Shown here: in pieces, positions 1-64,000 of the stretch
How the letters are laid out: every line of letters begins with the position of its first letter
Position numbering within the stretch: position 1 is the stretch's first letter
Source of the DNA: Amoebophrya sp. A120
Lineage: Eukaryota > Protista > Dinoflagellata
Direction of reading: 5' to 3'
Length of the DNA stretch: 64,000 nucleotides
Assembly (NCBI GenBank): GCA_905178155.1
Contig: CAJINV010000003.1
Coordinates: 692,517-756,516, forward strand
Notes under the pieces: generated by a model
Database searches by the model: none
The model's input: the letters and a program-made list of their open reading frames with translations, nothing else
Told to the model about the DNA's origin: nothing
Translations under genes and position numbers: made by a program

Positions 1-140
1 GCTTTGCTTTTTCGCTTTGCTTTTTCGCTTTGCTTTTTCGCTTTGCTTTTTCGCGCGAAAAGCTGTCGCCTCATTTCATCGCGCCAAAAACTTTTCGCAT
101 TTCATCGCGCCAAAAACTGCTATCATTTTATCGCGCCAAA
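1..140. repeat. Short tandem repeats: (GCTTT/GCTTTTTTC)n, then three copies of CATTTCATCGCGCCAAAA-like units
   Basis: Directly visible; runs off the window start. Confidence 0.85.
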
Positions 141-188
141 AGCTGTCATCTTGGGAAGAAGCACATCTATCAAACGAGTCCGGGGCCA

Positions 189-1616
189 TCAACTGTTCAA
201 GGCATTCTCAAGAAACCCCCACGCGGGCTGCGTTTTATTTTCCATCAGAGCCACATACTCCGCGGCGGCCTCTACGTGGTCAGGCCACTCCAAGACACCG
301 CCTGCCACGCGGGAGCACTCCTGCCACTCATCGCCAGCCTCCCCCTCGCCCTCGGCGCCTTCGGCGGGGGGCTGCGTGCGCCGATGCCGGCGGAGAAAGT
401 CCAGGTCGGTTTCGCGCAGAAGCAGCGCATGCGTTGCGTCCTTCCCGCGCCGGCCGAACCGGCAGAACTCCTGGTAGAGATCGAGCAACGCGCTAACCTG
501 GTAGTGGATTCCGCGGCGAAGGTCCATGTCGATTCCCGCCCCAAAAGCCTTCGTAGCGACCACGACCAGGCGGCTGCCATCGCCCGCAGCTTTTGCAATG
601 TCCCGGTAGAGAGCGCCTTTGGCTTGTGGCCGCAATCCTCCATGAAAAGCCTTCGCCCCGAGCCGCGCCGCCAATTTTTTGCACCAGCGCCGGGTTAGGA
701 CGAAGATGATGACCGGCCCAGCGCCATTGTTTGCGCCGAACTCCGGGCGTGCCAGCACGCTCTCGAGAAATTCAACCTCCGCGTCATCGGAAAAAACAGA
801 GCCGTCCGGTCTCTTCTCCACCGTCTGCGAAAGATGGGGGCTTGCGGCAAAATGCCGAGAAACCGGAAAGGGCGGCACACTCAACGACGCACCAAGGGAG
901 CGGACGAAGGCGGGCGGCAATGTCGCGGAAAGGAGTACGACCTTGCGCAACCGCTCGCCCAGAGCCAGCTGCGCCCCGACCTCCTTCAGGAGGTCTGCAT
1001 ACGGTCGAAATGCGGCCCACTGCACACAGAGATGCGCCTCATCAAATATGACACACTCGTAGCCATCTTCCCGGAGCGTGGAAACCGGCGCCCTTTCCGG
1101 CGAACAGAAATGGACGGCGTACTTGTCGTGCAGATGCTTCGAGGTTTTCGAAGGAGCCCCGATGCTCGTAGCGACATTTTGCCGGAGCAAACTGTTGACA
1201 GCGTCCAAGAGGTTCTGCTGAAGGGCGACAAGGGGCACCACGAACAAGGTTTTCCGTAATGCGACACGCGCCCGCCCCAACATCGCCCCCAGATGCGCCT
1301 GCGCCGCTGTGTCGCTCGGGATGTCAAAACAGGCCAGCAGGGCAGCATGCGTCTTGCCGCTCCCCGCGCTTGCTGCCCAGGCCACCACAGAGTGGCCCGC
1401 CTGCTCATCGAGAAAGGCCTGCTGCGCCGGCGAAAGGCTCCGGGCGCCTTGCGTTAGTTGCTGGTAGATGGAGCCACGCCGCAAGCCCCCGTCGTCGGAG
1501 ACCTGCGCCGTCGCCAACTCGCACAGACCTGGGGTCTTGCAGTGCTCCGCCCTGCGCCTCTTCGATGAAGGTGCGGCAGCGCTGCGACACGCGCCGCAAG
1601 AGAACTGCAGCGACAT
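189..1616 (-). CDS. RecQ-like SF2 DNA helicase (intronless, core only)
   Basis: Motifs in order: SAGSGKT (I), VVPLVAL (Ia), DEAH (II), LSATLPP (III), FHGGL, VVATKAFGAGID (V), QEFCRFGRRG (VI variant of QExGRAGRDG). Start uncertain. Confidence 0.75.
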   Translation of the reverse strand: MSLQFSCGACRSAAAPSSKRRRAEHCKTPGLCELATAQVSDDGGLRRGSIYQQLTQGARSLSPAQQAFLDEQAGHSVVAWAASAGSGKTHAALLACFDIPSDTAAQAHLGAMLGRARVALRKTLFVVPLVALQQNLLDAVNSLLRQNVATSIGAPSKTSKHLHDKYAVHFCSPERAPVSTLREDGYECVIFDEAHLCVQWAAFRPYADLLKEVGAQLALGERLRKVVLLSATLPPAFVRSLGASLSVPPFPVSRHFAASPHLSQTVEKRPDGSVFSDDAEVEFLESVLARPEFGANNGAGPVIIFVLTRRWCKKLAARLGAKAFHGGLRPQAKGALYRDIAKAAGDGSRLVVVATKAFGAGIDMDLRRGIHYQVSALLDLYQEFCRFGRRGKDATHALLLRETDLDFLRRHRRTQPPAEGAEGEGEAGDEWQECSRVAGGVLEWPDHVEAAAEYVALMENKTQPAWGFLENALNS

Positions 1617-2040
1617 TTTGGGCTAGGTGGCAGCGGTGAAGATCTTTGAAAGCAAAATGCCGCAACTTTCGCACCCCTAGAGAAGAAGAAGAAGAACAAA
1701 GAAGAATAAGAACAAGAAGAAACAGAGATGAAAAGGAACGAAAGAACGAACAAGAAACGAGTAGGCTTGCATCGGTATAAAGAAAAAAACAAGAAGAAAA
1801 AGTGGAAACTGGAACAGGAGCGGAGCCGAATCACGGCGGTGTGGTGCTTCCATGTGTCAAAACGAGCCAGCTAAGTCTGAAAAAAAGCCGAGTCCTTTCT
1901 ATTTTCATGAGTGCTCGCATTACAAATTCATTCTTTTCTTGTTTTGATTGTTTTGCTTTTCACATCACAAACATCAATGAACCCTGTTTCACCCAAACTC
2001 TCTTGCGCGTGTGTAACTTTGTGTTCGTGGCTCAAGACAC

Positions 2041-3884
2041 TTAACGCCAGGCCGTCCGTTACCAAAAACGATTTCAAAACAATTTCAAACTGAATTCAAA
2101 ATGCCAGCGCTTTTGACGTTTTGGAGCGCTTATGTTCCCGCTTGTGCGGATCGTCGAGGGCCGTGCTGTGGCATCTGTGCCCAATTGATAGCGGGTATTG
2201 GGTGCGCCAGCTTCGTGTGGCGCCTGTCTGAGGGATACAGGGGATCTTCGTTGGAGTTGCATTTTCGGAGCTCGCCCAGGTATGACACCAACCCGGCCAA
2301 AATGGCTCGGGCGGCAACACGGGAGCGGGCGGCTTCAAAGGGTCAAAGGAGCCCGCTTCGTCTGCTGATGGCACGTTGCAGGCACGCTGCCTGATGCGCC
2401 GCCTTGTCCCCTAGGCGGGCCAGATGTTCCCATGAAGCGCACCGGTGACGAGACGCGAAGGCCCCGGCGGCTCCCGGGGCGCGAGCGGGGGGCTGGGGGG
2501 GAAATGTGTGCCCGCAACTGCATTTCCACGGCCTTGCTGTTCCGTTCGTTTTTTGTGAGCTGGTGGCAAGTGGCGTTGTGCGGTTGGACATGCTGTGATG
2601 GTTAAGATTGGCATGGGTTGCAGAGGGCGGGGCCCAACCATCAACTGCGTGCCGAGGCAGAGGGCGGAACGCTTTGGGGTTCTCAGGGGATGGCGGCTGG
2701 GTCCAGCCTTCGCCACATGTCAAGGCGATGCGCCCTGACATGTAGCACGAGACGGACCCCGCATTCAATTTCAAAGCGAATCCGTGAATTCAAAGCGAAT
2801 CCGCGAATTCAAACTGAATCCGCGAATTCAAACTGAATCCGCGGCCTTCTCTTCAATTTCAAACCAAATCCGTTGCTTCCTGGAGGGGCCCCACCAATTT
2901 CGAACTGAATCCGAATTGCATCCGAATTCCATCCGATTTCCATCCGAATTCGATTTTCCTAATAAGGAATTGGATTCGGATGAAAAACGGATGGAATTCG
3001 GATTCCGTTTGAAATTGGTTGGATCAATTTAGGGTCCAATCTGATGCCATCTTCTACGATTGCAACAGAGTCTCTGGGCTAGGTTGTACATTTTTTGGCG
3101 CGCGCTGCCGCGCGCGCTAATATCCGCGTGTCTTTCAGTGCCCTTCTCTTTCATTCCGTGTCGGCTCGTTGGCGGCGTGGCGAATTGTGTTTCGTGGGGC
3201 TGTGTTGCAGCCTCTGAACAGCAGAGTGGGTTGTCACAGGTGACGCCGACCGTTTTCGTGCAGCCTTGCTGGTTTGGATTCGATTGAACCTACGCCACCT
3301 GCGCGCGGCCTCTTGGGCGTTTCGGCGAGCGATTTAAAGACGCGGGTCATGGACGGGCGCCGGTGGGGAGCCGGCGTCCCGCATGGAGCGCTTCTGCTCA
3401 GATTGCAAGGCCTTGGCCGTGAATCACATGGGCCCTGCAAGTGCGAGGCCAACAGAGCTGGGGCTTCGTTCATTCGAAAATCTTTGTCGAATGTGGATGA
3501 CCAATCCGGAGCAGCTCCCTCTTCCGTGGTCGTGTTGCATCCTAAGTGCGCTTTCTACTTCTATCTTCTTTTCCCGCTTACGCCGCAAAGCCTTGCCGCG
3601 CTGTTCATCTTCCTTGCCCAGTCTGTACAGAATGTCGCGCGTCTGTCGAGCTTCTCTTCCTGCCGTGCCCGCGGTGGCATCTGTGGCCATGATGAGAGGG
3701 CTTTTGGTCGGAGGCCCTTGCGCAATTGCGTGCGGTCTCTGTGCTTCTGGGTGAGGCATTACAGGCCATGCCCGATGCGTCTCAGCAAGCTTTTCCAACC
3801 GTGTTTTTTTGAAAACTGAGGCATTTTGAATTCAGTTTGAATTCAGTTCGAAATCGAATTACACGACGGCACGGCCAGAGTTAA
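2041..3884. mobile_element. Non-autonomous TIR DNA element (~1.84 kb) with AAGACAC direct repeat
   Basis: Imperfect ~65-bp TIRs: TTAACGCCAGGCCGT...TTCAAACTGAATTCAAAATGCC (2041-2105) vs 3820-3884. Flanked by AAGACAC at 2034-2040 and 3885-3891. Confidence 0.75.
2762..3020. repeat. Internal GAATTC-rich tandem repeats and a ~125-bp imperfect hairpin inside the TIR element
   Basis: GAATTCAAACTGAATCCGC-like units at 2770-2843; CCAATTTCGAAC...GTTTGAAATTGG palindrome at ~2895-3018. Confidence 0.75.
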
Positions 3885-4912
3885 AAGACACTATACGTTG
3901 TAAGACATTGTGTTGACAAGTCCAACAAAGATAAATCAAATGAAGCTCACGCTTCTCTGCTGAAACCTTCGCCACGGGAATTTGTTCTTCCACGGCCGGA
4001 ATCTCGAGTGAACGATCACCAATTTCTTCGACAAGATCGATTAAAAAGAGATCTCGGAGTCGCTAAAAGACAATATAAATCAATGGAAATTTGTTTGTAG
4101 CTGATCAAAGTCAAACGGGCGAGGAGGATGAAATCTGGTGCACCACTAGGCACTATGATTGGTAGTCCTCCACCCTAAACCCAATCTGATGCAGCTCCAC
4201 ACGACGCTATCACTATGTTTGTTCCACTTTGTTGGTACGTGACGTTCTCGCTGCTTTGTCCAGTGTTGTTGTTCATCTTCGATGTGTTTATTCGTTCATC
4301 TTCGCTGTTCGCGCCCTTCATGTCTTTGCGAAGAGGTGGGCTCACCGAATTGAGTGGGTGTCTTGATCTATAGTGATCCTGGTTTTTCGTTTTCCTTGGG
4401 ATGAAGAACAGGTTGGTGCATTATTTCACCCCGATAGTTGCATGCAGTGTGTTTCTCTTTTAAATCTCTCCTGCTCGGCCTCGCAAAAATAAACGTCGAA
4501 GTTTCGTTTTTGCACTGAAAAAACGGCACCGAAATTATGATTTTTTTATGAGACCGTTGAGTGCTGGGAGGTAAAAAGTGAATCACGATGGCACGCTGCG
4601 ATTTGGGGCTTACGTGGCAATAGCGGAAATGTCGCGCTTCGTGTTTTCGGAATGGAGGCAGTCCGCCCGTGGTTGGCGTTGCCTCAGGCAATTCAAGCAA
4701 TGCGACTTGGCTTGCTTGAGGCGGCTGCTGCTTTGTCGGTTCGCCCAGTGCTACGGCGCACGCGGGGCGAACCATTTTGCGTCGCGTTTTTGCGCGCTTT
4801 TTTGCGAATCGCGACGGTATGAAAATTGTTGCAGTCGTCTTTTTGGTGCTCATGTTGAGCCGTTTGCGTGCCCGCGGGCGACGCGTCGCGCTGCGCCATA
4901 CCGCGCGGATGG

Positions 4913-5269
4913 CCTTGCTCTTGCCTTGCTCTTGCCTTGCTCCCGGCTTCTTGCCGTGCTCTTGGCTTGCCTTGCCTTGCCCTCGTGGCTTGCCTTGCCT
5001 TGCCCTCGTGGCTTGCCTTGCCCTCGTGGCTTGCCTTGCCCTCTTCGCTTGCCTTGCCCTCTTGGCTTGCCTTGCTCTCTTGGCTTGCCTTGCCCTCTTG
5101 GCTTGCCTTGCTCTTGGCTTGTTGGCTAGGCCGGCCAAGAGCAGGGCAAGCCAAGAGCACGGCAAGCCGAGCAGGGCAGGACAAGAGCAAGGCAAGCCAA
5201 GAGAGCAAGGCAAGCCAAGAGAGCAAGGCAAGCCAAGAGAGCAAGGCAAGCCAAGAGAGCAAGGCAAGC
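4913..5269. repeat. 18-bp minisatellite (CTTGCCTTGCTCTCTTGG) that inverts orientation at ~5128 and runs into the gap
   Basis: Left array CTTGCCTTGC[C/T]CTC[G/T]TGG; right array CCAAGAGAGCAAGGCAAG is its reverse complement. Confidence 0.9.
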
Positions 5270-6267
5270 NNNNNNNNNNNNNNNNNNNNNNNNNNNNNNN
5301 NNNNNNNNNNNNNNNNNNNNNNNNNNNNNNNNNNNNNNNNNNNNNNNNNNNNNNNNNNNNNNNNNNNNNNNNNNNNNNNNNNNNNNNNNNNNNNNNNNNN
5401 NNNNNNNNNNNNNNNNNNNNNNNNNNNNNNNNNNNNNNNNNNNNNNNNNNNNNNNNNNNNNNNNNNNNNNNNNNNNNNNNNNNNNNNNNNNNNNNNNNNN
5501 NNNNNNNNNNNNNNNNNNNNNNNNNNNNNNNNNNNNNNNNNNNNNNNNNNNNNNNNNNNNNNNNNNNNNNNNNNNNNNNNNNNNNNNNNNNNNNNNNNNN
5601 NNNNNNNNNNNNNNNNNNNNNNNNNNNNNNNNNNNNNNNNNNNNNNNNNNNNNNNNNNNNNNNNNNNNNNNNNNNNNNNNNNNNNNNNNNNNNNNNNNNN
5701 NNNNNNNNNNNNNNNNNNNNNNNNNNNNNNNNNNNNNNNNNNNNNNNNNNNNNNNNNNNNNNNNNNNNNNNNNNNNNNNNNNNNNNNNNNNNNNNNNNNN
5801 NNNNNNNNNNNNNNNNNNNNNNNNNNNNNNNNNNNNNNNNNNNNNNNNNNNNNNNNNNNNNNNNNNNNNNNNNNNNNNNNNNNNNNNNNNNNNNNNNNNN
5901 NNNNNNNNNNNNNNNNNNNNNNNNNNNNNNNNNNNNNNNNNNNNNNNNNNNNNNNNNNNNNNNNNNNNNNNNNNNNNNNNNNNNNNNNNNNNNNNNNNNN
6001 NNNNNNNNNNNNNNNNNNNNNNNNNNNNNNNNNNNNNNNNNNNNNNNNNNNNNNNNNNNNNNNNNNNNNNNNNNNNNNNNNNNNNNNNNNNNNNNNNNNN
6101 NNNNNNNNNNNNNNNNNNNNNNNNNNNNNNNNNNNNNNNNNNNNNNNNNNNNNNNNNNNNNNNNNNNNNNNNNNNNNNNNNNNNNNNNNNNNNNNNNNNN
6201 NNNNNNNNNNNNNNNNNNNNNNNNNNNNNNNNNNNNNNNNNNNNNNNNNNNNNNNNNNNNNNNNNNN
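5270..6267. other. Assembly gap (998 N)
   Basis: Run of N. Confidence 1.
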
Positions 6268-6954
6268 CGCGAACAGAGCGCGAGCACTGTGTTCGCGCTC
6301 TGTTCGCGGCGCCGTAGCAGGCGGATTAGCCGCCAAAAAGGGCACGCGCGAACACGCGAACGCCGAGAACACCCAAATCCGCGGATTTCGGTGATTCATC
6401 CGGTGTGGCCGACTCGGTCAAATCCGGCTTCGACCTCTTAAGCGAGCCCGTACCATCGGGGGAAGGGTTGTGCTTGTGGTTTCTGGCAAGATTTTGACGT
6501 TGCACAAAAACGACAGCCCGGGAACCCAGCGCACCGTCGGGGTTGCGTTCCCGCAACCATCTGAAATGGCGTGCATGAAATAGCTGAAGCACGGTGCTAC
6601 TACGCCACTTGTTACACAAGTGGTTTTGCCCCAATCACGGTGCTAGTGCGTTTTTCTTTACCTCCCCCCAGTCAACCTTCTCTTTTTTATTCCTTGAAGT
6701 TGAAACAAAGAAACGACGGTGGAACGAAGTAAAAATATAAGAATATACACAATCTCCATCTACTGCTGGCTCTGAGTGAAGCAGCAGCCCAAAAGACGCT
6801 GCACCGAAAACTACAGGGTGGCTTACGTGTACTTTTGCTTCTTTTTCTAGAAAATACAGTATCAATAATGACGAGGACGACGATGTAAGTAGGTCGTCGT
6901 TCTTGTATCTTTCCTTTGCTGGACAAAATCAAAAAGAAGAAAACGCAACAAATT

Positions 6955-9006
6955 ATGGCCGCTGTTGCAGCTTCTGACGTCGGAGTTAATGTGGTGTGGA
7001 GCTTTGTCCGCCTGAAGCACGTTAACCGCGTGCCCATTCACGAGGCCCTGGTCTGCGCTCTCTGCCTGCTGCGAGAATCGACCACGCCCTCTCATCACGC
7101 CCGGGCACTGAAAGCCTTAGGCACTTTGGGGTATTGGCGCTCAGCATGGGCTGCCTACAATCTTGTGAAAGAACGCGGATCTTCGATGGGGGTTGTGTCG
7201 GAGGTACGCCAAATGGTGCTCTCGGCTACGCTGAATGCCATGGCAAAAGCTGGGCAGTGGCGTGCATGTGAAGCGGTCGTTAAGGAGCAAGAGGAGCTCA
7301 CTGTGTCCTCTCATGAGGATCGCGATCATGGATGCGTCGACAGCGATAGCAAGGCCAAGGCCGCCGTGCAGTCACTTTCGGGCCGCCCATTTCTTCTCTC
7401 CGTGGATTGTTGCAATGCAGTGCTGCATGCGTACGCGGTGACTGGAGAACACATCCGAGCGATCAAGTTTTTTTCGGCGCAGACCAACGCGAGAAGCCCA
7501 CAAGCGTACACGAGCCTAATGCAGGCCTGCGAAAAGGCGGGCGACTTCGTCGCCGCTCGGAAAGTATTTGAGTTGCAAATGGGGAGCCTAGTTGCGGCCG
7601 CCGGAGCAGGGAGGGAGAAGGCTGAGCCTGAGGCCTCGAGTATGGCAGACGGTCTAAAAATAAGCGACGGCAGTTGCCCTGAAAAGAATTTCGATATGGT
7701 CCAGCTTGCCAGCATGATCGCAAATTGTGCAAAAACTGGGGATTCAGAAACCGCTCTGAAACTTCTGGCTTTGGCAGAAGGTCACCAAAGAACTAGCGAG
7801 AAAGCGAACCTGATGAAACATTCACCTGGAAGCTCAACAGCAAGCAACCACTTGCATTGCAGTTCATCGTCTTCATCATCGCCTGGACCACCGCCCACTT
7901 CGTTATCTGTGGAAAAAAATCCTATACCAGACGAGAAGAAGAAGAACTTGGCTACCACGCCTGCTGCTCCTGATCTTGTACTGTACACCTCCACTTTAGT
8001 TGCGTGTGAGCGCGCTGGACGTTGGGAAGACGCCCTGGAGGTGTTGCAGCGGATGCGTCAGAAGCAAGTCGATCATTTCCTGCCTACGCGACGTGCGAAG
8101 GCACCCAAAACCGGGCTCTCGTCCTGTTTCTTCATCTGCATCGCCGCCTGCGAGAAAGCAAGAAAGTTTTCCCACAGCGAGGACCTGGTGCGCGAAATGC
8201 AACACTTGAAACTCATCCGCACCACGCCGGGGAGGCAGCTGCGTCAGCAGGGCAGCGAGGAGGACCACGTCGCGGAAACCTTTCCATGGACCGGAATTGG
8301 GTCCTCTTTCGACAAGGTGGATACTTCTAGCTGCTCGAACAACGAGCATCTTTCGACGGCAGCGCCGCTTATTCCGGCACCAGCCCTCTTCGATTGGGAA
8401 GACAACTCTAGTTTCGACTCCTGTGCGAACCGTTCGACATCAGATGGAAGTACTGGGACCAGAACATCAGCATCTTGGTCGTCCTCGGAAACCGCTTTTT
8501 CTGGGGGAGCAAGCGCCTCTCGTGATCGTCTCAGTCCCCGTCCCGCCAGTGGTCCACCCTCTACCACGAAGATAGGTGCGCGCACGGACAGGACCGCGAC
8601 ATCATGTGCCCAACAGGATCACCATGACGTACTAGATCAAGATCATCTCGCGGCTGATGCGGATGACTCACGTTTGTCTTTTTCATCTGAGCCGCTAGTT
8701 TTCGATTTGCACGGACTTCCTGCCGCAGCCGCTCGCGCCATGGTTCGTGTGGTGATTGCGAAGGAGTGCGGCACCGGGCTGGATTTGGTTTTTGTTACCG
8801 GCAGAGAGTCGCACTCCAAAGCGACCACCCTAACAAAACATCGGTTGCGACCGGCGCTGGAACGAATGTTGCGCGCTGAATTGGGATTGTCCTGTCGCGC
8901 GCTTCCAGGAAATGATGGGCGGTTGCTGGTGACAGGAGCATCGCTCGAGAGTCGGAGACGACAGGTGCGGCGCAACGAAGAAGGAGCTGCTCATGATCAT
9001 CAGTAA
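6955..9006 (+). CDS. PPR-repeat protein with C-terminal Smr domain
   Basis: PPR-like units (AYTSLMQACEKAGDFVAARKVF; YTSTLVACERAGRWEDALEVLQRM; CCNAVLHAYAVTGE) and Smr motifs DLHGL...VTGRESHS...GNDGRLLV. Upstream exons possible. Confidence 0.85.
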   Translation: MAAVAASDVGVNVVWSFVRLKHVNRVPIHEALVCALCLLRESTTPSHHARALKALGTLGYWRSAWAAYNLVKERGSSMGVVSEVRQMVLSATLNAMAKAGQWRACEAVVKEQEELTVSSHEDRDHGCVDSDSKAKAAVQSLSGRPFLLSVDCCNAVLHAYAVTGEHIRAIKFFSAQTNARSPQAYTSLMQACEKAGDFVAARKVFELQMGSLVAAAGAGREKAEPEASSMADGLKISDGSCPEKNFDMVQLASMIANCAKTGDSETALKLLALAEGHQRTSEKANLMKHSPGSSTASNHLHCSSSSSSSPGPPPTSLSVEKNPIPDEKKKNLATTPAAPDLVLYTSTLVACERAGRWEDALEVLQRMRQKQVDHFLPTRRAKAPKTGLSSCFFICIAACEKARKFSHSEDLVREMQHLKLIRTTPGRQLRQQGSEEDHVAETFPWTGIGSSFDKVDTSSCSNNEHLSTAAPLIPAPALFDWEDNSSFDSCANRSTSDGSTGTRTSASWSSSETAFSGGASASRDRLSPRPASGPPSTTKIGARTDRTATSCAQQDHHDVLDQDHLAADADDSRLSFSSEPLVFDLHGLPAAAARAMVRVVIAKECGTGLDLVFVTGRESHSKATTLTKHRLRPALERMLRAELGLSCRALPGNDGRLLVTGASLESRRRQVRRNEEGAAHDHQ

Positions 9007-10557
9007 AAACCTGCACTATGATCGTTGTTTCACGACGACGACAACGCGCCCATTGTGGGGCGCAGATGCAGAAAAGTCGTGGTCATTCTGCCGTGTGATA
9101 GGTTCTTGGTGAAGGTGTAGAAGTTATTCTGTGCATCACTTGAGTCAACGTCCATCTGTTTCTGTTTCTTTATGCCTTTGTGGTCACCATTTCCGTTACA
9201 GTTCAGATGTCCTCGTCCTTCCTCCTCCATTTCTAGTATTCGTATTGGTAGCGCTACTACTACTAGTAGCGCTCTTATTTTTATTGTTTGCGCCATTTGC
9301 AGCGTGCTTGCTGCAGGGACCTAGTTTTTGCTACAGAGAGAATGACACAGCGATTACTTACAGGCAAGCGCAAGCGACTACAACATTATGAGAAGTATTC
9401 AAAAAGATCAAGATCCTTTTAAGTTCAAGTAGAGTTGTCAAACGAATTCGATATCGAAATCGGAAATGAACCATTTTTTGCCATATCAATGCAGAGAGTC
9501 ATTGATGATGATGCTGCAAGACCAAGAGCACCCTGTCCTTGAAGACAGTTAATGTTCACGTAGAAGTCTTCTAACTCTAAAGCTAAACTCATCCATGTGC
9601 AACGAGAACAAAACAGGACCGCGTTCGACTTCTCACTTCTAGTAAGTAGGTTTTAGAAGTGTAGATGAGAGAACAAGAAGATATTAAACAGTGGTCAGTG
9701 TGTATCTATGTAGTCTTCGTGTTGGATCAGTGTGTCAGCACGTGGCCGCGTCGGAGGTTTCTCTTTCTTCAAAAAGAACAAAATGCAAAAGCGGTAAGGG
9801 CAGATTTGAATTTGTGTCTGGTCCTCAAATTACGTCGGTCTGCGCGTCAAGAAGATATCCAAGAATCCCAAAAGCGAATAAATCTGAAGCAGGCCGTGTA
9901 CTACCATAAAAGTAAAAGTCAATGTGAGTGTGGTGCTCGTGTCAAATTAGAAATTAAACATAAACAATTCTGAAGTTGTTCCTCTACTTCATGAACTTCA
10001 CCATGTCTATTTTCAATAGATAATCGCTTGAGAAAAAAATCTGCGACTGCTGCAGCGTCGACGATTTTGATGACGAAGACATATTTATTACGAGCCTGCT
10101 TTTGAGGAGTCGTGGCTTCAAATGTTGACATCAGTAATGATCCAGGACCGCCGCGCCCGGCTTCATGGTGGCCCTATATCACATAGGTACGCCAGAAGTG
10201 CAGCTGGCAGGTCTAGTTTTAGGAGTTCGCCGTACTTTGATTTGTGGCGAGAAACGTCGACAGACATCAGCATCACAAGAATTATATCAATGTCTTGGAG
10301 AACGAGAAGTTGAAGTTGTAGGGGAGGCCCGCCCCGGGAGCGGAGGTAGTTCGTGCGGCGTTGATATTAACCGCCGGCAGTGCAAGAGCCGGTTCTTGTC
10401 CTCGGTACGTCCTTTGTGGTCCTCTACTACATTTCCATTGCGGCTCGCGGAGGAAGAACTACTAGGGTAATGAAGCAGTAACTTGTAGTCCGCTCGCCTG
10501 CCGGGGACTTCTTGTACCAGCGGCCTCTACTTACCTTCGCTCCACCGCGTTTGCAAG

Positions 10558-13500
10558 ATGCGGCAGACCACCTCGTCGAGGAAGCAGGCTCATCTGCCCG
10601 AGCACAGGCAGAGGAACCTAGCTGCTGCTCGCGACATTAACATAAATCACAAGCACTTCCCAAACAGCGGAATAGCGCACGTTCCAAAGGGGTACAAGAA
10701 ATTTAGTGGCCTCGATAACAGCGATAGCGACGGCGCAAGCAGCAGGGAGCAAAGCAGAAGTGAGAGCTCTAACAGGGCCGCGAAAAAACCGTCTGCAGCA
10801 GAACAATGGTTGGCGTTCCAGGACTCGCAAACGTCTGCAGAACGTCAGGCTCACATTGAGTCAGAGGCGAACAAATTCATCTCGCAGATGAACAAGTCGG
10901 CACTAAAGCAGCCCAAGGCAAAGACGAAGGAAGAAGAGCATGAGAAAACGGTGAAGAGAGTACTCAAAGAAGAGAAGCGCATGATATCCACCCGTGCAAC
11001 TGCAAAAGTATCGTACTGCTCGCAATAAACGAATCGCGCGTACAGTTTTTGCAACATCAACACAGCTCTGGTTCTCCTGCCCAATCCAGCAACGCGAATT
11101 CCATTTTTTTTTATTCCTTCTGATGAACTAAAAAATTGCATTTGCAAGGTATACGTAATTTCATCTACTACTAGAACTAGAAGTGCGATTACTTTTGCAA
11201 TGCATAATTGGACCGATTAGCAAATGATCGCATCTCGTCCTCGGACGACTCGTCGTGCGGGAGCGACAGCAACAAGGCTCTTCGACAGGGGAAAATCTTG
11301 AAGGAGAAACTGCAAAAATTTTCGGTATTTTCCAAGTATGCGCAGCAATCCAAGATAGTGCGCGATATGCGACAAAGTCCCCCCTGCGCGGCCTCGTCTT
11401 GCAGCAGTTCTAGCAAGAGCAGACGGAGGAGCCAGGGCTCCGCTGACTCCGGAAGCAGGAGGAGTTCTTGGAACAACAAGAGAAGCAAGCACGGCGGCGG
11501 TCCGGCCTCCAAGCGGTTATCTCACGATGGCGATGCAGTTTGGGACGCGTACGTCGCAGCGCAGAAGAAAGGGGTTGTCGTGGAGCCCGAAAAGGACATT
11601 GAAGACAACCTCGAGCGGGCGGAAGCGAAGGGGGCGCAGATCCTGTCTCGGCTGGACGCGATAATAGACCTGCCGCTCAACAACATCCCCTTCGAAACCT
11701 GGGAATCGCTACAAAACGCCGTCATTCTGAGCGACAAGAAAAGCCTGCTGCCGGAAGGGCTTTCCGCGCAGGTAAAGCTGCACCACCTACTGAAAATCGA
11801 GGATCTGCTGTTCCGCGTAAACAAGAATTACCGCGGGGTGCAGCAAAAGTATGACCGGGAAAAGGCCGAAGCGGAGAAAAAGCGGTACGAGAGGATGCTG
11901 CTGAGGCAGCAGCGCAAGGCCCGCGAGACCGCCGAGGCCCTCGAGGAAGAACAAATGAGCGACGGGAAAAAAAAGCAAAAGCGTCATAATGAGAACCAGG
12001 ACGACGAGGATGGAATCGATTCTTGCCGCAAAAAGTTGCAGTTCGTACCAGGAGGCCACAACTATCCGCGCGAACAGGCCGGGGGCAGTAGTTCGTCGTC
12101 CTCGTCCGCCTCGCGGGAACAAAATAACGCGCTTCGATCTTCCTCTGCGACTGAGGAAATGCAGGAGGTGGAAACCCCGTTCGGCGGTTTGAAGGTTGTT
12201 GGATTAAGAGTCGGGGATGATCTTGATTAGGGGAGAAAAATCTTGCCATCTCTACAAAAATTTTGTACCACCAGAACACGCGCAAAAACAAGGTTGTTTT
12301 TTGGGGTCCCAACCTATTTGGCGGCCCGCTTCCGGGCCCCACAGCCCCGGCAAATTTGGCTGGCGGCTGTCGCGTTTCACATAGTAGGAGCTTCGGCCGG
12401 AAGCCATTGGGAAGGAGCGACCGGCGCCGCCGTGCGCTCGTCCTCCCGTGTTTCCTAGGTGCCAAAGGCGGCCAGGAAGTTGGCCCGGCTCCAGGCCCGA
12501 TGCAGCCCGGCGGGCGCATCAGGTCCAGACCTGTTGTGGCCCAGCCGACCTGGAGGAAAGCGTCTGGCCCCGGAGCTCACACTTGCCAACAACGAGAGCC
12601 CCAGAACCCACCCCCAAAAACGACCCCCAAAAGCGACCCCCTTCCCCCCCCTAGAAACAGGCGATTTGAAGTACCCCCAAAAACGACCCCCCCAGCCACC
12701 CCCCTTCGGGGCCGGGCAGGGCGAAATCTGGAAGAGCTTTCTTGTTCTTTCCAGCACTCTCGCCTTGGCCACTCGTAGGCGCCATCGCCACTGGCGAGGG
12801 GCAGAGGCCCTTAAGCCTTGCCATGGGCTGCGCGCTCACCGCAGAGATTCCCTGCCCTTGCACGGCCAGCACATGTGGAGCAAGACTAAAAGACGCCCCG
12901 ACAATCGAAGCAGTCACAGACCACGGCCGCCCATGCGGGCCCAATCGATTCGGGCTGGCTGTGCGCGCTCGCTGACTGCCTAAAAAAATAAAAAGTTTAA
13001 AGCCCCAAAAAACAGCCTTTTTTTTTCGCGTGTTCTGGTGGTACAAAATTTTTGTAGAGATGGCAAGATTTTTCTCCCCTAACTTGACGATGAAGATGAG
13101 GAACCCGAAATTTCCCTCTCGATGGACGAGCCGGGCGCCGCGGTGTGGCGCAACTGTCTGCTGGAGAGATTGCCGCCAGCCGATGTAGACACCGATATGG
13201 ACCACGAACTGGCGGTAGGGCGGAACACATCAAACAAGAGTCTTACCGCTGGGAAGGGTCAAGAAGACGAGGACGTCGAAATGACCCCCGCGGAGGATCA
13301 GGACGTCGTCACGAAGGGGGACGGCTGCGCACCACCAGGAGCCGCTCCAGGCACAACAACTACACAGGAGGGACCTCCGGAGGACTCTGGGCAAAATAAA
13401 TCCGAACCTCCGCAGTGTATCACCCGCGTTCAGGCGCTCTTGTGTGTGCTTGCTAACTGCCTGACACGATCTGCAGACGAGTACCCCGGACAAGCCCGTC

Positions 13501-16500
13501 TGGCGGCCCGGTGCTACTTTGCCGTGTTGTCTCTGCCGCAAGCTCGGTCGTACACGAGCACCCTGTTGCGGTCCGCGATGGTCTACCAAATTTCGGACAA
13601 CCTGCGGGAAAGGTACGGGCGGGATTTGCAGTCGCTGCACGGCGCTGTAGAGGATTTTCGACGCTTTCTCGCAGGGGATTGCTTCCTCAAGCCGTGGCTG
13701 ACGCAGCTACACGAAACTGAAGTTGTGAAAGGGAAGATGAAACAAGCAGCGAGTTGTACTTCTAGAGCAGTAGAGACCGGCACCAGAAGAATCCAAGATT
13801 TTGCCAGCATTGCGGCTTCCTCCCCCAGCACCGAAGATGTGCAGTCGGAAGAAGGTCGTGGTCACTTCTCGACCATGAAGAGCAAGCAAGCGGAAAGTGC
13901 AGCTAGTTCTGCTTCTAGTGGTGCTTCTTCTCAGAGGATGAACAAGGAAAATTCAATTCAAAGCAATAAACATAAAGGGAGGTTAGAAAATCTCTCGTCG
14001 GATTGGAATGACAATGAGTTGCCGCAAGACGACGAGGACCACGACGCGACACGGGCTGAGCGGTTTAGTCGGCTTTTCACGGACGTTTTACCGAAGGTGC
14101 CACAGCGCGGAGCGGCGATGCAGATGTTATGGTCCGGTGCCGAGTACGCGGAATTCTTTCGTGCAAAAGCTGGCGTGAAGAAAGACAAGGACGGGAAGCA
14201 GACCGAGAAAGCGAACAAAAACAGTCGGTTGCGGGACCCTGAACACCTGAGGCGCAGATACGAGGAATCGAACCTGTATGTGCTCGGGCCTCAAAAGTTC
14301 AGCAGCATGCTCCCGCTCACGCACGCAATTTTTCACCAGCTGCGGAAACCCTTCGTACTTTGCCGCGACGCCGCCGGCCCCTCGGTCTTGCAGGAAATGG
14401 CGAACGCCCTCGCAGCGTGCATCGATCGCGGACTGAATATGGAGGGAGATGATGAGGACGACGACGAACAGGATGTTACAGGACGGAATCGGGATGAAAA
14501 AGATCCACGTCCGAGCAGCTACACAGAGAACGCGCAAGATGACGAAGAGCAGTCTCGCGCCAGCTTCTCCCAGCAAGGTAATGACCACATGGAAGTCGAC
14601 CTCGATGACGATGAGGACAGTGTGATGAGCGGTTCCACACGCGGAGGAAAAAAAGCCGTTCGCGGCCGCACGAAGAAGGGGACGAAGAGGAACAATGACG
14701 CAAGAACAAATGCAGATGAACAAGATGATGCCTTCACGTCGTTGTCAACGCACAAGCCACGGCCCCCGCATGTGGTCTTTCCCTACTACGAAGACGAGCA
14801 CAGCGGGTTGATTGACAGCCTTTACGGCGTGCTGCTCGTCTTGCTGGAGAAGATGGAGAAACGCAGCGTGCTGCTCTGCCTTGCGTCCTGCGTGTTTCAG
14901 CACCTGGCGCCCTATCTGACGATGACGGTGCAGAAGGATCCTGTCGCGGAGGTGATTTCCCAAACGCAGCTGGCGGCCCGGGACGCGGCCATCGACTTCG
15001 TGTGTTTCCTGGTCAACATTCTCCGCCGAGATTTAAAGGAGGCGGAGACGTGCAGCCTGAAGATTTACATGGACTACGACGAGGACACGGATCCAGATCC
15101 GGCTCTATTTCCCATCCAGGACGACGACGCGAAGAAAAAGGCAGATGACGGCGCAACACAGGATAAGGGCGGCGCTGGTGTTGCTGAAGAGCCCGTCACG
15201 ACGCTTGCTCGTCTACCTAGTGCAGCAACTTTCAATCGTCCGAGCGGATCAACAAAACAAGACGACCAATCTTCCCCACGACCCCGCCGTGAAGATGACT
15301 ATGACATACCAGATCACCCTCATTTTGATCCAGGACTCTTCCCGTATTCTGCTTCCAAAGCGAGTGCTGAAGGCCTGAAGCTAGCGACGAAGCGGATCAT
15401 TAAGCAGAAAGGGCAACGCCTGGACGACACCGGTGTGCCACTTGACGGCAGCCCGCCATTGTCGGACGACGATGAAGATGGCCGCGATGACGTCGACCAA
15501 GATTTTCATCCCGACGGGATCAACGCTGAAAAGGACAAAGACAAAAAAAAGCAGGACCACAAACCGAAGGAGGAGAAAGCGCCGAAGCGACCGACAACGA
15601 TCATGCATCCGTTGCTCGGACTTTTGCAGCTGTTGTGCCTGTATGAAATGCAAAAGCATCGTACTCGTATAAATGCATTACAAATTTCCTCAGCATGAGA
15701 AAGAAAATAATGCGGATTTCCCTTAAGATCAAGATTAAGATTTGTAAATGCAAGACTTGCATTTATACGAGTACGATACTTTTGCACAGGATAGCCTGGA
15801 GTGCCCCGAGAAGGAAGAGTATCGCGACAGTCTCGGGGAAGTGGTGATCCACTTTCTGGGGAGCATACAGCGGCGACCGATTTTAGATGGGATGGTTGAT
15901 TTTCTGATGCAGCTCATGCTGCAAGAAGTTGCGACCAAAAGATACCTCGCCGGGGAGACGATTGCCGCCCTGCTCGAGAAAGTGACCGGCATTGTGCCGG
16001 AAGTGGAGGTGGAGCGGGTGATGAACGAGGGGGCGGGGGACGCGGCCAACTGGGAGCAGGAAAAGGATCTGGATGACGATAGTAAGGACGATGGCTCTTC
16101 GACGCCCCGCAGTGGTACCGGGAGCTCTGGCAACGGAAGCAGCAAGGACGACGACGACGATCTCCCCGCTCTGTCGGAGGAAGACTTGCCCCCGATCTTG
16201 GCATCACCCGCGGGGCCGCACAAGTCGTCGCACGCCGATCTTGGGGTTGTCGCAATCATGACCCAAGACCGCCTGAGAGTGAAAAGCTTGCTTAGGCACC
16301 GGAGAAATCTGTTCATCAAGCACGCGTCCTCTACTTCCGTGCGGGAACTGCAGTATACCGCGCAGAAAAGACCCATCCTGCCGAAGTGTTTCCTGAACGA
16401 CCTGAGCAAAGAGTTCGACTGGGCTCGTCTCCAAATTGGCGAAGCCCGCGCGGCAGAAGTCATCCGCGGTATTATCGACCGCGTGCAGGACAAGGTTCCC

Positions 16501-19500
16501 GGGGTCCGCAGCAAGGCGCTCGCGAGTCTCTCCTCCACGTTCCTCTGCCACAACGCGGCACTGCTGTGCGATCACGTGTTGCCGAAAGAAGAAGACGAGG
16601 ATGCGCAAAAGGCAAAAGAGAGGACACAAAAGACGCTAAGTCGCAATGCATCTGCTGCCGGTTGTATAGCACCTGTGAGTAGCCAAGACTTCAGCGACCA
16701 AGCACAGAATAGGTCGCAAGATCTGGATGACGTGGAAATGATGTCCAACGATAACGAAGGTGACCACAAGAAGGATCAGCAAGAGGATGATCTATCAGTT
16801 GGCGCGAAAAGACGGAAGCTGGAACAAGACGGCTCACAGGACGGCGTGGGCAACAAAGTTCTTGTAGGAGTCGAGGAGACAACCACCAGTACGGCGCCAC
16901 ACGTCGGCCCACCACCGGAACTGGAGCTGCAGTACCTGCGGGTGGCCGGCGAGCTCTTCAATTCTTGTCTCACGGACGAGAAGCCGATAGTCCGCAAGGC
17001 CGCCCTGATGTTTTTCGACACCATCTTTCCCAAGGTGCTTGAGCTCTACGGCAAGGCCGCGGTGCTGTCGGAAAATCCCGACGACAACGAGATGCGCGAC
17101 CTGGTGCTCCAGCTCGAGGGGAGCAGAGGGAAGGTGAAAATCGACGCCGATAAGCAGTTTCTGGTGGCGACTCGGCCCCTCCCGTCGGCCGAGGAGGAGG
17201 AAGAGATAAACAAGGGTGGACCGGAGCAGGATAAAAAGAAAAAACAGAAAGAAAATAAAGAGAAACCGAAGCCCCCGGCGAAAAAGGTGAAAAGCGTACC
17301 ACCTGCTGGCAAAACGATGTTTTCCACCATGTTGCCGGACCCGTATGCTCTGAAAATTTACCATCGCCATCCATTTTTTGCAGTACAAACAGAAAAAATT
17401 ACGTACCGGTAGCGGTACCTTTTTTGCATAACGAATTGGATCAGGATGGTTAATTTTCAGGGAATAATCCCGACCGCAAGATAACAAAAAAGACCGTCTG
17501 GACCAGGCAGCGACTGTATTTGTTCGACGTGCCTTCCACCTCGTCCACCGGTGATGTGTCTTCAAAAGCCAAGGACTTTGCCGTGGATCCCGGTCCGGTA
17601 AGTGATTGCAGGGACATGGTGGTGTCTCCTGCGGGGCACGAGACACTCGCCCGCGATCATTCCGGATTGCTCTTAGGCGGCGGCGTTGGTGTGCACGTGC
17701 AGATGAACAGGTCTGGACAACAACAGGAACATGGCAACATGAAGAGCAGTCTCTTTGAAGAAGGTGTTTCCGATGAAGACCAGGATGTAATGGACGATAG
17801 AGTGATGGAGCACCTGGCGCCCACGTATCCTGAGTAAAAACGTCCCCACACCAGAGTCAAGATGGGGATTTTGCAACACAAACCTAGAAGTTTTGGGACT
17901 CTTGCATCACAAGTTGCCGTCCGTAGTGTAGTGCAGGTCAGCAAGGAAAAACGCATCACAAATCCATCTGCTGATCCTGGTTACAGCATTACAAATGCCA
18001 CAACACGATTAGAAATTCCTCTCATGGTGATGCGCATTACAAATGTTCCTGTCCGTGCAAATCTGCATGACAACTCTGGGGTGGGGACGTTTTTACAAAT
18101 GATACCACGGCTTTGTTTCGCATCGAGCAAATCAAGGCTTTGACAGCCGACGACTCGGTGATGGTTCGGAAAGCGGCGATGCAAACCCTGAGCATGATGC
18201 TGCGGCAGTGCCCGCAGTCGGGCGTGATCCGTCGGGCCTGGAAAACCGCGGTGCTGCCGTGCGTTGCCGACCCCGAGGCGAGCGTGGCGGAGAGCGCTTT
18301 GCAGGAGGTCCGGATGACGCTGCTGCGCAAGATCGCCAAGGTGGGCACAAGGCCGGACGACGAGATCTACGACTTGCTGGCTGAGTTCACCGACCAAGAC
18401 GTGGAGTACATGCAGCGCGCCGCCGGGAATTTATTGCGTAGCGAGCAACAGCAGGGGGAGAAGCTGGCCCAGGCCTGCTGCGCCATCCTGGTGCGGTACA
18501 ACAAGCTCAGCCTCTCGGTGCCCCTCCCCATCTTGGACTTGTACGAAGAAATCACCTCGCGGGCCATTCTGCAAAGCGCAAACACGATGAACGCTTCTAG
18601 TACCGGCCGGAACAGCAGGAGACAGGCGATGTACGAAAAGTTGCGCGCGGGGGATTTGATGAGCGTGGACATGGAGAAGCTGTATAATGATTTTCTGCGC
18701 CAGTACGAGAAAGACGAAAAGAAAGAGCTGGAACGAGAGAAAAGACGGGAAAAACGCGAAAAGCAGAAGGAAAAGCGTCAACTGCTACTGGCGGGGAAGC
18801 AAATGCTTCTTCCGTGCTCGGATGAAGAGGAGGTCTCGCCTCTCGCCGCCGGCGAAGAAGCGGACGCGGACGACGACTTTGCAGCTCCTGGGCAAAAGCG
18901 TGGTATCAAGCCTGGAAAAACATTAAAGGCCAACGACAACGAGCAGCGGCAGCTTGCGTTCGAAGCGGCCCCAGCGGGGGGAGACCGAGACGACAACTAC
19001 GACAAGGAGAAGAAAAAAGAATTCAAACCAGCGGTCATCAAAGTGGATGTCGATTTGCTGTTTGTTCTCTGGAATCACCTGGTGAAGAGCGAGGCGGAAT
19101 ACGCGTCCGCCATGCTGAGCCACGTCAACTCCAGGATGCAGTCTCACAATGGGAGCCCACGGGGTGGTTCTTCCCGGCTGCTGAAGAGCGGGTCTCTCCC
19201 CGAGCGACCGTCGCTGCCTCTTTTTGATAAGTCGAAGGAGCCGCCAGGGGGACAACAAGAAGAAGGACACACAATATTAAGCAGCTTCAACTCGTCTTCG
19301 CAACAGATCGGCTCTTCGGCCAGCACAGGAGGTGCTGGTGTTGCGCCTATCAAAGTTCCGGAACTTGTCATCGGCAGCAGCAGGGTCAACATGAACAACA
19401 CTTCTTCTGCAGCGGGGGCTGGTGGTGCACCTGGAGCAGCAGGTCTTACCCAGCACGACTCTTCACCATGTTTTAGTCTCGATGAAAGCTCGATCGTGGC

Positions 19501-22500
19501 GTCCCCGGCCGAGGCAGGATTGCTCAGTGTAGAGCCGGAAGGCCTCCTGCGGCGGAAAGGTAGTTCTTCCGATGGCTATTTTCCGCGAGGTGGGAGCTGG
19601 ACGGGCTTGCGTACGCAACGAGACGCGCGGGTGTTGCAACGTATGGTGCGGATCCTGGGAAACTGTGAGCCGCTTCTGTCGGTGAAACAGAAACGGTTTC
19701 TGGTCCGCGGGTTCCGGGACCACATCCTCGCACAGAGCGAGCGGTTCGAGATTCCGCTCCTTCGCGACGTGATGCAGTGCATCGTGAAGTTTGATCTTCG
19801 CATTGTGCGAGCAGTGAAATTGCGGCGGGAGAAACAGGCCGCGCGACGCGCTAAGGCTCAGCGAGAACTGGCAGGCGATTTTGAGGGGGATATGCAGAAC
19901 GATGACGCGGGGGACCCGGACGAGAACGACCCTACAGAGAAAAGAAAAAACCGAGGACCCCCGAAACAAGGATCTCGCAGCGAAAAAATGGTGGCCTCAG
20001 GAGCAGCGGGGAATCCGAAAAATCGGAGCAGTATCAAAGCGAAGATGAAAAAAGCAGCTGCACGACCAAAAGCGCAGGCAACAAGACTTCCCGGGAACAA
20101 GAAGGCGACGGCGACGAATAAGTCGGGGACGACGCGAAAAAGTGCTAGTATGACTAAGTCCGCGACCACTGCACCAAAGGCAGGAAAAGGAAATAGCGGT
20201 GCCACGCATAATATTAAGCAGACAACTTCTTCGTCTGTGCAAAACAAAGAGGACGCTTCTGCTGCGGAAGAAGAAGATGAAGTAGTAGACGTGCAAAGTT
20301 CGAAAGGTACTGTAGGCAGACGGCGCGGCAGTTTCTCGAACAGCCGCGGTGACCACAGCAAGGACGCTGAATCGGGAAGCCCAAGCTCAGATGAGGACCG
20401 CCCGTTTCGTATCCTGAGTAAAAACGTACCCACACCAGAGTCAGGATGGGGATTTTGCAACACAAACCTAGGAGTTTTAGGAGTCACGCATGACAAGTTT
20501 CAGTCCGTAAGGTAGTGCAAGTTAGCAAGGAAAGCCGCATCACAAATCGACCTTCTGATCCTTTTTACAGCATTACAAGTTCCCAAACACGATTGAAAAT
20601 GCCTGTCATGGGGTTGCGCATCACAAATGTTCCTGTCATGGCAAATCTGCATAACAACTCTGGCATGGGGACGTTTTTACACAGGATATTTCGGTTCGAC
20701 TTTAAACCGCTGCGGGCAATGTGCGTGCGTTCCATGTTCCTGCTCTATTTCAGCAACCCCAAGGCCGCGGCGAAAGCGAAGAGCAAGGGCATGGTGTTAG
20801 AAAAACTGCTGGCACAGCAGGCGTACGAACCGACTGGCCTAGACGACGACGAACCGATGGAGCTGGACTACATCAGCGATCCCGCGGTGCTCCACATGAG
20901 GCAGAAGCGACACCTGTTCCTCCTGGGAGAAATTGCATTGTGGGACTTTGGTACTCTATCTTTACCACAGTTGTTGTTCTGGTGAAGCAGAAGTAGACTT
21001 TGACTGCGCTTCCCTTGGAGCTGTTTCTGCGATAATTTCATTTCGACGTTCGATGCAGTGAATGAAAAATTTTAACTCCTGTAAAGTCGTTAGAAGGACA
21101 AAATTTTTTCAGTTCTCATTCTCTTCGAGTCGTGCACTAGCACTGAATCTGATTTCGAAAGAACGCCAGCAGGAGCCCCTGCTCGCAATATAAAGGCGAT
21201 GTTGACCACGACTTTGATGCTGAATTTTGATTTTCCCAATTCCAGATGCCGTTTGGACTCCGAGCATGGTTGAGACACTACGAGACCTGTGCGAGTTTGA
21301 CCATGAGCAGCGGGACTTGGCATTGAAGCAGAATATGGATGTGTCAGAGTTGAAATCGACAAAGTTGAAACAATTTGCCATGCATAAAAATGGATGCCAG
21401 TTGGAACCCAGTTTCTAAGTGGCGCATGACAAATTTCGGTGGTCCCTAAATCCAGTCTGGCATGCTGTTTAGGCAAAGAAGAGTGATTTTCTCATGCTAC
21501 TTTAGCAGCTCGAGCTGTAACCTCAAACAGGCTTACAATCGGCCTCACTTGCCTGCTCTGCAACACCCGTACCTCGGGTCATGCATTTTATGCATTACAA
21601 ATTATTTCAACTTTGACGATTTCAAACCTGACGCTCCCATACAGAAGAAGCCGCACGTAAAACTCGAGACGGACTTCCAGGAGTCCATTCGGGCGCACGC
21701 GTTGGTCGCCATGGGTAAGTTGTGCCTCCGCGAAGAAAACCTCGCAAAGACGAACCTGAAGATGTTCGCGGCCTGTTTGAAACGAAACGACGAAGTGCTA
21801 TGCGTCAGGAGCAACGCCATGGTGATCCTCTGCGACCTGGCCCAGTGCTACGCCACCATCGTGGACCGGTTTCTGCCCGTGATGACGGATTTTCTGGGCA
21901 CGGAGACCCCCTTGCTCCGCATGAACGCGGTCATGATGGTGTCCTCCCTGTTGGCGGAGGATTTTCTGAAGCTGCACCAGAACAAGATGCTGCCCTACCG
22001 CCTCTATCAAACGTAAAAATGTCTGGGTCTGGAAGAATTCGAACTTGTGATGCGTGTTGCGGATCATACAAAAATCTGTGTTGCATGACTTGCAAAAGGT
22101 CCCACTTCTGGCCATGTTGAGAAGGCATTTCTCATGCAGAATAGGCATCAGCAAGGTGCTGCAGAACCTGTGATGCTAGGCCCTGCATTCCAGACCTGGC
22201 GGAGCTTGAAAAACTGCATGACAAATCTCGGAATCTTCCAGACCCAGACATTTTTGCATTTGATAGCCTCATCTTCATGCTGGCGGACCCCGACAGGCGG
22301 ATCCGCGAGTTCGTGGAATCCGTCTTCCTCCGGATCCTGCATCCCCGCAACGAGAATGTGTTCCTCTTACACTTCCGCGAGGTGATCTGCGGGCTGAACC
22401 AGTTCAACGAAATTCCGGCTATCGCCACGCACTCGCAGGCCCACTACCGCTTCGATGTCCGGAAACGCTTCCGGATCTACTACTTCCTCCTCAAGTACAT

Positions 22501-25500
22501 GGACGGCTCCCAGAAATTACTTCTCGTCATGGGCATTGTATTTATTTTTTCAATTATGCGACGGCGCGATTTTGCTTTTGGTTGTTGAATGCTGGGTTTT
22601 GACCTTTAGGTAGCTGTATGATGTCTAAAATATTTATAATTATTCAGTTCACGTTAGTATTATCAACTTCAATATACTCCAGTTCTTGTCTTACTTGATC
22701 CTCCTGAGTAAAATGAAACTTGATGTTTCTGTACTAGTACTTCTTAACGTTTGCACATAGATTAGAATTAAAAATCAATGAACGCTTCAGGTTCAGCAGA
22801 TCTTGAATGCCTGGTGGGTTGGCCCGGCAGGGGCGGATGGCCCCCTGAAGATCCCCGCGAACTTAGGAAGCACTGGTGCGGGAAACCCCGCCACGGGAGT
22901 GCTGTTTGACTGCTTTCAGCTGCTCCGCTCCAAAGAATTGCGCAGTGTGTACTCCTACAGGCAGCAACTTACCGAGTGGAAAGAGGCGGGCGATGACCAG
23001 AAGATGCAGCCAAGGCCCCGCAACAATGTTCCCAACCTGGTGGCCGCGGGCGGCGGAAACAACAAGAAGAGCAGACAAAAAGCAGAAAGGATCAACAACC
23101 AGGTTGCCGCAGAGCAGGCACTGCTTATGAATTGCAAAAGTATAGATCCCCGTACTAGAACTAGTAGTAAGCGCATTACGAATTCTTGCTCGAGAAATTT
23201 AGGAGATTTGTAGTATAATGCATGACTGCAAATGCAATTTTGAGTACGAGTACGATACTTTTGCACTGGATGCTGTTCGAGGAGCAGCAGTTTTCGGACG
23301 AGGCTCAGCTGCTCCTTTTCAACTCCACGGCCCAAGCCCTGCTCCGCATGCTCCAAGACCAGTGGGTGCCGATTCTGAAGGGCCTCTGGGCGCGCATGCG
23401 GCAGGTCCGGAGCAGTTTGCAGAAGCAAGTGCAGGAGTGCCTGGTGGATATGCTCTACGAGTACATAGACGAGCCGGATTGGGAGCGCCGTTGGCGCGGT
23501 AAGAACGAAGGCCTCGTCGTCGAGATAAAGCGGGACATTGAGGCGGAGAAGAAGAAGCGCGACCCCAAAAACCCCATCAAGTGGAAACCCCCCTCCCTCG
23601 CCGACATCGTGGGGGACCACGTGTACGACACCGAAGAGGGGCGCGCGGCCCAGGTGTCCACGACGGCGTCGAACAACACGCATAGTAACTACGACCCCAT
23701 CCGTATCCTGAGTAAAAACGTACCCACACCATAGTTGTCATGCAAATCTGCATGCTTAAAATGTTTGTCATGCGGAGCCCCATGAGAAGCATTTTCTAAG
23801 GGTGTTTTGAAATTTGTCATGCTCCAATCAGCATGAGAGACTAGATCTGTAACGCTGCTGAACTAGCTCAAACAGCACTAGTACTCTACGCGTCCAAATT
23901 TGTCATGCGAAACAAGCAAAGTTGGCCGATTTGTCTAGCAGATTTTCCATCTTGACTCTGGTGTGGGTACGTTTTTACTCAGGATAATCCGCCGGCCGAG
24001 GCCAGGCATGAGCGACGCCATGCACTTCTGCCAACTTCTGTACCCCGATGGAACCGCCTATGGAAGTGTCAGAATCGAAATTGACAAAATCGAAAAATTT
24101 GTGATGCGCAAAATCGATACCAGTTGAACCCTCAGCTTCTAAGTGGCGCATGACAAATTTCGGGAGCACCAATATCCAGTTTGTCATGCTGTTTGCGCAA
24201 AGAATACTGCTCCTGTCATGCTACTCTGGGAGCGCATCGTCCTCCTCAAACAGGCTTGCAGTCGGTCTCATTTGCCTGCTCCCCAACACAGGCCACGCGT
24301 GCTCTACATTTTATGCATTACAAGTTTTTCGATTTTGTCGATTTCGATTCTGACACTTCCATACCGCCGACCTCTTCCAGTCGCTCGGCCTGGCGGGAAA
24401 GTTCGGCAAGACCCCGATGGAGCAAGTGCGGAATTTGGAAATAAAGCTAGGACTAAAAGTGGATTGGGACAAGTTCGCCATGAATGTTTCTGGCAGAAAG
24501 AACCTCAAAACCATGAAAAGCCAAAGAACTGCTGATCGTAGTAATTCTGCCGGCCGTGCTAGTAGTGGGGCGCTGGGTGGGGCCCAGATAGTAGTAAATG
24601 GAAAAGGCAAAGGGAAAAATGGAGGGAAAGATAGCACCGGCTTATTAAATAATAACTTTGCCCCCCGCGGCCCGGGATGGTCATCGTCGTACAGCAACCA
24701 GCACGGCCCTGCTAGTCGCGCCGCCGGTTCGAAGACGGTCCCGGCGCTGCTTGCGATCGCTGAAGAGGGTGCAGCTGACCACGACCAGCATGGTGAGCTG
24801 CAACTGCAGGAAGACGGGCAAAAATGCTTTCCGTTTTCTGTCGGCCAGAATGAAAATCAAAGAAGCGATCCCCGACATCAGAACAAAACGACTAAAAGAT
24901 TCAATAAACCAGGAGTGATGAAGAATATGATGTTGCGAGAGAACAGTGCACCTTTAGGCACGGGAGGAGCTCCTCCTGCAGCAAGTACAACCGGGGGAAC
25001 AACAAGTTGGGCTGCCGGGGCCGCGAGCGGAAAGATCTTATCGGAAAAACACCCAACGAGGACCCTGCTAGCAATAGAAGGTGGACCGGGAACTTCTTCT
25101 ACTATCGATGTAGAGAATAGGAATAGTGTCCTCAACCAGAAGCCGCGACCGCGAGATCATCCGAAACCTGGTTGTAGTGAAAATAGAAATGGTCCGTCGC
25201 CTTCCTCCCAGCCGTCTCGGGGCCCCCTCGGTATCCGCAAGCAGGATGTGAGAACCATTTTTGCTCGGCCTGCGATGAAACTTAGCCGAGTCTCGCCGCT
25301 GTCAGCGGAAAATCTTTCTAAGCTTCCGAGGAACAAAGAGAACCACTGGCAGACGCAGATAGAGCTCAGAAAGCCAGAGACGGGTCGTGATCCTCATCTA
25401 CCAACCTTGTTGCAGCATCGGGACGAGAACGTCGAGCTACAAGCAGCTACAGCTCCAGCGGTTGATGCCCCTCCTCCTGCTAAGCGTGTAGTTGCAGGTC

Positions 25501-25703
25501 GTCCTTACATCAACTCTGTCGAGGAACAAACAGAAACTTCGAACGAGTTATCTAGTAGGCCCGCGCCCCCGCCTGGGCAAAGTAAGACAAGTAGTCTGTC
25601 TGGGACTCGTTCTGCTCATGCTGAGAATGTGAGCACCACCGCGGAGGGCGGTGCCAAAGAGACCGCATCAAAACGGGCACCGAGTTTGACGAGAGACTCC
25701 TGA
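10558..25703 (+). CDS. NCAPD3: Condensin II HEAT subunit CAP-D3-like, 14 exons, ~3778 aa predicted
   Basis: Cnd1-type segment SIRAHALVAMGKLCL...VRSNAMVILCDL...VDRFLP...LLAEDFLK...LADPD resembles CAP-D3; also DKVPGVRSKAL, DEKPIVRKAAL, DDSVMVRKAA. Exons 10558-10993, 11212-12226, 13088-15641, 15799-17343, 17472-17825, 18110-20409, 20694-20950, 21246-21333, 21647-22004, 22271-22537, 22791-23125, 23278-23703, 23992-24058, 24369-25703 join in frame (11 introners + GT-AG introns 20951-21245 and 22538-22790). The 5' and 3' extents are less certain. Confidence 0.8.
10994..11206. mobile_element. Introner family A, decayed copy
   Basis: TIR TGCAAAAGTATCGTACT / AGTGCGATTACTTTTGCA..ATA. Left end reads GTG and no TSD remains; removing 10994-11211 keeps the frame. 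Confidence 0.7.
12227..13082. mobile_element. Large introner, family H (856 bp, TTA...TAA ends)
   Basis: ~55-bp perfect TIR TTAGGGGAGAAAAATCTTGCCATCTCTACAAAAATTTTGTACCACCAGAACACGCG; TSD CTTGA; removal joins ORF 11208 to ORF 13122 in frame. Confidence 0.92.
15642..15793. mobile_element. Introner family A (152 bp)
   Basis: TAT...ATA, TIR TGCAAAAG(C/T)ATCGTACTCGTATAAATGC, TSD GCCTG; frame restored (LLCL|ECPEK). Confidence 0.92.
17344..17466. mobile_element. Introner family I (123 bp)
   Basis: TIR TATGCTCTGAAAATTTACCATC vs GATGGTTAATTTTCAGGGAATA; degenerate TSD ACCCG/ATCCC; frame restored. Confidence 0.8.
17826..18104. mobile_element. Introner family B (279 bp)
   Basis: TIR TATCCTGAGTAAAAACGTCCCCACACCAGAGT; TSD CCACG; frame restored (LAPT|ALFRIE). 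Confidence 0.93.
20410..20688. mobile_element. Introner family B (279 bp)
   Basis: Homologous along its length to 17826-18104; TSD TTTCG; frame restored. Confidence 0.93.
21334..21641. mobile_element. Introner family C (308 bp)
   Basis: TIR TATGG..G.GTCAG..TTGAAATCG.CAAAGTTGAAA; TSD CAGAA; frame restored. Confidence 0.92.
22005..22265. mobile_element. Introner family D (261 bp)
   Basis: TIR TATCAAA(C/T)G(T/C)AAAAATGTCTGGGTCTGGAAGA; TSD GCCTC; frame restored inside the conserved CAP-D3 block (LPYRL|IFMLADPD). Confidence 0.95.
23126..23272. mobile_element. Introner family A (147 bp)
   Basis: TATGAATTGCAAAAGTAT ... ATACTTTTGCACTGGATG; TSD CTGCT/CTGTT; frame restored. Confidence 0.85.
23704..23986. 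mobile_element. Introner family B, reverse orientation (283 bp)
   Basis: Its 3' end is the reverse complement of the 5' end of the other B copies; TSD ATCCG; frame restored. Confidence 0.93.
24059..24363. mobile_element. Introner family C (305 bp)
   Basis: TIR TATGGAAGTGTCAGAATCGAAAT(T/C)GACAAAATCGAAAAA; TSD CCGCC; frame restored. Confidence 0.93.
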
Positions 25704-26827
25704 CGAGGACCCAGTGGATTGTCCTTCCGTAAAGGAGATGAAAAGGCCATATTCCGCACCCTGCTTCTCAGTTTCATCGTGGTGCAGGAAAATGCGTCTT
25801 CAGCAACTGAAGGGGCCGCTCTGTTTCATCTCTGGCCGAACTCAGTACCATCTGCGTTGCCAGCTGCAGCGAAATTTTGGTGTTTGTGCGTATATTTAAG
25901 AAGCGTTGTGCCACCAGCCGTTTCAAAAGAGACCGACAACGACCTCCGCGGGGGCGTTGTTTCATCGCGGCAAGACCCCGATGTTGATGAGGCAGGAGAA
26001 CTCGACACGGCGATGATGTTCGACTCGTCAATTATTGTCGCGTCTTTTTCATTTTGATTTCTTGCGTTTTCATCCCGTGTTTTCCTCGCTAGGTGATCTT
26101 TTTGCTTTCCGGTGTAGGCGTATTTACCCCTTTTTGGGTTCGTCGTCGTACGCTTACTACTTTGTCGCATGATGTCACACGACAAGACGAGGCCGCACAT
26201 GAGAGGCCGGCAGGAGCTCCTCGGTTCTTGTTAGGACATCAGGTGACACCGCTAGTGCCTCAGCAACCCATTTTATCCTTTATGTTTTTGCGTCGTGCAC
26301 CAGTGCGTAGAATCACACAGCAATGAAAATACAAAACAAGAAAATCAAGACGTAGGTAGTAGAGGGGACGACGACGATCTCATGTTGTTCTATAACATTG
26401 CTCATGCCCCCCCCCGCAAGAATGTCGCTACTGTTTAGACCACGCGTCAACTCAAGCAACCAACATTCAAAAGCTTCAACCAGCATACGGATGTGGATGA
26501 AAACAAGAAACAAGGGTGAAGGACAAAATCAAGCTGATTGATGTTGCTTCTCCGGCCCCTTCTACATACTCTTCTTGCGCAGATGCGATACAACTACAAC
26601 CCGGTTTCATCATGGAACAAATTTTCATTGTCGGACTTAGATCAAGATTCTGATTCATTTAGTTTTCGTCTTCGCAGAAAGCAGGCTCTTTACCCAATCG
26701 CTTTTTCTCTTGGGTTGCATATTGAACAAAACGCAAGACCAGCAGCAAGAAGAACGACGCAGAATTTCGGAATACGCCCGCGTCACCGACCGGACATACT
26801 GTTCCTCCTGCTTTTCAACAACATCCC

Positions 26828-27235
26828 ATGATCCCGCAAGTAAAGGTGAAGGTCGAGCTCGACGAGGTGGATGTTGATGATGTTGACCAACAACAACACG
26901 GCCCAGTCTTCATTGGAACTAAGACCTACGAGCTGCAACAGATGATCACACAGCCCGGAATGATCGGTGGCTCTAGAAGTACTTCCTCGTCAAGGGGATT
27001 TCTAACGAGGAAAACTGCGTCGAACAAGAGGGGCACTGATAGAAAAGTGAAAAACGACGAAGTGAAAGTCAAGCGAGAAGACGACGACAATAACGACGAG
27101 AACAACGACGACGACCAGCTGCATGTGGACAACAGTACACCCGCTTCGGGAGGAAGTCTCGCGTGGTCGGCCTTCACGGGCCTGGAAGTTGCGGACGAGG
27201 AGGGCTATGAATGGATGGAAGATGTTGTTGTGTAG
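26828..27235 (+). CDS. Hypothetical acidic protein or distal exon
   Basis: 135-aa ATG ORF with composition like local exons; no recognisable domain. Confidence 0.3.
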   Translation: MIPQVKVKVELDEVDVDDVDQQQHGPVFIGTKTYELQQMITQPGMIGGSRSTSSSRGFLTRKTASNKRGTDRKVKNDEVKVKREDDDNNDENNDDDQLHVDNSTPASGGSLAWSAFTGLEVADEEGYEWMEDVVV

Positions 27236-29253
27236 CAATAAGGATGTTGGCGCTCTCGTCGTCCACTCGCATGATAAGTAGCGAAGCATTTGATAGCGAA
27301 CTGAGACAACATGATATCTCAGATGAATGACGTTGACGCCTCTGCATTACTAGGTGATAGGATACTGATACAACGTGCGAATTTAGGTCAAGGAAGGAAA
27401 GACCCTATGACTTGTTTAGCTTTGGTATTCCGTTGCGCCGTGCGCGTCGGTCCTCGTAACGCCGTGCGGAATCTTTTTTGAACAATTCAATACGCCCGCA
27501 AACAGTACATTTTTTTTGTTTTTTGAAACTCAATACACTTAATAAAGTTGATACAGAAACTGTGACGATCATGACGATCCTGGCTAGGGCAAACATTGCT
27601 AAAAAATTTACACATGCAGATACACCAAACCACGTCCGCATCAAAGCGCGATGTTTGTAGAAAATTAGAAATTTATAGGCGCGCATAAGCAAATTCAATT
27701 CACATGAACAAGGAATACACCACTGGGAACTGAGTCCTCTGGCAGTAGCGGCATTTGCACCGAATACAGCAATGATTTTTTTCGAAGTTGTGGCACGACA
27801 TAGGTCGTGTCTGGCCGCTGCATTTCTGGCCGCTGCTCTGGCTCTCTACTAGAGGTCATCCGAAGGCCAGCTGCATTGGCCCTTGTTGCAGTTCCACAGA
27901 TACCAATAGCTTGTGTTTAAATGAAGACTCTGTACAGTTTCTATAAATTGTTTTTTGTTTACTTCTGAACAAATCGAAATGGAATATCGATATTGCTGCA
28001 TCACGTTTCTTACTTTGTCTACGAATCAAAAACTGTTTCGCATGTCCACATCCTCGAAGTGGTTGACGACTTCGCTCCACAGGAGCGGGTAGTTGATGTT
28101 GTATAGTGTACTTATCACAAGTGAAAATGTATGATTGGACTGTATGAACAACGTCAATCTTGCTCAAGCACTCCGTTCTTCCGCGACAAGGAAGACGTGG
28201 AAGGAGCGCCATCACACTCGACGCACTCCGTAACATCAGGCGACCTGCGCGAGATGGAAAATATCCGTTCGTCCTGTTGTTCCTCTACATATCGTGCCGG
28301 TGTAAGTGTATTTGGTTTTTGCGAAAAATATTGGCTCGAAGTAGACGCGCCGACGATTACTTATCGCCTGGAGTACACGATCAATGAAGAAAAAATCGAA
28401 CAGCATTGAGATGCTCCTTCAAGATGAACGCATCACGATTTTCTCCTAGAAATATAGGATCACCCACTCATTTTTTCGCACCGGGGAGATCCTTGGTCCT
28501 ACCCGTTTCCCGCATCATTTGGCCCTAAATAGAGGTCTTCATGATCTTCCATATCAGTGATGATGGTGAAGTAGAAAAAGTATGAATATCATGGTGATTG
28601 CAGCTACTAAGTGCATGCAATATGAAGGAACCTGATGATTTTTATTTGCAATTTAATTTGAATTTTTTTTTGACGCCACCAGCATTTCCGTTTCATACCT
28701 CAAAAACCAACAGCGGACGAAGAAGTAGAGAGAGCGACATTCAATTTTGTTTTCCTTCAGAAAATCGTAAACTAATACTATTCATCTTTATGTATATGTT
28801 CTTTAGAAAAATGACAAAGAGGACAGACGCGAATTAGGAGTTAAAAGAAAACAAAGTAAAAAAACATTAAGAAATCAAAAGCGACCGGTATCTAGTATGC
28901 ACTGACTCTCTGCCGCGACAACCCTTTTACTTACTACTCGTTCTACTTGTTCTTATTTGGTTTGTTTCACCAAACCCAAAGCTGAAATAATTTCAGCAAT
29001 AAACAGTAAGTAGAGTTTCCGATTTAGATTTTAGCTTTCCGATTTAAGTATTAATTTAGATTTTAGCTTAAAGAGACTTACGCGTACATTTCCGTACGAA
29101 AAAAAGTACACGATACAGATACCTCCGAAATCGACCACGGTGCACGACGAGCTACAAGTACGAGTACAAGTACAAGTACACCTAAGATTCAGCATTAAGA
29201 TTAACAAAATACAAGAAGCTCCACCAGGTACTACAACTAACCAGCCAGGCAAA

Positions 29254-32200
29254 ATGGGAAAAACCTCCAATAGGAAGCACGGCATTGCCCTGTGCCGCAA
29301 AAAGGCCATGATGGCGGCATCGGGGGAGCAGGAGCACGAGCACCAGGAGCTCGGAAATATTCAAACTCAGCCATCCAGTTCCAGTAGTAGTTCTCGTGAG
29401 GCCCCCGAGGCGAGGTCCCAACAAAACGCTGCCCCACGACCCGAGCAGCCCCCGGATGTTGACGAGGAGGTGTGGGAGATTGCGAAGGGTAAGAAAAAAA
29501 CGTTTCCCTCTACTGCGGTCAGCTACGAGCGAATCGTAGCAAAAGCGAAGCAGAATGGAAAGACCAATCTGGCGGTGCACGACAATGGGGAGTCCATCGC
29601 CCACGCGGACGGGTGTTGCGAGGAGACGACGACGGCAAGGATTTGTGAGGACATGGAACGCATGAAACGAGAGGTGAAACCGATTGCCGACGAGATTTTG
29701 GCGCATTTACCCGACGGGTACCAGCATTGTTTCATCCACGACTCGGACCCGACGAACCCCAACCCCAGTACTAACGGTGGTACAACCACTACTATGAAGA
29801 AACCCATGCCGGAGTACGCCCTCGAGTTTATCGCCCTCGGGCTCGGCTCCTTGTCGCAGAATCGCAGCGCCCAGTGGCAGACCGCGTTGCTGGCAAATGT
29901 GGTGGACCAGGTGGGGAGTGTCGTGGGCTCCGTGAACAGCAAGTTGTGGTACAAAGACGGCAAGATTCCCGTCACGCTCTACGACCCGGCGATGACGGCG
30001 ATGGATGAAAAGATCCTGGCCGAGAGCGGGTTTTTCGGCTCCTCGTGGAAAATCGGGACGGAAGCGGCCATCCGAGACGCATTTTTACCTGGTTTATTGG
30101 GGGCGCAGAACGACCACGAGATGAACGGCGGCGGCCTGCTCCGGATGAACAACGACGAGGAAAATAACCTGAGCCACGACATGCCGTTCTTCCGCTCCGA
30201 GGCGGCGCAGGAGCAAATGCAACTGCAGTGCGGGAAAAGGACGAAGAAGTACCTGATCTTCTACATGCCGCTTTGCGTCCGGGACGTGTACATCGACATC
30301 CTGCGGCGTGTGGAGGCAGAGATCTGCCTGAACAAGTACCGCGGGCGCGACGACACCAGCGACGAAGAAGTAAAGAACGAGGTGGTGGTGGCGTGCGTCA
30401 TCGGCAACGACATGGTGGAGTGGGGGCTGATGAACAAGCACGAAGGCCAGGACGAGGAGGAGGAGGGGGATGAACAAGTAGTAGATCCAGCCGACCCTTA
30501 TCCCTACGACTGTGCTGCTGACTATGCGCAGGTTTTTCCTGAAATGGTTGAACAGCAAAACCGCGAGCGCGATAGTTGTCAAGGACGATCGAAGAGAAAG
30601 AATAAAACTCGTGGCGGCGCACGACAAGCGCGAGGATCTACTTCGGTAGAAGAAGCTCCTTCCCCGCGGCAAACAGTAGATTCTTTCGTTGAGCAGAAGC
30701 CGCTGGGTCGGTGGACTTGCGAGCCCATCGTGACCGCGTGTGGAAGCAGGCATAAATCTACTCAGCGGGCGCAGAAGAAGAAGAGTAGAGGTGGGCATCA
30801 AAAGCAGACCGGGGAACAAGATATCGGGCGATACTTCGGCTACAGTCTCGCTTTCCACAAGACGGATTTGCAGGATCCCTTCCAAGATGCGTTTTACAGT
30901 CCGTCCCAGAATGGGGGTTCCGAAGATGAAGGAGGCAGGGCTGATGTTGACGAGGAGGAAGAACAACCCGATGAAGATGTAGATCAGAACGTGGTCGTTT
31001 CGGACGAAGATGACGATGAGGATCAGGATGCGGATCAACATGCCGGGGATGTCATGATCTCGTCTGATGAAGAAGAATATGTTAACATCTCTACTTCCCA
31101 GATGGTATCGGAGACGGAGTCGGCCGTTGCAGAGGAGGAGGAGGAGCGCGGATCTTCTCAGGCATCCGATCAAGATGAAGGTGAAGATCACGATCACGAC
31201 GAAGATGATGTTGGCTCCTGCCTGTCCGCTCGCAGTTCAACATCCCAGATCTCCGCTGGCGGTGGTACTACACAGGACGACGATGCGATTGACGACAGCG
31301 AACAAGAAGTAGCGGGCTCTCGTCGTGGCTCTTCTTATTTAGCAGATGAAGGAGATGAGGACGAGGACGACCTCCAAGAAGCTGATTATGATGTAGAACA
31401 AGGTCAGCGAGGACATCAGGGTTTTGTCGCCCCGGATGACGATGACGATGAACCAAATTCCTACAGTGGCCCCCAGTCTGAGGAGGATGGTTCTCTTCCT
31501 TCCGAGATCTTGGCCGCTCTGAACAACGTGCCCCACCTGCAGCAGCTGAACAACCCTAGGCAGCTGATGAACAACCCGGGGTCGTTGTCCCGTCGAGCGA
31601 GCATCGCAGAAGAGGAAGAAATAAGTGAGCCAGAAGATGACGAGGAGCCCTGGTATTACCACTGTGATTACAATCACCACTTGACACGGCCACAGCTTTT
31701 GCGAGTTTGCAGGTGGCCAGCGAACTACAGTCCCAATTCGCGAGAGAACAACCCCAAGTTGGGCATTGCGTGGAGAATCATGCGCGGAGGAGATTGCAAC
31801 AATGGTAGTTACCTGATGCAGATTATGTACAAGCGGTGGATCCCTTTTCCGCACGAACCAGAGTGGCTCGACAAACAGTTCTTGAAGTACCTACAGACCG
31901 AGAAATATGGAAGCGTCAGGTTTGAAATCGTGAAAGTTGAAATAGTTTGTCATGCATGAAGCGGATACCAGTTAGGCCTACAGTTTGTAGTCGGTGCATG
32001 GCAAATTTTCCCGGTCCTGGAAGCGAGTCCGTCATGCGGTTTAGGGCAAAAGAGCTGCCTTCTGTCATGCTAGTCAGCAGCCCAACTTTTGACCCTTACC
32101 AGGACTATAATCTGCCTCGCATGCGTCCTCTGCAATAGAGTCACTTTTTGTATCGCATTTTATGCATGACAAATCATTTCAACTTTGACGATTTCAATCC

Positions 32201-35200
32201 TGACACCACCATAAGAAAAATCCCCGAACGGGCGACCTGGACACGTACTACACGGACGAACACGAAATGATTGGGTACCACCAGTGCGTATGAACTGCAA
32301 AAGTATCGGACTCGTAGACGTAGTAATTGCTCTTATGCATGACAAATCTCTTTCCGAAGGCGAAGGTAAAACAGCACTACAAATTTCATTTGTAATGCTG
32401 AGCGAATTTGTAATGCAATTTATCCTAGACCTAGTACGATGCTTTTGCATTTCATAGTGCGAGGTGTGGGAGGACCAGAAATCCTTGCAGAAAAATGGTC
32501 GCCGGTTCCCGGACAAGAAGCGGTACCTGAAAGACGCGAAGTACCGCAAAAAAGTCCTGGCCCTGCTTATCAAAAGGAAAAATCCCCCCTCCCCACATCA
32601 AAACGAAATTTCTGATGCTGGATTTGACTACACAAATCAGGTTTGTATTGCAGGAAAGCATTGCAGTCATATCCCCAGGCTAGGGGAAGGGCGTATGCGT
32701 CTAGTTGTTCAGCATGGCAAGCGGCTCCCCTTTAGGCCCAACAGCATGACAAATCGCTTCCATAGTGGGGCGGAAGCTTCTGCCCTTGTCTTCTTGCAAT
32801 ACAAATGTGATTTGCGACCTCAAATCAGCAACAGGGGCTACGTGCGACCCCTCCGACGCTGCGTGTGGAAGGAGGAAGTTCGGCGTGTTGGGGGTGAGGG
32901 ACCCCCGACGTTGGCCTACGGATATCATGGGGAACTAAGGCTCAAATCAGCAACACCGAGTGGTCGTGCGGTTCGGTTCTCCTATGCCCATGCCTACCGT
33001 GTACTTGCCGCTGGGTACTGGTAGTGCGTCTCTTTCGTCAGACTGTTTCGCTTCGGCGAAACGACATGACGATTGTTTGGGGAGGTTCCTTACGGTCCCC
33101 TCAGGGCATTGCCTCGTCGCTGACCTGTGGAGTAAGGCGGTTCAGGTCAGCTTCGGGAAGGGTATCCGGAGTTGAGTTAGCTTCGGCTTTCTCTTGTGTA
33201 TTCGAGGGCAGTGGTTGGCGGAGGTTGTTGGGATGTTCCTAATCAGTCATCCCAGAACATTTGTGTTCCTTTCTGACTTCCTCATTTCCTGTGCAGTATT
33301 TTACTGCATATACAGGCGCCACCCTCGTTTATCACCTCCAGGGCTACGTGCGACCCCTCCGACGCTGCGTGTGGAAGGAGGAAGTTCGGCGTGTTGGGGG
33401 TGAGGGACCCCCGACGTTGGCCTACGGATATTATGGGGAACTAAGGCTCAAATCAGCAACACAAATTTTCGGAAACATACCTTTTCGATATGGGGAGGGG
33501 GGATTTTTGCTTTTGATACTGCTGCTCCGGGTCTGGCCGCGCATCCGGGACACGAAGCCCTGCCAGCTCGTGCACCCGGCCGCTGCCAACGAGGAGGACG
33601 GGTTGAGCCAGCTCCGCGAACAAATGCGGGAGTTTCTGCTCGCGCTCGTACCGAACGGCCTGTGGGACCGACCTTTGTTAAGAACCCTGCAGCTGCCCCC
33701 CCGCCGGGGAGAGGACTGGCACGCCCCTCCCGACCGGCCCGACCGCCCTTATCAAATGTAAAAATGTCTGGGTCTGGAAAAGTGGAGCTTGTAATGCGTG
33801 TCATGCATTCCTGGAAAATCTGCGTTGCATGAGCAGCAAAAGAGAGGCTTTCTTTGTCATGCAAAAACGCAATTTGTAATGCGTGCTAGGCATCATCAGG
33901 CATCTCAAAAACTTGTCGTGCTTGGCTGCCATTGGAAGCGCTTCAATCATGCGCAATTCAGCATCACAAGTTTCCAGACCCAGACATTTTTACATTTGAT
34001 AGCCCTTTCTGGAAGGACATTCCGGTTTACCTGGCGTATATCAAATGTAAAAATGTCTGGGTCTGGAAGATATCAAACTTGTCATGCTGTTTCTGGATTC
34101 TAAAAAAATTTGTATTGCATGACCAGCAAAAGGACTCCAGTTTGTGCTACGTGAAGAGGGTATTTCTCATGCGGTAGAGGCATCACAAAGTCCTCTGATA
34201 ATCTGTGATACTAGGCATGCATCACAGACATCATGGGTCATTCAAAATATGCATGACAAACCTGGCGATCTTCCAGACCCAGACATTTTTACATTTGATA
34301 GCGTACGACACGGCCCAATTCCGCAAGTGTGTGGTGATGATGATGGTGCCGGGGGTGGACGACGTGCTAGAGATCGGTTGCTCAGCGGGCGTGCTGACCG
34401 AAGCTCTGGCGCAAAAGCAGCCACACTCCCTGACGGCGGTCGACGTGTCCCCGGAAATGCTGGCGATGTGCAGACAGCGGCTGTTCCAGCAGTCGCCGAC
34501 CAGCAACTTCTCTCCGATCTTGCAGGATGAAGAGGCCGACGCCGATGAGAACAATGCGGGGTCTTCGTCCGTTCTTGCAGAAGATCATGAGGCAAACGGA
34601 AATAACCGAGATGATCAACCCTTTCGGCGGCCTACGGTGCAGAGGTTCGACGCGTTGCTCGGCGACTTCACCGAACTGCAGTGCCGGCCTTCCTTGGTGA
34701 GCATCGACATCGGCGGAGATCGGAACAGCGCGGCTGTACTGGAATGTGTGGACCGCGTGCTCAGGTTCTACCACCGGGACGTGGAAGCCATCATTGTGAA
34801 AAGTGAGGAGGTTTTTCGCATGCTCTTTCCGCAACATGAAACTTTGAAACCCAGAAAGAAACAGGTCGACGTTCTTGTGCCACAAAATCAAAATCTTGTT
34901 GTTCATGCGACGTCTAGTACTGCATCGCAGCAGGAGAACGACCTGGAGCAGACACAGAAGCTGGCAAAAATTCACCAAGATCGTCCGGCTGCAGCAGCAG
35001 CAGGTGGACAACAACAGCTTTCTGCCTCTACGTCGTCCTCATCTTCATCCTCTTCATCTTCATCTCAACTACCAACCCTAGCAACAAGCACAACAACTCC
35101 GCGACAGACTAGCGGCACACCAGCACCAGACGCGGGCCGTTTATTGGTGAACCACAACCACCTCCCTGCCCGCCCGCGGAACGGGAATACCAAAAATAAG

Positions 35201-36037
35201 CAGCCCAATTCTATCAATGAAGCTGGAAATATGATGATCGTCGAGAGGGTGCATCGAATGCAAGAACGAAACGTGGATCTGGAAAAGATGCACCGCATGG
35301 ACTCAATCCTCAATTCCCCCAAAATTGCCGGGGAGAGGGCCAGAATCATTGCCGAGTGGACGGCTCTAGCGGCTCGGATCCCCTATGGAGCCCGCTCGTT
35401 CGCGGATTTGAAGCCGGTGAACGCCACTCCATCGACAAAGAACAAGAAGAAGAAGGCGAATAACACATCAACTCTCACGACCCCATCGACAGCGACAACC
35501 TCGAGCAGTAGTTCTTCTACTCGGCCTACGCCGCAGAAGGAAACCTTATTGCCACCCCTGGGCGGTGGCTCCTCACCCTCAGCAGAAGTAGACAACGCAC
35601 GACCACAGCCGACAGCAGCTGCTTCCACTAGTACAAGAACAGGTGGTAATAAACGTAATAAAGCAAGATCCAAGTCCGTTACCGCCGCTCGTCTGTTTGG
35701 ACACAATCCTCCGGGCTACAAGGCGGCGCGATTGACGAGAACTAAGCACATTGCCTTTTTTACCCTCGACGTGAGACGGGGAGCCTTTCGGCACCGGCAC
35801 CAATCGATACCGCCGTTCTTCGAGGTCGAGAAGCACACGAAAGAATTCTTGCCGGATCAGACGCAGGACGTGAACGATCTAAAGAACTATGATGACAAGA
35901 TGTGGACCGAACGAATTTCTTGCCATTCTGAGAATGATATAGATGACTTAAAGCAGGTGGGAGGTGTAGTGGATCTAAACGCACCGCTTCCGCTGCCCGA
36001 AGATTTTTCAAACATTCAGATGAAACGAAACGAATGA
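29254..36037 (+). CDS. SRR1-domain protein fused to a class I SAM-dependent methyltransferase domain, 6 exons, ~1605 aa predicted
   Basis: SRR1-like motifs ALGLGS..SAQWQTALL, YDPAMT..D, IFYMPLC, VIGND; MTase motif I VLEIGCSAG, then AVDVS and IDIGGDR. Exons 29254-31905, 32219-32288, 32462-32567, 33524-33749, 34007-34038, 34306-36037 join in frame after removing 5 introners. Confidence 0.72.
31906..32213. mobile_element. Introner family C (308 bp)
   Basis: Family C TIRs; TSD AGAAA; frame restored. Confidence 0.92.
32289..32456. mobile_element. Introner family A (168 bp)
   Basis: Family A TIRs; TSD GTGCG; frame restored. Confidence 0.92.
32568..33518. mobile_element. Introner family E (951 bp including a 628-bp nested insertion)
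   Basis: TIR TATCAAAAG(G/C)AAAAATCCCCCCTCCCCA(C/T)ATC; TSD CTGCT; frame restored (VLALL|LRVWPR). Confidence 0.92.
32834..33446 (+). mobile_element. Nested tandem retro-like insertion (106-bp direct repeats; 15-bp target present three times)
   Basis: CTCAAATCAGCAACA at 32819-33, 32941-55 and 33447-61; repeat 32835-32940 matches 33341-33446 (1 mismatch); hairpin-rich spacer between them. Confidence 0.75.
33750..34001. mobile_element. Introner family D (252 bp)
   Basis: Family D TIRs; TSD GCCCT; frame restored. Confidence 0.93.
34039..34300. mobile_element. Introner family D (262 bp)
   Basis: Family D TIRs; TSD GCGTA; frame restored (VYLAY|DTAQF). Confidence 0.93.
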
Positions 36038-38105
36038 ATTGTAGAAACTTGTCTAAGAATAATGAGGTACAAGAAAATGTTCTCATACAGAAGCAACGGC
36101 GTCTACGACTAAGCTGCTTCTTCGGCAGCAATTTACTTCGCGCATCTTCCGCAACTGTTGGACCACTAATGCTATGGACACGCGATGGAAATCATAACTA
36201 GGCCCGAGCGGTTGGTTGATTGACTTACCCACAGAAGACTGCCACTTTCAGATGTGCAGGATTTGTTCACTTTAAATTCTTGCATCATCCTCGCATCAGA
36301 AAATTGCTGTGCAAAAAACAAGGAAAAACGTTTTATTTATCGCGAAAAGATAATAAGAAAAGGCCATATTATTTGTTTCTTCACCGACGACCTACAGCTA
36401 ATGTAGAAACACAGCAATCGCGTTACTCATTACTACGTAAAGGTAAGAAATTGTTTCATCTGAAACCGATTGTTACATCAAGCGCACCACCGATTGCACA
36501 CGACGCATAGAACAGGACGACGCCGAATCCAAAAACGCAAACGAAGCTTCAACTTTACCCCGCAATCTATGAATGAATGACGAGCTATGGATGTTGAAAA
36601 GACAAAACATCAACTTGATTTCCGCGTGATTACGAAAATCAAAGTTGCGGTATTGAACCACTTCTATCCTCATTGGTTCTTCTCCTCCTCGTTGGCGAGC
36701 GCAGTTGTTGATGTTCCAAACTTTAGCTTTGGTATACGGGGGCGGCCTTAATATCTTCACCGCAGAACAACAGAACAGATGACACACACATCGCTCAACT
36801 TCAGCATAGATGTCGCTTCCATGACAAGTCGACGAAGATGAAACTCAAGCTCAACCAAAGTCCTTTTCCTTCCGAGAAGAATGGCACGAAGATCAGAATC
36901 AATAAAAATAAAAATTTTTTTCAACATACCTCGGTGCAGTAACTGCAATTTTAAGTATGTATATCTTTATTGAAAAGTTGGTGGAATTGTTGTTGCGCCA
37001 GCTTGAGCATAGACGTTGTGGATCTCGTTCTCGAGCGCTCAGCCTAGAGAATTCTGTGATCTCAATTTGAGTTCTCAACTTAGGAAAACGAAAAGTTGTC
37101 ATTATCCTAGGATGTTTCAGTTCGGAGATATGCTTTTTCATCAGCACATTTGATTTTCCACATTAATGGCATACAGTAATAAACATCTAAGTATTTATTG
37201 TCGTGTTCGTCTTCAAAGTGACATTTTAAACCTCATGTTTGACGAGGACCTTGTTCAACAACGAAAGCATCTATAAGTGTCTCTGTCTTTTCAAATTTTT
37301 ATTTTTGTTTTCGTTTTCATTTTGAATTAACATTAAGAGATTCAAAAAAAAACTCGAAGTGTAGTAGTACCGTATGTAAGATATAACTTCCAGCAAAGAT
37401 ATTTTTGTGTGAACAAATGAAGTGTCGGGCACAATAAAAGAACGAACGGCGCAGGTAGCAATCACGGCCTCTTCCCCGGTGTGCGGAGAAGGTGAAGTGC
37501 TACAACAGGAAGCAGAAGCAAAGCCTGTATCTACTCGTTGCGATGGCATTTGTAAAATTTGCGCTCCACTAATCTGCTACAACCTCAACCTACCAGTGAA
37601 AGGAAATACCGGCACCGGACCTCAGGAACCAGGGGGGGCGTACGCACTGTCATTGTTTCCTTTATCGCGTTCCGTTAGTGTGGTGAAACCGAGGCGAAAA
37701 ACGTCATCAAGAAGGAAACGGGACCAGGTACTCACTGTCGCTACAGAACACGACTCCTGCTTCGTCCCAGTCGCTGTGACATTTTTGCGGTCCTTGGCTT
37801 TGCTGGCGGGGCACGAGGAAGGGTCGTGCAAGAACCGAATCGACTTGTTCTACCGTTCTACCGAAAGAAAAAAATAGATAAAAATCGTGGAAAAGAAGAT
37901 CGCACCGTACGGCGGGGGGAACCACCGAAGTTTTTGAGCACAAGAATCCAGACTACACCGAGAATCCACTCAGCACAAAGTCAAGTATAATATCGATATC
38001 CGTGCGGTGCGGTGTTCGGAATAACTTGTTCCGGGACGAGCAGCGGATTGATACCGAAGACCGCCGCGACGGCCGCGAGTAAGTACTTCGCAAGACAACA
38101 AGAAG

Positions 38106-40687
38106 ATGGGTGGTCCGAGCACGCTAAAGAACAGAGGCGGCCCAACGTCGCCCTCGAGCCTCGGGAAGTTTAACGCCAACAAAAGCTCGTCCTCCTCATC
38201 GCGTGGCGGAAGCAGAGTAGCCTCCTTGCTCGAGCGGGTGTGCAATGGCAGTTTTGTCCTGGGAATGCTCAGCGTGCTGTGCCCAATCGGGCTCTACCAC
38301 GCTCCACTGCACCAGGTGAAGCCATGGGCAAAAAAGATCGGCGAAAAAGCTGCCTGCATGCTGTTAGGCAGAAACTGCGACCCCACAGCGAAGTGGCTTC
38401 GAATCGTACCGCATTCGAAGGACCCTAAGGTACCAAAATCAACGTCAATCTTGTTCCTCCCGACTCGTTGCATGGGCATTGTTCTCATGTTCTTCATGAC
38501 TTGATGTTTTTGAAGTTGAGCAGCCTGAGGATATCTACACCTTCAAAGCCTTTGATTTGCATATGCATTTGTGTAGGAATACAAGAACTCTGAACACATA
38601 CAAGTGCTCATAGAGAACTTGAGTTAGAGGGAGATACACAGTCACAGCAAAACGAATGCCTGAGTCTCTACTTCATCTTCTAAAAACAAAAATTCTAGAT
38701 CGGGAACATGGCCAAGTGGTTAAAAAACGAGTGTCGAGCAACCGGACTGGACAACGTTTTTATCGGAGAGTTCCCGAAAGGACCCGAGGGCCAGCTCGTG
38801 CGAGGTTTGGGTTTCACTAGAGATTTGAAAACTAGCCCCCAGTATATGTTTCTTTGTGTCCCCCAAAAAGAAAAATGAGTAGACTGGTGATCTAGTCCAA
38901 GAAACTAGCTGCATGTTTTGTCGATTATGATTCAAATTTCTGTCTCATCTCATATCACAGGTTTGGGCTTCTCGAGGGCAATAAAGAAGGATACACTATT
39001 CGTATGTATACCGAAAAAGTGTTGGCTTGGTGAGCCGAACCTCCCGAAGAGATATGCCGCACTGAAGAAAAAACACGCACCGGTAGTTCCTTTTTTCTGC
39101 TTATCATGGTTTTTTGATTCAGAAGTGAAGTTACATGATGATGAAGAGATAGCACCGTTAGTCAGATAGAAGGCACATTTTTTTTGGTTTCGTTGTTTTG
39201 GTTTTGCTCCTATATACTCCGGATTCTGACTGTGATGTGTTTGTTCGTGCTGTGCGTGCGCGCCTGTAACTGCTGCGGCCCGGCAAGATTACACAAGCAT
39301 TTTTTGATGATGTGTTTTTTTACTCTTTACAGCAATGCGACACGATCCAGTATGTGATGGCACTGTGGATGGCGGACGAGTTTCGAAAGGGCGAGAAAAG
39401 TTTTTGGAAACCGTATCTGGATACGATCCCAACCAAGTCAGAGTACGAGATGTACCATCCGGCCTTCTGGAAGTCCAGCGGAGAGCGTTTCTACAAGCAA
39501 TGCGTGGATGCAAATGGAGGTACTGACGCTCCACTAGTATAGTACCTGCCAGCCCTGCCACTAGTAGCCTTCGCACATCGACTAGATCCTAGTACAAGTA
39601 CTTCATCTCTATCGTGTATTTCTATTCTCTTGATCTTGATGATGATGTTCAATCATGCGTGTCATTTCTGCTTCACCGGGAACGAACAAATCAAAATTTA
39701 CTACCAGGCAACGCGGCCAACTGCAAGCAGCCATGGGATGCCGAAGGAGACGGATCGCACCTCTGGAACCTATGGTATGGATGGGTGCAGGACTGCTACC
39801 AGAAGTATAATTCATCCTAATCTGCTTAATTTTGAGAAAATTGAAATTCGAAAAAATCATTTAGTAGCAAAAATTCTGGAATGAAGTTCTCGACCCATCG
39901 TCATCAAAAGAACGCCGGGTAATGAAGAAGAAGATAGTCGGTCCTGCACCAAAAAACTAAGTATTACAACATCAATACGTCGTGTTTTTATCTACTATCC
40001 TTAGGTATTCCCAGGAGTTTGACGCCGGGAATTTCAAGGTTCCCTCCGACGAACCCGGCGCAGAGCTGCTCCAGACGAAGCTGACCCCGGAGGAGGTGAA
40101 CTTTGGCTACGTGCTGACCATGACCCGGGATTTCGAGGGGGTGGGAAACCTCCCGTTGATCGACATGCCCAACACGGAGGAGGAATACAATTCGCACCAG
40201 TACTGGTACGACGAGCGGAAGTCCATGTTTTGCCTCCTCAACGAGAAGCCGGTGGCCAAGGGGGAAGAAGTCAACGTGAACTACGCCCAGAACACGAAGA
40301 ACCCCTTCATGATGTTCGCGCAGTACGGCTTCGCGTTGGAACCGAAATACCACTCCGAATACACCCACTCGACCGCAAGATGTCAAGGTACCTTCTACGA
40401 CAGAATGATATTATACGAAAGAACAGAAAGCACTACTCTTTGCAATTGCAGCCGATTATTTTAAAAATGTCTACCTTTATTTCTCTATGCAAATCCAATA
40501 TTTTTTTCCAGGTCTACAAGACGGGGACAAGGTGCACGAGCTGCAAAACCCAGTGGCCGAAAATTTTAGTAATTTCGCAAAGCGATATTGCAGCACGGAA
40601 GAGATGGAACGCATGAGGGTAGAGGAGTACGGGGAAGGCACCGGGGCCGAAAACGGACCGAACGATGCAGCTATGGCCGATTTGTAG
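38106..40687 (+). CDS. SET-domain lysine methyltransferase-like protein (Rubisco-LSMT/SETD3/SETD6 class), multi-exon with GT-AG introns
   Basis: Exon peptides GLGFSRAIKKDTLFVCIPKKCWL, SFWKPYLDTIP, LPLIDMPN, VAKGEEVNVNY, QYGFA. Exact exon set not fully resolved. Confidence 0.7.
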
Positions 40688-42604
40688 GCCGTGCTCACCT
40701 GCACCAACAGGAGGAGTAACGGCACCTCGGACAAACATAAATCTAAGCAGTGATGAAGTATAAATGAAAATAAGCAACAACACTTTCAAACGGTTCCACA
40801 TGACCAATCTCAACAAACAATCAATCGACTTGAGCGCTTTTTTCTTCCGTATGTATTCAAATTTTACTTCAAACAAACTCGCAGCAATGATTCCAGTTTG
40901 ACATCGCGTTTATCCCTACGATCAGTCGCAAAGTCGGCCCGGCGCGAGGACAAGAGACGTGTGATTGCAAATGCGTCACGTGTGTCATCTTAATTTATGC
41001 GATTGGATAATATCATTGGCTGGACGAGTGGTCAGGGTTACCGTACAGTTCTCTCATTTTTCGAGTAGGAGTAATTTTTCACACTACAAGTACAACATCT
41101 AGCTTCTCGCTGCTGCACCGTCCAAAGTTGATACGGTTAGTTATGCGGGGATTCGCTAATTTGTTTTTCTATTTCTAGTATAGCGACCACATTTCCAAGA
41201 AATACTGACTCTCTACCCCTACAACAACCAATTCCAATGGAAGATCACATCCGCCGACAATGTTGCATGCTGTGTGATTTTTCAACAAAGAAAAAACTAA
41301 GCAGCATAGTGACTAAGCAGCGTGTTGGCAATACTACTTCTACGTGGCTGTTTTGTACACGAGATCAGATCTGCTTCTCAAAAAGTTTTTTCTCAGACTA
41401 GCCGCGACGAGGTGCACGACCGAGGGAAGAAGGTAGGGAACTCGTTGCTGCTACAGCGGAGCTGCCCACTCTAGTATGTACTGCGACTAGATTAAACTTC
41501 TCGTATCATCTACTGAGGACCCTCAATGTGGAAAATTGAAGAAATTCATTTCATACATGATACAGGTGTCAACGAATGTATAAGTATCATACTTTTTGAC
41601 GAGCAGGATCATGTTAACAAAATGAATATCGACACGAACACCGACGATCCCGCAATACTAGTGCAGGTACTCCACAACCGAGTAGTAATTGGCTCTCGAG
41701 CGGTAAAGCCAAAAGCTGGCGCTGCATCAACCGCAACCGCTAGCATGATATGAGCCTCGATTTCCGGTACGAGTATGATCGGCATGGATAATGTAGCATC
41801 AAACATGAGCCGCAACTGCCCAGCAGCTTTTCCGAATCTAAATTGCCACGTCGCTAAACCTTCAGGAAGATTTTTTGTTTTCACCATCAAGCCGCTCGCA
41901 ATGAGTCACGATATCAAAAAGCGTCGTCAGCACTCATTCACTCCAGCGCGATCTCTTCTTGTTTTCGGCTCCAGGTCAGGACCACATTGCGGAGCTCCCC
42001 CGCAGCATAGCGCTTGCGCGATGTTCATCTCTTGTGATTATGTTGTATTTTTGATGACAATGACATACATAGAAATAGAATTAGACCGTGAATATCTCAA
42101 TGTGCTGGATGTATTTCGTGGCGAACAAAGCAGCGCGTTCAAATCTATCATCTTGTGTTTGTGCTACCGAGTTCTTGTTTTCGTTGTTGCATATGCGCTT
42201 GGCTTCGGCTTCATCGTGCGCCTGCAACTGCTTGTTGTTTGTTTAGTGCAAAAATGAATTTTATTTGTACTAAACGTGCTGCAGCCGCTCCAATCCGTGA
42301 GCGAGATGAAAACAAAGATCTTCTTCAAAATCAAATCATGAAAACAACAACTATAAATGTTCTTGCTGCATCAATTGCAGAAGCATGTGAAAAATGTTTT
42401 GTTTACCGTGACGTTTTCTCTCGTGCGTCTTGTTTTTTTTTCCAAGCGCAGCACATAGAGAATAAACATCAACGTCGGTAGAAGACGTCGCAGGTTCTTG
42501 CACTTCGATTTCTGATTCTGGTAAAGGCAGAGGCAGGTCGCGGTTCATCTTCCCACCCGGTCGCGGAGGTCGTAAGCCCCGTATTAAGCCAGGGCAACTA
42601 CATC

Positions 42605-45600
42605 ATGGCGGCCTTTTCTTTCCAAGGGGGTGCGGGGAACTTCTGGAGTAGTTTCTACGACGTGGGTGAGAACAGCCTGTCAGACAAAATTGCGAAACCA
42701 GAAACCACGCTGGAAGATGTTTTGGACGACGAGCAGCTGCTCCAGTTGTTCCGCGATGAGGGGGAAACCTCGCTCCAGGATTGGCTCTGTGAGGAGACCC
42801 ACGTCCGTGAGCTTCTCACTCTTCTCATCAAGGAACCGCCACCCGATGCCACCCACGACCAAGCACACAAATTTCCCTTTGTAAGACTAAGAATGAACAT
42901 CTTCGCACGATAAACTTGAAACATAATGGATGCTGATGCAGGTTTTCCTTTTTCAAGAAGAGTGATGCATTTCACATACCGGATATCGAACGGATTCGAC
43001 GTTAAAATGAAAATTATAAAAATCCACAGGTTGCCTGTGAGCTCTTTAGCTGTGAGGTTCCGCAACTCCTGCAGACAGTGGTGCAAAATCACAGGCTGCT
43101 AGACTACCTGTTCAGCTTTTTGATGCGCAATGTTGAGGGGCCAGCTGGTGTTGGAACGTCAACGACCGCAGCGGGGTATGAACTGCAAAAGTATCGTACT
43201 CGTATAAATGCATTACAAATTTCCTCAGCATGACAAATAAAATTTGTCATGCGGATTTACCTTACGAAAAAACTTTGTAATGCAAGACAACTCGCATTTA
43301 TACGAGTACGATACTTTTGCACAGGATACGGGGGGCGCCCCCGGCGTGCTGCCGGGTGTAGCGGATTTGTGGAGCCCGCGAGAATATCAACTGTAAAAAT
43401 GTCTGGATCTGGAAGAGTGTTAAACTTGTCATGCAGGTTTTCCATGACCCATGAGGTCTGGAATGCGGGACTTAGCATGACAGAGTCTGTGAGGTCTCTG
43501 CTATGCCTATCCTGCATGAGAAGCTCCCTCCCAACTTGGTTGAAAGTGGACAGCTTTGGGCCCTCATGCAACACAGATTTTCGCATTATTCGGATTTAGC
43601 ATGACAAGTTGCAATCAATCTTGCAGACCCAGACACTTTTGCAATCCATAGAGAAAACGGGCAACTCAACGACCTCATGAACGGGCACCGAGGAACCACC
43701 ACGGAAGAGGAGGAACAAGACAAAATTTGCCTCAGTAGCCCGACGCACACCTACACAGAAGATCTACTGATGAATCAAGGACCACGACCAGGTGAACCTG
43801 AGAAAAAATCAACTTCAAGCTCTGGTGCCCCTACAAGAACTAGCGAAGATGGGGCCGAGGTCGAGGATGCAAAAAGCAAAGCGGACGAGGAAGCTAGTAC
43901 AGTGCCCGAAGAAGATGAACACGGGGATGACAAAAAAGTGACAAAAACAATCTCGTCCGAAGAAGTGGAGCGCGCGGCAACGAAAGTTCTTTCCGGGGCG
44001 GATGCAACTGCAAGCGCGAAGCAAATAGTAACTTCTGCAGCTGCCAACGAACCGAAAGGTGGTAGTAGCCGCGAGCTTGCAGAAGTAGACCATCTTCACA
44101 TAATTGAATCAGAGGAACTCAATTCCGTGCTGGCTGGATATTTTTGCAAGGTCGTCTCCCTGTTGTTGCTGCATTTTCCCATGGAGATCGGAGCATACCT
44201 ACGCGCGAAATACGCCTCCCTGCTCTCCGCATTTTTCAAATCTCTTTATTGCCGAAGCGTGATGGAGCTGTACTGTCGCATGATCAACACACCACGTGTG
44301 GAATTTCCGGCGGCGAAGTTTTTGCGCGACGTTCTCAGCTTGTACGACGAAACCCAGAGCAAGTTAAGAACTTCTGCAGGAGATGGTGACACGAAAACAA
44401 GCGATACAAATAAAACTAAAGACGCAGAAGATGCCACAACGTCAGTAGCAGGCGGAGCTTCAGCTGTTGTTTCAACATCTCCCTCAGCACGCAATGGTGA
44501 CGGCGGAGAAACAAGTACCACGGGCAGTCCGCCAGTTGTGTTTTCTCCGTCCTCTCGGTCATCTCGCGGAGGTGCGGGAACTAGTACATCAACCACGGCA
44601 CAATCCGCCGCATCTTCCGCGGCAGCGACGTCGTCTTCGTCATCTTCAAGCATAATTGTTGCAGGAGGAGCTGGGAAAAATGAAAATAGAACATCATCAC
44701 CGACGGCGCGACGAGGACAACAACATCATGATGGACATCAGTCCCAGTCGGCAGAACATCAAAACCAGGACTGGATTCAGGTGCTCAGGACCTGTAGCGA
44801 TGCGGAAGTGACGCGGCTGCCCGGGGAAATTCCGTACATATTGGAAGATCTGTTGTCGCAGAGGGATCTGCCCATCCCCTTGCTCGCGGAGCTCGTCAAA
44901 TTCAAGCCGAGCCGCCTGCTCAGCTCCGCAAACGAAGACGAGGTATCCGCGGGCGTGTCCCTGTGCAGCAGCATTTTTCAGACGTGTCTGGACGTGGTGC
45001 GTGACGACTCGCAGGATTTCGATACCGAAGAGGACTTCGAAAGTACCTTTGACGCAGGCGCCGCGGGCATGGCCCCGCCCCCTCCACCTCGAGAAGATGA
45101 CAGCGCAAGCCGATTCTCCCCCGAGATGAGACCGTTTCAAGAACACGGCGACCACGACCTAGGAGATGAATCAGATATTTCTGGTCCTCCGCCCATGGAC
45201 GCGCTCGAATTGTCGAGCGGTGGCGAAAGTAGAAAAGTGGAGCTTGACGCAGATGGCATCCCGGTTCCTCTACCGGTCGAAGAGAACCTGCAAAGCTTCC
45301 TTGTCACTGGCTCTCAGCCTGCAACTGTGGAAGTCGTGCCGCGGCCGCGCACGAACGGAATATTGAAGGAGAAAACTGGTGGTGAACAGGGAGCTGATAG
45401 AAGCGAGGCAACTTCTTCGAGTGCAGCAGCAGAATCAGCGTTACTCGAGACCACCTCTCCACCGCCCGAGGGCGAAGCAACCTCGTCTGCGTCGGCCCCG
45501 GCCAGCGCTGCATCTTCCGCAGACACATCTAGCGGGGCGGCCACGCTGTCAGCTAGTACAAGAACTTCTTCTGCTGAAGCGAACCCTGCTGCCCCTGCTG

Positions 45601-48152
45601 GAGCGGAAGTTTCAAAGAGCTGCACCAGCTCCGATTTGTCGTCAACGAGCACTCCTCCTAGTACTGATGTCGAAGCAGCCGGCTGGAAGATGCTGGCGAA
45701 AATTGAAGCAGAAATGGATGCTTCTCTGGAGCAGCCTTTGCAACACGCTATTTCTGTAGTACCGCGTCCGGAACGCTCGCCCAAGCAAAGAATCGACGCG
45801 CTTTTCACGGACTTTCTCGCACATTTTGAGGAATGCTTCGCCCCCGTCGCGTTCCGCATGAAAGCTCTGATTCGACTGGCAGAGAACGAGAAAATAAACG
45901 ACGGAGGAGCCGCACGACAGGCCGGCGCACCAAATGATGCTCCGCGGTTGCTCCAGATGAAGGAGGACAGCAAGAACGCATCTCCGCCTTGTGTCGTGGT
46001 CGAGCAACAAGAGCATTCTCTACCGGAAGCGGACCCACGCGGTCCGCCGCCTGCAGTAGTAGAAGTGGACTTCAATAGTCTCAAAAAAGCTGCGCCATCA
46101 TGCGCTAGTAGTACAACAACGACCGCAAACCCGTTGTACAACGTATTTGAGTTGATTTGCCTTTTCACCTCCTTCGTTACCGCCTCTGCGCCGGCCACCG
46201 CAAGCCGCTTGCCGCTGTTGTTGCAACACGGCATTCCGCAGAAGGCGATCGAGCTTTTTTTTCTGCGGCCGTGGAACAGCATTCTGCACAACAACGTCGT
46301 GCTGCTCATGCGCGGGATCCTGCACGCGGAAACGCTCTCGCTTCGGGAAAAGTTTTTTTTCCTCCTGGACACCGAGTTTCTCCAAAAGGCGGCCGAGGGG
46401 ATCGGGCCGCCCCCGACCTTTGTGCCGCCGCCCCCGCCTCCCCGCGATCATAGGGGCGTGCCGCGTCCTCCACTAGGAATTCCGCGGTCTCCGTCACTCC
46501 CGCGCGGAGGTGGCGGGGGAGGTAGCAGTGCTGGTGGCACGACAACGACCACAAGTCCGACGGGAGCCGGTGCAGCAGGAGACGGCGCGGAGACACAGCA
46601 GGAGGACAAAAACAAAAAAGCAGATGAGAACAAGAAAATAAACGGAGACCACACGACCAGGAGTGAAGACGAAGCGCCGTCGACAGCTTCGACAAGTACA
46701 ACTGGAGGTCGTGAGGATCTTCATGCAAGTACATCAACGGTAGTAGAGGCAGCTCCATCTGGAGGTTCCTCGGAGTCGGACGCGGTAGCAGCAACTGCTA
46801 CAACCGGCACTGCAGGTACAAGTACAACCTCTAGGAGAGAGCGTTCGCCGCCGCCTGCGTCAACATTCGTGCCACCCCCGCCTCCACCTGTAACGACGTC
46901 CACCGGGGATGTGGTGTTTTATTTTCAGATGCCGCGCAAAGGATACTACCCCCACTTGATGGAAATGCTGGACGACGTCCTTCAGCTGGTGAAACAGTTC
47001 GACTTTCCGAACCTAAACGGCGGGGGCAATAATTCGACTACAGGACGAGGGGGTCGTGAACGTGATGAACGTCGTGAAAGTCAAGATGCAGTGAGTCCTC
47101 GAGGTGGTGCAGCACCTGCCTCCGATGATGAAAGTCAAGATCCCGTTCCCGCCCCAAGAGTAGCGTCCTACGGCATGGAGTCGTCCCCACCGAGCGAGGA
47201 TCCCACACCGACCGCGGCTGCGCTAGCAAGGAACATCCAAGATTGGGCGGACACTGCCGGTCAAGAGATCACGACGGAAGCGAAGATCAAGCGGGGCGTG
47301 GACGAGGAGGACATTCGTACCTGTCGCTTGCACCTGGAGTGGTGGAAGAATCTCACCGGGGGGTGCGGGCATCATTCGCCGCCGCGGTCTGTATCCACCG
47401 CGCCGGACTCTCCGGACGATCCGATGCTTGTTTCAGGGCACAATCTCGACTTCGCGTTAACAGGGACGATGAACAAGCACGACGTAGACCACGCAGGAGG
47501 TGGAGGGGGGCACTCGACGTCGCACGCAGCAAACGTGCCGCCGCTGAGAAGTACTAGTACGAATTTGAGTTTGGAAGATTCTAAAGTTTTTTTTCCGCTC
47601 TCGCTCATTTGTTCAACGTTCTATTTTTCGTTCTGATTTGTTTGCATAAGAGGGGCCGATGATTTTAGAGCATAAAAATAATCACAACATGCGCCAGCAT
47701 TACCATCTGTGATTCACCGCGACTGCTTGTTTTGCTATCCACTTGCCAATCTCTACTTTTAGGCCTCGAGCAGAGCTCTCTGAGTTTCCGCGCCATCGAG
47801 GGCCTGGTGATGCCGTCCGCCGGGCACAGCGATGTCGACATAGACGGCATCGGCGAAGTGGAGCAGCCGAAGCCCATCTCTTATCCTGTGCAAAAGTATC
47901 GTGCTCGTAGTAATTCTAATTGCAGTCATGCATTACAAATCTTTTTCGTAAGGTAAATCCGCATAAAAAACGTTATTTCTCCTGCTAAGGAAATTTGTAA
48001 TGCTTTTATACGATTACGAGTACGATACTTTTGCAATGCATATCTCTCCACCAAACTCCATTTCCCCGCCGAGGGAGTCGGGGACGAGCACCTTGGTCTC
48101 CAGTCCGAAGGGGGTTCGCACCGCTTCACACGAACGTGCGTCAAGCTACTAG
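42605..48152 (+). CDS. SAPS-domain PP6/SIT4 phosphatase regulatory subunit
   Basis: TLEDVLDDEQLLQ, HKFPF|VACELFSCEV, LNSVLAGYFCKVVSLLL, FFLRPWNSILHNNV, RKGYYPHL. GT-AG introns 42881-43029 and probably 47551-47762, plus 3 introners; all joins in frame. Confidence 0.85.
43177..43328. mobile_element. Introner family A (152 bp)
   Basis: Close relative of 15642-15793; TSD CGGGG; frame restored. Confidence 0.93.
43385..43650. mobile_element. Introner family D, reverse orientation (266 bp)
   Basis: Family D TIRs with interior inverted relative to the 22005 copy; TSD GAGAA; frame restored. Confidence 0.9.
47882..48042. mobile_element. Introner family A, reverse orientation (161 bp)
   Basis: Starts TATCCTGTGCAAAAG, the reverse complement of the 3' end of the 15642/43177 copies; TSD TCTCT; frame open to the stop at 48152. 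Confidence 0.9.
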
Positions 48153-49647
48153 AGGAGAGCAAAAGTTTTATCGTGGAGATAAACTATGACTCAGACTCAG
48201 CCAAGAGAATTTGAATTTTAAACGAAAGAGAAAGGACGCGTGCGCTCGCTGCTGGGCGGGCACAAGCACAACTTCTACTTGATACTTACATTATTTTTGT
48301 TGACGCTCCTGCTAGTGTTGACTCTTCATCACACGACAAGAACGGAGGCACCAGTGACAGAGTCAGAGACAAGATGAGGATGGAGCTGTTTTGGACATGT
48401 TGACCATTTTCATCATGGCAATTAGGCGCAAGTCTGCTGGGCTCTGGCACTCCTACTTGGGCGGGTCGACGCCCGCATGTTGTATCTCTGCTTGTGGTAT
48501 TCGAAATTTAATATTGAAGATGAAGCTTGGTCTTGGAGATGAGTGTGCATGTGTTTGTCAAAATCTACAGTCCTTTTACCATCATGATGATGAAGAGTGA
48601 TATAATGAGCACAGATTGCGTCCTGCGTCTGCAGCTCCGACTGCAGCTTCTGTCTTTGCGTAAGAACCGTTCCGGTCTTCTTGCAGGTCCTTGAAGTAGA
48701 ACAAAGTGTTGCTCTTGTAGGGCCTTCTTGATACGCCAGCAAGTAAAAGTAGAATTGATGTTGAGAAGTTTTTATTTGGACGAAAGATGAAATTTTGAAC
48801 TTTGCTGGGCCTTCCAGGAAAAAACTGTCGTGGAGTCTCGCTTCCAAAAATTCGATAATTAGACAAAGCTTTGTGTGTAGTTGATCATGGCGAGCTCAGC
48901 ATCTAGGCATTCATCGCTTCTGTAGTGAGTCTTTTATTTTCGTGATTCTGCAGCTTGTGATCGTCATCGTGTTGTTTCTGTCTGTAGTCGGTCCTGTTGT
49001 CGAGTTCTTTATTATAAAAAATTTGGGGTTCTTCTTGCGCCACCTTTAATACGAACGAGCGTACTACAACTAGGTGTTGCATATTTAATCGACCACGCGT
49101 CGAAGAGTTGTAAGGAAATCGTTGCGATGTGCTGCTCTTCGTGGTGCGGGACAGGGATAGCTACAGGACCTGCGCGTCCTCGACCTCCGGTACTTCCGTA
49201 AGAGATGGCCTTGACAGTCCTGCAAAGGTAAAGAAGCCAGACGCTGAGTCACTCCTGACGAGCCACAGTGACGACCCGCCTGCTCGCAGTTGTTTCGTCT
49301 CGTGCATGTTGCTCCTTGCTTGTCCAACAACCTCCAGTACGACGACCTTTCTGCCCCTGCTCAGCACGTCGCTCCACACTGCCACCCTGTACGGCACGGC
49401 CCACGAGAACTTGTTCTTCCCGGTGAAGAAAAGCTGCAAATCGGTGCGCCGTCATCTATTTATCCTGCTATCGACGGTTTCGTCAACTACACCTTCCGAG
49501 GCACGGCACGGGCATCAAAATTCGCCGCATCGAAGGAGGTGGTTGTGTGGTGCAAGAAATTCTACCAGTTTTGTTCCGGTGTTACGACATCGCGGACCTT
49601 CACGAGTTCTCAGCCAAGAGCTGCAAGGGAGTCCTCGCCGGCGGAAA

Positions 49648-52102
49648 ATGGCCACTAGTTCTGCTGCACCGACTTGCTCCGGAGGGCACGAGGGTGGACA
49701 GAAAACGAACACCCAAAAATCCCAAACATGGTATAAATACCAGTAAGTCCACCTCTAGGTTGTGTCTCATTTACTTTTGGTGCACGTAGTTTGGATTTGA
49801 TTACGAACAAGCTGAAAGTAGTTTAGTAAAAGTTCGCGCAAAACCAAAACCATTTTTGATCGTCATCTTTCGTGTTTGATCGCTCAGCATAGCCAAGAAC
49901 ATCGATATGCGGATGGAAAAAACTCCAGGTGTGGTATCGATATTGGGAGCGGCGTCACCAAATGGTTGGTTGCCGAAGTGCAACGCGGACGCATTATCAG
50001 AGAACTAGCCTCCGGCGTATGGCGTTCTCAACTGTTACATTCTCAACTGTTACAGCATGAATTTGTGATGCAAGAATTGCAAAAGTGAAAGGGCGGAGGC
50101 TGCACCTCTAGCATTACAAGTTCTGCACAGAATTAGGTGCTGTTTAGCCCTTCGAAAATTTGTCATGCGAAGCAGCTTTCTCGTGTGGAGCTTGATGCTG
50201 GTAGTTCTGCATGACAAATCCATGTAACAGTTGAATATGTACAGAGTTGAGAACGCCATACGGCGAAACCAAGCTTCCGTATGGTCTCGTGTGGAAGCAG
50301 ACTGGTAATCTGACCCCCGATATCTGTGATCGAGGACTACAAGCCATCAGGCATATCGTGCACAAGGAGTTTCTGCAAAAGTTCTACTTCGGAGCTGACA
50401 CAGAATTGCAGGACCAGAGCGGAACAACCGAAGTGGCAGCGGTCAAGAAGTTCTCCCACGATGTCGATGACCCAAAAAATGCACTTCTACAGCAGCTCGC
50501 ACGGCAGAATGTCTTTGCCATTGGTACCGAGGTGTTTCGCAAGGCAACCGAGGGCTCAAAATTTCTCCAGCGGGTGCAGGTGGAGACTGGTGTACAAGTG
50601 GAATTGGTTTCGCAGGATACCGAGGCCGAGCTTGGGTACGCCACTGGCATCGCGACCATGCAGCTCGAAGCGCAGGCGGGACACAACTTTCTCGTCAGAG
50701 GACCAGCAGATGTCGATGCCGTGGATTATGCTGTTGTACCGGAAAAGCAAGGCGGAAGTGGTTTTGTCACTGCGGAAAAGGACGTGTGGCAGCAAGCCTA
50801 TGACCTTGTCAGAGCCACACCCACAGCCACAGGGGGTGCGCCTGCTGCGCCATCTTCGTCATCTGAGGCTGTCCGCGGTACCGATGCCGCGTCTGAACCT
50901 GCTGAACTTCCACAGAGCAACCTTATCATTTACGATTCCGGTGGCGGCTCGTACCAAATTGTGCAGAAAAGAACGCAAAATCCCGACGCGAACAGCAGTT
51001 TCGATGCGACGACGACGTCTCACAACACCGGAGGACTGCGGGCGTACCTGGGAGAATACGGGGTGGCGCATGGAACTCGTGATTTTCTGGAAATGCTAAA
51101 ATCCATGGAGGACAGGAGGGGAACCCCTTTAGCCGAGCCGGCAACGATATGAGACTGCATAACTCCCCCTCCCCCTCATTTGTATGGCAGGAGCAGCAAT
51201 ACACGCAACAACAGACAAGGGGGCTTCGCATGACAAATATGCACACGGAATCTAGTACTGTTTGAGGTTGCGAAGTTTGTCATGCAAACTGTGCTGGGAG
51301 GCAAGACGTGGATTGGGTATTTTGCATTACAAATGAGGGGGAGGGGGACGAGTTGTGCATTCCCATAAACGACACTGCTAAACGCGAACCCGTACCCAGT
51401 GACAAAGGCGGAGCTGGAGAGCTATTTGGATGCTTTGCGAAGCAAAATGTTTCCGGATGAAATATCAAACTTTCCAGGCGGAGCACGAAGCGGCCTGGGC
51501 GAAGCAAATTCGGCTCAGGATGCGTCTTGGCTAGTTAACGCGGAAATCGTTGGAATTGGAGGGCCCGACAGTATTTTCAGGATGGCGAGTGAGATCATTT
51601 ACATTTCCTCAGCTGCGTGGTCTTCGGAGACAGGAACGGATAGCAAGAAAAAACCGCTTCTTGCCGGGTCACTTAGTTTTACCGGTATAGACTACATATT
51701 AGTGTTGCTGGGTGTAGTACTTCATCTCTGTGGAAAAAGGTATTTTCATTGAATGTTCATTTGCATATACTTCCATCATCTAGTAGCTGTAGGTGTAGCA
51801 TGGAAAAAAGGAAGCCGCTCTGAAGCAAATTCTCAAACTGCACAGCTGCGGAATTACGGGCTGCGATCCTCAGCGAAATTCCCGGGAAGAGTTCAGAAGC
51901 GCTTGCTGCTCAGTATCTCCATTGGCCCGGCGCGGAAGGAGCCCTGTATCTGGTTCCGAAAGTTTGTACCGTGCTCACGGTAATCGAAAATCTAAAGATT
52001 GCACGCTGTCACTGGCGACCCGTGCGGGGTTCCTGTTTGGGTCTGCTTCTTTTGAAGAGCCAGAGCATAGCGGGCCAGGACCACGACCAGGATTCTTTTT
52101 GA
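49648..52102 (+). CDS. Ppx/GppA-family (ASKHA) exopolyphosphatase-like protein
   Basis: GIDIGSGVTK, AIGTEVFRKA, VELVSQDTEAELGY, YDSGGGSYQI, IVGIGG, GSCLGLL. Predicted GT-AG introns 49731-49892 and 51685-51845 plus 2 introners; the start may lie further upstream. Confidence 0.8.
50018..50260. mobile_element. Introner family F (243 bp)
   Basis: TIR TATGGCGTTCTCAACT; TSD CGGCG; frame restored (ELASG|ETKLPYG). Confidence 0.92.
51148..51367. mobile_element. Introner family G (220 bp)
   Basis: TIR TATG.GA.TGCA.AACT..CCCCCTCCCCCTCATTTGTA; TSD AACGA; frame restored. Confidence 0.92.
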
Positions 52103-53361
52103 GAAGAAAAAAACGTTCTTAACAGCGACGTTGCTATACAGTCTTAAGCTTGACTTTATTTACGGCATACTAGGTTCAAGAATGCATTTGATCTATTTTT
52201 CTGCTACAAACAGTACGAGTGGGAGGGGTAGAACGAGCACAGCGGGATAATCAAAAAAACATGGCTCCAACGTCGAGGAAGAAAAATCTAGTGAAACTGA
52301 CACTCGGTCCTTCTTGTCGGCACGGAAGAACCAAGAAGATGCAGAACTAGCACATCAACCACACCTACAGCAAATATAAGGAAAAGATACACGACACCTG
52401 CTCGTCCATAATTGCGCCCAGTGGCCCTGTCTCACGCTGGTCGTCAAAGAAGTGACGAACAAAGGCATTTTTTCGAACTGAAAAATTGATGAGGCCAACA
52501 AAAGAAACGTGATGCCGTTTCAGCCACGCTTGCTTCCATGGTGGACTTGGAGTTGTGTTTGTTAGTGTTTCGTAAATGAATTTGCTCTGCGAGGAATCGA
52601 TGGTCGTGTGTCAATAGTTTCATTATTGCGAGTAAACCTTGTCCTTGTTCGCGATGATCCTCGCATCATGGCTTCCGTGCGTCTCGTTGATACGTATTTT
52701 TACTACTTGTCGGTTGTTCCTCTTTTTGTTCTTCCATCTCCCGTTACAATGAACGAAGTATGTTGTTCCACGCCAACGCATTTCTGGTTCTCTATATCCT
52801 ACTAGTGCGTGGCTCAAACACAAACTAAACCGAGCGCTACAAGGATTCGTCGAAGAGATAATAATGTACTACCAAAGGCAAAGGTTTTTCTTTTTTTCAT
52901 CTGCATTGCATCGCGAAGCCGAACACCCACTACTCAGACGCATCCAAAAAGTTGAGCGACCCCTTCAAAGTGCGTCGGTTCGTTCCTTCCACAAAAAAGT
53001 GTGTTACGTGAAGTCATCGATAGCAACAGAGCAGTAGTTTCCAAGCAAACAAACTATCAGTATCAGCATCAAGTGCATTGAGAATTGTGTGAAAACCGCA
53101 AAGGTCGAGTCGCAAAGTTGCCACGTTGTGCTTCAATTGTTATACCATGAGTTATTTCCTTGGATTTTTCATCTGATTCACGGTTTTCCGGACGATGGTG
53201 AAGATGGGTCTGACTACCTACCCGCCCTCTCCCTCCTGACACCAGATAAGATAAAAGGACCGAAAAAAATGCAACCTCTTATAAGGAGTTGATCTGTGGA
53301 TAGATCAAAGAATAAGAGTTTGTTACGAACTCGGACAAACGCCTCAAGAACACGACCAAAA

Positions 53362-56300
53362 ATGGTGGACAGCTCCGAGAAGAAATTCGGGTCCACCAAT
53401 CTGGTGGTGTACCCACCGTCGGGGTACCAAGCCCCGGGGTATCTGCCGTTGGATCCGCCGAGCTTAGCAAAGTGTTGCTCCTTTCGCCCGGGCCCGTGTA
53501 GCGTCCAGCCGGTGCCGTTTGGCATGAACGAGGTGGCTTTCTCCAGCGGCAACCTGTTGGTCTTCCAAAATCTGGAAACCGAGGAGCAGCGATTTTTCCG
53601 CTCCCAGGCCGAAATTCTCTGCGTCGCTTTTTCCCGGGAGGAGCCCGCGACCTCCTCGCGCGGAAGTATTGAATGCTTCGTGTGGAGGTCTTGTTTGGTT
53701 TTCTTATGATCGCTCATCGTCGAATTATCCTGTCTGTTGACGTTGAAATGCAAATGGAAATGGACAAAAGCAAAACTCGCATGATCCAAAAATACCCTAC
53801 CCCAGCAGGTTCCGCTCCGTCCCGCCCTGGCACGGGGAAGCCGAGTCCGAAGCTCGGCGCGTTTGGGGAGAAGGCGGTCGCGGTTCCGGGGACCACCCGC
53901 GTGGAGGGTGACATCGTGCTGTTTTCGCCGCTGATGAGCTCCGGCAATAACCTGATCACGCCCAAGCGCCGGCTGAAGTTCCACAAGGGTGACGTTGTGC
54001 AGCTGAAGTTCCTGCTGTCCTCGAAGCTTTTAATTTCCTTCGCCAACGACAAAGCGATGACCGGCGCCCTGTGGTCTCTGGCGGGCGTGTCCGGCCCTGC
54101 TTCGAGCTCTTTGTCCCCGCTGCGCACCTTTTCGCAGGGCCCCGCGGACCTCTGCCGCCAGATCGTGTTGCTGCCCGACCTGGAGGCCGACAGCGCGATC
54201 CGGTTCTGCACCCACGGCCCGCAACACCTGAAATTCTGGTCGGTGTCCAAGATCAACCCGGGGTCCAGCAGCACGTTCAAGGTGAAACGCGGCTGCTTCT
54301 CGAACTCGTCGGCGGCCGCCGCGGCGAGTAACAAAGGCAGCTTCTCGGTGACCGCCGCGTGCTGGTTCGGGGACCCGCAAAACCCGACCATCGCTGCGGG
54401 TACGGACAAGGGCGAATTGTTTCTGTTCCACGACCCCAGCGGAAGCGGCAGCGCGGTCCGCATCGTGCCCGCGACCACGTCGCGGTTTGGGCGCACCGTC
54501 GTGAACGACGAGTTTTACCGGCCGGACAGCGCCATCGTCTCGCTCGTGTGCCAAACCACCGGGACCTCGTTCGCCGCCCAGCAGCTGGTCGCCCTCTCGG
54601 AGCACGGCGCTCTATTGATTTTCAACGTGGTCGCGGCGAAGGCCACCGGCCCGGCCGCCGCGGTGGGGGGTGCGGTGCCGCTGGGCAGTCGGCCGACCAG
54701 CTCGGCTATGAACACGACGGCTAACGCCTCTGCGGCCCTGATGAGATCGCCGCTGTTCCCCTCCTCCGCCCCTTCCTCCTCGAAGCTGCGCACCGTTCCG
54801 ACGCCGATGCAGCGGGGCGCCAGCGCCGCGTCGGCGGCCTCCACGCGGAAGACGCTCACGGCGCTATCCTGTGCAAAAGTATCGTACGTAGTACTAATTG
54901 GAATTGCAGTTATGCATTACAAATGTCGTTCGCGTTCCCAAGGAAAATCAGCATGACAAATTCCGTTTGTCATGCTGAGCGAATTTGTATTGCAAGTACT
55001 ACTAGTACGATACTTTTGCAGTTCATACGCGACGCTGTTGAGCAACACCGGGGTGGCCTTTGAGGACTGCTTCTACACGTACGCCAGCGCCCTGGCCATC
55101 ACGTCGGTGCAAAGCATGAACCTGTGGTCGATGGGCCTGGACCAGGCCGGACCGGTGGCCCCGTTGACGAGCGCGGTACCTGCGTTGTCCGCCGACACGC
55201 TGTTTGTCACCTCCACGGCGAGTGTGTTCCAGTGCCCCTTCCCCAGGGCACCCTCGCAAGTTCTGTCACTAGAGGTACTACACAAGAAGTACTGATTGAA
55301 GAGCTGGTGGCGGTGGGGTGATTTTTCGTTTTAAGTATTTCGGGCGAAGAAATTGTGAAAAACAAAAACGTCGTGTCGTGTGCTTCATTTGTAAAGTGAT
55401 TTTGTATTCGTATTGGAATTGGATCAAATTGATGACCAACATGAACATTACAGAACGATTCCTACATGGAGCAATACCCGGAGACGAACAAGGACCCGGC
55501 CAGTTTTCAAGCTCTGATTTCGCAGCCCGCAAACAGCACGTTTACCTGTGCGACTGCGTTTGAGGACCTGGTTTTTCTCGGCTCCGCGGACGACGGCGTT
55601 TCGGTATTTCGCCTCTCGGAAACAACCAACAAGCTGGACTTCGAAATGTCGCTGCTGCCGGGAGTGGGCGTATAATCCTCGGGTTTTCTTGCTAGTAGCA
55701 CTATGTACGCGCATGAAATATCACGTCGCAAGATAAGGATAAGATCAAGATCTTGATCTCAAACTACTTTTAATGTGAAGCTACGGCGCGCTTGCGCTAA
55801 ACTAACTTTAGAACAAGCGTGCCGACATATTACATCGATCATCACACTCGCAGATTTCCTCCTTGGTGGCTAGTGCGTGGGGCCTGGCTGTGGCAGCGGG
55901 TGGGCGCTTGGTTCTGTACAAGAACTACCGATACACGGACACACCCTTCTTCGATCGCACGGTGGTATCGCCGAACGGCAGCACCGCAAACAGCAGCGTG
56001 AACAAGCCGTCCCTGAAGGACGGTATCACGTGCAGCACCTTTGGCCACGGGGCAAAGTTCGCGTTCGGGACGAAAGCCGGAGCCGTCTACTACCTGGACC
56101 TGGACGAGAGCCCCGTGCGACCGCGGATTCTGCGTGGCCACTCCAGCGAAATCGTCGGGGTGTCCTTTCTGCAGCCGGGTAACGTTGTCCTGACCGCTTC
56201 CACCAAGCAACTTCTGGCCTTTGACCCGGTGATGATGCGCCGGTTGGCGAGTCTCCGGGAGTGCAAAGAACTGACGGCTGTCGGCTCCTCCGCGTTGCCG

Positions 56301-57954
56301 TACGGGTTCGGCACGCAGGGCGCCTGGGATCCCGTCAAATCCTACGCCCCAAACCGCAAGTTCCTGGCGTTCGACGACCTGTTGGTGGCGACCAACGGCA
56401 AAAGGTTCGACCTGTATCCGCATCCGGCCGTCGACGGGGACAGCGGCGCGCCCGCAATGGCCGTCCATGGAGGCCCGATCATCGACGTTTGCAGCCTCGG
56501 AGCCGGCCAATTCCTGACGGTTAGCAAAGACACCGTGGCGATGTGGCAGGGTATAATTGAGAGTCACGCTCTACGACCAACAAGTTGCGGGCTTACTCGC
56601 AAGAAGTTGAAGTTATTTCATCTACTTACCACGTTGTAGCGACAAATTATGTTCAAGATGAGGTACCTGCATGCACCATGCTACGTCGAAGAGCACCAGA
56701 TTTGATTTTCTTCTTGTTGCTTCTGACGTTCCAATGTTGCAAAACAACAGCGTCTCCGCCCGAGGTGGCTGCGGGCGGCCAAAGTCGTCTAGTCGCCGGT
56801 GAGGATGTGGAAATGCTGCAGCCCTCGGCCTCCTCCTTCGCCAGCACGTCGCAGGTCGCGCAGCGAGCGATCGCCCAAGAGAACGCCCGGGCGGCGGCCG
56901 AGTTGCGGGAGCAGGAGATGCCGGCGTCGCCGAAGGCCAACCTGGAGTACCAGATTGCGGACCTGCAGGAGCAGGTGGGCAACATCGCGGAACGGCTGGA
57001 CTTCGCCGCAAACCTCGTCGGGGAGGTGGATTACAGCCCAAGCGGCGGTGGCATGGCGATGGAGGTGGAGCAACCTGACGACGATGTGCAAATGATGGGC
57101 GGCATCACCGGATTCGGCTTCCAGCCGCAGGGTCGGAGTACAGAGGCGGAAGACCCAAACGCCGAGGGGCGACGGGAACGAAGGCTGCGGTCTGAAAAGG
57201 CGAAAGACACACTTGCGACGAAAGTGGGAGCAGGTACATTATTTTCATCATAGTACTACAGAATAACTTGATGAGCATCTAGTTGTTTATGTTTTTGAAG
57301 AGCAAAATTATTTGCATGATCCACCGCCTTTGATTATCATTATTTTCATGCAACGAGGAGAGACTCGTTCACGGTGATGCGACGAGGAACACGACCAGAA
57401 AAACGAACATCTCAACAGATTCCGGGTTTCAGCCGAAATTGCTGGACGGGAATTCTGCAGCGGGCATGCTCTGCGTGGACAAAGTCTCCACGGACTTTCG
57501 AGTCCGGGGTATCGCAAAACGATCCTTCTACGCAGTCGAAGTAGCGTGCCGGTGCCCGATAACGAGCGGAACGAAGAAAGGATCGCAAACCATTGTATTC
57601 ACAAGCGTCACTGGCGATACCACGGAAGTCGAGGTATGTGCTGTACTAGGGGCAAACTCTTCATAGATGATTTCTTCAAGCTCCAGCTCGCTTGAGGGCA
57701 GACTTCTCGCTTTTGGTTTTGCCGCAATGAATCTGCACAGAATTAATTTCGCTACATTTTCATGATGCTTTTCGATCGCATTTGAACATCAGGTCCCCGC
57801 TGGTTACGATTTGCAAAAGGCAATCGTCCCGGAATTGGAGTTTCCATCTGGGAAGTGCCGGTTTGCCGTCCCACTGATGCCGCGCACAGAGGGTGACTCA
57901 TTTTATGTGTTACCGCTCGGCACGAAACCAAAAGTGGTTGCCGCGGCTAGCTAA
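53362..57954 (+). CDS. WD40-repeat protein, EML (echinoderm microtubule-associated protein-like) type
   Basis: GNLLVFQNLETEEQRFF, FCTHGPQHLKFWSV, LRGHSSEIVGVSF, YGFGTQGAW and DLYPHPA..HGGPI resemble EML TAPE-domain blades; several GT-AG introns plus 1 introner. Confidence 0.7.
54865..55027. mobile_element. Introner family A, reverse orientation (163 bp)
   Basis: Family A TIRs, TAT...ATA; degenerate TSD GGCGC/CGCGA; frame restored. Confidence 0.87.
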
Positions 57955-58750
57955 GTTGACGCTTACAGCAGGAGCCGCAGCTTCTGGGAAAGATGAAAAT
58001 TCGTTCGATGAATCAGGTACAACTACTTTTACATAGCGGCTCACGAACACGACGTGCCAAAGTTTTGCACCGTCGTGGGCATGCAATGTAGTTCTGTAAA
58101 GTATGCTTTGTCGTTTTTCTTTTTTAACTTTGCCTTTGTCAGTTTAATTGCTCCTGCCTGGTCCTCCTTTTTGTTTTTCCTGTTTGGGTTTGATGCCTGA
58201 ATACCTTCAATTTCGCAGTTTGTTCTGTCATGCGTGGTGGTTTGCAGCATTTTTTCCGCACTCCCCGTGCTATACACACTGGCAGTGGTTTGATTTCAAT
58301 TTTGTGGTCATCGTGAGTTGCTTGCAGTACTGTTTTACTTCTAGTAATATCTTGGAAGATAAATAAGTGTATTGCCTTTCATCCTACTCGGTGAACTCTG
58401 GAGCATCCCGCTACTTTCTCTTCGAGAGTGCTCCTCGTGCGGATTCTACAGTATCATTTATCAACCCTACTTATTGCTATTTGTTTTTCATCTTTTTGTG
58501 TTTGTCTTTGCGAGTTAGTGTGTGTGTCCCCGTGGCTTCCTGTCCTCTGCAGAGCTTGCGTCTTTCGGGAGGACGAGAAGCACGAGCTGCAAGCTGTGCT
58601 GCTGGACTGATAATTGAAAATAATAACTTGATTAGTTGGCTCGTCCAACCGAAGTATTTGACTGTTTGGGTTTTGTTGAACTTGATTGGAAATCTGCTAC
58701 TTTATTTGACTACTGATATTTTGAGCGATTTGCTTCCCTCCAAGTGGATG

Positions 58751-61700
58751 GAAGGCATATGCAGAAGCCGCCGATAAGAAAGTAAAAGAACTATTTGTGA
58801 TGCCAGAAAAGATGTGTGATGCGAGCGTCGGCACAGGCATGGACTATTGGACAGAAGGTCTGCGAAAGCCTGAGGACTGGCAGCCAAATAGGCAGATGAG
58901 CACAGCAAAGGCAGATGAATGCCTAACAAAAATTAGGCATGCAATACATGGCGCGGCCCTAGAAACTCTGAAGTACATAGGCAAGAAAAAGGGCAAGAAA
59001 GCAGGCAAGAACGTAGAGAGTAGTGCAGGTACAAACAAACGACCCGCGGGGAACGCTCCCCCTACTGCGCCAGCGCCTGCGGTAAACGAGGATATGGCCG
59101 CCGAAGTGAAGGACCTGGATTGGCAGGGGGTTAAGGAGCGGAAGGGTGCGAGCCGGTGGTCGACGGGGTTTCCGAAAGTCATGGTGCGAGGGGACTTCGA
59201 GTCTCGCCGGAAATATCTTCTTCGCACGACAGGCAACGAGGCCAAGTCCTTGGACGAAGCGAACAAGATCCTGAAGGCCAAGAAGGTGAACGACGTGCCC
59301 ACAGAGGAGGAGGCAACGCGAGCCCCCTCCGAGATCTGTCGAATAATAAAAAACTTTTTCAGAAGTAAACCATTCAAGGTATATGAGGAGTTCGAAACAC
59401 GGCCCGCATCAAAGGACGAGGTAGAACGGGCCTGGACGACAGCAGAGCAGGACTACCTGAAGGAGAAGGCGGAGAAAGATGGTGGCAGCACCTGGCCGCT
59501 GAGCTTCTTGGAAGTAGAGGCGGCTATACGGAAACTGCAACCGGGGCGCACCCCCGGCCACTGTCTCACCACGCATGAGATGGTGCGAAATGCGGGGCCG
59601 CTTCTTCGCTGGGCTCTCTTTCAATGTTTTGAAGCATACGTCTATCATGCAACATATCCGGCTCAAGGACGTTTGATCTCGATGGCTGCAGTGCCAAAGG
59701 TGGCAGGAGGCTGCTACACGGAAATGCTAATGCGTCCCGTTTCACTGTGCAGTGTGTATAGCAAGATCCTAGACAATATTTATGACAGGCGCCAGAGCCT
59801 TTGGCTGGATGGCCACCGTTGGGAGGGCTCGGAGTACAAGGGTCTCGGCCCGAAGGTTCAGCCAGCTTTCAGCAACGCCTACCGGCAAGCACATGGGAAG
59901 GAATTCTCTACGGCGGTGATAGTGGATGGGATTTTTGGGGAGGTAAGTTGTAAGGTGGTTTTGAATGATTGTTGTTCGGGTTTTGATATCGTCTGCCACG
60001 TGGAGACGCTGGGAGCATTGAAGGCCAAAGTTTGCCCAGCGCAACAATGTGCGGCAATTGCTGGCTTCATGAAGTGGAGAAAAATAAAACTGCCGGGGGG
60101 GAAGGAGTATGCCCTGTGGGTCGGCAAACCGCAGGGCTCTCCGCTTTCCGGGTCTGTATGGAACGGATACACGATCGACTTGATCATGGAGGTGCTCGAA
60201 TTGCAAGCAATACGCGTGCTCAGTGCGTACTCGGACGACATCACGGTCGTCGCCAAGAACACGCCAGAAGGTGAGCAGGTGCCCAGCATGATGAAGAAGA
60301 TCGGCCTAACGAAGAAGATATTTTTTGACGAGCTCAAGCACAAGCAGATCGAGTATGACAGTAGCAAGCCGAACCAAAAATCCAGAACGGGAAAGGGGAA
60401 GAGCCTGGGCTGCATCTACGACGGAACATACACCTTCCGCTCGCATGCGGACGAAGTTCAAAAGAAGATTATGCATGAGTTCCACTTTTTGCAGTCAGAA
60501 CGAGGACAAAGCATTAAACAAAAGATAATGCTCATGAACGCGTTTGCATTCCCCGCGATCACGTCGATCTCAGTCGTGCCGTTTCCTTTCTTCACGACTT
60601 CAGCAAAGAAAGAAGTAGCAAAGACTTTTGCATCTCAGATAAAACAGCGTCTGAATATCCCGCGGAACTGCAGCAACTTCCTGATGTACAGCGCCACGGG
60701 CCTCGCGAGCCCAATCGATAACATACTAACGGACGCTCTTATGGTGTTTTACAAAGGCGCCGCTCTGGACTTGTGGCCCTTCTACCTAGACGAGGAGGAC
60801 ATTCCGCCCGCGCGACCTTCGCCAGAGATGTCACGGGACGCGGAAGCGTTTCCCCCCGTCCCCCCCGTGCCGGAATCCTCCCCAGCGGTCGCAGCAGCAG
60901 GCGAGGGGCAGCAGGTCGCTCCCCAGACACAGGAGGAGAGCGAGAACGAGCTAGACGAGCTACCAGACATTTTTGCAACGTGGGACTTGGAGGACCCGAT
61001 CTGCGCAACTACAACACACGAAAACCCGCTCTGGGGGCGGTGCAACGAAGCCTGGTCATGCAGAATGAATAGAATAGCACTGAGTGATGAATATCGCGAC
61101 TTAGCACAAGCAGCAAAAAGTTTACAGGTAGGGCGGCAATACTGGAGGGGTGTGAATAGGATTACGGTGCTGCCGATGCGTCAGGTTGCCGCAGATTTTG
61201 ATGTACCAGATCCAGGCAGGCTGGATGATCGTGAGGAGAAAGATAAGGCAAGACTTGAAATCTCGCAAAAGAACGAACAGGTAACGCGCTCCCTATTGCG
61301 CGAGAAGCAGACGGTGGTGTCGTACACGGACGGGGGAGCAAAGTTCGAACGAGGGAGCGGGGGTGGTGCCTCTTGGCACCGCACCGCACAGCAGGGGCGA
61401 CGCCCTGCGCCGATCGTGGTAAGTTGTTGTTGCATTGAGTCAGAAATAGGTGACCCAGAGGAGACGACAGACCCGGACTCGTTTGACGGGGAGTGCTACG
61501 GCCTGCTGAACCACGTCAAAACGTTACGGGCCCACTCCGATCCACAGTGGCTGAAGACAATAACCAAGCACGTTTTCTTCGTTGACAACAACGGGCTCCT
61601 GCAGGCGATGAAGGCTTTCCGGGACCGGAGTAATGTCATGATAATCAAGCTCGTGCGAGAGCTGGAAGAGCTTGAAAAAGTTTCTGCGCCAGGGTGCGAG

Positions 61701-63945
61701 TTCGTCTTCAGGTGGACGCCCTCACATCTGGCGAACTACTATAATGATTTTGCAGACGCGATGGCCACAAGAGGCCTAGACCACAACAAGGGAAAAGAAC
61801 TACAGAGGCCCTTCTACAAAAAGGACACGACAGTGAACCTGCTCCGCCGACTAGTACAGGAAAGAACGAAAAACAAGTTTCTAGGCAGCACAAAATGTCA
61901 CCCATACCTGAAGCGGCGAGCTTTTTGCATGCGGGAATACAAAACAGAAGAAAAGCGCCCGCAGTATATAGACGCTATTATGTTTGCATTATGGATGGGG
62001 ACAGCGAAAAAAGGATTCCTAGGAATGGGAAAGCTCGAACACAACACAAAAAGGCCGCACCTAACAGGCATGAAATGCCAATACTGTGATAAGAAAGTTT
62101 TGCCGACCACCGACCACCTTTTGTATGAATGCCAGCAAGCAGATTTTGTAGAAGCAAGAGAGAAGTGCTTCGGCCTGCCAAAAATAACGAGTATGAAACA
62201 GCGATGCGAAATTCTAAAAAGCACGCAAATGACACGCAAAGTACTGACCTATCTTGAAATGACATCTGAAAACCAACCGGGAATACTACCAGAATCGCTA
62301 CGCAAAGCGATCCGGGAGAACGTGCAACGGGACACATCGGAGCAGCCGAAAGAAGAAAAAGAGCAGTTGAAATTGGACTCGGTCGCGCCGAATCACAAGG
62401 CGCTAGTGAGGCTAGTGCCGTGGGTGGACATGGTCTAGGAAGAGGAGGCGAATCAAGGCGGGTGCGCCTGCTACGAGTGCAACCCGAAGATGTGCACCTG
62501 TTTGCCGGTCTGGCGAAAAAGGCGACACAGAGCTACGAGATTCGGAGCGATTTGCAGCAGACGAAGAAACCCCCCGGTGTTGGGGCAGTCGGGGGAGGTA
62601 ATTCCCTACCGAAGTTCGGAAAGGTGCGAAGGTTTCCCGGACCGAAGTAAAGAGTACGGAATAGCATAGTTACTTGATCGCGCTAGATTTTTTATGTTCG
62701 TGTAGTCTTCCAGTAGTACTCTTCTTAGTAGGCTTCTTTCAGTTAAGACCAGTCAGTCAGGACACGCGCAAACATCTTTCACACCATAGCAGTTCACGTT
62801 CAAAACGAAGAAACAAAAATATAAAAAACAAAAATGAAACAGTTACACCTCAGTAAAAAGCTCCAACGTAGCAGCGAGCAGGAAGGAGAAAGTGCGTCAC
62901 ACGAGCGGGGTGCGTAGGGTGTTGGTGCGGGAGGAGCGGAACTACGCATTTCCAATCACACTGGTGACGCACGGCATCCGGGATGGCCGCAGCAGGAGTA
63001 CGAACACACAGAGAGGTTTTCCGTCTGAGTTTCCACACCGAAAAGTACGAAGACGCCAAATACGGGCACCATCGTCACAGAAGAAAAGGACAAAAATCGC
63101 AAAGAAGAGTACAGCTGATGCCCACTCAAAATTTCTAGGTCCCGTCGCGTAAAAATAGAGCGCAAGAAAAAAATAAAGAAAGAAGTACTACACGGAAGCG
63201 CAGCACCCAAAACACAAAGCAGGTCGTGGCAGACGCAGCCCGCGTAAGACTTCTACTAGAGGAGCGGCGCCTGCGTCTGTCCGGAGGAGGTGCCACTTCT
63301 GTTCTTTCGTAGTTTCGTTATGAGTGCTTCGTGTCCTGAGAGGAAATCCGGATATCAAAACTCAAAAACACACTCTTGCTGGTTGCAAAACCAAGTGCAA
63401 CCTACGCCGATGGCCCCGGCCGGGCGCAGGTAGAACTTCTTGTACTCGTTCACCACAACAGCGGGGGGATCGACGAACCCTCGCTGCGGGCTTCAGCCTA
63501 CAGGTAACTCTGTTGCGGTTGCCCCTCATTACTACGTCCTCGCGCAGTGGCTCACATCCTCTCGTCGAACAGGTGTGGCGTCTGGGCACTCCGGGTACGG
63601 GCCTTAGGTCACCAACCGGTTGTCGCTCCAGCGCCACAAACCCGAAACTCTCCAGTATACGTGTCCAGATACAAACAGGTCCAGAGAGCCACTGAGCATG
63701 CAGCAGCTGGGTTGGGTGGGGCGATCGCAGTACAGACTCGGTGTCGGGCCTCGAGCGGAAAAAGGAAGACAATGGGTGGCACTGAAGTCCTAGGTTTTGC
63801 ACACCCGGAAGGACTATTTGCCCACCTTTACCGATCTATTTCCAGCTCGGCTTGTCGATACCAGAACTATGTCCTATAGTTAAGCTTAAGAAAGTAAAAG
63901 ACTAGTAGATAGAAGCTTACTATAGAGGTTTCCTCCTCCTCCTCC
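58751..63945 (+). mobile_element. 5'-truncated non-LTR retrotransposon (~5.2 kb) with (TCC)n tail
   Basis: 16-bp TSD TCCCTCCAAGTGGATG at 58735-58750 and 63946-63961; the ORF is open back to the 5' junction; ~1.5-kb 3' UTR ends in TCC repeats. Confidence 0.88.
58797..62438 (+). CDS. Non-LTR ORF2 remnant: reverse transcriptase + RNase H + C-terminal CCHC; no endonuclease present
   Basis: RT motifs GRTPG, AVPK, RPVSL, DCCSGFDIV, GKPQGSPLS, YSDD, SLG; RNase H motifs YTDGG, DGECYG, FVDN, WTPSH, NDFADAMA; CQYC..HLLYEC. Confidence 0.92.
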   Translation: MMPEKMCDASVGTGMDYWTEGLRKPEDWQPNRQMSTAKADECLTKIRHAIHGAALETLKYIGKKKGKKAGKNVESSAGTNKRPAGNAPPTAPAPAVNEDMAAEVKDLDWQGVKERKGASRWSTGFPKVMVRGDFESRRKYLLRTTGNEAKSLDEANKILKAKKVNDVPTEEEATRAPSEICRIIKNFFRSKPFKVYEEFETRPASKDEVERAWTTAEQDYLKEKAEKDGGSTWPLSFLEVEAAIRKLQPGRTPGHCLTTHEMVRNAGPLLRWALFQCFEAYVYHATYPAQGRLISMAAVPKVAGGCYTEMLMRPVSLCSVYSKILDNIYDRRQSLWLDGHRWEGSEYKGLGPKVQPAFSNAYRQAHGKEFSTAVIVDGIFGEVSCKVVLNDCCSGFDIVCHVETLGALKAKVCPAQQCAAIAGFMKWRKIKLPGGKEYALWVGKPQGSPLSGSVWNGYTIDLIMEVLELQAIRVLSAYSDDITVVAKNTPEGEQVPSMMKKIGLTKKIFFDELKHKQIEYDSSKPNQKSRTGKGKSLGCIYDGTYTFRSHADEVQKKIMHEFHFLQSERGQSIKQKIMLMNAFAFPAITSISVVPFPFFTTSAKKEVAKTFASQIKQRLNIPRNCSNFLMYSATGLASPIDNILTDALMVFYKGAALDLWPFYLDEEDIPPARPSPEMSRDAEAFPPVPPVPESSPAVAAAGEGQQVAPQTQEESENELDELPDIFATWDLEDPICATTTHENPLWGRCNEAWSCRMNRIALSDEYRDLAQAAKSLQVGRQYWRGVNRITVLPMRQVAADFDVPDPGRLDDREEKDKARLEISQKNEQVTRSLLREKQTVVSYTDGGAKFERGSGGGASWHRTAQQGRRPAPIVVSCCCIESEIGDPEETTDPDSFDGECYGLLNHVKTLRAHSDPQWLKTITKHVFFVDNNGLLQAMKAFRDRSNVMIIKLVRELEELEKVSAPGCEFVFRWTPSHLANYYNDFADAMATRGLDHNKGKELQRPFYKKDTTVNLLRRLVQERTKNKFLGSTKCHPYLKRRAFCMREYKTEEKRPQYIDAIMFALWMGTAKKGFLGMGKLEHNTKRPHLTGMKCQYCDKKVLPTTDHLLYECQQADFVEAREKCFGLPKITSMKQRCEILKSTQMTRKVLTYLEMTSENQPGILPESLRKAIRENVQRDTSEQPKEEKEQLKLDSVAPNHKALVRLVPWVDMV

Positions 63946-64000
63946 TCCCTCCAAGTGGATGAAAGAAGACCAGTGCTGCTGGGTTACAGTGCAGGAAATC

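What the first reader, a model, noticed from the sequence alone, without database searches (positions are those of the whole stretch)
17826..55027. Introners function in either orientation within same-strand genes
Seen: family B is forward at 17826 and 20410 but inverted at 23704; family A is forward at 15642 and 43177 but inverted at 47882 and 54865; family D at 43385 is inverted relative to 22005. All host genes are on + and every frame is restored. A donor/branch-point/acceptor layout is polar, so this argues (inference) that recognition uses symmetric features such as the TIR stem and bidirectional motifs.
Basis: partly seen in the sequence, partly recalled or inferred. Interest (0 to 1): 0.8.

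Follow-up and report, generated by a model that had tools for sequence, protein, structure and literature searches.

The report
Introns spliced in either orientation
Copies of the same transposon-like intron sit forwards or backwards in genes of what is likely the marine parasite Amoebophrya, and are missing exactly from RNA-derived contigs either way although they lack normal splice ends, likely because the splicing machinery measures its cuts from their paired ends.

Summary
Observation confirmed. Twenty elements with TAT…ATA inverted ends and a 5-nt target duplication interrupt five + strand genes; families A, B and D occur in both orientations as stated. None of 20 can be read as GT-AG, GC-AG or AT-AC, and nearby GT…CAG pairs are bypassed. 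Three imperfect duplications fit one register: N-TAT…ATA-NNNN. In a related metagenome assembly, unselected copies are 27 forward to 34 reverse, with boundary letters at background. So symmetric ends, not a polar layout, likely define the intron; the shared internal motif is one-directional in family B and so is not a required strand-specific signal. The elements match published Amoebophrya A120 introners (PMC7789003), and either-orientation introners are known from Aureococcus and Polarella, where spliceosomal splice sites are used. My searches found no report of orientation-blind, dinucleotide-blind removal with a fixed register in Amoebophrya. The scan noted similar odd-ended introns in other genomes, without orientation. 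Stem dependence and the catalyst are untested.

The parts
15642..15793 (+). Family A element, forward, 152 nt, perfect 5-nt duplication; 157 nt removed
   Evidence: direct joint 15636>15794 in X1 and X4
17344..17466 (.). Single-copy element, 123 nt, duplication 3/5; limits the cut to after duplication position 2-4
   Evidence: direct joint 17340>17469 in X1; slide range
17826..18104 (+). Family B element, forward, 279 nt; 284 nt removed; internal motif 6 sense/0 antisense
   Evidence: direct joint 17820>18105 in X1
20410..20688 (+). Family B element, forward, 279 nt
   Evidence: removal by contig-length arithmetic
21334..21641 (+). Family C element, 308 nt
   Evidence: removal by arithmetic
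22005..22265 (+). Family D element, forward, 261 nt, inside the Cnd1-like region
   Evidence: removal by arithmetic
23126..23272 (.). Diverged family A element, duplication 4/5; limits the cut to after position 4-5
   Evidence: contig piece starts at 23277; arithmetic
23704..23986 (-). Family B element, inverted, 283 nt; internal motif 0 sense/4 antisense
   Evidence: X1 record 1 and X4 record 6 lengths fit removal of 288 nt exactly
24059..24363 (+). Family C element, 305 nt
   Evidence: arithmetic
31906..32213 (+). Family C element, 308 nt
   Evidence: no RNA joint listed
32289..32456 (-).
   Evidence: no RNA joint listed
32568..33518 (.). 951-nt element with a nested direct-repeat-bounded insertion
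   Evidence: no RNA joint listed
33750..34001 (+). Family D element, forward
   Evidence: no RNA joint listed
34039..34300 (+). Family D element, forward
   Evidence: no RNA joint listed
43177..43328 (+). Family A element, forward; 157 nt removed although a GT…CAG pair is available 8 nt inside
   Evidence: joint 43171>43329 in X4
43385..43650 (-). Family D element, inverted, 266 nt; 271 nt removed
   Evidence: joint 43379>43651 in X4
47882..48042 (-). Family A element, inverted, 161 nt; 166 nt removed
   Evidence: joint 47875>48042 in X4
50018..50260 (.). Element single in this window, 243 nt; 248 nt removed
   Evidence: joint 50012>50261 in X4
51148..51367 (.). Element single in this window, 220 nt; 225 nt removed
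   Evidence: joint 51142>51368 in X4
54865..55027 (-). Family A element, inverted, 163 nt, duplication 3/5; 168 nt removed; limits the cut to after position 1-4
   Evidence: joint 54860>55029 in all four runs
13083..25703 (+). Host gene 1 (part): HEAT/Cnd1 condensin-subunit-like protein, 9 elements and 2 GT-AG introns
29254..36037 (+). Host gene 2: SRR1 plus methyltransferase domains, 5 elements
42606..48215 (+). Host gene 3: SAPS-like protein (weak Pfam hit), 3 elements
49114..52122 (+). Host gene 4: Ppx/GppA family, 2 elements
53293..57233 (+). Host gene 5 (part): beta-propeller protein, 1 element

Best explanation
These are non-coding elements with inverted ends and a 5-nt target duplication that lie in exons in either orientation and are missing exactly (element plus 5 nt) from RNA-derived contigs, likely because a predicted terminal stem, identical on both strands, sets the cut sites by distance rather than by GT-AG. 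Inferred steps: (1) they are non-autonomous DNA transposons (MITE-like) inserted without orientation preference; (2) the cut lies 1 nt before the 5' TIR and 4 nt after the 3' TIR (intron = N-TAT…ATA-NNNN); (3) the TIR's UAU then sits at intron positions +2 to +4, where this genome's ordinary donors read TAT or TAC, so a relaxed spliceosome would read it as the donor on either strand, while the 3' site would be placed by the stem instead of an AG; (4) the internal GCATNACAAA repeat would act on DNA (for example as a transposase site) or offer a loose UnAy branch core both ways, and is not a strand-specific requirement.
For: In metagenome loci (strand called by a codon model, 20 of 20 right in leave-gene-out tests on the window): 98 of 132 pattern copies have an exact 5-nt duplication; copies not chosen by the pattern are 27 forward:34 reverse; intron +1 is G in 42 of 129 (coding G 0.296), the 3' end is AG in 13 of 129, and 15 of 129 allow a canonical reading in any register. 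Register: slide ranges 2-4, 4-5 and 1-4 intersect only at 4; all 9 predominant A120 splice motifs in Table S4 of PMC7789003 have T at +2; 9 of 10 ordinary donors here start GTAT or GTAC. Folding z of -1.8 to -12.2 on the sense strand and -3.2 to -12.8 on the antisense strand for 19 elements. U2, U4, U5, U6 and 83 of 89 spliceosomal proteins present and U1 not detected in A120 (PMC7789003 section 10).
Against: No lariat, branch point or catalyst was seen. The register rests on three copies and assumes it is uniform; one of the three (23126) depends on length arithmetic; PMC7789003 describes splice sites as variable relative to the hairpin (Fig. 3 legend; Fig. S23 legend, 1-5 nt), and its Table S4 may reflect aligner choices. 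Random letters at intron +1 and at both last positions are hard to square with spliceosome chemistry as recalled from textbooks. No sign that the stem is selected as RNA: G-U 29 vs A-C 26 mismatches, p=0.79, so TIR conservation may reflect transposition alone. The terminal three pairs are predicted unpaired in 15642 and 23126, which are still removed. No branch-like motif is enriched on the sense strand (YTRAY 39 vs 38 of 171). RNA evidence is cDNA contigs from one study and two samples, flagged 'RNA?'; several joints are flagged 'between: not known'; efficiency per orientation cannot be read from contigs. Pattern-selected A copies are skewed 24:55 (p=0.0006) and one unassigned cluster is 6:0, so some orientation bias is not excluded.
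Confidence: 0.55

Rival explanations
1. Same symmetric-stem recognition, but a separate non-spliceosomal or dedicated machine cuts at fixed spacers from the terminal pairs and ligates the exons, as proposed for Euglena nonconventional introns.
For: Boundary letters at background; canonical GT…YAG pairs bypassed; no sense-strand branch motif; N1-TAT/ATA-N4 parallels the tested Euglena code N3CDG/CH'GN5-6|R (PMC12501133 abstract); weak purine excess at the base that is both intron +1 and exon +1 (85 of 129, p=0.008 uncorrected).
Against: The best register puts TAT exactly at donor +2 to +4, matching ordinary donors, a 1-in-6 coincidence otherwise; the purine excess is partly mirrored at position 1 (pyrimidine 69 of 129), so may be a transposase target preference; no such enzyme was looked for.
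Confidence: 0.3
2. The joints are reverse-transcriptase template switches across a strong hairpin flanked by direct repeats; the mRNA keeps the elements.
For: Hairpin plus short direct repeat is the textbook setting for this artefact (recalled); all RNA evidence is cDNA-derived.
Against: Retention shortens the frame in 20 of 20 cases, including a 3296-aa condensin-like frame; one 9,656-nt contig crosses nine elements as a single path; the joint stays exact where the repeat is only 3/5 (17344, 54865) and where the terminal pairs are predicted open (15642).
Confidence: 0.07
3. Each strand carries its own conventional donor, branch point and AG acceptor, as in Aureococcus-type introners.
For: A and B ends contain a U-tract plus CAG, and 8 of 20 copies begin GT in the best register.
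Against: The observed removed lengths cannot end in AG after GT in any register (0 of 20); the internal CAG is not used at 15642, 17344 and 43177.
Confidence: 0.04
4. The elements are excised from DNA (as ciliate IES) and the transcripts come from excised templates.
For: TA-starting inverted ends recall IES (recalled).
Against: Contigs of run X5, which cover intergenic bins evenly, run from exon into the TIRs at single-copy depth (24-26), and one runs through nearly all of element 17344 (table 8); no exact-excision joint was among the 15 of 721 joints shown. Contigs drop rare forms.
Confidence: 0.03

Closest known systems
Introner elements / non-canonical introns of Amoebophrya sp. A120 (Farhat et al. 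2021, PMC7789003; abstract, sections 10, 11, 12, 16, 35 and supplement passages read; figures not visible)
   Same: Inverted repeats starting TAT, seven variable bases, then a run of A; 3-5-nt direct repeats (5 bp in Fig. S19 legend); hairpin; no dominant boundary dinucleotides; length about 240 nt; co-oriented genes. The window is very likely this organism or a close relative (inference from these features).
   Different: That paper mentions orientation only for genes in the passages found and calls splice positions variable; here orientation is shown to be free, removal is always element+5 nt where seen, and one register fits.
Either-orientation introners of Aureococcus anophagefferens (Huff et al. 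2016; not held, known second-hand) and Polarella glacialis classes 1, 2, 3, 6, 7, 8, 10 (bioRxiv 2020.10.14.339549, passages)
   Same: TIR elements with target duplications that make introns in both orientations.
   Different: Those carry one spliceosomal site in the element and take the other from the duplication (GT/GC/GA donors), with an orientation bias; here no canonical pair is possible and available ones are bypassed.
Euglena nonconventional introns (PMC12501133 abstract and passages; PMC11282704 section 6)
   Same: MITE-like, no GT-AG, paired terminal triplets with fixed unpaired spacers, longer at the 3' end.
   Different: Code there is N3CDG/CH'GN5-6|R, genetically tested, with circular products; here N1-TAT/ATA-N4, untested, product unknown; unrelated lineage.
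Fritillaria borealis non-canonical introns (PMC11282704 section 6; PMC13326754 passages)
   Same: TIR/TSD-bearing introns with non-GT-AG ends removed efficiently; shows a spliceosome can adapt.
   Different: They have preferred ends (AG-AC, AG-AT) and U1 is kept; here the ends are target-derived and random, and U1 was not detected in A120.
IS3EU/GingerRoot and IS481EU DNA transposons (PMC10045372, passages)
   Same: TA..TA or TNT..AYA termini.
   Different: Their duplications are usually 6 bp, or about 4, 15 or 25 bp; here 5 bp, and no transposase was found or sought.

Membership tests
Amoebophrya A120 introner elements | Inverted repeat starting TAT, 7 variable nt, then at least three A | tested here: met
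   TIR positions 11-14 are mostly A in the 20 window elements (families C, H, I deviate) and in 151-161 of 171 metagenome copies per position; TAT itself was a selection criterion
Amoebophrya A120 introner elements | 3-5-nt direct repeat at the exon/intron boundary | tested here: met
   17 of 20 perfect 5-nt; 98 of 132 in metagenome loci
Amoebophrya A120 introner elements | Repeated, non-GT-AG, removed from transcripts | tested here: met
Amoebophrya A120 introner elements | Sequence identity with the published A120 genome or family list | not testable with these tools
   no genome held for the window; assignment is by features
Aureococcus/Polarella-type either-orientation introner | Makes introns in both orientations | tested here: met
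Aureococcus/Polarella-type either-orientation introner | Uses spliceosomal dinucleotides carried in the TIR or taken from the duplication | tested here: not met
   0 of 20 in any register; 15 of 129 in metagenome copies
Euglena-type nonconventional intron | Paired terminal triplets with fixed spacers | tested here: inconclusive
   one register fits three informative copies; terminal pairs predicted in 17 of 19
Euglena-type nonconventional intron | CDG/CH'G motif at +4 to +6 and spacer of 5-6 | tested here: not met
   ends are TAT/ATA at +2 and -5
Euglena-type nonconventional intron | Released as full-length circles without lariat | not testable with these tools
   contigs only
Spliceosomal (U2-type) intron | Lariat and branch point | not testable with these tools
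   no sense-strand excess of branch-like motifs; no lariat reads
IS3EU/GingerRoot MITE | TA..TA termini | tested here: met
   PMC10045372 passage
IS3EU/GingerRoot MITE | 6-bp duplication | tested here: not met
   exact duplications of 5 nt in 98 of 132, of 6 or more in none
IS3EU/GingerRoot MITE | Cognate DDE transposase with the same termini | not tested
   no autonomous element sought

The most novel reading that the evidence does not exclude
Amoebophrya runs a second, strand-blind splicing system that ignores both terminal dinucleotides, outcompetes canonical GT-AG pairs, and cuts 1 nt before and 4 nt after any TAT…ATA transposon stem; it arose independently of the Euglena system and makes every insertion of these transposons into an exon harmless, in either orientation.
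Probability: 0.3. Interest if true: 0.85.

Novelty: new variant of a known kind. Interest (0 to 1): 0.5.

Why it matters
How Amoebophrya removes tens of thousands of introns without GT-AG ends, apparently without U1, is a stated open question (PMC7789003). Orientation freedom, random boundary letters and bypassed canonical sites narrow the answer to the inverted ends and give an exact rule (N-TAT…ATA-NNNN) that can be tested genome-wide with existing reads and by minigene. It would also explain the scale of the invasion: any exon position and either orientation would be tolerated. The elements themselves and the idea of either-orientation introners are not new.

Tried and rejected
No whole genome was held, so no genome-wide count in the same strain. 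No holder run is on record as RNA; X1-X4 are treated as RNA-derived because they join across GT-AG introns. Raw-read run X9 laid only 8 reads, all in one D-family end: no strand or efficiency data. Including X5 swamped the joint table (15 of 721 rows shown), so six removals rest on record lengths; the five elements of gene 2 have no listed joint, which says nothing either way. A symmetric cut (element+2 nt, adding one codon) was considered and rejected: all 9 direct joints are element+5. Selection for G at +1 or AG at the 3' end: none seen. G-U over A-C excess as a mark of RNA-level stem selection: none. Sense-strand branch motif: none. Mismatch positions in imperfect duplications (13, 12, 9, 6, 6 over positions 1-5, n=42) were not informative without RNA. 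Rfam: no match in the window. Huff et al. 2016 was not held. Rows dropped: hit 38845; the 951-nt element was not folded; 72 of 243 metagenome elements had no confident strand and 31 of 171 no family.
Full report
Observation. A scan for TAT…AT[AG] ends with an inverted repeat and a flanking 5-nt duplication gave 21 hits against 0-1 in 10 shuffles; I dropped one weak hit (38845). Of the 20 kept, 17 have a perfect 5-nt duplication. The three C copies share one orientation.

Host strand. Removing each element plus 5 nt and ten GT-AG introns gives stop-free + frames of 3296, 1605, 1529, 718 and 1022 aa; the longest antisense frames are 140-380 aa. Pfam finds Cnd1/Cnd3, SRR1, methyltransferase and Ppx-GppA above cut-off, and SAPS and beta-propeller hits below it. 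Eight canonical joints have + polarity. Frame restoration is automatic for element plus duplication, so it proves little; retention shortens the frame in 20 of 20 cases, only slightly for 47882.

RNA. Runs X1-X4 are contigs flagged 'RNA?' (one study, two samples); they join across GT-AG introns. Direct joints remove exactly element+5 nt at 15642, 17344 and 17826 and at 43177, 43385, 47882, 50018, 51148 and 54865. Those at 43177, 43385, 47882, 50018 and 51148 come from one run and are flagged 'between: not known'; 54865 is in all four runs, unflagged. For 20410, 21334, 22005, 23126, 23704 and 24059 the pieces were not all listed, but record lengths match removal to the base: 6717 and 4039 predicted and observed, against 4327 if 23704 were kept (the end at 24446 is inferred from the 30-nt overlap with the next contig, and two canonical introns are inferred). 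So three inverted copies are removed at direct joints and the fourth by arithmetic. Contigs give no efficiency. Run X5 holds the filled sites at even depth.

Boundaries. None of 20 elements reads GT-AG, GC-AG or AT-AC in any of the six registers the duplication allows. Five have G-TAT at the 5' end and a YAG 8-10 nt inside the 3' end; at 15642, 17344 and 43177 the direct joints show this pair is not used. Three imperfect duplications limit the cut to after position 2-4, 4-5 and 1-4; only 4 fits all, giving N-TAT…ATA-NNNN. This assumes a uniform register. It places TAT at +2 to +4, and 9 of 10 ordinary donors here begin GTAT or GTAC. All nine predominant A120 motifs in Table S4 of PMC7789003 have T at +2, though the paper calls positions variable and aligners may shift joints.

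Wider sample. Of 132 pattern copies 98 have an exact 5-nt duplication. A codon model called the host strand correctly for 20 of 20 window elements in leave-gene-out tests and was confident for 171 of 243 elements. Family-assigned copies not chosen by the pattern are 27 forward:34 reverse (A 11:9, B 3:4, C 1:2, D 7:12, others 5:7); pattern-chosen A copies are 24:55 (p=0.0006) and one unassigned cluster is 6:0, both unexplained. In 129 perfect duplications, +1 is G in 42 (coding G 0.296), the 3' end is AG in 13, and 15 allow a canonical reading in any register. No RNA was laid on these loci; their splicing is inferred.

Symmetric features. Nineteen elements fold with z of -1.8 to -12.2 on the sense strand and similarly on the other; 8 of 10 ordinary introns lie within ±1.4. 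TIR positions 4-7 often mismatch while 8-14 pair. The terminal three pairs are predicted in 17 of 19 and open in 15642 and 23126, both removed. G-U and A-C mismatches are equal (29:26), so the TIR's conservation does not show RNA-level selection. The motif GCATNACAAA is at 14.7 per kb in elements and 0.27 per kb elsewhere, and absent from 10 ordinary introns. A, C, D and others carry it both ways, but B carries it one way: 6/0, 6/0 and 0/4 in the window, 3.3/0 and 0/4.0 on average in 7 metagenome copies. It is therefore not a needed strand-specific signal; its core could still give a loose UnAy on both strands (inference). Branch-like motifs are not enriched on the sense strand.

Mechanism. 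Most likely (0.55): MITE-like insertions in random orientation are removed from pre-mRNA by a relaxed spliceosome that reads the TIR's UAU as a donor and places the 3' cut 4 nt past the stem. Next (0.3): a dedicated stem-measuring machine as proposed for Euglena. Together these make symmetric-end recognition about 0.85. Template switching (0.07), conventional signals on each strand (0.04) and DNA excision (0.03) fit poorly. Shown: orientation, duplication, removed length, absence of canonical ends. Inferred: register, stem, catalyst, transposon origin.

Comparison. The anatomy matches the introner elements of Amoebophrya A120 (PMC7789003), which later surveys class mostly as TIR elements with mixed boundaries (PMC12130899 passages and one part of dataset file 8). 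Either-orientation intron creation is published for Aureococcus and several Polarella classes (bioRxiv 2020.10.14.339549 passages; PMC10228655 passage), and PMC9860276 allowed opposite-orientation matches in its methods. Those use spliceosomal sites. Euglena has a tested spacer code of the same shape (PMC12501133). Searches found no report on orientation or a fixed register in Amoebophrya; most subscription journals are not searched, figures (Fig. 3, S19-S25 of PMC7789003) were not visible, and two supplementary files of PMC12130899 were not searched. The scan's earlier notes list odd-ended TIR introns in other genomes, none on this DNA.

Verdict. A real, well-supported property of a published system: the headline is known for other introners, but the combination of free orientation, random ends, bypassed GT-AG pairs and one candidate register appears unreported and makes an open question testable. 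Interest 0.5.

Noticed in passing
window 12227-13082: 856-nt element with an 80-bp inverted repeat starting TTA (the A25-type start in PMC7789003), a 5-nt duplication and no GCATNACAAA motif; removing it plus 5 nt joins two frames into 1190 stop-free aa, and the length of X1 record 1 is consistent with removal.
   Followed up: partly
window 32834-33462: 629-nt insertion nested in element 32568, bounded by 122-nt direct repeats (32835-32956, 33341-33462) whose last 15 nt duplicate the target; X5 depth there is 286 against about 26 in unique DNA. Looks like a target-specific mobile element that hides in introners.
   Followed up: no
window about 10995-11206: Degenerate family-A-like element with a decayed 5' end and no clear duplication between two open frames; would test whether removal needs the duplication or the terminal TAT.
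   Followed up: partly
window 58725-62438 (+): 1237-aa open frame with a reverse-transcriptase domain (PF00078), probably a non-LTR retrotransposon.
   Followed up: no
loci L001-L142: Family-A copies bearing the exact search end have it at the 5' side 55 times and the 3' side 24 times, whereas unselected A copies are 11:9; one 314-324-nt family is 6:0 in one orientation.
   Followed up: partly
window 34038-34071 in run X9: The only 8 reads laid from this raw RNA run match a D-family end with different flanks, so that run holds related elements at other sites.
   Followed up: no
window 55670-55853: An ordinary GT-AG intron that folds more than expected (z -4.1).
   Followed up: no
window 4920-6267: 18-nt tandem arrays in inverted arrangement running into a 998-N gap.
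   Followed up: no

What the first reader, a model, noticed from the sequence alone, without database searches (positions are those of the whole stretch)
32819..33461. A structured-RNA retro-like element inserted twice at the same site inside an introner
Seen: layout T-R-T-X-R-T, where T = CTCAAATCAGCAACA (32819, 32941, 33447), R = 106 bp (32835-32940 and 33341-33446, one mismatch) and X is ~385 bp. The two units are 3'-coterminal and differ in 5' extent. X is rich in hairpins: GTTTCGC-TTCG-GCGAAAC closed by TCGTCA/TGACGA (33035-33072), GCTGACCTG/CAGGTCAGC (33119-33151), AGC-TTCG-GCT and GCAGTA-TTT-TACTGC. Removing 32834-33461 leaves a 323-bp introner, close to the size of the other families. 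Known: ~15-bp TSDs, 5' truncation and partial tandems typify target-primed retrotransposition (LINE/SINE, Penelope-like). Inference: a non-coding, possibly site-specific hyperparasite using introners as safe harbours.
Basis: partly seen in the sequence, partly recalled or inferred. Interest (0 to 1): 0.8.

Follow-up and report, generated by a model that had tools for sequence, protein, structure and literature searches.

The report
Retroelement inserted twice inside an introner
Two front-shortened pieces of a small repeat family sit head to tail between three copies of a 15-base stretch of a transposon-derived intron, likely because an RNA-copying retroelement aims at that one site, which would let it hide in introns that the host removes from its messages.

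Summary
The layout T-R-T-X-R-T is real. T is host sequence: it mirrors the left arm of a 323-bp TAT...ATA introner, and empty copies with one T occur in two public runs. Removing the introner and two neighbours restores an open methyltransferase frame. X-R belongs to a low-copy family (about 9 copies by contig depth, inferred). Its majority form extends at least 136 nt further 5', so both window units are 5'-truncated. Most family 3' ends appear to run into T and host sequence. Best reading (0.72): a target-specific non-LTR retroelement inserted twice by target-primed reverse transcription, with duplications of 15 and 16 bp. 'Non-coding' is not shown: the 5' part was not seen, and a LINE in this window has a 1.5-kb 3' UTR. 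X folds better than chance (z about -3), but no ribozyme, Rfam family or compensatory pair was found. The closest precedent is crocodilian SINEU-3/Tx1-Mar in Mariner-N4, which also forms tandems around a TSD. The new point is that the target is an introner. This scan already reported introner-nested LINEs on other DNA of this genome (unreviewed notes); no sequence link to them was found.

The parts
32563..32567 (+). left 5-bp target duplication of the host introner (CTGCT)
32568..33518 (+). host TIR introner with its passengers (951 bp; 323 bp when empty); TIR arms 32568-32603 and 33483-33518
   Evidence: empty-site joint
32819..32833 (+). T copy 1, host target sequence; pairs with the introner's left arm
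32834..32834 (+). extra G at the 5' junction of the short unit, next to a 2-nt CA microhomology
32835..32940 (+). short unit R1: the last 106 nt of the element, 5'-truncated
32941..32956 (+). T copy 2 plus host C (16-bp duplication)
32957..33340 (+). X: hairpin-rich body of the long unit, truncated 5' at 32957 relative to the family majority
33341..33446 (+). R2: 3' end of the long unit; no poly(A) or simple-repeat tail
33447..33462 (+). T copy 3 plus C, continuing into the introner's right arm; its end overlaps a GCAACACA box 63 nt from the introner end
33519..33523 (+). right 5-bp target duplication of the host introner
32458..34700 (+). part of the host gene (SAM-methyltransferase domain downstream); the frame is open once three introners plus one 5-bp repeat each are removed

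Best explanation
Two 5'-truncated copies of a low-copy repeat family lie between three copies of a 15-bp introner sequence, likely placed by two rounds of target-primed reverse transcription by a non-LTR retroelement that likely targets this one site. Shown: the layout; T is host DNA; empty sites exist; the family is longer at its 5' end and shares its 3' end. Inferred: an endonuclease nicks the bottom strand just before T and the top strand 15-16 nt further on, inside the introner's GCA(T/A)CACA box. The element RNA (plus strand, at least 626 nt) is copied from its 3' end, and copying stopped after 490 nt once and after 106 nt once. Each insertion regenerates T, so the site can be hit again. 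The order of the two events cannot be told. Whether the full element is a SINE-like non-autonomous RNA or the 3' UTR of a LINE is open (about even). The reverse transcriptase is not identified. Because the host is an intron-forming element, the passenger would be removed from the mRNA; this is untested.
For: T aligns with the reverse complement of the introner's left arm and pairs with it in the empty-host fold. The empty-site joint 32818->33447 (skip 628, 15 shared letters) is in 5 contigs of X1 and 2 of X3. One X1 contig of 574 nt, depth 423 against 43-53 for apparently single-copy contigs, matches 32957-33394 with 3 differences and carries 136 nt of non-T sequence upstream. Another X1 contig leaves the element 5' of 33331. 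Two diverged 3' ends (7 differences in 59 nt; 5 in 45 nt) run through T. No loose end at 33440-33447 is among the 9 of 11 rows shown. A LINE in the same window has a 16-bp duplication. Precedent: SINEU-3 tandems sandwiching a 16-bp TSD in Mariner-N4 (PMC4494074, section 14); TSD-separated double insertions with distinct 5' truncations (10.1101/158386, passages).
Against: No RT or endonuclease is linked to the family. There is no 3' tail. Copy numbers and targeting rest on summed contig depth, which the tool warns is not a copy number, and a contig leaving R exactly at 33446 might be too short to be laid. One X1 contig leaves at 33417 and one X9 contig at about 33423, without T. The roughly 9 near-identical long copies could be one insertion multiplied by the introner. 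The flanks of the other copies and the two junctions unique to this locus were not seen in any contig.
Confidence: 0.72

Rival explanations
1. No real targeting: one or a few insertions fell into an abundant introner and were multiplied when the loaded introner transposed; the extra R-T here arose locally by unequal exchange between T copies plus a deletion.
For: The host family is very abundant (summed depth about 1e5-4e5), so a chance hit is cheap. The long copies collapse into one contig. R1 and R2 differ at only 1 of 106 bases, and there is a 2-nt microhomology at the R1 junction.
Against: Several distinct 5' ends are seen (32957, 33341, about 33331, and the longer majority). Diverged 3' ends, up to 12% different, also run into T. 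A chance hit would not reuse the same base position.
Confidence: 0.12
2. A non-autonomous Penelope-like element that made a partial tandem (pseudo-LTR) in one event.
For: A truncated copy precedes a longer copy, as described for PLEs, and some PLE clades lack hammerheads (PMC8557442, passages).
Against: The junction holds an exact host target copy. The downstream unit is itself truncated. No hammerhead core was found on either strand. No inverted copy is present.
Confidence: 0.07
3. R+T is an LTR of a TRIM or retrozyme-like element, or T-X-R is the monomer of a circular RNA.
For: There is a 122-bp direct repeat. The 506-nt unit folds with its ends close together.
Against: T is host DNA with empty sites. 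The family majority has other sequence, not R+T, upstream of X, and one search lists no joints at all, so no 'goes back' joint. R does not start with TG. No ribozyme was found in the linear or circularised unit.
Confidence: 0.03
4. The tandem is an assembly artefact.
For: Neither junction unique to this locus was seen in the contigs laid.
Against: The junctions rest on a repeat of only 15-16 nt, far shorter than a read. R1 and R2 differ, and the extra G is unique. X1 holds both exon-introner junctions with 0 differences. The tool notes that these contigs drop rare variants.
Confidence: 0.03

Closest known systems
SINEU-3 and Tx1-Mar of crocodilians, targeting Mariner-N4_AMi (PMC4494074; passages and section 14 read)
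   Same: A short retroelement in a fixed target of an abundant DNA transposon family; TSD of about 16 bp; tandem copies sandwiching a TSD; 5'-truncated copies at the same target.
   Different: Here the target is an intron-forming TIR element inside a coding exon of what is likely a parasitic dinoflagellate. No snRNA, tRNA or Rfam-derived part was found in the 490 nt seen. The partner LINE is unknown.
Tx1L in Tx1D of Xenopus laevis (one passage of PMC4494074)
   Same: A non-LTR element specific for a non-autonomous DNA transposon.
   Different: Tx1L is an autonomous Tx1-clade LINE; no ORF is seen here and the clade could not be tested.
Double insertions of R1 and other non-LTR elements in Drosophila (10.1101/158386; passages read)
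   Same: A tail-to-internal tandem with the target duplication in the junction and distinct 5' truncations.
   Different: The R1 target is rDNA; here it is an introner.
Amoebophrya introner elements (PMC7789003, passages and section 11; PMC12130899, passages and searched supplement rows)
   Same: The host element fits the published pattern TAT + 7 nt + AAA with short direct repeats.
   Different: The passages read describe no passenger targeting introners. Three A120 families classed TIR or Unknown carry LINE peptide hits, which may be unrecognised nested LINEs (my inference).

Membership tests
non-LTR (TPRT) insertion | target-site duplication of variable length | tested here: met
   15 and 16 bp; T is host DNA and empty sites exist
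non-LTR (TPRT) insertion | variable 5' truncation with a shared 3' end | tested here: met
   5' ends at 32957, 33341, about 33331, and at least 136 nt further upstream in the majority
non-LTR (TPRT) insertion | poly(A) or simple-repeat 3' tail (common, not universal; recalled) | tested here: not met
   R runs straight into T
LINE (autonomous) | RT and endonuclease ORF upstream of the 3' UTR | not testable with these tools
   no genome held; only 30 letters of the 5' extension were visible; the longest frame lying mostly in X is 114 aa and has no Pfam match
SINE | small-RNA-derived head with pol III boxes | tested here: inconclusive
   no tRNA, no A or B box by recalled patterns, no Rfam match in the part held; the true 5' head is missing
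SINE | 3' tail shared with a partner LINE | tested here: inconclusive
   no match to the one LINE in the window (best local match 16 nt); other LINEs of the genome were not available
transposon-targeting retroelements (Tx1L, Tx1-Mar/SINEU) | most independent copies flanked by the same transposon at one position | tested here: inconclusive
   depth and diverged contigs continue from R into T and host, but copies could not be counted one by one, and two contigs leave before the end of R
transposon-targeting retroelements (Tx1L, Tx1-Mar/SINEU) | Tx1-clade RT with APE endonuclease | not testable with these tools
   no protein is linked to the family
Penelope-like elements | partial tandem forming a pseudo-LTR ahead of a full-length copy | tested here: not met
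   the downstream unit is truncated and is separated from the first by host T
Penelope-like elements / retrozymes | hammerhead ribozyme in the repeat | tested here: not met
   0 hits in 4 descriptor scans; Rfam gave 3 chance matches at E 4.4-8.1, none a ribozyme
Amoebophrya-type introner (host element) | TIR starting TAT-N7-AAA, short direct repeat, frame restored on removal | tested here: met
Amoebophrya-type introner (host element) | removed from the mRNA | tested here: inconclusive
   X21 and X22 laid 0 reads; X3 contigs do not cover the exon flanks

The most novel reading that the evidence does not exclude
A promoter-less, structured, SINE-like RNA parasite that lives only inside introners. 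It is co-transcribed with host genes, released in the excised intron, and retro-homed by a borrowed LINE enzyme to the shared GCA(T/A)CACA box of the same introner family, with read-through T helping to prime. This would be a three-level parasite (RNA in introner in exon) that spreads without breaking genes.
Probability: 0.25. Interest if true: 0.78.

Novelty: new variant of a known kind. Interest (0 to 1): 0.52.

Why it matters
Retroelements that target other transposons are known. Targeting an element that is itself spliced out would give access to coding exons at little cost. A 323-bp introner that carries 628 bp of passenger inside an otherwise open gene is also a natural test of how the unexplained Amoebophrya non-canonical introns are recognised: by their ends and hairpin, or by length and internal sequence. 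The site gives a defined 15-16-bp target for finding the responsible endonuclease.

Tried and rejected
No own genome was held, so no genome BLAST. Rfam at E<=10 gave 3 chance matches. No tRNA. The hammerhead descriptor gave 0 hits in 4 scans, linear and circularised, both strands. Collection scans: metagenome contigs 0 and 1 locus, viral contigs 1 and 0, genome contigs 0. The two loci L001 and L002 match only the pattern and were dropped as chance. A 17-nt piece of the 5' extension has no significant match in the window (1 match with 3 mismatches; 11 of 100 shuffles did as well). The window's LINE is not the visible partner. RNA runs X21 and X22 laid 0 reads, which is no test. X11 (metatranscriptome) holds one 232-nt contig of X-R, but no silent control stretch was laid, so it is not counted as expression. 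X3 is only guessed to be RNA. Of 23 listed runs, 7 were laid. Covariation could not be done properly: 24 variant positions from truncated tables gave 0 compensatory, 2 pair-keeping, 9 pair-breaking and 13 unpaired changes; insertions and the R indels were left out. Scan look-ups by sequence and near returned nothing. Five short motifs were not found in 13 of 14 supplements of PMC12130899 (cells over 400 characters are cut and figures are not held).

Full report
Observation. The layout is as described. T occurs exactly three times in the window (32819, 32941, 33447). The two R copies differ at 1 of 106 bases and have no other match in the window. The right-hand repeat extends to 122 nt, R+T+C. 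The whole lies in a TIR element, 32568-33518, with 36-nt arms and a 5-bp duplication. Removing 32834-33461 leaves 323 bp; the other 15 of 16 elements in my strict catalogue are 152-308 bp.

The host is an introner. Removing it and the two neighbouring TIR elements, each with one 5-bp repeat, gives an uninterrupted frame running into a methyltransferase domain. Its ends fit the TAT + 7 nt + AAA pattern published for Amoebophrya A120 introners (PMC7789003, section 11), so the genome is likely an Amoebophrya (inference; earlier scan notes say the same). Splicing of this copy was not shown: X21 and X22 laid 0 reads, and X3 contigs miss the exon flanks.

T belongs to the host. It aligns with the reverse complement of the introner's left arm and pairs with it in the fold of the empty element. 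Contigs that skip exactly 628 bases with 15 shared letters occur in X1 (5 contigs) and X3 (2 contigs). X-R is therefore not part of normal copies, and T is a target duplication, not part of an LTR. The duplication ends inside a GCAACACA box 63 nt from the introner's end. All 16 catalogued elements carry such a box, but I took that pattern from note e1-10626161 and widened it to fit this site, so this is a lead only.

X-R is a low-copy family, truncated here. In X1 a 574-nt contig of depth 423 matches 32957-33394 with 3 differences and has 136 nt of other sequence upstream. Apparently single-copy contigs have depths of 43-53, so about 9 copies are inferred (the tool warns that depth is not a copy number). 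Two X3 contigs also extend 51 nt beyond 32957. The window's long unit is thus 5'-truncated at 32957, the C at 32956 is host (16-bp duplication), and the full element is at least 626 nt. The short unit starts at the equivalent of 33341, with an extra G and a 2-nt microhomology. A further X1 contig leaves the element upstream of 33331 (its flank was not displayed). Contigs with 95-99% or better identity occur in X9, X10 and X11, from three other studies, so the family is present outside the source organism's runs.

Targeting. With only T-X-R-T plus 5 host bases as reference, 19 X1 contigs were laid and host-only contigs were not. Summed depth is 2343 over 33427-33444, 1494 over 33445-33462 and 455 over 33463-33466, i.e. 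roughly 9 copy-equivalents running from R through T into host sequence (inferred). Two diverged 3' ends (7 differences in 59 nt; 5 in 45 nt) also continue through T. The breaks at 33445 and 33447 fit merging behind the indels at 33415 and 33417 (my reading, assuming 31-letter words). None of the 9 of 11 loose-end rows shown lies at R's end. Against: one X1 contig leaves at 33417 and one X9 contig at about 33423; a contig leaving exactly at 33446 might be too short to be laid; and hitchhiking of one insertion could explain the near-identical majority. One search lists no joints, so there is no sign of a circular or R-X form.

Structure. The 506-nt unit folds better than its shuffles on both strands (z -3.67; 0 and 1 of 100 shuffles as stable). 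X alone gives z -2.94 and R -0.69; 8 control stretches of 385 nt gave +0.69 to -1.56. The 23 variant positions in X have a mean pair probability of 0.43 against 0.67 background (P 0.002 by site; P 0.076 when grouped into 16 events). Of 24 positions tested, 0 were compensatory, 2 kept the pair, 9 broke it and 13 were unpaired. The variant tables were truncated and insertions were left out. Selection on hairpins is suggested, not shown. No Rfam family, tRNA, pol III box or hammerhead was found.

Coding or not. The longest frame lying mostly in X is 114 aa without a Pfam match, but this does not make the element non-coding. A LINE-like element at 58751-63945 (RT, weak RNase H, 16-bp duplication) has about 1.5 kb after its stop codon. 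It shares no sequence with X-R, and its UTR is less structured. It shows that LINE machinery of this genome makes duplications of the same length. SINE-like and LINE-UTR readings are about even.

Mechanism. Most likely (0.72): an endonuclease nicks before T and 15-16 nt further on; the plus-strand RNA is copied from its 3' end and truncated; each event regenerates T, and the site was hit twice. The order is undecidable. The layout, host origin of T, empty sites and truncation are shown. Enzyme, RNA intermediate, targeting frequency and splicing are inferred.

Comparison. SINEU-3 sits in Mariner-N4_AMi in 313 of 347 near-full-length cases, with a 16-bp TSD and tandems sandwiching a TSD (PMC4494074, passages and section 14). 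Tx1L targets Tx1D (one passage). TSD-separated double insertions are common in Drosophila (10.1101/158386, passages). Penelope partial tandems (PMC8557442, passages) fit worse. The finding works like these transposon-targeting retroelements; membership of SINE, LINE or Tx1 could not be tested. A search for introner + nested + retrotransposon + inserted into + dinoflagellate found 0 papers, and SINE + MITE + target preference + safe haven listed 1 (listing only). The library is incomplete, and the supplement of PMC7789003 was not read. In a supplement of PMC12130899 (file 8, first 10 places per term), three A120 families classed TIR or Unknown carry LINE peptide hits. PMC4640811 was seen as passages. 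Unreviewed scan notes already describe LINEs nested in introners elsewhere in this genome; I could not check them, and sequence look-ups found no link.

Verdict. Real; a new variant of a known kind; interest 0.52.

Noticed in passing
window 58735-63961: A LINE-like element, probably 5'-truncated (58751-63945): 1237-aa open frame with RT (E 2.9e-9), weak RNase H (E 0.007) and a C-terminal Cys/His motif, about 1.5 kb of 3' UTR, a (TCC)n tail and a 16-bp duplication (58735, 63946). It is not in an introner and shares no sequence with X-R.
   Followed up: partly
run X1, record 2 (also X9, record 13), matching window 33173-33242: A diverged relative of X: a 1380-nt contig at single-copy depth, 70 nt alike (8 differences, 2 gaps), extending about 800 nt upstream and 500 nt downstream. 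It suggests a second subfamily. A link to the 1.4-kb repeat of note e1-10589590 is possible but untested.
   Followed up: no
loose ends at window 33416-33417: One X1 contig and one X9 contig leave R about 25-30 nt before its end into unrelated sequence: disrupted copies or a different 3' end.
   Followed up: no
window 33396-33417: R has at least three indel variants in X1 (2-nt deletion at 33396, C behind 33417, G behind 33415), at or near the 33393-33415 hairpin.
   Followed up: no
window 12227-13082: An 856-bp element with 93-nt inverted repeats between two long open frames; larger than the usual introners.
   Followed up: no
window 189-1622 (-): An intron-free helicase frame (DEAD E 2.7e-14, Helicase_C) next to a repeat-rich stretch and a gap of about 1 kb of N.
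   Followed up: partly
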